From: Myxococcota bacterium
GTDB lineage: Bacteria; Myxococcota_A; UBA796; SXON01
NCBI GenBank assembly: GCA_040386535.1
Contig: JAZKFH010000022.1
Location: 51,247 to 83,246 of the forward strand
Direction of reading: 5' to 3'
Length of the DNA stretch: 32,000 nt
Shown: one piece after another, positions 1 to 32,000 of the stretch
Numbering within the stretch: the first letter of the stretch is position 1
Layout: each line of letters starts with the position of its first letter
Notes under the pieces: model-generated
Told to the model about the DNA's origin: nothing
The model's input: only the letters and a program-made list of their open reading frames with translations
The model's database searches: none
Position numbers and translations under genes: made by a program

Positions 1-1902
1 CAAGAGCTTCTGGCCGCAAGTACGGATGAGGTGTTGAGTCATGACAACCTCACGTCGCAAGGAAATGCCGAGTATCGCATCCAATTCGAGGGTACCGAGT
101 TCAAGGGGACCTATAAGCCTTCGCCCGTCAACTTGCGTCGGCTGATCGAAGCAGGCCGTGTGATGGCAATGGGGAGGACGCTGCGGTACCTTCGTTTCCT
201 TCGTGACTACAAGTACTTCGAAATCAATGAGCTCTGGGATGACGTCTCCATCAGCGGCTTCGGCGATGAAAAGCTTTATGTGGTGCAAACCCTCCCAGAG
301 GTTGTCCAACGCTGCATGTTGATGACCACCGATCCTGGCGACCTCGTCCTCGATCCGACGTGCGGATCAGGCACCACCGCGTATGTCGCCGAGCAGTGGG
401 GCCGCCGCTGGATCACCATCGACACGAGTCGCGTTGCTGTCTCCATTGCACGCCAACGCGTCCTCACCGCTCGCTTCGAGCACTTCAGAACTAAGGGCCA
501 CACACCTGAATCGGGCTTCGTCTACAAGACCGTGGCACACGTGAAGCTGGGAAGCATCGCCCAGAACACCAACCTCGACCCTATCTTCGCCCGCCACCAG
601 CCCCTCCTCGACGCCGCCCTCACCCGCGCAAACACGTCGCTGAAGAACGTCGCCCCAGGCCTCCGCCGAATCCTCGCCGACAAGCTCGCCGACAAGACCG
701 CGAAGGAAGGCAAGCGCGCCGTCACCGACGCCGACACTCGCCGCTGGATGCTCCCGAAGGACGCCTTCGAACACTGGACCGTCCCGTTCGACACCGATCC
801 CGACTGGCCCGAGTCCCTCCAGAACGCCGTGACCGGCTACCGCGGCGCGTGGCGCGCCAGGATGGACGAGGTAAACGCGTGCATCGAGCGTAACGCCGAC
901 CAGGAAGAGCTCGTCGACCAGCCCGAGGTGGTCAAGGGCGTCGTCCGCGTCTCCGGCCCCTTCACCGTCGAGGGTGTGCGTCCCGAGGAGCTCTCGCTCG
1001 GCGAGGACGGCCTTTTCGACGCCACCCCCAACGAGGAGGAGCCCGAAGACAGCGTGCTCCTCGCCGCCGAGCGGCCCCCGGCTCCCTACGGCGACGAGGC
1101 ACGTGACCTCGGCAACCTGCACGCCTACCTCGCCCAGATGGTCGACCATCTGCGCCGGGACGGCGTCACCTTCCCCAACAACAAGCATCGGGCATTCGCG
1201 CGGGTCGATCCGTTCAACCAGTCCGGCTCGCTGGTGCACGCCGAGGGCGCGTGGGAGGGCACCGATGCGGACCAGCCGAGCACCGTAGCCATCGGGTTCG
1301 GCCCCCAGTGCGGCCCGGTCACCGCGCGTCAGGTCGAGGAGCTCATCCGCGCCAGCCGCCGCTACGACGACCTGGTCATCGCCGGCTTCAGCTTCGAGGC
1401 GGATGCCTCGGCCTACATTAAGGAGAACCCGCACCCGAAGCTGCGCATCCACCAGGCCCACATCCGCCCCGACATCAACCCGGGCATGGACGGGTTGCTC
1501 AAGAACACCCCCAACAGCCAGCTGTTCACCGTGTTCGGCACCCCGGAGATCAAGCTCTCCCGGGATGGGGACGAGTGGGTGTGCGAGCTCGAGGGCGTCG
1601 ATATCTACGACCCGGTCAACAACGTGGTCCGCTCCACGAAGGCCGAGAAGGTGGCAGCGTGGTTCCTCGACAGTGACTTCGACGGGCGCTGCTTCTGTGT
1701 CACCCAGGCCTTCTTCCCCGATCAGGACGCGTGGGAGAAGATCGCCAAGGCCCTGAAGGGCTCGGCCGACCCGGAGGCGTTCGCTGCCTTCTCCGGCACG
1801 ACGTCGGTGCCCTTCAAGGCCGGCCGCCACAAGCGTGTCGCCGTGAAGGTGGTCGATCCGCGCGGCAACGAGGTCATGGCCATCCGCGCGTTGGGGCGCT
1901 GA
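1..1902 (+). CDS. mod: DNA amino-methyltransferase (N6-adenine/N4-cytosine class, Type III Mod-like), 5' end outside the window, with a ~480-aa C-terminal extension
   Basis: Frame 1 is open from nt 1, with no stop before the GTG at 31 used by the ORF track, so the gene is cut by the window edge. It carries the AdoMet-binding motif I segment GDLVLDPTCGSGTTAYVAEQWGRRWITIDTS (DPTCGSGTT at about nt 352-378). This is preceded by YVVQTLPEVVQRCMLMTT, as in Type III Mod proteins. The catalytic DPPY-type motif is expected upstream of the window. The TGA stop at 1900-1902 lies 1 nt before the res-like ATG. Confidence 0.85.
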   Translation, partial: QELLAASTDEVLSHDNLTSQGNAEYRIQFEGTEFKGTYKPSPVNLRRLIEAGRVMAMGRTLRYLRFLRDYKYFEINELWDDVSISGFGDEKLYVVQTLPEVVQRCMLMTTDPGDLVLDPTCGSGTTAYVAEQWGRRWITIDTSRVAVSIARQRVLTARFEHFRTKGHTPESGFVYKTVAHVKLGSIAQNTNLDPIFARHQPLLDAALTRANTSLKNVAPGLRRILADKLADKTAKEGKRAVTDADTRRWMLPKDAFEHWTVPFDTDPDWPESLQNAVTGYRGAWRARMDEVNACIERNADQEELVDQPEVVKGVVRVSGPFTVEGVRPEELSLGEDGLFDATPNEEEPEDSVLLAAERPPAPYGDEARDLGNLHAYLAQMVDHLRRDGVTFPNNKHRAFARVDPFNQSGSLVHAEGAWEGTDADQPSTVAIGFGPQCGPVTARQVEELIRASRRYDDLVIAGFSFEADASAYIKENPHPKLRIHQAHIRPDINPGMDGLLKNTPNSQLFTVFGTPEIKLSRDGDEWVCELEGVDIYDPVNNVVRSTKAEKVAAWFLDSDFDGRCFCVTQAFFPDQDAWEKIAKALKGSADPEAFAAFSGTTSVPFKAGRHKRVAVKVVDPRGNEVMAIRALGR

Positions 1903-1903
1903 C

Positions 1904-4900
1904 ATGGCACGCCCTCCCCGTTCCGCGAATCCGAGCGCCAACCCCGGGCCTGCCGACGACTGGGTCCCCACCCAGCCGGTTGCCAACCCGATCCTCAATC
2001 GCCCCTACGACGAGCCGACGCGCCACTGGCTCTACGAGAAGGGCATCCCGCGCGAGGTGCCAACCCGCCGGCCCGCCAGCTATTACTACATCACCAAGAA
2101 GATCGGGACCCGTCAGGAAGGCCTGTGGGCCGAGGAGCGGGCGGACCGGCTCGAGCTCGTCAATCGGCTCCGCGCGGACGTCGGGCGGTGGCGGGCGGCC
2201 AACTACAAGGGAGCCTCGAACACGACCAAGGCGCTGTTCGCCTACTGGTTCCATCCCGATCGGCCCCGCCGGCTGTTCTTCTGTCAACGCGAGGCGGTGG
2301 AGACCCTCATCTACCTGCTGGAGCTCGGCATCCCCGGCCACCTCGGGCGCTCGGGGTTCCGCAAGTTCGACCTCGACGCCGAGGCCATCGCTGCGCTCCT
2401 CGTGGGAGGCAAGCCGGCCTTCGTCGCTGCCGACGCCGAGCACTGGCCGCGCTTGGTGGATCCCGCAGTGGAGCTCCCCATCGCGCTCCGTCGGCTCGGC
2501 TGCCGCATGGCGACCGGCTCCGGGAAGACGCTGGTCATGGCCATGCTCATCACCTGGGCGTTCTGCAACCGTGGTGTGAACGGCGCCTCGACCCAGTACC
2601 CCAACGCGGTGCTGGTGTGCGCGCCCAACCTGACCGTGCGCACCCGCCTCCAAGTGCTCCGCCCCGGCGAGCCCGGCAACTACTACGACCTGTTCGACCT
2701 GGTGCCGCGCGCCTTCGCGGACCTGTTGGGGATGGGGAAGGTGCTCGTCACCAACTGGCACGCCTTCGCGCCCAAGAGCGAGCACCGCGAGGGAGACACC
2801 ACCTTCCCGGTCGTGCAGAAGGGCGAGGAGACGCCCGAGGCGTTCACCCGTGACCGCCTCGCGGAGCTGGCCCACCGCCTGCCCATCCTCGTGCTCAACG
2901 ACGAGGGGCACCACTGCTGGCGGCCCAAGCCCGACGCCACGCTGGACCTGAAGGACCTCTCGCCCGACGAGAAGGCAGCCGCGACGGAGGATGCCGAAGA
3001 GGCGCGGGTGTGGCTCGCCGGCCTGGACCGCATCAACAACAGCGGCCTTGCAGGAAAGGGCCTCCCCGGCATCCTCGCCACCATCGACCTCTCCGCGACA
3101 CCCTTCTACCTTGGCAACAGCGGGTACCCCGAGGGCAGCCCCTTCCCGTGGCTGGTATCGGATTTCGGCTTGGTCGACGCCATCGAGAGCGGCATCGTCA
3201 AGGTGCCCCGCATGCCCGTTGGCGACAGCGAGCGGAACAAGGACGACGCTGGACGACCCGACCCGAAGTTCTTCCGCCTGTGGAAACACGTCATCGACAA
3301 GATGACGCCGAGCGACAAGGTGGGGAAGCGTTGGAAGCCGGAGTCCCTGTACGGTGCGGCGGAGTCCGCCTTGGCTACCCTGGCCTCGCAGTGGAAGATC
3401 CTCTACGAGGAGATGCGCCTCCGCGCCGGCGGCGCCGAGTTCCTTCCGCCGGTCCTCATCGTGGTGTGTGACAACACCGAGCTGTCCAAGCTCGTCTTCG
3501 AGATGATCAGCGGCGAGCGCGTGAAGTCCGTGCCCGACGAGGAAGGAGTCATCAAGGCGACCACCGTGTTCGAAGGAAGCAAGTTGTTCCCCGAGCTCGC
3601 GAACAGCGAGGGTACGCGCCACACCATCCGCATCGACTCGAAGCTGCTCGGCAAGCTCGAGGGCGCCGACGGCCAGACCCGCGACGAGGCGGCGCTCGCG
3701 CTGCGCACGCTCATCGACACCGTCGGCAAGCGCGGGCTCCCAGGCGAGCAGGTGCGGTGCGTCGTGTCGGTCTCGATGCTCACCGAGGGGTGGGACGCCA
3801 ACAACGTCACCCACATCCTCGGCATCCGCGCGTTCGGCACCCAGCTGTTGTGTGAGCAGGTGGTCGGCCGCGGCCTGCGTCGCATGAACTACGAGGTGAA
3901 CCCCGAGGGGTTCATGGAGCCAGAGTACGCCGACATCTACGGCATCCCCTTCTCGCTCATCCCGTTCCAGAAGACCCCGGAAGGAAAGGGGGAGAACACC
4001 CCCGAGTACCACCGCGTCTACACAGTCCCCGGGCGCGAGAAGCTGCGCCTCACGATGCCCATCGTGGAGAGCTACACGTACGATCTGCGCAGCAGCGGCA
4101 TCGAGTGTGACGTCGACACCCTGGAGGGGATGATCGTCAACGTGGAGCCCACCGAGGTGTTCCTGTCGATCACGCGCGGCTACGAGGAGGAGGGCGCCCG
4201 GGTCGACTCGGGCGACTTCATCCGTCAGACCCGCGCCGAGTTCTACGAGCAGACGCGGTTCCAGCAGGTGATTTTCCGGATCGCGCAGCAGATCACGGAT
4301 GACCTCGTGATGGGTGTGCGGGAGGGGGTTCCCACCCAGCTCGTCAAGGAGACGCTGCTCGCGCGCCATCAGGTGTTTCCGGACGTGGTGCGGATCCTCG
4401 GAGCGTACGTCGAGAAGCGGGTCACGTTCGGCCCGGGAGTGGACCGGCGCGAGCTGGCACTGGAGCGTTATGCCCGGCTCGTCCGAGAGCGGGTCCGCGC
4501 GGGGATCTACCCCGCCGCGGGTAGCAAGGAAGCGCCGCTGCTCCCCGTAGTCAACACCTTCCAGGAGACCACGAGCACCGACGGTGTGGACGAACAGACC
4601 ACGCGGCCCACCGTCCCGCTCGTCAAGAGCGAGCTCAACGCTGCCGTCGTGCTGAGCGAAGGCAAGGGGGGCGACATCGGGGAGGTGCGCGCCATCGAGG
4701 TTCTCGAAGACCTCGATCGTGTCGAGGCCTTCGCGCCGAACACCCGGAAGATCGGCTTCCAGATCCCGTGGGAGTACCTCGGCCACCCGCGCCGCTACGA
4801 GCCCGACTTCCTCGTGCGCATGCGCGGGGGCACCATCGTGGTGTTGGAGATCAAAGGCGGCAAGGGCGAGCTTCACGGCGAAGACGAGGTGCTCGCCAAG

Positions 4901-5485
4901 AACGCCGCCGCGCGCAAGTGGGTGGCGGCGGTCAACAACGCCAAGAGGTACGGCACCTGGGCGTTCGAGATCTGCCGCGAGCTTCCCAAGCTGCGCGAGC
5001 AGCTCATCCAACACTCGGCGGAGCTGCCCGGCTATCTCCCCTACCGTCGCGTCGAGCCCGATGCCGCCGAGCGCTACCGAAGCTGCGTGCCGATGTTGGG
5101 CCTCCTCGGCGCTGTGCGTCGCTGGCAGAAGCCGGCGCTGATGGACCTTGGCGATCCCAACGTCGAGTGGGTCACCTGGAACGGCGCGCCCGCCTTCGCC
5201 GACGGCATGTTCGTCGCACCCGTGGCGGGCAAGTACGCGCTCTTCCAGCCCTCCGCGGAGGAGCCCGCCGAGGGCGGCTCCTACCTCCTCTACAACGCCG
5301 GCATCGCCGATCCCGATACCGACGCACCCTTCACGGTGCGGACCTTCACGGTCGAGCCGCCCACGCCGGAGCGCTCCCAGGCGCGGATCGTGCTCAAGGG
5401 CCTGCGGGAAGGTGACGTGCCGATCGTCATTCCGGGGTCGGGGGTGGTGAAGGTGGTGGCTTCGTTTGCGGGCTGGGTGCGTTGA
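1904..5485 (+). CDS. res: Type III restriction Res-like SF2 helicase-nuclease (1193 aa) with an extra C-terminal domain
   Basis: Motif I is RMATGSGKTLVMAML (from about nt 2504). Motif II is LVLNDEGHHCW (DEGH). The motif V/VI region is SVSMLTEGWDANNVTHILGIRAFGTQLLCEQVVGRGLRR. A PD-(D/E)xK-type core follows, YEPDFLVRMRGGTIVVLEIKGGKGE (about nt 4795-4870). Gene order is mod then res, as in Type III R-M systems. About 200 aa follow the nuclease core. Confidence 0.85.
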   Translation: MARPPRSANPSANPGPADDWVPTQPVANPILNRPYDEPTRHWLYEKGIPREVPTRRPASYYYITKKIGTRQEGLWAEERADRLELVNRLRADVGRWRAANYKGASNTTKALFAYWFHPDRPRRLFFCQREAVETLIYLLELGIPGHLGRSGFRKFDLDAEAIAALLVGGKPAFVAADAEHWPRLVDPAVELPIALRRLGCRMATGSGKTLVMAMLITWAFCNRGVNGASTQYPNAVLVCAPNLTVRTRLQVLRPGEPGNYYDLFDLVPRAFADLLGMGKVLVTNWHAFAPKSEHREGDTTFPVVQKGEETPEAFTRDRLAELAHRLPILVLNDEGHHCWRPKPDATLDLKDLSPDEKAAATEDAEEARVWLAGLDRINNSGLAGKGLPGILATIDLSATPFYLGNSGYPEGSPFPWLVSDFGLVDAIESGIVKVPRMPVGDSERNKDDAGRPDPKFFRLWKHVIDKMTPSDKVGKRWKPESLYGAAESALATLASQWKILYEEMRLRAGGAEFLPPVLIVVCDNTELSKLVFEMISGERVKSVPDEEGVIKATTVFEGSKLFPELANSEGTRHTIRIDSKLLGKLEGADGQTRDEAALALRTLIDTVGKRGLPGEQVRCVVSVSMLTEGWDANNVTHILGIRAFGTQLLCEQVVGRGLRRMNYEVNPEGFMEPEYADIYGIPFSLIPFQKTPEGKGENTPEYHRVYTVPGREKLRLTMPIVESYTYDLRSSGIECDVDTLEGMIVNVEPTEVFLSITRGYEEEGARVDSGDFIRQTRAEFYEQTRFQQVIFRIAQQITDDLVMGVREGVPTQLVKETLLARHQVFPDVVRILGAYVEKRVTFGPGVDRRELALERYARLVRERVRAGIYPAAGSKEAPLLPVVNTFQETTSTDGVDEQTTRPTVPLVKSELNAAVVLSEGKGGDIGEVRAIEVLEDLDRVEAFAPNTRKIGFQIPWEYLGHPRRYEPDFLVRMRGGTIVVLEIKGGKGELHGEDEVLAKNAAARKWVAAVNNAKRYGTWAFEICRELPKLREQLIQHSAELPGYLPYRRVEPDAAERYRSCVPMLGLLGAVRRWQKPALMDLGDPNVEWVTWNGAPAFADGMFVAPVAGKYALFQPSAEEPAEGGSYLLYNAGIADPDTDAPFTVRTFTVEPPTPERSQARIVLKGLREGDVPIVIPGSGVVKVVASFAGWVR

Positions 5486-7380
5486 GCGACCCCAAGGAGC
5501 GAAAGGGGCGAACACGGAAGCCGCGGCGCCCACCAGAGCCAGAGGATCCCATTCAGGTAGGCGAGCTGCGGTTCTCTACCGTGTTCGGCCTCCTGCTTCG
5601 CGTGGTGGCCGTCGAGAAGGACACATGCTTTGTGGAGCACGTCCCGTCGGGGCGTACATGGCGCTCGGATGCGGTCGGCACCATCCAGAAGGCCCCGAAG
5701 GTGGCGGAGGGCGGCTTCCGTTGGCGGTTCGCGCACGACGGGCCCGAGCAGGTCCTGACGGCGGGCCCCGAGCGCATTGCCGAGTGGCTGATGCTCGACG
5801 AGCGGGCGCGCGGGTGGACCGTCCTTCGTGCGCGCGCCGTGGGTGAAGCCACCGCCGGCCTGCCCGAGGGGGCGGCACTCGAGACGCGCCTGCTGGATTA
5901 CCTCGAGGGGAGCGACGAGTGGGGCCGAGAGGGCACGGGAGCCGAGAGGGGCTTCGTGCGCGGCGGTCACGTGAGGGACTGGCGGGAGCGTTGGATCGAG
6001 GCCGAGCTACCCGTGGGCTTTGCCGGCGGTGAAAAGATTCAAGACGAAGACGCGGCCGTGGCTGCCCTGCGCCTGCTGTGCGAGGCAACAGCACCAGACC
6101 TGCCCTTCCTCGGGCGCGTTCGCACCACGCGTTGGTTGCCACCAACGGTGCGCGCCGGGGCGCTGGAGCGCCTGGTCGCGGTCTGGAAGGAAACGCGGCG
6201 ACGTACCGGCTTTCGCCAGGTGCGCGAGGAAGCCTTGCTGCACATGCTCAAAGACTCCCCCGACCTGGCGGAAAGCATGGCGCGGGAGCCTGCCGTGTCA
6301 CTGGCGGTCCGGAAGGCTGCGGTGGAACAGCTGAAGGATGGAGACGAGGCCATCCGCTCCGTGATCCGCGAGGTGAGCCGCCCCGCGAACAAGGCCGGCG
6401 CGGTGCGGGTGGCGGGCCAGCTTGCTGCCCTGGCCGAGAGTCCGGCGGTCATCGTCGAGTGTGTCGCGGCATGCATGAGCAACCGTGCGGATGCAGAGAT
6501 CACCAAGGAGACGGCCGACCTCCTGGACGAGCGCCTGGAGACGCTCGACCGCACCCCGTTGCTCCTGGAGGCGGCACGCGGAGCGCTCGCGGGTGGGGCA
6601 CTCGGCGGAGCGGTTCGCGACTGGCTCAACCTCCTGGGCGGCGACGCGGCGGTCTGGGAGATCGCGGAGGCGTGGGGAACCGTTCACCGGCTGCGTGGCG
6701 AAGGGGGCCTCGCTGCCCTGTCGATCACCACGCCGGAGCTCGAGGCCGGGTTCACGCGGTGGATCGAGCAGGCGCTCGCGCTTCGGGACGACTGGGAGGC
6801 GCCGGGCGCGTTGCCCTCCTTGAAGGAAGGCTCGTTCGCTCAACTGGTAAAGGGTCACGCGGAAGGCGCTCGGCTGACTCGGAACCTCGAGTGGTTCACT
6901 CGCACGGTGGGGGCGCTGGCCGAGCTGGTCGCGCGCATCCATGCGGAGAACGGTCTGCTCCTGGCGAAGGTGGACGACAAGCAGAACGCCGAGCGGGTGC
7001 TTCGCGGAGACGACGTAGAGCGGATCCGCGCCGACCGCGGAACGCTCCTGGCGAGCGCTCGTGACGAAGTGGCCGACGAGCGGCGGGCCGAGCGGCGAAC
7101 GGTCGCGAAGATCCTCGCCGAAGTACAAACAGCCGTGGGCCGCACGCGCGAGGCTACTCCGGCTACGGCGTTGGACGCATTGGAGCGGCGTATGGTAGAG
7201 CTGGCAGCGCGTCTCGACATGACCTTCGTTGGGCGCGTCGGGGAACGGGCCCCATCTGACCCGGCACTGCATCAACTGGCTGCGGGGGTGGCGTCGGAAG
7301 GGACGATACGTTCGGTCGGCATCCGCGACGTACACGAGCTCTTGGTCAAAGGCAAAATTGGGCCGTTGGAGACGAACTGA
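5482..7380 (+). CDS. Hypothetical 632-aa mostly helical protein with a GrpE-like C-terminal segment
   Basis: This is the longest ORF in this interval on the sense strand of the operon. The proposed TTG start at 5482 overlaps the res stop (TTGA); GTG 5581 is an alternative start. The N-terminus is basic (KERKGRTRKPRRPPEPEDP). The C-terminal part has charged coiled-coil-like helices followed by LDMTFVGRVGERAPSDPALHQLAAGVASEGTIRSVG (from nt 7213). This resembles the GrpE pattern G-x-x-F-D-P-x-x-H-x-A...V.S. The GrpE assignment is tentative. Confidence 0.6.
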   Translation: MSDPKERKGRTRKPRRPPEPEDPIQVGELRFSTVFGLLLRVVAVEKDTCFVEHVPSGRTWRSDAVGTIQKAPKVAEGGFRWRFAHDGPEQVLTAGPERIAEWLMLDERARGWTVLRARAVGEATAGLPEGAALETRLLDYLEGSDEWGREGTGAERGFVRGGHVRDWRERWIEAELPVGFAGGEKIQDEDAAVAALRLLCEATAPDLPFLGRVRTTRWLPPTVRAGALERLVAVWKETRRRTGFRQVREEALLHMLKDSPDLAESMAREPAVSLAVRKAAVEQLKDGDEAIRSVIREVSRPANKAGAVRVAGQLAALAESPAVIVECVAACMSNRADAEITKETADLLDERLETLDRTPLLLEAARGALAGGALGGAVRDWLNLLGGDAAVWEIAEAWGTVHRLRGEGGLAALSITTPELEAGFTRWIEQALALRDDWEAPGALPSLKEGSFAQLVKGHAEGARLTRNLEWFTRTVGALAELVARIHAENGLLLAKVDDKQNAERVLRGDDVERIRADRGTLLASARDEVADERRAERRTVAKILAEVQTAVGRTREATPATALDALERRMVELAARLDMTFVGRVGERAPSDPALHQLAAGVASEGTIRSVGIRDVHELLVKGKIGPLETN

Positions 7381-9206
7381 TGGATCTGGACAAGCTGCGG
7401 ACATTCCTCTCGGAGCTCGATTTCTCCAGCGTGAGCGAGGAGGAGCGGGATGTCGCGCTCCTCCTCGGACAGGCGCGGGCGGCAGTGGATGCCCTGCGCG
7501 AACAGCGCGAGCGAGCGAATTTTCGCGACCGGCTGATGCAGGCGCACGCGGTGGTGGAGCGGCAGCTGCGCGCGGCGATAGCCCACGCCCTCGGAAACCT
7601 CGATGCGGGCACATACCTGGACCCAACATGGCCCGGGAAACTCGACAGCTTTGAAGCCGAACTGCAGGACGACGCTCGGTTGCTCATTTGGCACGAACTC
7701 GTCACGCCGATCGCCTATCCCACCTCGGCGGACGGAGAGGGCGCTGTGCTGCACGCGCCCAGCCCGAGCCTGCCGGCTCCCCCTCCGCCACCGACGCCCG
7801 TCAGCGCAGACTTGATCGAGCGGATCAGGGCGTTGAAGCCAATCGCCAGCTCGGCGCCAAGACACGGTGCGGGCGTTTGGGGTGTGGACTTCGGCACCGC
7901 GCGAAGCAAAGTGGTGTTCCGGCCACGCGGTGGGTTCACACAGGCGGCCGACTCCGTCGTGGCGTGGGATGTCCCGAGCGTGCTCGCTGTCGAGGAGGAT
8001 GGTGGCGCAATTGAGTTTGGTGAGGCGGCCGAAGCGCGCCGGGGCAAGCAAGGGTGGAAGCTGGTCACGAGCTTGAAGCGCCACATTGTGGGGCGCCGTG
8101 TCGACCCTTACCGGCTCCCGCCCCGCATGACCACTGAGGGGCTCGCGACCCTGTACATGGCGTGGCTCTGCCACGAGGCGCTCCGCAGGGCCGATTTGGG
8201 CGCATCTCCGATGGACCTTCCGATGAACCTGTCCATGCCCCTCGTTGACGCCTCCGTTGCCAATGACGGGCTGCGAGCGCCGTTCGTAGAAGGCCCACGC
8301 ACCTACGACATCTGGCTTTCGTACGCACTGCGTGCCGCCCAGCTCATCGCGCTCACGTTCGGCAGGGAGGAATTCCCCAGCTCCCAGACCGTGCTCCTCG
8401 ACGCCCTGGAGCTATGGTCTCGTCAGAATTGGGAGTCGGTGCGCCGGAGCGCGGCCACCACCAGCGAGCCCGCGGCTGTAGTCGGTGACGTGAATGTCAC
8501 CGAGCTTCCTGCCGGCCTCACCATGCTGGTAGACTGCGGGGCGGGCACGACGGACGTCTCCGTGTTCTGGCGTCGGGGCGCCCACGTCTTTCGCGTGGTC
8601 GAATGCTCCGTGGTCGTTGGTGGCGATCAGATCGACGACGCCATCGTGCTCCGGGTGGTGCGCGAATTTCCGGGACTGAAGGACAGGGAGGGGGACGTAC
8701 GCACGTGGGCCCGGGCTGCAAAGCGGGACATACTGGAGGGCGAGGCAAGCTTCGACCCCGCGGAATTCGAACTGCCCGGCTTGGCGTTCGACATTACGGC
8801 CGAGGATGTCGCGCCAGGAGTCGCGGCGTTGGCCGGGGGCGTGCATACGGTGGTCGCGCGCGCAGCCGATCAAGCGTTCGCAAAGCTCCTCGAGACGTCC
8901 CTGAACGGCGCCGTCGAGCTCTCGCGGGCTCGAGAGCTTCAGGCCGTCTGGTTGATTGGCGGCTCCTCGGTGGTCGGTGCGGTTATGAGCAGCGTCGAGG
9001 CTGCGCTCAGGGGGAGCAACGTCGTCGGCGCCTCCCCGGCACCACTGGCCCCATCCGGTTTGTATGCGGCCTGGAAGCCGGAACGATACCGCCTGCTCGC
9101 TGTCGCGCTCGGTGCCTCGCGTCCAGATCTCGCCCGGCCGGCGCTGCTCCCGCCGGATCAGGCGGATGTGGCGGTGGGCCTCCACCACACCGACAAGGAC
9201 GCATAG
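7380..9206 (+). CDS. Hsp70/actin-fold (ASKHA) ATPase, DnaK-like nucleotide-binding domain with a ~165-aa N-terminal extension and no recognisable substrate-binding domain
   Basis: The ATG at 7380 overlaps the upstream TGA by 1 nt (TGATG), and GGAG lies 8 nt upstream. Phosphate-1 is VWGVDFGTARSKVVF (nt 7881-7901; compare DnaK GIDLGTTNS). PSVLAVEEDGGAIEFGEAA matches the PSVVAF..G..VG..A pattern. Phosphate-2 is LVDCGAGTTDVSVF (nt 8529-8558; compare DLGGGTFDVS). VVGGDQIDDAIV matches LGGDDFD. The adenosine motif is VWLIGGSSVVGAV (nt 8949-8969; compare LVGGSTRIP). A Pro-rich linker PSPSLPAPPPPPTPVS lies at about nt 7759-7806. Confidence 0.75.
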   Translation: MDLDKLRTFLSELDFSSVSEEERDVALLLGQARAAVDALREQRERANFRDRLMQAHAVVERQLRAAIAHALGNLDAGTYLDPTWPGKLDSFEAELQDDARLLIWHELVTPIAYPTSADGEGAVLHAPSPSLPAPPPPPTPVSADLIERIRALKPIASSAPRHGAGVWGVDFGTARSKVVFRPRGGFTQAADSVVAWDVPSVLAVEEDGGAIEFGEAAEARRGKQGWKLVTSLKRHIVGRRVDPYRLPPRMTTEGLATLYMAWLCHEALRRADLGASPMDLPMNLSMPLVDASVANDGLRAPFVEGPRTYDIWLSYALRAAQLIALTFGREEFPSSQTVLLDALELWSRQNWESVRRSAATTSEPAAVVGDVNVTELPAGLTMLVDCGAGTTDVSVFWRRGAHVFRVVECSVVVGGDQIDDAIVLRVVREFPGLKDREGDVRTWARAAKRDILEGEASFDPAEFELPGLAFDITAEDVAPGVAALAGGVHTVVARAADQAFAKLLETSLNGAVELSRARELQAVWLIGGSSVVGAVMSSVEAALRGSNVVGASPAPLAPSGLYAAWKPERYRLLAVALGASRPDLARPALLPPDQADVAVGLHHTDKDA

Positions 9207-9210
9207 CCAG

Positions 9211-10557
9211 ATGCCCCTCCCGTTCCTCACCGCCCTCGACCCGCAAGCCCGCGTCGCCGGCTCGCGCGACCCGCTCGGCGTGCAACCGATCTGGGGCCAC
9301 CTTGGCCGGGAGCTCGTCTCCAACCTGACCACGGTCGCGACATCGGTCCGCGGCTTCACCACGCTGATGCTGGGCCTCCACTACGCATCCCGGCTGGTCG
9401 ACGAGGCGGGCCACGACGAGGCTCAGCGGATCCGCTACTTCCTGAAGTTTGAACAGATGGTCGCGTGGAGCCGCTACGCCTGGCAGGACGAGACAGGTGA
9501 CACGGTCGAGGGGATCCGGGGCATTCGACGGGTACGGCGTACCTGGGAGGGCGGGGAGCGGAAGCCGCCGCTCGGCCTCGGTCCCGACGCGCAGATCCTG
9601 TCAGACCAGAAGACCTATGGGCTCTGGGGTCTCTTCTCGATGCCCGCGCGCGACTCCCGCCTCCGCGAGCGCGTCTCCGCACGGCTCACGGAGCCCGCCC
9701 GGGAGCACCTCTTGCCGCGCCTCGATGCGGCGCTCTCCGCCGAGGGGATACGGAACGACGCTGTCGTGATCGATTTGCTCGGACGCGACCAGCATTTCGA
9801 GCCCACGGGCCGCCACAAGGCTCTCGGACGCGCGCTGGCGGCGATGACCAAGCCTGCGTGGTCGGGAGAGGAGGAGGTGTTCTACCTGGATCACCTCGTC
9901 CAAGCGGGGAGGGGCGCCGACGGCCGGCAGGCGCGCCTCTGGGGCCACCTTGCGACCGTGAATGACCGTGACGGCACCTGGAAGGCAGGCTTCGGCATGG
10001 AGGAACTCCGCCGGGTCCGGACCGCGGCCGGCGCAGCCGGAGACACCGACATCGTCGAGCGGCTGACCTGGATCGCTGATGTGGAGGCCGTTCTCGCGCC
10101 CGCCGGGCTCCTGTTCTCGACGGTGCTCGGCGCGCATGGACAGCGCGTGGCCGACGTGGCGGCCGAGGTCGAAGCGCGCTGGGGGGCCGGCCTGGGCCAC
10201 GTGGACGTCGACGGCGTGCGCGCCGCCATTCCCCAGGTCGCGGCGATTGCCGCGGACGGAACCGCCGAGCGCCTCGACGCGCTCAGCGTGGCGTTCCGGG
10301 ACGGCGCATGGGCGGAGGCGATCACGCTGGTGATTGCACAGAACAAGGCCGTCATGGAGGCGCGCCGCGCGGGCCCTTGGGCCACGGAAAAGGCCGGCAC
10401 GCTCGACGTGCGCTTCCGTACCGACGGGGATGGGCTCGCTGTCGCGGCAGACCTGCCCGATCTCTGGGTCAACCCCTACTACCTGAGCGCGCTCAAGCAT
10501 GTCGGCGGCTCGCTGCTGCGGCGAGGCGTCCGGGAGACGAGCGTGGACGGTGAGTAG
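9211..10557 (+). CDS. Hypothetical protein (448 aa), no domain recognised
   Basis: The ATG at 9211 lies 4 nt after the upstream TAG (9204-9206). The ORF-track start at 9064 would overlap the Hsp70-like gene by 143 nt and adds an Arg/Ser-rich peptide, so I prefer 9211. The N-terminus is MPLPFLTALDPQARVAGSRDPLGVQPIWGHLGRELVSNLTTVATSVRGFTTL. I found no catalytic motif. Confidence 0.6.
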   Translation: MPLPFLTALDPQARVAGSRDPLGVQPIWGHLGRELVSNLTTVATSVRGFTTLMLGLHYASRLVDEAGHDEAQRIRYFLKFEQMVAWSRYAWQDETGDTVEGIRGIRRVRRTWEGGERKPPLGLGPDAQILSDQKTYGLWGLFSMPARDSRLRERVSARLTEPAREHLLPRLDAALSAEGIRNDAVVIDLLGRDQHFEPTGRHKALGRALAAMTKPAWSGEEEVFYLDHLVQAGRGADGRQARLWGHLATVNDRDGTWKAGFGMEELRRVRTAAGAAGDTDIVERLTWIADVEAVLAPAGLLFSTVLGAHGQRVADVAAEVEARWGAGLGHVDVDGVRAAIPQVAAIAADGTAERLDALSVAFRDGAWAEAITLVIAQNKAVMEARRAGPWATEKAGTLDVRFRTDGDGLAVAADLPDLWVNPYYLSALKHVGGSLLRRGVRETSVDGE

Positions 10558-12550
10558 CCCCACCCCCGAAGTCCTCACCGCGCAGCTGCGCAAGGCGATC
10601 GGCGGGCGCTCGGTGCGCGCGGCGGTGTTCACCACGTTCCCCTTCGATCCGGAGTTCTTCGAGCTCTTCGTCCTACCGGCCCTGTTCGAGCGCGCGTGGT
10701 CGCGGGATCCGAACGTCCGCCGCGCGCAGTTGGAGGAAGCCCTCCGGGACGTGGACAACGTCGCGGTGTACTACGACCGCGGGCAGTTCGACGGTGGGCT
10801 GGTCGGGCTGGACTACACGCGATTCGGCGTGGCTCGGCGGACGGGCTGCTTCCACGCAAAACACCTCCTCCTCCTCGTCGAGCGCCCGCCTTCGTCCAGC
10901 GCGGGTCCCGTGCGCGGGGAGCACGCCCTCCTCGTCGTCACCACGTCGGCGAACCTGACCCGCTCCGGGTGGTGGGAAAACGTCGAGGCCGCGCAGATCG
11001 AGGAGATCCGGGCGGGGGTGCCCCATCCAATGCGGTCCGCGCTCCTGGACGATGGCGGTGCCCGCGGGCTTGTCCGTCGTATCCGCGAACACGACCGGAC
11101 CGAGGTCGCACACAGCGCCCTCGACGCGATCCGTGACTTCCTGCTCCGCGACGTGCCGACAGGCACGGCCCCGGGTCCGGTGCTCTGGGCCGGCCGCGGC
11201 ACCTTCGCCGCCTTCCTTGCCGCCCACGTCCGGCCCGGCCTACGGCTCGAAATCGTCGCGCCCTACGTTGAGGACATCGAGGCCGCTCCGACGCTCGGCC
11301 GGCTGCTCGACGCTGTCCGCCCGGCGGAGACCCGCATCCACCTTCCGATCGACAAGGATGCACACGCGGCGGTGAGCGAGGCCTACGCCCGCGCCGTCGC
11401 AGCGCTCCCAGGCGTGAGCTGGGGCGAGCTCCCGGCTGCCCTCACCCACTGGACGAAGGAGGCGGGCGGCGGCCACCGGTTCACTCACGCGAAGGTGTAC
11501 CGGTTCTTCGACGACCGTCGGGAGGTGCTCGTGGTGGGGTCGGTGAATCTTTCGGCGGCGGCACACTCCGACGCGAGCGCGGGCAATTTCGAGTCCGCGG
11601 TGTTGGTGGAAACCGTGGCGAACGCGCGCCGGGACTGGTGGATGAGCCGCCGGAACACGCTCCCGGAGCACTTCGCGCCGCGCGTCGGCGAGGAGGAGGC
11701 CGTCCGCGGGCGCGCGCCTCCCCTCCACCTCCGCTACGACTGGCGCACCGACCTGCTCGCCTACTTCTGGGAGCCCGGCGAGGCCGCCGCCGCCGCGGTG
11801 GACGTCTCCACTGGAGCCGTAGGCTTCCGCATCACGCCCATCGTTGTGGGCGTGTGGGTACCCGTGCCGCCGGAGGTAGTCCTCGGCTTGAGGGACCGAC
11901 TGCGCGCCAGTGCCTGCGTCTCCGTCACGATTGAACTCGAGACCTTTCGCGTCTTGGTACGGGAGGAGGGCATGCAGAACCGGCCGCCGCTCGTGTGCGA
12001 CCTCACGCCCGAGCAGATCCTCGAGTATTGGGCCCTGCTCTCCCAGGAGCAGCGCGACGCGTTCCTCGAGCAGCACGGCTACCGCCTGCCCCAGCTGTCC
12101 GAGGATGGTGCTCCGCCCGCGCCAACCGCCGTCGAGGGGTCCGGCACAACCCTGTTCGACCGATTTGCTGGTATCTTCCATGCATTCTCGTGCCTGCGCG
12201 AGCATGTTCAGAACGCGCTCCAATCGGGCCGGAAGAAGGAGGCCGCGTACCGTCTCCTCGGGCGCAAGCATGACTCGCTCGGCGCGCTCGTGGAGAGGGT
12301 GCTCGACGACGAATTGGGGGACCTCACCTCGCGGTACGTCCAGCTGCTCTGTGCACGGGAGGTGACCGACGCCGTCCTCGCAGCCCATCCGGCGTGGGCG
12401 GCGGAGCACTCGGTGGCGGTTGTCGAGCTGCGCGCCCGCCTCGACCGGGTCGCCGAACTGCGCGCGCGCCTTTGTCTTCCGGAGGACGGCGCCGCCTTCA
12501 TCGAATGGTTCGAAGGTGAATTCTTTGGACGACCAGAGGTGTCCGCGTGA
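10550..12550 (+). CDS. Phospholipase D-family (double HKD) protein, putative nuclease, with a ~270-aa uncharacterised C-terminal region
   Basis: There are two HKD-type motifs in one chain. The first is CFHAKHLLLLVE...LLVVTTSANLTRSGW (HAK at nt 10853-10861). The second is RFTHAKVYRFFDDRREVLVVGSVNLSAAAH (HAK at nt 11486-11494). The start is ambiguous: GTG 10550 gives an 8-nt overlap with the upstream stop (GTGAGTAG), while ATG 10499 gives a 59-nt overlap. The stop at 12548-12550 is firm. Confidence 0.8.
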   Translation: MSSPTPEVLTAQLRKAIGGRSVRAAVFTTFPFDPEFFELFVLPALFERAWSRDPNVRRAQLEEALRDVDNVAVYYDRGQFDGGLVGLDYTRFGVARRTGCFHAKHLLLLVERPPSSSAGPVRGEHALLVVTTSANLTRSGWWENVEAAQIEEIRAGVPHPMRSALLDDGGARGLVRRIREHDRTEVAHSALDAIRDFLLRDVPTGTAPGPVLWAGRGTFAAFLAAHVRPGLRLEIVAPYVEDIEAAPTLGRLLDAVRPAETRIHLPIDKDAHAAVSEAYARAVAALPGVSWGELPAALTHWTKEAGGGHRFTHAKVYRFFDDRREVLVVGSVNLSAAAHSDASAGNFESAVLVETVANARRDWWMSRRNTLPEHFAPRVGEEEAVRGRAPPLHLRYDWRTDLLAYFWEPGEAAAAAVDVSTGAVGFRITPIVVGVWVPVPPEVVLGLRDRLRASACVSVTIELETFRVLVREEGMQNRPPLVCDLTPEQILEYWALLSQEQRDAFLEQHGYRLPQLSEDGAPPAPTAVEGSGTTLFDRFAGIFHAFSCLREHVQNALQSGRKKEAAYRLLGRKHDSLGALVERVLDDELGDLTSRYVQLLCAREVTDAVLAAHPAWAAEHSVAVVELRARLDRVAELRARLCLPEDGAAFIEWFEGEFFGRPEVSA

Positions 12551-15500
12551 TTGATATCGCCCCCCTCTCCCCCGACGCGGCGCGGTCGCTCCTCGACTTC
12601 CGGGGCCGGAGCGCTGCCGCCTCTGCGTTCGCGGACGCCCAGCTGGAGGGGGCAGTCGCGCTACACAACATCCTCGCACGCGAGGGGTTTGCCTACCTCG
12701 CCGACGAGGTGGGGATGGGAAAGACGTACGTAGCGCTCGGGGTGATGGCCCTGCTGCGCCACGCCCACCCCGGGCTGCGAGTGCTCTACATCGCGCCGAA
12801 GGAGAACATCCAGCGGAAATGGTACAAGGAGCTTGGTAACTTCGTCGCAAACAACTGGCGCAACGACGATTTCCGCGTCCGGGCGCTGGGCCGGCCGGGC
12901 TTCGATGTCGTGATGGCCGAGAGCCTTCAGGACCTTGCAGCCAAGGCGCGGCTCGATGCCAACCGCGATGTCATTGTCCGGATGACGAGCTTCAGCGTCG
13001 GCCTCTCCAAGGAGGCGACCACGTGGAACGCGAAGCGGGACCAGCTCCTCCGCCTGTTCCCATGGCTCGACCCCGCGCAGTTCGCCCTCTACAGCAAGAA
13101 GGCGTTCAAGGACGCCTATGCCCGCGCCGTCAACGTCGCGCTGCCGGTGTACGATTTGGTGATCGTTGACGAGGGCCACAACCTGAAGCACGGCTACAGC
13201 GAGCGCGTAGCGGCCCGCAACCGCGTGCTCGGCCTGGTCCTCGGGCGGGAAGACGCGCAGGTGCCATACCTCGACGGCGGGGGCCCCCGCGCGGACCGGA
13301 TCCTGGTCCTCTCTGCGACTCCGGTCGAGGTCGGCTGGGGCGACCTCTGGAACCAGATGAACGTGCTCGGGAAGGGCCACCTCGCCCCGATCCTCCGGCG
13401 CGGCGAAGAAGCGGGAGTGTCGGAGGGCGAGCGCCTCGCGGCAGCGCGGCGGTTCATCGTCCGCCGCCTCACCGGCATCCCGATCGGCGGACAGATTCAC
13501 ACCAAGAACATGTACCGGCGAGAGTGGCGACAGGGGGGCGTCGCGACGCATGATGAGCCGCTTCCGCTATCGGACACCCGCCAGCGGCTAATCGTCGCGC
13601 TCGCCCAGAAGAAGGTGATGGACGTGCTCTCGGCCCGGCGGGATCCGGCGGCGGGCCGATTCTCGCGCAGCTTTCAAATGGGCATGCTCGCCTCGTTCGA
13701 GAGCTTCGCCGCGACAGCGCGCGTGGAGATCAAGGGGGAGGACGGCGAATCAGAGCAACGGACTTTCGAGGAGTCCGACCAGGCGGAGCGGAGCGAAGAC
13801 CGCCAGGGGGTGGACCGTCACGCCATCGACGGGATGGCACGGCGCTACCTCGAGCGCTTCCACACCTCGCTTCCCCACCCGAAGATGGACGCTGTAGCGG
13901 CCGCCGCCGCGGAGGCGATGCTCGACCGGGGTGAGAAGTCGCTGATCTTCGTGCGCCGCATCGCGAGCGTCCCCGAGTTGTGCGCGAAAATCGCCCAACG
14001 GTACGACGATTGGGTGTTCGCCTACCTCGAGCGGGAGCTCCGCACCGGGCCAGTCTCCGATCTGCGCCAGGCGGTCGCGGAGTACCAGCTGGCGAAGCTG
14101 CGCGAACGGGACCGACACGGAGGTGCAGCGGCAGACGCCGACGAGGACCACGGCGCCGGCGACTCCTTCTTCGCCTGGTTCTTCCGCGGGGAGGCGCTCG
14201 CGGGAGAGGCCAGTTTTCGGGGACGCGCCGCCGCGTTCCGCAAGAACCGGCTCCGCGGTGAAGGGTCGGTTCACAGCACGCTGCTCGAGGACAACTACGC
14301 ACGGTTCGTGCTGGGCGCCGACCCGTTGCGTGCGCTGGCGGGACGCCTCGGGGCCACGGCTCCCGTTCTCCTCCGCAAGGGCGCCTGGCTGGCCTTCCGG
14401 CGCCCCCACCAGGTCCGGTATCCGCGCGCCCAGGTCTTCACGGCCTACCAGGAGGCGGCCCTCCGTCTCGTCGCGGACGGGAAAGACAGCGTCGCCGCGG
14501 AAGCCCGCGCCATTCTACGACGCACGTTCGCCGACCCGCCCGCGGACACCGACGGTCCGATCCCAGAGGGCTTTCCGCGCCCCGACGACATTCTCGGCGC
14601 GCCGACTCTCTTCTCGGAGCTCGAAGCCCGGCCTGCACTCTGCGCGCAGCTCTGGCCGGCATCCACCGCGTCGACCTTCGAGGCGCGGTTCGTCGAGCGT
14701 GAGCGGCGACGCCAACTCCTGGTGAGCGCGATGCTGCTCGGGCACGCCTACATCGATCTCTGGCTCCTCGCCGTGCGTTCGCTTCGCTCGCTCGCCGCTG
14801 GGGAGCGCGACGAGGATGGCGCCGCTTCTCTCGCGATCGAGTTTCTCACTCGGCTGGAGGAACAACAGGGTCAGCCGGGGCTCACGTCCTGGCGCGAACT
14901 CCACGATATCGCGGCGCACTTCCCGCTGCTTTGCGACGTGAACTTCGACCAGCTCCGCGACACGTCCCTTTCGGAGCTTCCAAAGTACTACCAGCGCACG
15001 CTCGGACGGCAGACACCAGTGGCCGGCATGTTCGGCACGGTGAACACCCAGGTCGTCCGGCAGTTCCGCATGCCGGGCTACCCCTATGTGCTCGTGACGA
15101 CCGACCTCCTCCGCGAGGGCGAAGACCTCCACCCGTTCTGTGCGCACGTCGTCCACTACGGTATCGAGTGGACCTCGTCGGCAATGGAGCAGCGCACCGG
15201 TCGCGTGGATCGCATCGGCTCGTTGACCCACCGCCGCCTCACCCGGCCAGGCCTCGTCACGGCCGAGGGGACCGACCGGCTCCAGGTCCAGTACCCGCAC
15301 CTCACGGACACAGTGGAGCTGTTCCAGGTGCGGGAAGTGTACCGGCGCATGAACCGCTTCGTCGACCTGCTGCACGACCGCGCGAGCGGCGCGGCGAGCG
15401 AGCGGAGCGACCTCGACATCGCCCGCGTCATGCACCAGGTAGCCGATGTGGCGCCGATCACCGGCACGCTGACCACGCGCTTTGCGATCAAACCCGAGTG

Positions 15501-16068
15501 GTGCGAGGGCGGACCGTCGTCGCCCGTTGCCGCCCGGGAGGAGGAGATCCTTAAATTGTTCGCGGACCAGTGCGACGCGCTCGATCGCGAGTGCTCCATC
15601 ATCTGGCGCGACCGCGACGGCGCCCACCATCGCCTCGGAACGGCGTGGATCGCGGACCGTGAGCTCTGCACGCGAGGCGCCGACACGTCAGGGCGCCGTC
15701 AGCAGCCGTTCCACGCGTTCCTGCTCCCCGCCCGGCGCACAGGCCGTGTGCTCCTGCGCATCGTCAGCCCGGTCGGCATCGTGGCGGAGCGCGACGCCGT
15801 GACCGTCTCCCGCATCGGCGTGCTCCAGCGAGCAATGCCGTCTGTGGCCGTGTTCTCCGGTGCCCCGCCGCGCACCGGCGATGGCTACAACCTCGCCGCG
15901 CGCGTGGACCTGCCGTTCGGTGCAGGGCTTACGCAACACGCGGAAGTCCGCGACGTTCTCCGCCGCGTCTGTGTTTTCGCCGATCAGATGGAGCAGGCCC
16001 TCTTGCGACACGACCTCCCGATCGAGCACTTCGTGGTCCAACTTCGACGGGAGCGCGGCGATGTCTGA
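12547..16068 (+). CDS. SNF2-like SF2 helicase/translocase (1173 aa) with a ~300-aa C-terminal extension
   Basis: The GTG at 12547 overlaps the upstream TGA (GTGA), and AGAGG lies 7 nt upstream. Motif I is LADEVGMGKTYVALGVMALL (nt 12703-12726). Motif Ia is YIAPKENIQRKWYKEL. Motif II is LVIVDEGHNLKH (nt 13168-13179). Motif III is LVLSATPVE. Motif V is VLVTTDLLREGEDLH. Motif VI is WTSSAMEQRTGRVDRIGS. Confidence 0.85.
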   Translation: MIDIAPLSPDAARSLLDFRGRSAAASAFADAQLEGAVALHNILAREGFAYLADEVGMGKTYVALGVMALLRHAHPGLRVLYIAPKENIQRKWYKELGNFVANNWRNDDFRVRALGRPGFDVVMAESLQDLAAKARLDANRDVIVRMTSFSVGLSKEATTWNAKRDQLLRLFPWLDPAQFALYSKKAFKDAYARAVNVALPVYDLVIVDEGHNLKHGYSERVAARNRVLGLVLGREDAQVPYLDGGGPRADRILVLSATPVEVGWGDLWNQMNVLGKGHLAPILRRGEEAGVSEGERLAAARRFIVRRLTGIPIGGQIHTKNMYRREWRQGGVATHDEPLPLSDTRQRLIVALAQKKVMDVLSARRDPAAGRFSRSFQMGMLASFESFAATARVEIKGEDGESEQRTFEESDQAERSEDRQGVDRHAIDGMARRYLERFHTSLPHPKMDAVAAAAAEAMLDRGEKSLIFVRRIASVPELCAKIAQRYDDWVFAYLERELRTGPVSDLRQAVAEYQLAKLRERDRHGGAAADADEDHGAGDSFFAWFFRGEALAGEASFRGRAAAFRKNRLRGEGSVHSTLLEDNYARFVLGADPLRALAGRLGATAPVLLRKGAWLAFRRPHQVRYPRAQVFTAYQEAALRLVADGKDSVAAEARAILRRTFADPPADTDGPIPEGFPRPDDILGAPTLFSELEARPALCAQLWPASTASTFEARFVERERRRQLLVSAMLLGHAYIDLWLLAVRSLRSLAAGERDEDGAASLAIEFLTRLEEQQGQPGLTSWRELHDIAAHFPLLCDVNFDQLRDTSLSELPKYYQRTLGRQTPVAGMFGTVNTQVVRQFRMPGYPYVLVTTDLLREGEDLHPFCAHVVHYGIEWTSSAMEQRTGRVDRIGSLTHRRLTRPGLVTAEGTDRLQVQYPHLTDTVELFQVREVYRRMNRFVDLLHDRASGAASERSDLDIARVMHQVADVAPITGTLTTRFAIKPEWCEGGPSSPVAAREEEILKLFADQCDALDRECSIIWRDRDGAHHRLGTAWIADRELCTRGADTSGRRQQPFHAFLLPARRTGRVLLRIVSPVGIVAERDAVTVSRIGVLQRAMPSVAVFSGAPPRTGDGYNLAARVDLPFGAGLTQHAEVRDVLRRVCVFADQMEQALLRHDLPIEHFVVQLRRERGDV

Positions 16069-16477
16069 CCTCAAGGCCCTCGGTGCTCGACTGGATGCAC
16101 TGATCAACGCCTGTCCGAACCTGGTAGAGCGAGACGGCGCCGAGTACGTCGTACCCGTCGGTGCCCGCACCCAGCGCCTCCGCATCGGACTCGACGGCGT
16201 CCACGTCGTGTTCAGCAGCGTCGTCGCCCGCGGCTCGCAGCTCATGGACGCTCGCGGAAGCCGTTGCAGCGAAGCTGATGTCCTCGCCGACCTGTGGGCG
16301 CGCAACGCCCGGGTGGACACCGTGAGCTTCTCGCTCGACCGGCACGGGCGCGTCGTGGGGCGAATCGAGGCGCTTCTCGCGACCCTCGACGACGAGGAAC
16401 TTGCCTTCTACGTGGCCCGGCTCGCCGAGGAGTGCGACCGGTTCGAGTTCGTGCTCACGGGGGAGGACCGGGGGTGA
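16061..16477 (+). CDS. Small hypothetical protein (138 aa); faint YbjN / T3SS-chaperone-like pattern, low confidence
   Basis: The ATG at 16061 overlaps the helicase stop by 8 nt (ATGTCTGA), and GGGAG lies 7 nt upstream. The ORF-track start at 15860 would lie inside the helicase gene. The sequence is MSDLKALGARLDALINACPNLVERDGAEYVVPVG...DDEELAFYVARLAEECDRFEFVLTGEDRG. Confidence 0.6.
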   Translation: MSDLKALGARLDALINACPNLVERDGAEYVVPVGARTQRLRIGLDGVHVVFSSVVARGSQLMDARGSRCSEADVLADLWARNARVDTVSFSLDRHGRVVGRIEALLATLDDEELAFYVARLAEECDRFEFVLTGEDRG

Positions 16478-19400
16478 GCAACGACAATCTGAACGCGTCC
16501 ACTCTCATTGTAGAATCCGAGGCGGAGCTCGAGCGAGCGCTCGACGAGCTCAGCCGAATTCTGCCCCTGCCCATCGCTCAGTGCCTCGGTGTCGGAGGGA
16601 TCCGGCGCGACATTCCAACGCTGTTGTTCAGCGCCGAAAGCGCGCTGCGGTTCCTCGCCGCCGTCGTGAAGGCAATCTACTTGGCTGGGCCGATCAGGCC
16701 CTCGCAGGAGGTCAACGACCTGATACGACGTTTCCTAATTTGGCCGTCGACTGGAAGTTGGTGGAACTTCTTGAGGGGGTGCCTGCCACTGTTTCGCTCC
16801 GGCGCGCTGACAGGTGGCTTCCCGGGCATCGTGACGATCCTGGAGGCGCTCCCGGCCCAGGACGTGAATCGAATCATCGAGCTGCGAAACGCGGCCCACG
16901 GGCACGTGGGCGCCCCGCTCGCGCCCGAGCTGGAGCAGGTGGTGCGTGCCGAGCTTCTCCCTCTGGTGGCGAGCGTCCTCCAGACGCTCGCCCCGCTCGC
17001 CGCGTGGCCGCTGGTGGTCTACGACGCTCGGCTCGGAATCTGGTTGCGTTGTATGGGCCCCGCTCCGACCCCAGAGACGCGCGACCTGGGCGTAAACGCT
17101 CCATACCCAGCCGTGCTCCTCGACACACCGCTCGGAGACCTCCCGCTCTTCCCTCTGGTGGTGGGTACCTTCGACGGGTATGTCCCGGCTTTTGACTTAG
17201 GGAAGACCGAGACGGTGTTGGTGTACGACGGCGTCGACGTAGACCGTTCGCGAATCGTCTACGTGGGACGACACGGCCGCGGGCATGGCAAGCGGTGGTT
17301 CGAGGACTACCGCCGTCGCCTACAGGAGCGGTCCGTAGCGCTCGTCCCCTGCCAGGCCCAGGAGCTTCCGGGAGGTGAGCTTCTCGATCGGCTCCGTACC
17401 TGCTTCCTACAGACGGTCGATCTCCTACGTGCGCAGGGAGATTTCGACGGCGGGGCCCAACGTCTCGACCCTGCCGCGGTAGGCGCGCTCAACGACTCGG
17501 TCGCCTCACCAGCGCGCATAGCGATCTTGGCGGGAGAGGCCGGGATGGGGAAGTCCACTCACCTCGTCGCGCTTGGACAGCGGGTGCTGGCGGGAGGCGG
17601 TGCGGTCATCCATCTGGACGCGCGCATGGTCCTGTCGGATCCAACGCGCGCCTTCCGAAGCTCCCTGAGGGTCGCCCTGGAGGGACAATTGGCTCTCCTC
17701 GGCGCGTCGGAAGCGTTGTTGAACCTGGCGCAGGCCGCAGTGAAGGCAGAGCGGGGAGACGCAGGGCGGGTTGTGCTCCTGATCGACGGGATCGACGAGG
17801 TGGGCAGCCCAGCGCGCGGGAGTGGGGTCCTCTCCGAGTTGGCGGACTGGCTGCGTCGCAACGCCGACGCCCTACCACAGCTGCGCGTCGTGCTCGCTGT
17901 GCGGGGCACCTACCTCGCAGCGACCCAGCGGTCATCGAAACCCTTGGCGCCGATCGCCGATCGCCTTTATCGCCCCACGCGCCGCGGGGCGAGGGGCGCT
18001 GATGCCGTCGAGGACGCCATCTACCTCCTCCCACTCGACCCAGATTCCGACGAGGTCGACGCGCGGTACGAGGCCTATCGAGCGGGCGTCCCTTCCCGGC
18101 GCCCTCTGACGCCGTTCAACCAATTGTCTCCCGCCGTCCGCGACGCGTGCCGCAACCCCCGTTGGATGGTGCAACTGCTGTCGGAGTACCACGCCCGAGA
18201 AGTTCCGGCGCTGGGTGGGGCAGCGGAGCTCTGGGAGGTACTCGTGAGACGGGAGGTCTTCGCGCTGGTGGGGGGGCGTCCGCTCTACCCCGGGCGCGTG
18301 CGGCTCCTCGACGCGCTCGCCGCCGCGCAGCTCGACCAGGGCCGCCTCTTCGTGCCGCTCCACACACTCGAAGCGGACCCACAAACCGGGCCGCTCGTCC
18401 TGCGCGACTCCCCCCGAGAGGAGTTGATGGCGCTGCAGTCGGTGGGGCTCTTGTCCGTCGAGGGCTCGGACCCGCACGATCCCTTTGGGCCGCTGGTCGT
18501 TGGCCCCGCGAGTGAGGGAATGGCCGTGGCGCTCCTCGCGAACGCTCATCCCTTCCGCACCGGTGTTCCAGAGGGTTGGGTCACCCGTGTGGAGGCACAG
18601 GCATCGACCCCTCTCTGGTCGTGCGTGTCGGACGCCGCGCTTCAAGTACTGAGCGTTCGGGCGACACGGGATGGCTTCGGCGCGGTTCGCAGCGCGGCAG
18701 AGAGGCTCGACGTCGGCCTTCAAGCCCGGCTTCTGCTCCGGGTACTCGCGGATGCCAAAGCGGCTCGGGGCGTCCTCCCCCTTCCCGGTTTGGACGAGGC
18801 CGAACGTGAGCTGCTCGCGACGCTTCTCCTCGCTACGGCTTGGGGCGCCGGGCAGCAGAAGGTGCTGCTGCCCCTCGCGGAGCAGCTCCTGCAACTCCCC
18901 ATGGAGGAGCAGTCCGCCGCCACCGTCGAGATGGTGGCCCGAATCCTGCGACATTCCGAACGTGTCCCCGAGGCTGAGAGTTGGCTCGAAACCGTCATCG
19001 CAGCGCGGCCGGATCTGGAGTGCTCCGCCGGGTTCCAGCGCGCTGAACTGCTCCGCGACAAGGGGCGGTGGCGCAGTGCTCGTCGCGCCTATGCGGGCAT
19101 CGTCGGAATGCCCGTCGATGTTTCCGTTCGGGCACTCGCACTGGCTGCGCTCGGAGAATGTGAGATCTGGACAGGACAGAAGGTGGAGGCCTTGGAGCAC
19201 CTCGCCGACGCCCTCGAACTCATCGGCGAGGCCGACGCGCCGACGGTAAAATGCAACATTCACATCAAGCGTGGCATCGCCGCACGTCTGGCCCGGCGAT
19301 ATCCGCTCGCCGTGAGCGCATTGCTTGCGGCCGAGGCCATCGCGTTGCGACTCAATTACCGAACCGAGCTAGCCAAAATCGAACTCGAACTGGGGCTGGT

Positions 19401-19746
19401 GGCCTGCGCCGTGGATCGCTTCGACGAGGCTCTACAGCATGTGGATAGCGCGTTGGAACGCCACCGCGCTCAGGGGTTCGTCAAGGGCGTCAAAAAGGCA
19501 ATGTACTGTCGCGGCCACGTTCTTCAGCGCGCGGGGCGCCCAGGCGCGTTCGAAGCCTTTCATGAGAGCCTCGCACTCAACCAAAAGCACTTCGACCTCC
19601 TGGGCTTGCAATTGAACCATCGGGCGCTCGCCGAGCTCCTCCGTACATCAGACCCTGCAGCCGCCACAGAGCATGCCCAAAAGGCTTTCGAGTTTGGCAA
19701 CCGGCTCGACCGGGAGGAGTCCCCCCATGAACGCGATCTCTTGTAG
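16474..19746 (+). CDS. STAND (NACHT-like) P-loop NTPase with an N-terminal helical HEPN/DUF4145-like module and C-terminal TPR repeats (~1090 aa)
   Basis: The GTG at 16474 overlaps the upstream TGA (GTGA), and GGAGG at 16462-16466 lies 7 nt upstream. Walker A is IAILAGEAGMGKSTHLV (about nt 17533-17559). Walker B is RVVLLIDGIDEVG (about nt 17770-17802). The N-terminal module carries IIELRNAAHGHVG (nt 16879-16905). The C-terminal ~300 aa have TPR-like helix pairs (for example GRWRSARRAYAGIVG, GQKVEALEHLADALEL, DRFDEALQHVDSALERH). Confidence 0.8.
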   Translation: MSNDNLNASTLIVESEAELERALDELSRILPLPIAQCLGVGGIRRDIPTLLFSAESALRFLAAVVKAIYLAGPIRPSQEVNDLIRRFLIWPSTGSWWNFLRGCLPLFRSGALTGGFPGIVTILEALPAQDVNRIIELRNAAHGHVGAPLAPELEQVVRAELLPLVASVLQTLAPLAAWPLVVYDARLGIWLRCMGPAPTPETRDLGVNAPYPAVLLDTPLGDLPLFPLVVGTFDGYVPAFDLGKTETVLVYDGVDVDRSRIVYVGRHGRGHGKRWFEDYRRRLQERSVALVPCQAQELPGGELLDRLRTCFLQTVDLLRAQGDFDGGAQRLDPAAVGALNDSVASPARIAILAGEAGMGKSTHLVALGQRVLAGGGAVIHLDARMVLSDPTRAFRSSLRVALEGQLALLGASEALLNLAQAAVKAERGDAGRVVLLIDGIDEVGSPARGSGVLSELADWLRRNADALPQLRVVLAVRGTYLAATQRSSKPLAPIADRLYRPTRRGARGADAVEDAIYLLPLDPDSDEVDARYEAYRAGVPSRRPLTPFNQLSPAVRDACRNPRWMVQLLSEYHAREVPALGGAAELWEVLVRREVFALVGGRPLYPGRVRLLDALAAAQLDQGRLFVPLHTLEADPQTGPLVLRDSPREELMALQSVGLLSVEGSDPHDPFGPLVVGPASEGMAVALLANAHPFRTGVPEGWVTRVEAQASTPLWSCVSDAALQVLSVRATRDGFGAVRSAAERLDVGLQARLLLRVLADAKAARGVLPLPGLDEAERELLATLLLATAWGAGQQKVLLPLAEQLLQLPMEEQSAATVEMVARILRHSERVPEAESWLETVIAARPDLECSAGFQRAELLRDKGRWRSARRAYAGIVGMPVDVSVRALALAALGECEIWTGQKVEALEHLADALELIGEADAPTVKCNIHIKRGIAARLARRYPLAVSALLAAEAIALRLNYRTELAKIELELGLVACAVDRFDEALQHVDSALERHRAQGFVKGVKKAMYCRGHVLQRAGRPGAFEAFHESLALNQKHFDLLGLQLNHRALAELLRTSDPAAATEHAQKAFEFGNRLDREESPHERDLL

Positions 19747-19893
19747 CCGATGTCGCTTTGCCATCGGTCCCATCTGCACGAGGGGCCTGACCATGCCAGG
19801 GGAGCGCGCCGTCAATAGTGTCCGTGACATCGGCGGGTTCTGCCTCGAAATGGAGGAGGCGGACGGAGGCGTTGGCGGTGGACCGATATGACG

Positions 19894-19919
19894 GCCGGCG
19901 GGGATGGGCTCCTGCCGGC
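19894..19919. terminator. Candidate stem-loop in the convergent gap between the STAND gene and jetD
   Basis: GCCGGCGGG (19894-19902) pairs with CCTGCCGGC (19911-19919). This gives a 9-bp stem with one G-T wobble and an 8-nt loop. There is no flanking T-tract on either strand, so any terminator role is speculative. Confidence 0.2.
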
Positions 19920-19971
19920 GCATCGACTTCCAACTCGCCCACTGTCTGCCACCGCCGTGGTCGCGTTCGTT

Positions 19972-20973
19972 CTAAGGAGGGTTGGAGACAGGATCGGACG
20001 CCCTCTCCAACTCCCCCACCAACCGCCCATCCAGCACAAACACCTCCTGCTCCAGCCAACGCCCCGCATCCATCAACACCCGGACGATCGGCGGCACCTC
20101 CCCCAACCCCTCGGGCCACTCTCCCAGCAATGCGCGCGGCAGGTACTCCTCCGCGAATTCGGGGATGAACCACCGCAAGCCGGGCCATGCTTGCAGCAAC
20201 ACGCGAGCGATGGCGACGCCGTTCGGATCGAGGTCTCCGAACAGCAGCGCCGGCGTGTCTGGCCACGCGTCGCGAACCTGGGCCACCATCCGGGTGTTCC
20301 ACCCGGGGACGTGCACGGCGCACCACCCCAGAGGAAGCGGCACATCGACGTAGACGCCGAGGTTCTCGACGAGCAGGATCGCGCGCGGGGGCTCCCCACC
20401 AAGGCGCGTTCCCGCCCGGAACGCGCGATCGGTGACACACACCTCGCCACAGAGCGCCACGAATTCGACGGCGCTCACACAAAACCCGTCCTTCTCCAGC
20501 GCCAATGTTGGATGCGGCCGGAGGCGAAGGAGATTATCGTGGGTGACGGCGGTCTCGCCGAGGGCCGCGAGCTCGAGCTCACCCAGGCCAGCCTTGGAGT
20601 GGTTCCGCAGCGCCGCGGCCACGGTGCGACGGTTCAGCGAGTCGGGCAATCCGACGGGGAGTTGCTCCCGCCTCCGCGCATCGCCCAATCGTCGCCACCC
20701 AGCCGTGGTGCTCTTCTGGCCCGCAGCTCGGAGCGCCGCGGCCCCCTCGCGCCACCCTGGCCAGAGCACGTCGAGGCGCGCCTCGACGTCGGTGCGGTGG
20801 CCCTCCCGCAGGACGACCTCCCCGCGGCGCGCCGTGACGTCCACCCATCCCGCCTCAGACGCGAGGTCGCAGGCCTGGGCGTTGCCCTGGTTCCGGGCGA
20901 GCCGTCCCTCCTCGAGCAGCAGGAGCCAGGCAAGGCACTCGGCCAGCTTTGTCGCGTCGCTGGGGGCGCTCAC
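19972..20973 (-). CDS. jetD: Wadjet JetD (MksG-like) Toprim-domain nuclease subunit
   Basis: The GTG at 20973 overlaps the jetC stop (GTGA). The Toprim-type acidic residues are AILLVENLGVYVD (Glu codon at 20365-20367) and LLFGDLDPNGVAIARVL (DxD). The gene is last in a jetA-B-C-D order. Confidence 0.85.
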   Translation of the reverse strand: MSAPSDATKLAECLAWLLLLEEGRLARNQGNAQACDLASEAGWVDVTARRGEVVLREGHRTDVEARLDVLWPGWREGAAALRAAGQKSTTAGWRRLGDARRREQLPVGLPDSLNRRTVAAALRNHSKAGLGELELAALGETAVTHDNLLRLRPHPTLALEKDGFCVSAVEFVALCGEVCVTDRAFRAGTRLGGEPPRAILLVENLGVYVDVPLPLGWCAVHVPGWNTRMVAQVRDAWPDTPALLFGDLDPNGVAIARVLLQAWPGLRWFIPEFAEEYLPRALLGEWPEGLGEVPPIVRVLMDAGRWLEQEVFVLDGRLVGELERASDPVSNPP

Positions 20974-23900
20974 GCCTCGGTCCGGCGTCCGGACACGTCC
21001 ACGACCGACTCGCCTGCCACGAGGCGACGGACGAGCCGATAGGTGATGTTGCCCTCGGACTGGGCGACCTCGGGCGCCGCCACGAGGAGCTGCAGCTCGA
21101 GGTTGTCGCAGAGCTCGAACAGCGTCTTGAGGTTGTCCTGGGAGAGGCGGTTCGCCTCGTCCAGGAAAAGGAACCGGATCGAGCCGTGCTTGCGGGCCGC
21201 CCGCCCCAACGTCTCACGGCGCTCCCAGGCCGTGAGAACGACCATCATCAGGGCCGCGCCGACACCGATCGCCTCGCCGGTCGACATTCGGGTCGCGTTC
21301 GCGGGCTCCCACTCGGTGCTGCCCTCGCGCTGCACCCGCACGGAGAGATCCAGGTACTCGCGATAGTCCAGCAGCCGGTCACCCGCGATCCGCCCGCCGG
21401 TCTCTCGCTGGTAGATCGCGGCGAGCGCGTTCTCCAGTGTCACGCCGGGTTGGAACAAGGCACCCTGGGCCTGTTCGCCGCGCAGGGCATCGAGGAGCTT
21501 GTTCATCTCGGGGCGGCGGCGGGCCTGCACGTCCACGCGGCGGATGCTGCCGAAGTGGACGGCTTCGAGCTCTCCGCTCAGGCGCGAAATCAGCGTCGTG
21601 GCGCGCCGCAGGCTCTGCCCGATGTGGTTCGCCACGGTCGCGGAGCTCCCCTTGAGCTGGTCCTCCTGGCGCATCAGGGTGCCGCGCAAGGCGACGAGGT
21701 GGCGCCCGAGGTCGGAGAGCGCCTTGACCGGGTCGTCGCTCTCGCTCACGTTGGGTGGCACCCGCTCGCGCACCCACGCGCGGACCCCAAGCCAGGTGCG
21801 GACGTAGTGCTCCCAACGCAGGTCGTCGCCGTGGCCGCCCTCCATCAGCGTGATCAGGGTTCCTGCGTGGGCGGCGTGCTTCAGGTGCGCGCGCAGGACC
21901 TCCTGGGCCTGCCGAGCCAATTGCGAGAGTTGGATCGACGCGGAGTCGCGCACCGCCTCCATCACCGGCTCGGCGAAGATGCCCGCGGCGAGGGAGCGGG
22001 CCTCGATCTCCGCGCCGAGGGCCACCCAGGCATCCTGCGCGGGCTTCGCCTGGACCTCCGCCTTCCCCAACGCGTCCTTCGCTTCCGCCTCGGCCTGCGC
22101 GGCGGTTTCGAGCGCGATCTCCGCGCGGGTGCGCCCTTCACGCGCCTCGTTCGCCCGTCCCTTCGCCGCGTGGTGCGCCTCCGTGGACGCCGTCACCGCT
22201 TCCCGCGCGGCCTCGACGGCCCGTGCATCCGGCTCGCCGACGCCGAGCGCCGCGAGCATCTGCTCGAGCCGCACGACGTGCTGCTCCGCCGCCTCCAGGT
22301 CGTTCCGTGTCGAACCGACCCGGAGCCTCGCGTTGGAGGACGCCGTTTCGGCCTCCGTCCACGCGGCTTCGGCCAGCACGGCGCGCCCCGTGGCGGAGGT
22401 GTGTGCATCCCGGAGCGACTGCTCGCCGGTCTCGGCGCTCCTCAGTTGCTCGGGTGCGTCGACCCACGCGAGCGCGTCACCGTTGGACACGAGCCAGTCG
22501 AGCGCGCGCGCGTCGGCGTCCTCGCGGTCGCGGGCAGCCTCGAGGCTCGCCAATCGCGCGCGGAGCCCGATCACCTCTGCGACCGAGGGCGGCACGACCT
22601 GGAGGACCGACAAGCGCCGGACGAGGGTGGCGGCCGCCTCGTGGCAACGTTCGAGCGCTGGGGCGACACGCAACACCCGTTCCAGCCGCGCCTTGACGGC
22701 GTCCCGCTCCGCGGCGGCGTCGCCCGCGTCGAGGAGGTGCGCGTCAGGGACGAGCTTGGAGAGGCGCGCGTCCCGGGTGGCGGCGCTCGCGTGCGCCGCC
22801 ACCGCTGCCGTGTGCGCCTGGGCTGCGTCCTCGACCACCGAAGCGGCGACCGCGGCGTCCCGACGGCCACGCTCGAGCTCGAGCGAGGGGTCGGGCGCGA
22901 GCCAACGCGCGGCCTCGCTCGCCAGCTTGCGGAGGGTCGCGGCGGAGTCCCCCGCGGCGTTGGCGTCTCGCGCCAGGCGGAGGGAGTCGCCTGTGGCCGC
23001 CCCGGCCCCTTCCCGAAGCTCGGCCACCCGCCGCCGGCGCGCCTCGGCTCCCAGCACGGGCTGCACCGGGTTCCTGCTGACTCGCACGGCCCCACCCTCA
23101 TGGACGACAACGCCGGGCGCGTGCCGGTCACCTGGGAGCACGTCGGCGACGGAGGAGACGAGCCACACCTCCTCCGGAAGATCGCCGTGGGCCACCAGCC
23201 GCGCGGCCGCCTCCACCGGATCGCGGACGAGGATCCCCTTGCGGAGCGGCCCGAGCAGCGCCTCGGTCGTGGCGGCATCTTCGAGGGCGACCTCGTCGAA
23301 GCGACGGACCACGAGCTCCCCGTCCACGACCTCACACGCCTCGACGAGGTCGGCGGCGAGGCCTCCCTCGGAGGACGCGAGCCGGTCCGCCTCGGCTGTG
23401 TGGGTTCGCGCGAGGGCCGCCGCGGCTTCGGAGGCGGCACGCAGCCGATGCTCCTCGGTCTGAAGCCGGGCCTCCAACGTCGTGAGCCCCGCCACGTCGG
23501 CTGGGAGCCCACCCACACACTCCGCGATCTCCCGCCCGAGCGCCTGGATCGCCCGCCATCGCGGCAGCTCCGCGTCCAGCTCGACGAGGCGCGCCCGCAC
23601 CGCGACAAGCCGGGCCTGCGCGGCCTCGTGCCGCTGTTTCTGCTCAGCCAGCGTCGCCACGCGGACGTCGCGCTCCTCTTTGGCCTGGTTTGCGGCGCCG
23701 ACCAGCTCTCCTGCAGACGCGACCTCCAGGCCGAGCGCGTCGAGCCGCTCTCGGAGCACCCGTTGCTGGTCGGCCCGCTGCGTCGCAACCCTCAGGCGCT
23801 TCCCCAACTCTTCCCGCTCGCCGACCGCTCTCCGGAGCTCGCGGAGCAACGCGTCCGTAGCCTGGCCACGGTCCATCGCATCCGTCGGAGCAACGGGGCC

Positions 23901-25385
23901 CGGCGGCGCCTCGCCAATGACCGCGAGCGCCGCAACCACCCGGTCCAGCGCGGAGGCCACCTCGTTGAAGTCCCGACGCGCCGTCTCGGCCCCGGCGATG
24001 GTCCGGCGGGACTCGGCGAGCGCGTCGTCGAGCTTCCCGACGCCCGCCCGCTTCTCGCGGAGGAGCGTCTCGAAGGCCGCTCGATGCCGCGCAGGCTCGC
24101 CGAGGCGCTCGATCAAGGCGGCGTGCCGTTCGACAGCCTCCGCGTACAGCCCCGCTCGTCGGGACAGCTCGGCCCACGCAGTCCGCGAATTCGAGAGCGC
24201 CAGGGAGAGCGCATCCCGCTCGGCCACGGTGGCGTCCCGGGCGCCTCGAGCCGCCTCGAGGGCCTCCATCGTCCTGGCCTCGTGGTCCCTGGCATGCGCC
24301 CACCTCTCCCGACGCTCGGCCCGCGTCGTCTCGGCTTGCCGACGTTGCTTCGTGGCCGTTGCCGCCTGCTCGATCTTCTCTCGCCACTCCCCTGACCGCT
24401 TCGCCCCGTCCTGCGCCGCGAGCTCCGCGTCTTCCGTACGTGACACCTCAGCACGGCTCGCCTCCAGGCGCTCCGTCACGCGCTGCGTGTGTTGAAGCGC
24501 ATCTTCCTGGCGGGTGCGCGCCGCTTCGAGGGCGAGCGCCTGCTCCTCCGACCGCACGCGTGCCGCGTGCACGGCCCGCGTGAACATCGTCTCCGCGGAC
24601 CGGTAGACCTCGGTGATCTCCTTCTGCGCGAGCCCCGACTCCTCCACCTCGCGGCGCGTCACCTGGCACGCGGCCAGGTTGTCGCGCATCGCCCGCAGGC
24701 TCTCCGCGAGGTTGGAGTCCTCGCGGAGGACGAAGTCGCGGAGGCCCCCGGAGAGGGTGCGGGAGATGCCGCCGATCATGCTGGTGCGGAGCATGTCGTT
24801 GAAGCGGGTGCGCTCCTCGTCCGTGTCGAGCCGCAGCGGGGTGAGCCCCAGCTCGAACAGCTCCCGGAAGTACTGCCGGGGCTCGAGCCAGCGGAGCGTC
24901 CCACCCGCGCGTGCCACGCGCTGCGCGAGGCGTGTCTTGTCCAGCAGCCGGTCGACCGTCCGGTCATCCTCTTGGCGGATGTCGAGCAGAACATCCTGGA
25001 GGCGCACGTTTTCCGCGAGCCCTCGTACGAGGAAGGGCTCGAGCTCGACCACGGGCTCGTTCTTCCGGTCGATCTTCACGCCCGCGAGGATCCGCTCGTC
25101 TCGCCCGTAGCGCAGATCGAGGACGGTGAACGAGGGCCAGCCCTCTCGCCCGAGGCGGCCGTAGATGCCACGATCGCCCTTCGTCGCCTCGTGCTCCCCG
25201 AGGTTGGTGAACCGGAGCTTCCCAATCTCGGGGAACAACGCCACGTACGCCGCGATCATCACCGTCGTCTTGCCCGCGCCGTTCGCTCCCTCGAGCGCGG
25301 TTACAGCGCGGTCGAATTGGTAGCGCTCGTAGAAAACGCCTTTCCAATTCACCAGGGCGAGGGCTTCGATGCGCGCGCGGCTCAT
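20970..25385 (-). CDS. jetC: Wadjet JetC (MksB/MukB-like SMC ATPase), 1471 aa
   Basis: The N-terminal head is LVNWKGVFYERYQFDRAVTALEGANGAGKTTVMIAAY (Walker A at about nt 25262-25294). A very long Ala/Arg/Glu-rich coiled-coil middle follows. The signature-like motif is RMSTGEAIGVGAALMMVVL. Walker B is IRFLFLDEANRLS. The ATG at 25385 overlaps the jetB stop (ATGA). Confidence 0.9.
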   Translation of the reverse strand: MSRARIEALALVNWKGVFYERYQFDRAVTALEGANGAGKTTVMIAAYVALFPEIGKLRFTNLGEHEATKGDRGIYGRLGREGWPSFTVLDLRYGRDERILAGVKIDRKNEPVVELEPFLVRGLAENVRLQDVLLDIRQEDDRTVDRLLDKTRLAQRVARAGGTLRWLEPRQYFRELFELGLTPLRLDTDEERTRFNDMLRTSMIGGISRTLSGGLRDFVLREDSNLAESLRAMRDNLAACQVTRREVEESGLAQKEITEVYRSAETMFTRAVHAARVRSEEQALALEAARTRQEDALQHTQRVTERLEASRAEVSRTEDAELAAQDGAKRSGEWREKIEQAATATKQRRQAETTRAERRERWAHARDHEARTMEALEAARGARDATVAERDALSLALSNSRTAWAELSRRAGLYAEAVERHAALIERLGEPARHRAAFETLLREKRAGVGKLDDALAESRRTIAGAETARRDFNEVASALDRVVAALAVIGEAPPGPVAPTDAMDRGQATDALLRELRRAVGEREELGKRLRVATQRADQQRVLRERLDALGLEVASAGELVGAANQAKEERDVRVATLAEQKQRHEAAQARLVAVRARLVELDAELPRWRAIQALGREIAECVGGLPADVAGLTTLEARLQTEEHRLRAASEAAAALARTHTAEADRLASSEGGLAADLVEACEVVDGELVVRRFDEVALEDAATTEALLGPLRKGILVRDPVEAAARLVAHGDLPEEVWLVSSVADVLPGDRHAPGVVVHEGGAVRVSRNPVQPVLGAEARRRRVAELREGAGAATGDSLRLARDANAAGDSAATLRKLASEAARWLAPDPSLELERGRRDAAVAASVVEDAAQAHTAAVAAHASAATRDARLSKLVPDAHLLDAGDAAAERDAVKARLERVLRVAPALERCHEAAATLVRRLSVLQVVPPSVAEVIGLRARLASLEAARDREDADARALDWLVSNGDALAWVDAPEQLRSAETGEQSLRDAHTSATGRAVLAEAAWTEAETASSNARLRVGSTRNDLEAAEQHVVRLEQMLAALGVGEPDARAVEAAREAVTASTEAHHAAKGRANEAREGRTRAEIALETAAQAEAEAKDALGKAEVQAKPAQDAWVALGAEIEARSLAAGIFAEPVMEAVRDSASIQLSQLARQAQEVLRAHLKHAAHAGTLITLMEGGHGDDLRWEHYVRTWLGVRAWVRERVPPNVSESDDPVKALSDLGRHLVALRGTLMRQEDQLKGSSATVANHIGQSLRRATTLISRLSGELEAVHFGSIRRVDVQARRRPEMNKLLDALRGEQAQGALFQPGVTLENALAAIYQRETGGRIAGDRLLDYREYLDLSVRVQREGSTEWEPANATRMSTGEAIGVGAALMMVVLTAWERRETLGRAARKHGSIRFLFLDEANRLSQDNLKTLFELCDNLELQLLVAAPEVAQSEGNITYRLVRRLVAGESVVDVSGRRTEA

Positions 25386-26026
25386 TCGCCGTCCTCGTCC
25401 ACGTCCGGCTCGTCGCCGTCCGGGGCGCCTGCCTCGCCCGCGATCAGCTCGCCCAGCGCCGCGCGCTCGTCACCCGCCCCCTTCACCGCCTCGACGAAGC
25501 GGTACAGGGGCTGGCGCAGCTCGATGGCCTCGTCGAGCAGGCGCACGAAGCCCAGCTGCTCCAACGTTCGGAGCGCCGCGTCCACCTCACGCCGCAGGTT
25601 CTGCGCCTCAACCGCCGCGTTGCGATTTCGTTTGGCCACCTTCAGCGTCTTGAGGAGCCGCTCCTCCCCGACCACCTGCTGCAGCGTGTCGATCAGGCGC
25701 GTTCGGTAGACGCGCCGGTCCAGCGCGAAGATCGCCGGGTCCAGGAGCAGCGCGGCCAGCGCCTGGCCCACCAGCATGCACGCGGCAGAGAGCTTGGACT
25801 GCCGCACGGCGGCATTGGGCTTTAGATACACGTACCCGGCCTCGGCACGCACGAGGTCGTAGCCGTACCGATCGTAGAGCCGCTCCAGGAACGGGTATGC
25901 GGAGGTGACGAACGCGAAGGCCTCGCGATCGTCCGTGCAGAGGTGACAGCCCTCTCGGAGGCGCACGTCTACCGAGGGGAACAAGCGGTCATCGATGACT
26001 GCCTCCAGGCTGGCATACACGCTCAT
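25382..26026 (-). CDS. jetB: Wadjet JetB (MksE-like, DUF4194-type) subunit, 214 aa
   Basis: The ATG at 26026 overlaps the jetA stop (ATGA). The product is an acidic small protein (MSVYASLEAVIDDRLF...EAGYVYLKP...DGDEPDVDEDGE) sitting between the kleisin-like and SMC-like genes. The 450-aa ORF-track version adds an Arg/Gly/Ala-rich extension that overlaps jetA out of frame, so I rejected it. Confidence 0.8.
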   Translation of the reverse strand: MSVYASLEAVIDDRLFPSVDVRLREGCHLCTDDREAFAFVTSAYPFLERLYDRYGYDLVRAEAGYVYLKPNAAVRQSKLSAACMLVGQALAALLLDPAIFALDRRVYRTRLIDTLQQVVGEERLLKTLKVAKRNRNAAVEAQNLRREVDAALRTLEQLGFVRLLDEAIELRQPLYRFVEAVKGAGDERAALGELIAGEAGAPDGDEPDVDEDGE

Positions 26027-27297
26027 CGCCTCCCCTCCACGCGCCAATCTTCGACGGTGAGCCCGTCCTTCACGTGTACCCAATCGCGTTCGAGCGGCGT
26101 CTGCACCAGCGCCTTGGTGGCAAGGATCTCGGCCACCCGTCCCGCGTCCCGGAAGCGCGCCTCCACAGGGACCTCGGGCAGCACCTCGCGGAGCACTCCG
26201 GCGAGCGTGGTGGCGCCCGCGTCGACGGCCCGGAGCACCAGGGCTTCGAGCGGCACCGCCGCCGTCGCCGGCACGCGCTCGACCTCCTCCTCCGCGCGAT
26301 GCGTCCGCTCGACGAGGGGCCGGTCCACGACCTGCTCGACCGGGCGGAGCACCCGAATGCGCAGGCGTGGCGCCACGTCGAGCGTCCAGGGGCGATCCGG
26401 CCAGCCCTGGAGCGAATCGCGCAGGCGCTGGGTGAGCGCTCGATCCGGGTCGAGCCGCACCAACGAGCGGAGCGTCTGGAGCATCGCCTGGTAGTAGGCC
26501 GACCACTCGTCGTGCCGCTTCACTGCCCAACCCGAGAGCCGCAAGAGGTCGGCGACCAGCTCTCCCACGGCCCGCTCCGCTCGCCCCGCACCCGCGGACT
26601 GGGCCAGCCCCTCGATGTCGTCGAGGATGGCTTCGAGCCCCTTCTGCTCCTCCAGGATCACGTCGCGGAGCTCCTCCAGCCGCGCGGTCGTCGCCTGCAG
26701 GAGGACCTGCGTCTGCTCCATGGCCTCGAGCCACCGCTCGGTGAGCAGGCGCGCGATGTCAGCACGCACGGCCTCCTGGTCCTCGTCGAGCCCCCGCGTT
26801 CTCCGCTCGATCCCCTCCAACAGCGAGCGCGACGCCACCGTGATCGGCACCACCACCTTCTCGTCCCACTGCTCCGGCGTCGTGGCCGCGCGGGCGTCGT
26901 CACGAACCCGAGTCAGCTGGGCCGCGAGCGTGGCGGTGAGCACCTTCAGGCTCTCCTTCGTGAGCTTCGCGTCCTCCACGAAGAAGTCCACGATGGCGCG
27001 TCCGAGCCCCGAGAGGCTGTACTCGCCTTCGCGGGCGAGGCCACCGAGGCTCACCAGCGTGACGAGGCGCTGCTCCCGCAACCGCTGGAGCCCGTGGGTC
27101 GCGCGCTTTCGCGGGTTGTCGGCCTCGGGAAACTGGTCGTGCACGCTCGTGAGCAGGTCGAGCACGTCCCGCTCAAGGAGCGCTGCCGCGTCGGCCTCGC
27201 GGACGCGGAGGACGAGCAGGCAGCAGAGGTCGGCCGTCGAGAGCGCGATCGACACGTTCTGCGTGCGGAGGCGTGCAAAGTCGCGGTCGATGTCCAT
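26023..27297 (-). CDS. jetA: Wadjet JetA (MksF/MukF-like kleisin, DUF3375-type), 424 aa from ATG 27297
   Basis: This is the first gene of the four-gene operon. The N-terminal winged-helix-like region is MDIDRDFARLRTQNVSIALSTADLCCLLVLRVRE...RATHGLQRLREQRLVTLVS. The start is uncertain. The ORF-track start at 27552 would overlap the divergent + strand gene by 167 nt, and no strong SD precedes 27297. Confidence 0.75.
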   Translation of the reverse strand: MDIDRDFARLRTQNVSIALSTADLCCLLVLRVREADAAALLERDVLDLLTSVHDQFPEADNPRKRATHGLQRLREQRLVTLVSLGGLAREGEYSLSGLGRAIVDFFVEDAKLTKESLKVLTATLAAQLTRVRDDARAATTPEQWDEKVVVPITVASRSLLEGIERRTRGLDEDQEAVRADIARLLTERWLEAMEQTQVLLQATTARLEELRDVILEEQKGLEAILDDIEGLAQSAGAGRAERAVGELVADLLRLSGWAVKRHDEWSAYYQAMLQTLRSLVRLDPDRALTQRLRDSLQGWPDRPWTLDVAPRLRIRVLRPVEQVVDRPLVERTHRAEEEVERVPATAAVPLEALVLRAVDAGATTLAGVLREVLPEVPVEARFRDAGRVAEILATKALVQTPLERDWVHVKDGLTVEDWRVEGRR

Positions 27298-27385
27298 GGG
27301 CGGGGAGACGTACCACGTTCGGGGCGCGAGGCGCGCGCGCTTGCGTCGGCTGACGGGAAGCTGATCGGCTTGCCTGGGCGCAGAG
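27298..27385. promoter_or_regulatory. Divergent intergenic region, presumed promoters for jetABCD and for the 27386 gene
   Basis: This 88-bp gap is the only sizeable non-coding stretch between divergent genes in the window. It contains a self-complementary alternating tract GCGCGCGCGC (about 27329-27340). I could not identify -35/-10 boxes. Confidence 0.3.
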
Positions 27386-28453
27386 ATGGCTCGTGCAGCA
27401 GCGCGTGCTATGTCGCTGACCATGACGAAAGAGCCAGCCGAGGACGACCGCAACGCACGGGCCATCGCGAGACTACTCGCGGACATGCCGGGCATGCATC
27501 CCGCCGAGCACTTCGTGGCGGAGGCCTCGAAGGTGGCTGAGGCAATCTGCAAGACCGTTCTGAGGCGTGAAGGAGTGACATACGACGATCAATGTGGGTT
27601 GCACGCACTCGCGAACCGGCTCAACAGCGTCCCTCCCGCAACCGTCTGCATCGAACGCCATCTGAAGACCATCGCTGCATGGCGGAACATTGCGGCTCAC
27701 GACAAGGGCGAGGTCCACCAGCGTCACCCCGTCGTCGACGATTGGTCGGCGGGCATCGTTGCTCTTTCGTTGTCCGCGCTCGAACATTGGTATTTCGGTG
27801 ACTATCTCCAGCGCCCAGCCCACAGGAGGCTCCCACAGTGGCTCTCGGATGCATTCGCGAGCACGCTTCGCCCGACTGTCGGCGAGGGCGCGGTCGATTC
27901 GAAGCCGTTTGAAAGCGGGTTTCACAACAGCCGGCCGATCCTGGGGCGGCCCGTCGACCGCGTTAAGAACCGGACTGCGTATAAATTGCTGTTCCAAACA
28001 CAAGATTTCAGTGGAGAGGAGCATGCAGTCTGCCGGCCTCTGTTGGCATGGCAGGAGGGGTTGCCCAAGGCCGTGTCGGTGCACGGCAAGCTCGCGGAGA
28101 AATACAGGCAAGACAAAATGATCGCAACGCTCGGCTGCCCGCTCCGTGAGCAGGTACACGTCCGATCGCTCTCCGGCTTCCGCGCCCTCCTCCAGCGTTT
28201 CACCGTCGGCCCTGAGTCGCATCACCGCCGGGGCCTGTACCACCACCTCGAGGGCCCCCATGTCGGTCGAACGTACTTCACGACGGGTGGCATCGGTGTG
28301 GCATACAAGGAACTCGGTGCGGAGAGATCCCAGCTCGGGCTGCCGGTGGCAGATGAACGAGAAACGAAAACCGGGGCCGTGAGCCATTTCGAGTTCGGAG
28401 AGATCCTCTGGGACAAGGAGACAGGCGCGAAGACGGTGGTGCAATACCGTTGA
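27386..28453 (+). CDS. DUF4145/HEPN-like N-terminal helical domain fused to C-terminal LGFP-type repeats (355 aa)
   Basis: The N-terminal domain reads AEASKVAEAICKTVLRREG...LANRLNSVPP...HLKTIAAWRNIAAHDKGE. Its R-x4-H motif has Arg at 27683-27685 and His at 27698-27700. The C-terminal part reads ATLGCPLREQVHV...GIGVAYKELGAERSQLGLPVADERETKTGAVSHFEFGEILWDKETGAKTVV, which matches the LGxP...F.xGxI.W...G pattern of LGFP repeats. The start could also be the ATG at 27410 or 27422. Confidence 0.65.
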   Translation: MARAAARAMSLTMTKEPAEDDRNARAIARLLADMPGMHPAEHFVAEASKVAEAICKTVLRREGVTYDDQCGLHALANRLNSVPPATVCIERHLKTIAAWRNIAAHDKGEVHQRHPVVDDWSAGIVALSLSALEHWYFGDYLQRPAHRRLPQWLSDAFASTLRPTVGEGAVDSKPFESGFHNSRPILGRPVDRVKNRTAYKLLFQTQDFSGEEHAVCRPLLAWQEGLPKAVSVHGKLAEKYRQDKMIATLGCPLREQVHVRSLSGFRALLQRFTVGPESHHRRGLYHHLEGPHVGRTYFTTGGIGVAYKELGAERSQLGLPVADERETKTGAVSHFEFGEILWDKETGAKTVVQYR

Positions 28454-28502
28454 ACCGCCCGCGAGCACTCCTGGGCGAGCGTCCGGCGCCCTTGGCACTC
28501 TT

Positions 28503-29471
28503 CTACCACCGCGCGGAACCGCCCCCGAAGGATACGTGCCACCGCCACCCGTCTCCTGGGGTCTGCGTCGCGATCACGACGCCCTCCGCACCCCAATAGG
28601 TCAGCAAGTGGGTACCGTCCCGAGACACGCACCCGTCCACGTCGGAGAGCGCAGGAGGCAAGGCATGGAGGCGCTCGTGCCGCCAGTTCCCCGTGTTTGC
28701 CCGCGCCCAACGGTGGTGAACGACTCCATCGGACCCTCGGTAGAGTACGTGCTCGTTCTCCGAGGCGTGCCCGACATACGCCGTGGGGGACCCCTCCCCC
28801 CGTTCATCCTCGGCCGAGGTGAGCGCATGGCAGTTCCACTCGCCATCGGGCCGGAGCCACAGTTCGTGGACGTGGCCGTCCGGGCCGCGGAACACGATGT
28901 GATCCGTACGCTCCTCCGGGTGTGGCCATGCGTACACCGCGAGCCGACCCACCGCACGCGCCGACGGTTCAGGCGAGGTCGGCGCCCCTCCGGGGCAGGC
29001 GATGTGGCGGATCGCCCCGCTCGACTGAACCCACGCAACGTGTCTCAGGCCCGGCCACGCCCACACTGCCAAGCCGTCACCGGGCTCGGTGGGAACGCGC
29101 GCGACGTCACGCCAGAAGTCCGAGCCCGCGAAGTTGCCGAGGACCTGGGCGCCTCCGCCGCGGCGGCTGAACACCAACGTCTCCTGGTCTCCTCCATCGC
29201 CGGCGCACCCCGACGGGTCGCCCACGGCGCCGTCGGCGATCGCCCCCGCCCGAATCCATCCCAGGTCGGGGGCGTGGCTGGCCTTGTAGACCAGGCCATC
29301 GGCGCGCCTCCACGCGACGCGCACCCCGCCGGCGAACGTCCAGACCGCGGGCTCACCCACCGCGCCCTCGCCCAGCACGTGCGTGGTGCCGTCGGTCTGG
29401 ACGAGAACGCGTCCGTCTGCATCGCGCAACACGACGTGAACGCACGCATCCGCCAACACACGAGGCGTCAC
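28503..29471 (-). CDS. Beta-propeller-like repeat protein (322 aa), lectin/tectonin-like blades
   Basis: The GTG at 29471 overlaps the AAA+ stop (GTGA). About seven degenerate repeats of ~40-45 aa are visible. The clearest are DHIVFRGPDGHVHELWLRPDGEWNCHALT and EHVLYRGSDGVVHHRWARANTGNWRHERL. Others include VRVAWRRADGLVYKASH and THLLTYWGAEGVVIATQTPGDGWRWHV. No signal peptide is evident. Confidence 0.65.
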   Translation of the reverse strand: MTPRVLADACVHVVLRDADGRVLVQTDGTTHVLGEGAVGEPAVWTFAGGVRVAWRRADGLVYKASHAPDLGWIRAGAIADGAVGDPSGCAGDGGDQETLVFSRRGGGAQVLGNFAGSDFWRDVARVPTEPGDGLAVWAWPGLRHVAWVQSSGAIRHIACPGGAPTSPEPSARAVGRLAVYAWPHPEERTDHIVFRGPDGHVHELWLRPDGEWNCHALTSAEDERGEGSPTAYVGHASENEHVLYRGSDGVVHHRWARANTGNWRHERLHALPPALSDVDGCVSRDGTHLLTYWGAEGVVIATQTPGDGWRWHVSFGGGSARW

Positions 29472-30940
29472 TTCGCCTCCGCGGGGGATGGCTGGCCCTT
29501 CAGGTGGGCGAGCATCCCGCGAATCGCCTGCTCATCCAACGGGCGCTGCAGATTGAGTCCGGCCAGCGCGCGCGCCAGCGCCTCTCTGTCGCGGAGCTCG
29601 AGCTCGAGTGCGCCCCGCAAAATCGCCATGGTCGCCTCGGCCCGGGGGACGTAGTCGCGATCGCCTACCTGCGGGCGGGTTCCGCGCGCAGACGCGATCT
29701 CGCGCGCCAACTGCACGGCACCGGCACGGAGGCCATCCGCGACGATTCCCACCACGTTCCCAGCCACCCGGGCCTGCTCCTCGGGCCGGATGGACGCGCG
29801 CTCCGCGCGCATTGCGAGCGTCTGTTCGAGCGCACGCTGGAAGTCGAGGCGCAGGATGGCGTCCATCGGCCCCCGGAGCGCGGCGCGTCCGAACGCGCTG
29901 CGAAGGACTTCGTCGATCGCGCGCGCACCGAACGGACACCGGGCGTCGCCGCGCACGCGCTCGTGTTCCTCGACGAGCTGGTCCAGGCGGTTGATCCACG
30001 CCGCGTCCGGCTCGGGTTCGACACGCGTGCCGCGCAGGGCGGCGGCCCAGAGCGCCCGGCGCATCAGCGCGTCTGGCGCCGGGAGCGCCACCGTCGCGGG
30101 GAACCGGCTCCGGACCGCGTGGTCGATCGCGTCGGGGAAGTTGGTCGCGAGCACCACGATCCCCTCGTGCGCGTCCAGCTCCTGGAGGAGGTGGTTGCGG
30201 AAGTCGTTCTGCGTCTGGCCCTGCGCTGTGCCGTCCTGTACACGGTGGGAGAAGAGGCTGTCCGCCTCATCAATGAACAGGATGGCGCCGCGACGCCGGG
30301 CCTCGCTGAAGGCGGCGGTCAGGCGCTTCTCCGTCGCGCCGAGATGGCGATCGAGCGCGTCCCCCGCGCGGAGGCGCAACGTAGGACGGCCGAGCCGTCG
30401 ACCGAGGCCGGCACCGAGCGTCGTCTTCCCCGTGCCCGGCGGCCCGACGAGCAGGAGTCGGCCGCGTCGTGCGCGCCCACCGAGGCGTGAACCCAGGATG
30501 CGCTCGGCAAGCTCGGGATCGCGGAGCTGCGCGAGCAGGATCTCCACCGTCTCGCGTACCTGATCCGGCAGGACGAGCTCCTCGAGCGCGCGGTCCGGCG
30601 CGATCTCCTCGAGCTGGTCCTCCGCGGGATTGGCTACCGGGGAGGAACCCAGTGTGTCGGGAGCGACCCGCACGTCGACGGAGCCGACGTGCTCGAGCGC
30701 ATCGAGGAGCCCCGGAAACGTCGCCTCCGCGCGCGACGCAACGAGCGCGTCCTGCACGGCGTGGGCCAGGCGAATGGCGACGCGTTCGTCCGCGCCGCAA
30801 GCGGGGCACCGGAGCGAAGGAGCGCCGTGCACAGTTACGACGACCGACGCCCCATGTTCGATGTGCGTCCCCGCCTGCTTCGTGAGCTCGAAGGGCGTAC
30901 CGCAGCGACAGGTGTCCCTACGCTTGGATCCGAACAACAT
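29468..30940 (-). CDS. AAA+ ATPase (classic AAA clade) with an N-terminal zinc-ribbon-like CxC...CxxC and a ~170-aa C-terminal domain
   Basis: Walker A is LLLVGPPGTGKTTLG (about nt 30425-30445). Walker B is AILFIDEADSLFS. The sensor-1 / Arg-finger region is IVVLATNFPDAIDHAVRSRF. The N-terminus reads DTCRCGTPFE...(31 aa)...LRCPACG (about nt 30797-30910). The ATG at 30940 directly abuts the upstream TAG (30941-30943). Confidence 0.85.
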   Translation of the reverse strand: MLFGSKRRDTCRCGTPFELTKQAGTHIEHGASVVVTVHGAPSLRCPACGADERVAIRLAHAVQDALVASRAEATFPGLLDALEHVGSVDVRVAPDTLGSSPVANPAEDQLEEIAPDRALEELVLPDQVRETVEILLAQLRDPELAERILGSRLGGRARRGRLLLVGPPGTGKTTLGAGLGRRLGRPTLRLRAGDALDRHLGATEKRLTAAFSEARRRGAILFIDEADSLFSHRVQDGTAQGQTQNDFRNHLLQELDAHEGIVVLATNFPDAIDHAVRSRFPATVALPAPDALMRRALWAAALRGTRVEPEPDAAWINRLDQLVEEHERVRGDARCPFGARAIDEVLRSAFGRAALRGPMDAILRLDFQRALEQTLAMRAERASIRPEEQARVAGNVVGIVADGLRAGAVQLAREIASARGTRPQVGDRDYVPRAEATMAILRGALELELRDREALARALAGLNLQRPLDEQAIRGMLAHLKGQPSPAEAK

Positions 30941-31318
30941 CTAAGCCTCCAGCCCGACGGTCAGGTTGTTGCGCGGCGCGCGCTGGGCGGTGGACTCGCC
31001 CAGGTGCGCGGCGAGCTGCTCGATCAGGGCGTTCAGCACCGCTGCCTGCACGCCGAGACGGTCGGTCACCCACCGGCGGAGCTGGTCCTCGGCGCGGTCG
31101 AGGAGGGCGCGGATGACCGGCCCCAGGAGGTCTTCAGCCGCGGCCACGGTTGCCTCGACCCCCGCCTCGAAAGCGTCACAGGTGTGCTGCATGGCGTCCC
31201 CGATCCCGAGCTTGCGACCAACCCACTCAACACCAGCGCGGACCGCGCCCCAAAGCTTCCGGGCGACCGACTTGGCGGCGCCCCGCGCCTTCGAAACCAG
31301 CTTGCTGAACAGACCCAT
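30941..31318 (-). CDS. Small hypothetical protein (125 aa) with an N-terminal cationic amphipathic helix
   Basis: ATG 31318 is preceded by a consensus SD, GGAGG (complement of 31324-31328), with 5-nt spacing. The ORF-track TTG at 31330 overlaps that SD. The N-terminus is MGLFSKLVSKARGAAKSVARKLWGAV. Third-position G+C by hand count is 34/42 over 31193..31318, which supports this frame. Confidence 0.65.
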   Translation of the reverse strand: MGLFSKLVSKARGAAKSVARKLWGAVRAGVEWVGRKLGIGDAMQHTCDAFEAGVEATVAAAEDLLGPVIRALLDRAEDQLRRWVTDRLGVQAAVLNALIEQLAAHLGESTAQRAPRNNLTVGLEA

Positions 31319-32000
31319 TGGAACCTCCAACCTCGAGACGCCTCGAGCGGGGCAGAACGGACAGCCTCGAGCAAACTGTCTCGAAGTGTGGCGACACGTC
31401 GAGGATTCGGGGCATTGTCCTGCAGGGATGGCACAACACTCGCGTCGGCCCGATCTCGTAGTCCATCGCCCGGTGGGTGTGTCCGTGCACGACCAGGCGG
31501 AACCGTCCGAGGTGGGCCTCCAGGTCGTGCACGAAGTACGCGTTCAAGGGCGCGTCGCGGAGGCGATGGGACGCGCTGCGCCAGGTGGGGAGGTGATGGG
31601 TCACCAGGATGTCGGCGTCCGCGTTCGCGACGAACGCGGCGGCGCGCGCTGCCTCCTCGTGAACCCACGGCACGAGGTCCCGGACGAACAGCGCGTCGGG
31701 CGTGACCGCATCGAGCAGGCGTCCCGCCCAGGCGCGTCCCGGATACCACAACGTAGCGCCGGCGAAGCGCAGGCCGGCCACGTCCACCACCGAGGAGTCG
31801 AGCCAGCGGAGGTTGGCCAGGCGGGCCGCCGCACACGAAAGCCGCTCGCTCGTCTCCTCGGGGCACGCCCCGTAGTACTCGTGGTTGCCCGCGACGTAGA
31901 CGACCACCGGAGCCCTGTCGCACAGGCGGGCGAGCGCCTCCTCGACGTGGCGCGCGTCGCCGAGGTCGCCCGCGACGATGAGGACGTCCGCGTCGACCAT
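31227..32000 (-). CDS. Calcineurin-like metallophosphoesterase, probably 5'-partial (continues beyond nt 32000)
   Basis: Three metallophosphoesterase motifs are present: VLIVAGDLGD (GDxxD), VYVAGNHEYYG (GNHE), and ILVTHHLP ... LVVHGHTHR (GHTH). The first D-x-H motif normally lies ~25-30 aa upstream of GDxxD and is absent. The ATG at the window edge is therefore probably internal. The last ~30 codons overlap the next gene and show low GC3. Confidence 0.7.
   Translation of the reverse strand: MVDADVLIVAGDLGDARHVEEALARLCDRAPVVVYVAGNHEYYGACPEETSERLSCAAARLANLRWLDSSVVDVAGLRFAGATLWYPGRAWAGRLLDAVTPDALFVRDLVPWVHEEAARAAAFVANADADILVTHHLPTWRSASHRLRDAPLNAYFVHDLEAHLGRFRLVVHGHTHRAMDYEIGPTRVLCHPCRTMPRILDVSPHFETVCSRLSVLPRSRRLEVGGSNGSVQQAGFEGAGRRQVGRPEALGRGPRWC
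31324..31328 (-). promoter_or_regulatory. Shine-Dalgarno GGAGG for the 125-aa gene
   Basis: The minus strand reads TTGGAGGTTCCAATGGGT. GGAGG lies 5 nt upstream of the ATG at 31318. Confidence 0.6.

Follow-up and report, generated by a model that had tools for sequence, protein, structure and literature searches.

The window examined here, a 32,000-nt stretch of DNA from a Myxococcota bacterium, carries at positions 1-19746 nine co-directional genes, all on the plus strand, whose eight junctions, read from the sequence, measure +1, -4, -1, +4, -8, -4, -8, and -4 nt. The first gene, mod, runs off the edge of the window, so that its 5′ part lies outside the 32,000 nt, as the promoter probably does. 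Its stop codon (TGA 1900-1902) lies 1 nt from the ATG of res at 1904, and the res stop (TGA 5483-5485) overlaps by 4 nt the TTG at 5482 of the third gene, g3. The g3 stop (7378-7380) and the ATG of g4 (7380) share 1 nt, and the g4 stop (9204-9206) is followed after 4 nt by the ATG of g5 (9211). The remaining junctions are overlaps: 8 nt between the g5 stop (10555-10557) and the GTG of g6 (10550), 4 nt between the g6 stop (12548-12550) and the GTG of g7 (12547), 8 nt between the g7 stop (16066-16068) and the ATG of g8 (16061), and 4 nt between the g8 stop (16475-16477) and the GTG of g9 (16474), which ends at 19744-19746. An earlier note on this DNA had reported that mod and res are 1 nt apart and that no gap exceeds 4 nt; both readings are confirmed, and the physical fusion of mod/res to the seven downstream genes is real. 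The neighboring Muk/Jet operon also contains 4-nt overlaps, and tight spacing is normal for operons of this genome.

Among the proteins that NCBI annotates for the source MAG are the exact products read from the starts of res, g4, g5, g6, g7, g8, and g9, and seven of the eight junctions are identical to the public annotation. Shine-Dalgarno-like motifs precede g4 to g9, including a GGAGG before GTG 16474, and the start of g5 is fixed by conservation of its N-terminus from residue ~3-5. The sole mismatch concerns g3, which is annotated as a protein of 599 aa starting at GTG 5581 rather than one of 632 aa starting at TTG 5482. In an alignment of the g3 family, G27, L29, and R30 are invariant and all lie upstream of V34, the residue encoded by GTG 5581, while TTG 5482 is the sole ATG, GTG, or TTG of the open frame upstream of these three residues. 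Because of this conservation, the TTG start is favored over the annotated GTG, which the earlier note had kept as an alternative. In addition, res and g3 overlap at an orthologous locus, L001, there by 16 nt. The res/g3 overlap proposed earlier is supported together with this start.

How much can be concluded from such compaction is a separate question. The earlier note had proposed a single methylation-coupled system of nine genes: Mod would give the self-mark, while the PLD, SNF2, and STAND proteins would be further effectors, by analogy with DISARM or BREX. That all eight successive junctions fall between -8 and +4 nt speaks for this proposal, as does the finding that neither a terminator nor a promoter consensus occurs at any of them. 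A scan with a sigma-70-type consensus, which leaves promoters inside coding sequence possible, found no sigma-70-like promoter in 1-20000, and searches for Rfam families, tRNAs, and meaningful repeats yielded none. Terminator-like structures are missing at the eight junctions; 12 weak hairpins of this kind were detected (7.8 +/- 2.1 expected), all of them intragenic. At another locus, L024, no nucleotide separates g5 from genes for a DUF262 protein and an SF1 helicase (0-nt gap), though these modules are unrelated. Since tight spacing also joins demonstrably unrelated modules, it is evidence for co-transcription and not for a single system. The nine genes are likely co-transcribed. A single read-through transcript is plausible, and the module that begins with g5 has lost here the upstream spacer of 50-500 nt that it possesses in most other genomes. 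Transcription would probably start from a promoter upstream of mod, beyond the window, and translation of overlapping genes would be coupled.

Comparison with related loci divides the array into three parts. Blastn homology to L001 covers window positions 3827-9161, within res to the end of g4, after which L001 continues with a convergent unrelated gene. Homology to a second locus, L010, extends over 9217-16462 (70.7% over 7.3 kb), from the start of g5 to the end of g8, and resumes in jetD/jetC with g9 skipped; the L010 contig reaches just 108 nt upstream of g5. The boundary between the first part (module A, mod to g4) and the second (module B, g5 to g8) therefore falls within the 4-nt gap at 9206..9211, since one homology ends near the end of g4 (9161) and the other begins at the start of g5 (9217). 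GC3 groups by module, with a step at this boundary from 0.79-0.80 to 0.84-0.87, and is lowest in g9 (0.77), the third part (module C).

Module A begins with a predicted restriction-modification (R-M) pair of the BPTD_3080 family, which is type III-like. The 3′ 633 codons of mod (1..1902) specify part of a large type III-like DNA methyltransferase, matching PADLOC MTase_III PDLC03632 (2e-83, from profile position ~411 of 983) and Pfam N6_N4_Mtase (1.4e-12). The translation contains the SAM-binding motif DPTCGSGTT, and the catalytic DPPY region would lie beyond the window edge. The res gene (1904..5485) encodes a protein of 1193 aa, annotated with the exact sequence as MES2641348, with an SF2 helicase and a PD-(D/E)xK nuclease (motifs GSGKT, DEGHH, and EPDF...LEIKG). 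It scores 811.1 bits against NCBIfam NF046055 (cutoff 800) over residues 194-1037 and 5e-10 against PADLOC REase_III. There are 43 plasmid homologues annotated with the same BPTD_3080 family name. On plasmids, Mod and Res form simple pairs that occur in both orders and sometimes contain small inserts.

Past residue 1037, where the NCBIfam model ends, Res carries 155 additional residues (5018..5482). This extension is 62% identical to the C-terminus of Res in L001, whereas alignments of the 43 plasmid homologues all stop by residue ~1034, and searches of Pfam, PDB, PHROGs, and plasmids gave no match. It is confined to the two Res proteins, in the window and in L001, that are followed by g3 and g4. 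The extension could also be a clade feature unrelated to these genes.

The g3 protein (5482..7380; 632 aa) belongs to a very rare family, with 2 homologues in 5.8 billion proteins and 13 representatives in 1.84 billion, and its full-length homologues are always encoded immediately upstream of a g4 homologue. It comprises an N-terminal beta region, helical repeats, a long coiled coil, and a small conserved C-terminal domain; the AF2 model is poor and confident only for helices at ~250-390. Residues 569-606 align by hhalign with GrpE residues 128-163 at a score of 25.5, where 30 shuffled versions reached no more than 13.9, but the probability is just 4-12%, and HMMER searches of PDB and Pfam with six family members gave no GrpE match.

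The g4 protein (7380..9206; 608 aa) combines an N-terminal helical region with an Hsp70/MreB-type nucleotide-binding domain (NBD). It matches Pfam MreB_Mbl (1.3e-7) and HSP70 as well as PDB profiles of Hsp70 and MreB, and aligns by hhalign with residues 4-357 of E. coli DnaK at 96% probability. The AF2 model (pLDDT 66.5) retrieves MreB and the DnaK/Hsp70 NBD as best Foldseek matches (E~1e-12). The catalytic residues D8, K70, E171, D194, T199, and D201 of DnaK are conserved in g4, whose D170, K233, E363, D385, T390, and D392 are invariant. There is no substrate-binding domain (SBD), as the protein ends ~60 residues past the NBD and the DnaK alignment stops at 357. To judge by these comparisons, g4 is an NBD-only Hsp70-like ATPase with an intact catalytic site.

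In every instance g3 and g4 are co-linear and come last in the operon, behind Res, GmrSD, a KAP/QatA-like NTPase, Abi_C with a 410-aa protein, or a 2OG oxygenase with a 301-aa protein. The pair was never observed without a co-directional defense gene directly upstream. The order res-g3-g4 is conserved in L001, the sole orthologous locus. Because this order is kept in L001 and the Res extension is specific to the two loci, the evolutionary link of res with g3 and g4 is real, although, the loci being orthologous, the linkage and the extension together count as one evolutionary event. No domain common to the Res extension and the upstream partners at other g3/g4 loci was detected.

These data allow two views of the pair. 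A tentative one is that g3 and g4 form a very rare accessory, not described before, in which a scaffold is joined by an NBD-only Hsp70-like ATPase that is catalytically competent, and which plugs into various restriction-type effectors. It may be, with similar reserve, that these effectors are the type III-like Res, reached via its dedicated C-terminal docking domain, the type IV GmrSD, and the KAP/QatA-like NTPase. Equally speculative is that ATP is used to control, assemble, or guard the effectors, for example in sensing anti-restriction proteins. If this view is true, the first four genes constitute a type III R-M variant of a new kind, with four components. Alternatively, the array may hold four modules, g3/g4 being an autonomous two-gene defense system that tends to lodge 3′ of other defense operons and has neither a functional nor a physical link with Mod/Res. 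The very different genes upstream of the pair are consistent with this alternative, as are the presence and absence of KAP between near-identical flanks in L007 and L094, the gaps of 30-52 nt before g3 in L003 and L094, and the GC3 of g3/g4 (0.79-0.80), unlike that of mod/res (0.86-0.91). Against it, no effector domain could be recognized in either protein, whether nuclease, toxin, or membrane, a co-directional defense gene was seen immediately upstream of the pair in every case, the res/g3 overlap is kept across ~50% protein divergence, and the Res extension occurs only in g3/g4-linked Res proteins. We regard the autonomous pair as possible but doubtful.

Module B (9211-16477) has a much wider distribution. 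First, g5 (9211..10557) encodes a PDC-M27A-like protein (PADLOC PDC-M27A, 3.6e-18; 99 homologues) that matches neither Pfam DUF6361 nor PADLOC ZacA, even at E<=10. Second, g6 (10550..12550) encodes a predicted PLD-family nuclease with two HxK motifs, FHAKH and THAKV, and matches to PADLOC ZacB (5e-9), PDC-M27B (1.6e-7), and DrmC (1e-5) and to Pfam PLDc_2 (1.9e-5). Third, g7 (12547..16068) encodes an SNF2/SF2 helicase with Walker A GMGKT and DEGH motifs, matching PADLOC PDC-M27C (2.1e-67) and ZacC (6.5e-21) and Pfam Helicase_C, ResIII, and SNF2-rel_dom; it is 72% identical to its L010 homologue. Fourth, g8 (16061..16477; 138 aa) is annotated as 'YbjN domain-containing protein' and matches Pfam YbjN above the cutoff (2.3e-5). 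Loci with g5-g6-g7 occur in 80 genomes of more than 10 phyla, with the same gene order in 72-77 of the 80 (g6 with g5 in 77), and g8 follows g7 in 58 of the 65 loci with enough DNA.

At these 80 loci, relatives of g3, g4, or g9 were found in none, and three have a relative of Mod/Res inside 10 kb, 87-473 nt or several genes away from g5. A Pfam census of the 120 nearest upstream genes gives 119 families, with N6_N4_Mtase four times and N6_Mtase twice, so that no more than 6 of the proteins carry a DNA methyltransferase domain, and a methyltransferase is among the two nearest upstream genes at ~10% of loci at most. Among flanking genes, each family is shared by four loci at most. R-M genes outnumber every other class of neighbor (~10%), a frequency compatible with some functional benefit of co-location. 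Module B is accordingly described as a putatively self-sufficient PDC-M27/Azaca-like nuclease-helicase system that would need no methyltransferase.

Module C (16474-19746) is the single gene g9 (16474..19746), which encodes a STAND NTPase of the NACHT type with a ~340-aa N-terminal region and C-terminal TPR repeats. It matches Pfam NACHT (2.5e-6; 27.8 bits, cutoff 26.7), AAA_22, and TPR_12 (33.2 bits, cutoff 30.1), and PADLOC Avs2 at 2.9e-4 only, over the P-loop. The protein is a singleton at 90% identity without matches in plasmids or PDB, and its N-terminal 342 aa match nothing in Pfam, PDB, or PHROGs. In L010, the closest relative, g9 is absent, and g8 is followed directly by JetD, the same Wadjet neighbor. 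These features suggest that g9 is a stand-alone STAND-TPR sensor NTPase.

These distributions bear directly on the proposal of a single nine-gene system. In its favor, beyond the junctions, are the weak similarities of g6 to DrmC and of g7 to DrmD and three other loci with R-M genes co-directional upstream of the g5 module. However, neither the nine-gene order nor the seven-gene order occurs elsewhere, so genes 3-9 do not travel as a unit with a Mod/Res-like pair, an outcome stronger than the independent occurrence of the seven-gene set that the note had named as refuting; g5-g8 stand alone in 80 genomes with no conserved methyltransferase; and g9 is an indel relative to L010. The proposal is largely refuted by these distributions, and we consider it highly improbable. 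The linkage to mod/res that it had extended to all downstream genes holds for g3 and g4 and fails for g5-g8 and g9.

A different possibility is that separable modules were selected at this locus for layered or synergistic defense, with co-transcription providing co-expression: unmodified DNA would be the target of R-M, modified DNA that escapes R-M would be left to the Azaca-like module, and the STAND protein would be a backstop. The preference of BmAzaca for glucosyl-hmC T4 DNA (10.1101/2025.07.10.664194) fits such a division of labor, as do the loss of the module B spacer in the window and the frequency of R-M and type IV genes, the most common neighbors of module B. It is a purely inferential scheme in which the substrate preference of PDC-M27 is presumed, and ~90% of module B instances lack R-M among the two nearest upstream genes; we hold it to be unlikely.

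Collectively, these results suggested that at positions 1-19746, within a Myxococcota defense island, three anti-phage modules with independent inheritance are strung together like an operon, a reading to which we assign a probability of about 0.8. About half of our confidence in the best explanation rests on the coupling of g3/g4 to Res, and the modular reading itself is independent of that coupling. Sequence and comparative data establish the gene map, the assignment to families, the limits of the modules, and their independent distribution; co-transcription, biochemical activities, and the physical coupling of g3/g4 to Res are inferred. In the three-module array, Mod would mark host DNA, and Res, combining an SF2 motor with a PD-(D/E)xK nuclease, would attack unmarked DNA. 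The g3 and g4 proteins may extend Mod-Res as an ATP-driven accessory that regulates, assembles, or senses, and the 155-aa Res C-terminal domain is a possible docking site for them. Module B would act alone through g5, the g6 PLD nuclease, the g7 SNF2 helicase, and the YbjN-like g8, and g9 would serve on its own as a sensor NTPase. Their independent distribution shows that the modules can work apart, though they may cooperate here. For genome mining the locus is a caution, as start/stop overlaps without intergenic space joined three separate systems, and operon compaction alone is insufficient to define multi-gene defense systems.

As in DISARM and ARMADA, genes for an SNF2 helicase, a protein of PLD type, and an adenine methyltransferase stand together in a single array here. 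However, the array lacks a DrmA-like DExH helicase and DUF1998/DrmB, its methyltransferase is a type III Mod with its own Res, and its SNF2 and PLD genes travel without a methyltransferase elsewhere. No DUF1998/MZB (DrmB) was found in the nine proteins, the DrmA match of g7 is confined to the generic Helicase_C segment, and the NCBIfam scores for DrmD (55 bits, cutoff 610) and DrmC (20.7, cutoff 133) are below family level. Of BREX, PglZ, BrxC, and PglX have no match in PADLOC, Pfam, or NCBIfam, g7 showing a generic BrxH helicase-C match. ARMADA II is defined by ArmC (DrmA-like DExH plus DUF1998) and ArmD (UvrD-like) (10.1101/2025.09.22.677730), whose domains are absent from 1-19746.

The g9 protein resembles Avs/bNACHT STAND NTPases in its layout, with a distinct N-terminal region, then a P-loop NTPase of the NACHT type, then TPR repeats, but it fits no specific Avs or bNACHT model and has no recognizable N-terminal effector. 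Module B matches the PADLOC candidate PDC-M27 in all three proteins (A, B, and C by g5, g6, and g7, collinear). It also resembles Azaca, whose ZacABC proteins form a three-protein complex that cleaves DNA without any methyltransferase (10.1101/2025.07.10.664194): both have a protein of unknown type, a PLD nuclease, and an SF2/SNF2 helicase in this order, with g6 matching ZacB and g7 ZacC, and both lack a methyltransferase. Module B differs in that g5 is not DUF6361/ZacA at the sequence level, in that the YbjN-like fourth gene, natural to the module, is absent from the PADLOC model, and in that the window copy has no upstream spacer of its own. PDC-M27 can thus be refined as a four-gene, methyltransferase-independent module with a YbjN-like member, present in many phyla.

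Known BPTD_3080-family R-M systems pair an NF046055 Res with a ~900-aa site-specific DNA methyltransferase. The window resembles them in a Res above the cutoff with helicase and PD-(D/E)xK motifs and in a large Mod adjoining Res at 1 nt, and it differs in the 155-aa C-terminal domain and in the g3/g4 genes that follow with a 4-nt overlap, the plasmid members being two genes. Among GTPase-centered conflict systems, HSP70-GrpE modules contain HSP70 family proteins, in some cases reduced to the NBD, alongside a gene for a co-factor (Kaur et al. 2020, PMC7159879). The g4 protein is likewise an NBD-only HSP70 type with a partner gene, but GTPase, tubulin, and DnaJ are missing here and any likeness of g3 to GrpE is tentative.

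The most novel element of the array is the g3/g4 pair, very rare and ending several different restriction-type operons. The sole described parallel found is CnuD of type III CoCoNuT, which joins an Hsp70-like NBD/SBD to HEAT-like repeats and is attached to McrBC-type restriction (PMC11090510). Set side by side by description and not by sequence homology, both provide an Hsp70-like ATPase and a helical-repeat component as an accessory at a restriction-type system. In contrast to CnuD, in which the motifs are degenerate, g3/g4 are two proteins, g4 has no SBD and retains its catalytic residues, and the partners are a type III-like Res, GmrSD, or a KAP NTPase rather than the McrB GTPase. If g3/g4 truly are an accessory, the known means of regulating restriction enzymes would come to include chaperone-like ATPases.

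The array at nt 1-19746 consists of nine plus-strand genes: mod (1-1902, its 5′ end cut off by the window edge), res (1904-5485), g3 (5482-7380), which matched nothing in Pfam, NCBIfam, PADLOC or PHROGs, g4 (7380-9206, an Hsp70/MreB-type ATPase), g5 (9211-10557), g6 (10550-12550), g7 (12547-16068), g8 (16061-16477, YbjN-like) and g9 (16474-19746). The window has a G+C content of about 69%, and its proteins are annotated in a Myxococcota MAG. From mod to g9, consecutive genes are spaced by +1, -4, -1, +4, -8, -4, -8 and -4 nt, and for res and g4 through g9 the public annotation holds exactly the proteins implied by the chosen starts. A consensus scan of the array found no sigma-70-type promoter, and terminator-like hairpins were weak, intragenic and not clearly above shuffled sequences, with none at the junctions. 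The tight junctions, the annotated starts and the lack of a junction promoter or terminator therefore confirmed the nine-gene adjacency. Thus, the physical fusion described in the earlier note, with a largest gap of 4 nt and no terminator-like structure between genes, was borne out, and it can reasonably be inferred from such an arrangement that the nine genes would be co-transcribed with translational coupling. An assembly chimera at 9206-9211 or 16474-16477 was judged unlikely, as both joins are in-frame, compact and preceded by SD motifs. Searches of the window for Rfam families, tRNAs and significant repeats were negative, and the module boundaries carried no mobile-element signatures (repeats, att sites, tRNAs or RNA genes).

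The sole exception among the annotated starts is g3, which is annotated from GTG 5581 (599 aa). In an alignment of five g3-family proteins, G27, L29 and R30 are invariant and lie 5′ of this codon, and the annotated start would remove all three. TTG 5482 alone among the canonical starts of the open frame takes in these residues, and it is thus the better start. In L001, an orthologous res-g3-g4 locus, res and g3 overlap as well. These observations agree with the TTG start and the res/g3 overlap proposed previously.

The earlier note went further and took the nine genes for a single methylation-coupled system in which Mod would give the self-mark. This was not borne out: the array strings together three modules, namely module A (mod-res-g3-g4), module B (g5-g8) and module C (g9). 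GC3 values fall into groups of 0.86-0.91 for mod/res, 0.79-0.80 for g3/g4, 0.84-0.87 for g5-g8 and 0.77 for g9.

In PADLOC, g5, g6 and g7 matched components A (3.6e-18), B (1.6e-7) and C (2.1e-67) of the candidate system PDC-M27, and the Azaca profiles ZacB and ZacC also matched g6 and g7, respectively. Two HxK motifs are present in g6, and Walker A and DEGH motifs in g7. The g5 family is common (99 matches), and a scan restricted to a single genome for each species recovered 80 loci, which are spread over Acidobacteriota, Myxococcota, Planctomycetota, Chloroflexota, Gemmatimonadota, Verrucomicrobiota, Proteobacteria, Actinomycetota and other phyla. When all nine window proteins were searched against these loci by tblastn, g5-g6-g7 were collinear in essentially all 80, and g3, g4 and g9 were found in none. 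The YbjN-like g8 came next after g7, the SNF2 gene, in 58 of the 65 loci whose DNA extends far enough; since the PADLOC model holds only A, B and C, the natural PDC-M27 module comprises four genes. Relatives of Mod/Res occurred in 3 of the 80 loci, where they lie 87-473 nt or several genes away from g5 and the gene order is a different one.

Clustering of all flanking ORFs gave no recurrent family common to more than four loci, and a Pfam census of the first two genes upstream, taken over 60 loci, counted 119 different families, led by N6_N4_Mtase (4), HSDR_N (3), ResIII (3), N6_Mtase (2) and Mrr (2). Restriction-modification (R-M) is the commonest class of neighbour, yet it accounts for only about 10% of loci. 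Type III-like res/mod genes lie co-directional and 5′ of the g5 module in L079 (1109-8802) and L041 (2189-9980), and those of L079 belong to the BPTD_3080 family too (34% identity); gene orders differ, and 87-473 nt separate these genes from g5. Stand-alone modules mostly have 50-500 nt upstream of g5, and two further g5 relatives are preceded by transposase or housekeeping genes. In L024 (4383-10001), the g5 module follows with no gap (0 nt) on an unrelated 1183-aa SF1 helicase of the Upf1/IGHMBP2 type, itself preceded by a DUF262/GmrSD-like protein; here too, unrelated defence genes are joined head to tail.

The closest relative of module B, L010 (66% protein identity in g5), aligns at the DNA level to window 9217-16462, that is, g5 through g8, with 70.7% identity. 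The alignment stops at g8 and picks up again in jetD/jetC, which makes g9 an indel relative to L010. In the 108 nt 5′ of g5 in L010 (nt 1-108), one frame is open and nothing g4-like is present. It has been shown biochemically that the ZacABC complex of Azaca needs no methyltransferase to cleave phage DNA (10.1101/2025.07.10.664194). Module B is probably an Azaca-related nuclease-helicase system that works on its own, and its distribution gives no hint that it depends on a Mod self-mark. We found nothing on PDC-M27 in the literature.

Module C is a singleton, a NACHT-type STAND NTPase with TPR repeats whose N-terminal 340 aa lack assignment. Convergent with it is a minus-strand MukF/MukE/MukB and JetD-like operon of the Wadjet/MksBEFG type (19972-27552), comprising JetD-like (333 aa, 19972-20973), MukB-like (20970-25385), MukE and MukF-like (26026-27552) genes. 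The start of the 450-aa MukE ORF is probably internal, because its Pfam match begins only at residue 243. As this operon adjoins the nine-gene array, the region is a defence island; in L010 this same neighbour directly follows g8. Beyond an LGFP-repeat protein (27386-28453, plus strand), a minus-strand AAA ATPase with a Cys-rich N-terminus (29468-30940; PF00004, 6e-26) overlaps by 4 nt a 322-aa ORF without assignment (28503-29471, minus strand), and the two (28503-30940) may be another defence pair of the island.

In module A, mod encodes a large methyltransferase of the type III class (PADLOC MTase_III, 2e-83). Res carries helicase and PD-(D/E)xK motifs and, scoring 811 bits with the NCBIfam model "BPTD_3080 family restriction endonuclease" (cutoff 800), is a full member of that family, on which our literature search found nothing. 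On 43 plasmids, BPTD_3080-type R-M is a plain two-gene pair, and no plasmid carried g3, g4, g5 or g9. A 624-aa gene after Mod on plasmid pAQ5 was considered as a g3/g4 relative and rejected for lack of similarity. Module A is an ordinary BPTD_3080-type R-M system except for two features, the g3/g4 pair and a C-terminal extension of Res. This extension (155 aa, window 5018-5482) is kept only in the L001 orthologue (62% identity), is missing from all plasmid homologues and matched nothing in Pfam, PDB or PHROGs.

DNA homology between the window and L001 spans window 3827-9161, from res as far as the g4 end, and the L001 operon ends after g4, with a convergent gene next. Of the earlier interpretation, the linkage of res to g3-g4 is thus supported, together with the fusion and the TTG start; the nine-gene methylation-coupled system is not. 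Since the window and L001 are orthologous, the linkage of Res to g3/g4 represents a single evolutionary event.

The profile of g4 aligned with DnaK residues 4-357 at 96% probability with invariant catalytic residues, and g4 lacks a substrate-binding domain. Its AF2 model (pLDDT 66.5) matched MreB and Hsp70 nucleotide-binding domains (NBDs) at E of about 1e-12. The ATPase cores of the window and L001 proteins share 52% identity; residues 1-165 (window 7380-7870), comprising N-terminal helices and a Pro-rich linker, are poorly conserved even between these two. For g3, the AF2 model from a two-sequence alignment reached a pLDDT of 49.8. A motif resemblance suggested that its C-terminus might be GrpE-like. 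Neither a PDB profile search nor a permissive Pfam scan of six proteins of the family gave a GrpE match. With hhalign, the expected segment did align to authentic E. coli GrpE, and better than shuffles, but at a probability of only 4-12%, so that a GrpE-like C-terminus is an unconfirmed lead. Assignment of the pair to PDC-M61 was rejected, as only the g4 ATPase core matches PDC-M61B, weakly, and g3-family members match no PADLOC model.

The g3 family is extremely rare, with 2 matches among 5.8 billion proteins; of 1.84 billion cluster representatives scanned exhaustively with HMMER, 13 belong to it, and 5 of these are full length. For g4, a protein search gave 8 matches and a metagenome scan only 3 loci, 1 of them informative; neither gene was found in viral contigs. 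Wherever context is readable, the g3-like gene lies directly 5′ of the g4-like gene and the pair closes a co-directional operon. The upstream genes are BPTD_3080 Res in the window and L001; a methyltransferase-like gene, a 1122-aa helicase-like gene and GmrSD in L002; an RNA ligase, a 1978-aa DEAD/DUF1998 helicase and GmrSD in a JGI contig; a 2OG-Fe(II) oxygenase and a 301-aa protein in L003-L006; and Abi_C, a 412-aa protein and a KAP/QatA-like NTPase in L007 and L008, with L094 resembling L007 minus the NTPase. Comparison of L007 2852-5179 with L094 6309-9455 shows that the two loci, whose flanking genes are 82-88% identical, differ in the presence of this 775-aa NTPase directly 5′ of g3.

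The pair might be an autonomous two-gene system, a reading that we hold to be rather doubtful: g3 and g4 contain no recognisable effector domain, and they always stand behind a nuclease- or NTPase-type defence gene. These observations favour an accessory coupled to the upstream enzyme, to which we assign a probability of about one half. We infer tentatively that such an accessory might dock on the Res extension; by BLASTP, the extension shared no docking domain with the other upstream partners (GmrSD, KAP, and the 301-, 410- and 412-aa proteins).

Collectively, what is new here is the rare Hsp70-like pair, the Res extension and the recognition of PDC-M27 as a four-gene module. Cooperative layered defence by the modules of the island is possible, as serial systems that work separately yet synergistically have precedent (10.1101/2025.09.22.677730).

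Compared to known systems, the array is distinct from DISARM, BREX and ARMADA, whose defining cores are absent. It is not an Azaca system, as ZacA/DUF6361 is lacking; g5-g6-g7 belong to PDC-M27. For g3/g4, two described themes come nearest. First, CnuD is an accessory of McrBC-type CoCoNuT systems combining an Hsp70-like NBD and substrate-binding domain with HEAT repeats (PMC11090510). Second, HSP70/GrpE themes occur in GTPase-centred conflict systems (PMC7159879). The g3/g4 pair differs from both in its architecture, its partners and its intact ATPase site.

Follow-up and report, generated by a model that had tools for sequence, protein, structure and literature searches.

Two adjacent genes, here called A and B, raise the question why a restriction operon should contain an Hsp70-type ATPase without a substrate-binding domain, directly behind a protein with a GrpE-like tail. 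They are located in a 32,000-nucleotide stretch of DNA from a Myxococcota bacterium (the window). Based on the sequences of both families, we lean towards the view that A and B work together as a dedicated ATPase switch, which descends from the DnaK-GrpE chaperone pair and would have a role in phage defence. The coordinates of the relevant features are listed in Table 1.

Table 1. Features of the A-B locus (positions in the window)
Feature	Position	Strand	Remarks
Type III restriction-modification genes Mod and Res-like helicase-nuclease	31-1902 (Mod), 1904-5485 (Res)	+	Upstream, tight against A
Gene A	5482..7380	+	632 aa; scaffold protein with GrpE-like C-terminus
A residues 27-85	5560..5736	+	Conserved GELR[FY] motif and beta-strand-rich N-terminal region
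A residues ~221-400	6142..6681	+	Alpha-solenoid, HEAT/ARM-like stacked helical repeats; AF2 model
A residues 452-553	6835..7140	+	Pair of very long helices, probably a coiled coil; low-confidence AF2 model
A residues 515-632	7024..7377	+	GrpE-like; hhalign match to E. coli GrpE 65-196
A residues 593-598, DPALHQ	7258..7275	+	GrpE D150-P151-x-x-H154-Q155, start of beta domain
Gene B	7380..9206	+	608 aa; Hsp70-family ATPase without substrate-binding domain
B residues 1-112	7380..7715	+	Conserved N-terminal helical domain
B residues 113-142	7716-7805	+	Variable Pro-rich linker; pLDDT <50
B residues 165-583	7872..9128	+	Hsp70-type nucleotide-binding domain; motifs, family profile
B C-terminal tail HTDKDA	9186..9203	+	Family motif [ST]-x-[WYT]-D-K-D-A
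PDC-M27 A/B/C	9211..16068	+	Candidate defence system (PLD-like and SNF2 helicase), downstream of B

The ATPase encoded by gene B

Relatives of B are scarce, with only 8 clusters among 5.8 billion. The preliminary description of this DNA had listed all five ATPase motifs in the protein, and these are invariant in 11 homologues. They include the phosphate-1 motif GVDFGTARSK (residues 168-177), K233 in SxKR, E363 in EPAA, the phosphate-2 motif DCGAGTTD (385-392) and the adenosine motif GGSS (527-530). Invariant positions of the nucleotide-binding domain (NBD) are D170, K233, E363, D385, T390/T391, D392 and G527-G528, and the aligned motifs are WGxDFGT, PSxxAV, SxKR, EPAAV, DxGAGTTD, GGSS and AVALGAS. 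The NBD ends near residue 583 (AVALGAS), so that about 25 residues follow it instead of the roughly 60 estimated before, and the absence of a DnaK-type substrate-binding domain was borne out. The DKDA tail is located at the C-terminus, or within one or two residues of it, in most full-length members, and is conserved family-wide, including in a homologue only 31% identical to B. At the other end, helices are predicted at residues 3-12, 20-75, 84-96 and 99-112; this 160-residue N-terminal extension, comprising the helical domain and the Pro-rich linker, had been overlooked.

The assignment of B to the Hsp70 fold depends on whether the protein or its family is compared. The best Pfam match of the window protein alone is MreB_Mbl (31.3 bits, 1.3e-7, above cut-off), and Pfam HSP70 scores 20.3 bits, just below its cut-off of 20.6. 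The profile of the B family is nearer to Hsp70: DnaK is the best match (6.3e-11), with both lobes aligned and with the Hsp70-specific PSxxA and SxKR (catalytic Lys) included, versus 2.9e-9 for MreB, restricted to the phosphate-2 region. Moreover, a homologue with 31% identity clears the Pfam HSP70 cut-off (28.0 bits versus 20.6). Foldseek matched B to Hsp70 NBDs, over 440-480 columns, and to MreB, all at about 1e-11 to 1e-12, and this model-based comparison cannot separate the two.

Protein A and its GrpE-like tail

Gene A starts with a TTG codon that overlaps the Res stop codon as TTGA. The NCBI start lies 33 codons further downstream, which removes the conserved GELRF motif. The translated reading frame (5482-7380) matches the sequence quoted previously, with ...ALDALERRMVELAARLDMTFVGRVGERAPSDPALHQLAAGVASEGTIRSVG... 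at its end, and its C-terminal part indeed consists of long helices followed by a tail with DPxxHQ. Protein A showed no Pfam, NCBIfam, PADLOC or PDB sequence match, and only 13 relatives at E<=1e-3 were found among 1.84 billion representatives; one homologue carries a DUF559 endonuclease-like domain at its N-terminus.

The AF2 model of A has an overall pLDDT of 49.8, with values below 50 in the tail, and its sole confident part is the solenoid (block pLDDT 70-92, residues 251-390). Foldseek gave no match to the solenoid at E<=1e-3, only weak similarity to helical-repeat proteins. In the N-terminal region, G27, L29, R30, P55, G78, R80 and R82 are invariant in the alignment, and strands are placed at residues 31-54 and 79-84, with low confidence. 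The long helices, also of low confidence, span residues 452-508 and 512-553 according to DSSP, the second continuing into the GrpE-like region, and contain the conserved motifs NAxRVL and RxDRxxLxxSAR.

The last ~115 residues of A resemble the nucleotide-exchange factor GrpE in a highly diverged form. Alignment of 15 A-family tails with 83 GrpE sequences, using hhalign without secondary-structure scoring, gave a probability of 87% and a score of 43.3 over 114 columns, with P=4e-6, a value that becomes borderline (E about 0.1) if corrected for ~25,000 Pfam families. The alignment is collinear across the C-terminal half of the long helix, the four-helix-bundle helices and the beta domain. Control scores were much lower: column-shuffled GrpE gave a mean of 11.7 and a maximum of 20.9, reversed GrpE gave 13.0 and the B family 20.3, and five segments from elsewhere in the A alignment scored between 10.8 and 19.7. 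Two A subfamilies matched GrpE separately and in the same register (78%/1.8e-5 and P=3.2e-4). The score rose with alignment depth, from 29.6 for the single sequence, to 32.4 (P=1.9e-4) with small alignments, to 43.3. Against a GrpE profile, the single sequence (P=0.0026) ranked first of 179 six-frame window segments, narrowly ahead of the next at 27.7; this is not beyond chance, whereas the family-level match clearly is. The beta part alone gave P=1.3e-3, and the helical part alone did not recover the register of the full alignment. Thus, the GrpE-like tail suggested in the preliminary description is recovered by profile-profile comparison, specifically at the C-terminus and in two subfamilies, but not by Pfam GrpE, which gave no match in A at any threshold (searched to E<=10), nor by a GrpE HMM run against the A sequences. 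A PDB profile search with A (E<=10) did not find GrpE either. The GrpE helix signature A[DE]xENxRRR is not kept in the tail, and the counterpart of E. coli GrpE R183 is variable.

The motif at the start of the beta domain is conserved in the family: D593 is invariant in five A homologues, and the P and H are mostly kept. The E. coli segment given in the preliminary description, PLDPNVHQAIAMVES, is correct, as it matches PDB 1DKG chain A, which differs from the E. coli GrpE query at a single position in 197 residues (G122D). Therefore, the D-P-x-x-H-Q-x-x-A-x-V-x-S spacing in A is identical to that in E. coli GrpE, as had been proposed.

Gene pairing and genomic neighbours

A and B are strictly paired and translationally coupled. 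Every locus with a readable upstream region has an A-like gene directly before the B-like one, down to ~30% identity (the window, L001, L002, L003-5, L006/7, L092, L095, L096 and two JGI contigs), and the junctions are start/stop overlaps or gaps of 0-13 nt. In the window, the ATG of B overlaps the A stop codon (TGATG). The family is rare, unannotated and metagenome-only, and its hosts are Myxococcota or 'Deltaproteobacteria' MAGs.

The pair resides in a defence-island context, in agreement with the defence operon assumed earlier. PADLOC identified the upstream genes in the window as MTase_III (2.1e-83) and REase_III (5e-10), and the neighbours across loci are Type III restriction-modification (three times, with two Res families), GmrSD (three times), a KAP NTPase, an AbiJ-like protein and Type I HsdS. 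A Type III Res is also found upstream in L001, where it is directly adjacent and the Mod region falls beyond the contig, and in L002, where GmrSD lies in between and a methylase fragment is present as well. A-B is always the downstream member and on the same strand as these genes, with junctions that overlap or measure 2-52 nt, which points to co-transcription, and this adjacency could reflect mere defence-island clustering. In most loci, neither A nor B contains a recognisable effector domain. The likely ATG of PDC-M27, at 9211, is 4 nt past the B stop codon, but PDC-M27 is probably a separate neighbour since other A-B loci do not carry it. The HPD tripeptide, previously reported as absent from all products, occurs once, at Res residue 117; a domain search detected no J domain in any window product.

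A possible switch, its alternatives and its relatives

In the reading that we favour, B would provide an Hsp70-family NBD with an intact catalytic centre, in which the N-terminal helical domain and the DKDA tail replace the peptide-binding domain, and A would be a scaffold of ~630 residues in which a beta-rich N-terminus is followed by an alpha-solenoid, then by a long coiled coil, and finally by ~115 residues homologous to the functional core of GrpE. A may dimerise via its long helices, and its GrpE-like beta domain would dock into the ATPase cleft of B. We infer that A is a dedicated exchange factor that governs ADP/ATP exchange, so that B would cycle without a J-protein-type partner. This cycle would serve phage defence as a switch or as a remodelling motor, most likely acting on or with the restriction-type enzymes whose genes always lie immediately before the pair (Type III Mod-Res in the window; GmrSD, KAP NTPase or AbiJ-like at other loci). 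A chaperone engine would thus apparently have been reused as a phage-defence switch.

It is unlikely that the GrpE resemblance of A is convergent or due to chance, in which case A would be a coiled-coil/alpha-solenoid scaffold without an exchange-factor role that may still bind B elsewhere, for example with the solenoid on the DKDA tail. The failure of Pfam, the PDB profile search and the GrpE HMM, the marginal single-sequence signal (29.6 versus 27.7), the failure of the helical part alone to recover the register, the missing ENxRRR signature and the low-confidence AF2 tail would all fit such an explanation. However, the profile score far exceeds all controls (43.3 versus a maximum of 20.9), the alignment is collinear across three structural elements of GrpE, the beta part and the second subfamily (same register) each match on their own, and the tail adjoins an Hsp70, the one protein family known to bind GrpE. 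Still less probable is that B is a polymerising ATPase of the actin/MreB/ParM type with A as adaptor, the two serving a mobile element in cytomotive function or in segregation. The MreB_Mbl match, the top or co-top position of MreB structures in Foldseek, and the public annotation of B relatives as 'rod shape-determining protein' or 'actin-like ATPase' suggest this, but the MreB matches span only about 64-90 residues around phosphate-2, and the family profile favours DnaK over both lobes. In addition, the family retains the Hsp70-specific catalytic lysine of SxKR, PSxxA, the long loop that follows strand 2, and AVAxGA at the end of the domain, the domain of ~420 aa is Hsp70-sized and not MreB-sized, no match was found in 72,556 plasmids or in IMG/VR, and the genes are located within restriction operons.

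Somewhat more plausible, although we consider it rather unlikely, is that A-B is a genuine Hsp70/GrpE-type pair that works autonomously, as a module for defence or stress or as a private chaperone, and lies among restriction genes only through clustering in defence islands. Conservation is confined to the pair itself, and its neighbours vary between loci, the KAP NTPase of L006 being missing in the closely related L092. Between the window and L001, A (52% identity) and B (47%) are far more diverged than the adjacent Res (73%), which suggests independent histories. On the other hand, the constant downstream, same-strand position with tight junctions speaks for co-transcription with the restriction and defence genes, it is hard to see how a pair that usually has no effector domain of its own could produce a defence output autonomously, and the absence of a peptide-binding domain from B argues against a conventional chaperone.

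Compared with DnaK-GrpE (PDB 1DKG, 4ANI), B aligns to both lobes of the DnaK NBD and retains every catalytic residue, the match between the A tail and GrpE includes K.G, (F)DPxxHQ, the KGY glycine and [KR]-P at RPA, and the two genes are adjacent. In contrast to DnaK, B lacks the substrate-binding domain, lid and hydrophobic linker, and has a novel N-terminal extension and the DKDA tail. The GrpE-like part forms the C-terminal fifth of A, below Pfam detection and without ENxRRR, whereas canonical GrpE is a free protein of ~200 aa. Furthermore, no J-domain protein accompanies the pair, which resides in a restriction operon and not in a heat-shock operon.

The combination of an exchange factor with an NBD-only Hsp70 in a defence operon is less unusual than the preliminary description supposed. 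For conflict systems centred on a GAP1-N2 GTPase, Kaur, Burroughs, Iyer and Aravind (2020, eLife; PMC7159879) predicted HSP70 together with the exchange factor GrpE, and in some systems an extra HSP70 'sans its peptide-binding domain'. As described there, these systems, found mainly in actinobacteria and firmicutes, have a GTPase core together with FNIII proteins that carry a fused DnaJ or TPR; the partner is named simply 'GrpE'. A domain search of the window did not detect GTPase, FNIII or DnaJ domains; A-B has its GrpE-like module as part of a large scaffold protein, is accompanied by restriction enzymes, and occurs in other hosts. A-B would therefore be a restriction-linked variant of the conflict modules predicted by Kaur et al. 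CnuD of Type III CoCoNuT McrBC systems (Bell et al. 2024, eLife; PMC11090510) likewise combines an Hsp70-like ATPase with HEAT-like helical repeats and coiled coils in restriction-type defence operons (CnuD/CnuCD). However, CnuD is described as having an NBD and a substrate-binding domain, degenerate nucleotide motifs and predicted RNA binding, and as being associated with the GTPase McrB and with McrC; no GrpE-like partner is reported. B has intact catalytic motifs and no substrate-binding domain, the helical repeats belong to the other protein, the GrpE-like A, and McrBC is absent. Finally, the only defence-database model matched by B was PDLC04731, protein B of the PADLOC candidate PDC-M61 (E=1.2e-5). 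A matches no PADLOC model, and the B match is weak and partial (residues 315-396 versus positions 283-365 of 588), but the model is similar in length to B.

The tail of A and the GrpE family

A preliminary description had claimed that A, the 632-aa protein encoded directly upstream of the Hsp70-type ATPase B (608 aa), ends in a GrpE-like tail. The tail residues quoted there match the translated gene exactly, the E. coli GrpE segment given there agrees with PDB 1DKG, and the spacing DPxxHQxxAxVxS is the same in both proteins. In standard searches, A did not match Pfam GrpE (PF01025) at E ≤ 0.1, scans of five C-terminal fragments, made member by member, gave no match to this family at E ≤ 10, the A sequence found nothing in Pfam, NCBIfam, PADLOC or PDB sequence searches, and an A-tail profile compared with the PDB did not find GrpE. 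No A homologue scored above 8.5 bits with a GrpE HMM built from 83 sequences, which detected none of them and was uninformative.

Members of the A family were gathered from loci carrying B homologues and by an exhaustive search of 1.84 billion representatives, which returned 13 A relatives at E ≤ 1e-3. For 15 A-family proteins, the C-terminal 165 residues were compared, using hhalign, with an alignment of 83 GrpE sequences (3 from PDB alignments and 80 from species genomes). This gave a probability of 87%, P = 4e-6 and a score of 43.3 over 114 columns, in one collinear alignment that places A residues about 515-632 on E. coli GrpE residues about 65-196 and takes in the distal half of the long helix, two helices of the four-helix bundle and the entire beta domain. 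As controls, 100 column-shuffled GrpE alignments scored 11.7 on average (SD 2.0, maximum 20.9), the reversed GrpE alignment 13.0, five other chunks of 120-165 residues from the A alignment 10.8-19.7, and the B family against GrpE 20.3. The beta part of the tail alone matched GrpE with P = 1.3e-3, and two A subfamilies, with ~20-30% mutual identity, each matched it in the same register (78%, P = 1.8e-5, and P = 3.2e-4). A small comparison of 5 A with 3 GrpE sequences gave P = 1.9e-4, and the single A sequence was marginal, ranking first among 179 six-frame segments of the window with 29.6 versus 27.7. Since the single-sequence signal is marginal and the family-profile score lies far above the controls, the evidence for GrpE in these comparisons resides at the family level; the signal rises with alignment depth, as is expected of real homology. 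The claim of a GrpE-like tail is upheld by profile-profile comparison and not by the Pfam gathering score, and we consider homology of the A tail to GrpE likely.

The beta-domain entry motif (F/L)DPxxH(Q/E)A is present, reading SDPALHQL in the window. Within the A family D593 is invariant and the Pro and His are mostly kept; across the compared GrpE structures, D150, P151 and H154 do not vary. In the alignment, K136.G138 of GrpE corresponds to [DR]LG of A, D150-P151-x-x-H154-Q155 to D593-P-x-x-H597-Q, G177 to G613, and R186-P/A187 to K623-[P/G], where the window A has KG and the family consensus KP. The GrpE long-helix signature A[DE]xENxR[RK]R is not kept, the aligned A segment, RxDRxxLLxSAR, being conserved but different. 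Where the GrpE strand motif GYxxxxRxLRPAxVxV (E. coli G177, Y178, R183 and R186) aligns with the A consensus VGIxDxxGxLVxKPxVxP, A retains the Gly, the [KR]-P pair and the alternation of hydrophobic residues, the Tyr is missing and the counterpart of R183 is variable. An AF2 model of A made from a 2-sequence alignment had a mean pLDDT of 49.8, with residues 577-632 below 50, and because of this poor model Foldseek returned nothing at E ≤ 1e-3 and generic helical repeats only.

The ATPase domain of B

As the preliminary description had stated, B carries all Hsp70/actin ATPase motifs and lacks a DnaK-type peptide-binding domain. The Hsp70 catalytic set (D170, K233, E363, D385, T390/T391, D392 and G527-G528) is invariant among 11 sequences, and the motifs align with those of DnaK: phosphate-1, the catalytic Lys K70, Glu E171, phosphate-2 (D194/T199/D201) and adenosine. 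By no measure was a substrate-binding domain (SBD) found in B: a C-terminal beta-sandwich, helical lid and hydrophobic interdomain linker are lacking, the AF2 model (pLDDT 66.5, pTM 0.60) has no beta-sandwich, and the significant Pfam and PDB matches end inside the nucleotide-binding domain (NBD), beyond which there is a non-significant 1.1-bit stretch to DnaK 474-506. About 25 residues follow the NBD, instead of the ~60 estimated before. A 160-aa N-terminal extension, with a conserved helical domain (residues 1-112) and a Pro-rich linker, had gone unmentioned. An HPD tripeptide had been reported missing from all seven products; one occurs in Res, the Type III restriction helicase-nuclease, which has no DnaJ match, and no J domain was detected with Pfam in any product.

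With the window B alone, Pfam scored MreB_Mbl (31.3 bits) higher than HSP70 (20.3 bits, cut-off 20.6), both in the phosphate-2 region only; the MreB match (PF06723) covers model positions 133-190 of 327 and not the whole ~330-residue domain, and PDB matches to MreB are confined to B residues 355-467. In contrast, the 11-sequence B-family profile had DnaK as its best PDB match (6.3e-11), in two segments spanning both lobes, versus a single segment for MreB (2.9e-9). Hsp70-specific features of the DnaK alignment include the motifs PSxxA and GGSS, the catalytic lysine of SxKR and a loop of DnaK length behind strand 2. The B homologue of locus L096, 31% identical, scored 28.0 bits with Pfam HSP70, above the threshold, versus 18.7 with MreB. 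Foldseek with the B model found Hsp70 NBDs and MreB about equally (E 1e-11 to 1e-12, TM 0.5-0.6 per target), and both the aligned lengths and the size of the ATPase domain (~420 aa) are Hsp70-like. A sugar kinase or another ASKHA clade was considered and rejected, such matches being absent from every search. The family profile favours Hsp70, the window B as a single sequence scores better with MreB_Mbl, and Foldseek gives a tie.

At or near its very C-terminus, B has the tail [ST]-x-[WYT]-D-K-D-A, which is kept in L096 at 31% identity. The EEVD tail of eukaryotic Hsp70 docks on TPR co-chaperones. The DKDA tail is reminiscent of it, and the partner A holds an alpha-solenoid region (see table).

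Pairing, distribution and possible role

Closely packed defence genes occupy the + strand of the window between position 31 and about 19.7 kb. The junctions are TTGA (Res stop, A start) and TGATG (A stop, B start), and the first ATG of the candidate system PDC-M27 lies 4 nt past the B stop on the same strand, so that it forms a seven-gene run with the upstream genes. PDC-M27 A/B/C are not present at the other A-B loci. In a Myxococcota MAG that the window matches, 'hypothetical protein V4850_17800' has 100% identity with B.

Positions of features in the window and in other loci with B homologues
Feature	Locus	Position	Strand	Remarks
Type III methyltransferase fragment (Mod)	window	31-1902	+	PADLOC MTase_III 2.1e-83
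Res-like helicase-nuclease	window	1904-5485	+	
Res C-terminal extension	window	4904-5482		residues ~1000-1193
Gene A	window	5482-7380	+	632 aa
Part of A upstream of NCBI start	window	5482-5580		33 codons
A alpha-solenoid region	window	6142-6681		
Gene B	window	7380-9206	+	608 aa
B DKDA tail	window	9186-9203		residues 603-608
PDC-M27 A/B/C (PLD-like protein, SNF2 helicase)	window	9211-16068	+	candidate system; PADLOC up to 2e-67
NACHT/AAA-TPR STAND NTPase	window	16294-19746		1150 aa; weak Avs2-like PADLOC match; end of defence island
MukF-MukE-MukB-like condensin operon	window	20970-27549	-	Pfam MukB_N 1e-60, MukE/MksE, MukF
ORF without match	window	28503-29468		321 aa
AAA ATPase	window	29468-30937	-	PADLOC IetA 1e-27
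B DKDA tail	L096	near 4158-4175		
410-412-aa protein	L006	1617-2852		
410-412-aa protein	L092	5309-6538		
P0018, divergent A homologue	L095	6001-8346		781 aa

An A homologue of ~620-655 aa (781 aa once) lies directly 5' of the B homologue wherever that region is visible, with start and stop codons overlapping or almost abutting across loci. Pairs occur in the window, L001, L002, L003-L005, L006/L007, L092, two JGI contigs and the divergent L095 and L096. The genes 5' of the pair differ by locus, and in every case they are genes of restriction or defence. The window has Type III Mod-Res, and L001 has Res (its contig ends before the Mod region). L002 has a Res of another family and also GmrSD, which occurs in L095 and one JGI contig as well. 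L006 has a KAP NTPase, L006 and L092 share an AbiJ-like gene with a conserved 410-aa protein, and L092 has Type I HsdS. For the same locus pairs, identities are 32-38% in A and 45-57% in B, so that A is the faster-diverging protein. Between window positions 5482-9206 and L001 positions 1-5416, A is 52% and B 47% identical, and the adjacent Res 73%; that the pair diverges more than Res would reflect fast evolution of A-B or else an exchange of modules.

The B family is rare, with 8 clusters in 5.8 billion, each of metagenome or MAG origin, and its relatives are publicly named 'hypothetical' or 'rod shape-determining protein'. PLSDB plasmids and the IMG/VR viral collection contained no B relative, and a word-indexed homologue search with the A alignment gave no new members. 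A metagenome scan with B yielded one good locus (L092), a distant ASKHA protein (L093) and a 1,952-bp fragment with 44% identity over ~50 residues (L094).

A and B are strictly paired and translationally coupled, the active site of B is intact, and the pair is located at the 3' end of restriction operons; A, as judged from its family profile, ends in a GrpE-like helix-bundle-beta module. The long helices of A would make it a dimer, and its beta domain would bind the nucleotide cleft of B and set the rate of ADP/ATP exchange. The N-terminal helical domain of B may stand in for the peptide-binding domain, and the B cycle would act as a switch or remodeller, tied to the nucleases encoded upstream or to a trigger of phage origin that the variable N-terminal and solenoid regions of A might sense. 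We tentatively propose that A-B is a new kind of immune regulator, in which a chaperone nucleotide cycle, run by an Hsp70 ATPase domain and a fused GrpE-derived exchange domain without a J protein or peptide-binding domain, might serve as a switch. When phage interference is sensed, the switch might license NTP-dependent restriction enzymes (Type III Res, GmrSD, KAP NTPase), remodel them or act as their backup. The rapidly evolving scaffold of A, with its beta region and alpha-solenoid, would be the sensor, and the DKDA tail of B would dock on A in an EEVD-like manner. We hold this full reading with low confidence.

The GrpE resemblance of the A tail could also be non-functional, which we find unlikely. 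An MreB/ParM-like polymer would agree with the MreB_Mbl score of B; it seems quite improbable next to the two-lobed DnaK match of the family. The pair might also be real and act independently of its neighbours, to which the changing upstream genes would point, and its constant place downstream of restriction or defence genes on the same strand would not; we regard such independence as possible, if doubtful.

According to Kaur et al. 2020 (PMC7159879), HSP70 and GrpE are predicted in GAP1-N2 GTPase-centred conflict systems with DnaJ/FNIII proteins, some systems having an additional HSP70 without a peptide-binding domain. The GTPase, FNIII and DnaJ partners described there are absent at A-B loci: neither a GAP1-N2 GTPase nor an FNIII protein fused to DnaJ or TPR was found with Pfam among the window products or the neighbours at homologous loci. 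In CoCoNuT Type III (PMC11090510), the Hsp70-like CnuD, with HEAT-like repeats, is encoded next to McrBC; CnuD has degenerate motifs, an SBD and no GrpE, whereas B has intact motifs, lacks an SBD and is paired with the GrpE-like A. An McrB-type GTPase and McrC (DUF2357) had no match in the window or related loci, and PADLOC PDC-M61B matches B weakly and partially. The predicted A-B design would consist of a GrpE-like domain fused to a 630-aa scaffold and a catalytically intact, SBD-less Hsp70 with a DKDA tail, without a J protein or GTPase and linked to restriction enzymes; a literature search found no description of this architecture.

If confirmed, the pair would be a compact, experimentally tractable Hsp70/GrpE engine without SBD and J protein, bearing on the repurposing of Hsp70 ATPase domains as switches, and a chaperone-derived accessory module added to Type III and Type IV restriction systems. 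It would also allow a direct test of the prediction of Hsp70-GrpE cycles in prokaryotic conflict systems, made from comparative genomics by Kaur et al. 2020 (PMC7159879). Large uncharacterised proteins can end in GrpE-like domains that escape Pfam, and such proteins carry the two public names mentioned for the B relatives.

Other genes of the loci

The Mod product aligns with the 983-position PADLOC MTase_III model only from positions ~411-537 onward. Its ORF opens just inside the window, following an in-frame stop. This methyltransferase could be truncated or split, or carry a frameshift, in which case Res would be without a full-length partner. Beyond its PD-(D/E)xK-like EPD...EIK motif, Res has a ~190-aa C-terminal extension that has no Pfam match and is kept in L001; Res might communicate with A-B through this extension. 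At a JGI locus, the helicase 5' of GmrSD-A-B has a faint Peptidase_S24 match. The NCBI model of A (599 aa) begins 33 codons 3' of the TTG at 5482, which cuts off the GELRF motif conserved in all homologues, and the deposited start is therefore probably wrong.

The 410-412-aa protein, without a family match and 88% identical between L006 and L092, lies between the AbiJ-like gene and A-B, with an extra KAP NTPase inserted before A in L006; it may be a further component in this clade. P0018 of L095, with a GmrSD_N protein before it and a 667-aa B-like protein after it, has an extra N-terminal DUF559 (Vsr-like endonuclease) domain with a borderline Pfam match (E = 6.6e-4), which suggests that the A scaffold can carry a nuclease effector.

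The MukBEF genes were considered as Wadjet; PADLOC gave no Jet matches and a JetD-like protein was not found, and the operon is therefore probably a housekeeping Mks/Muk condensin. As called, its ORFs for MukE and MukF share ~700 nt, and the start positions therefore need revision. Outside the main island, the IetA-like AAA ATPase and the adjoining 321-aa ORF possibly form an IetAS-like pair.
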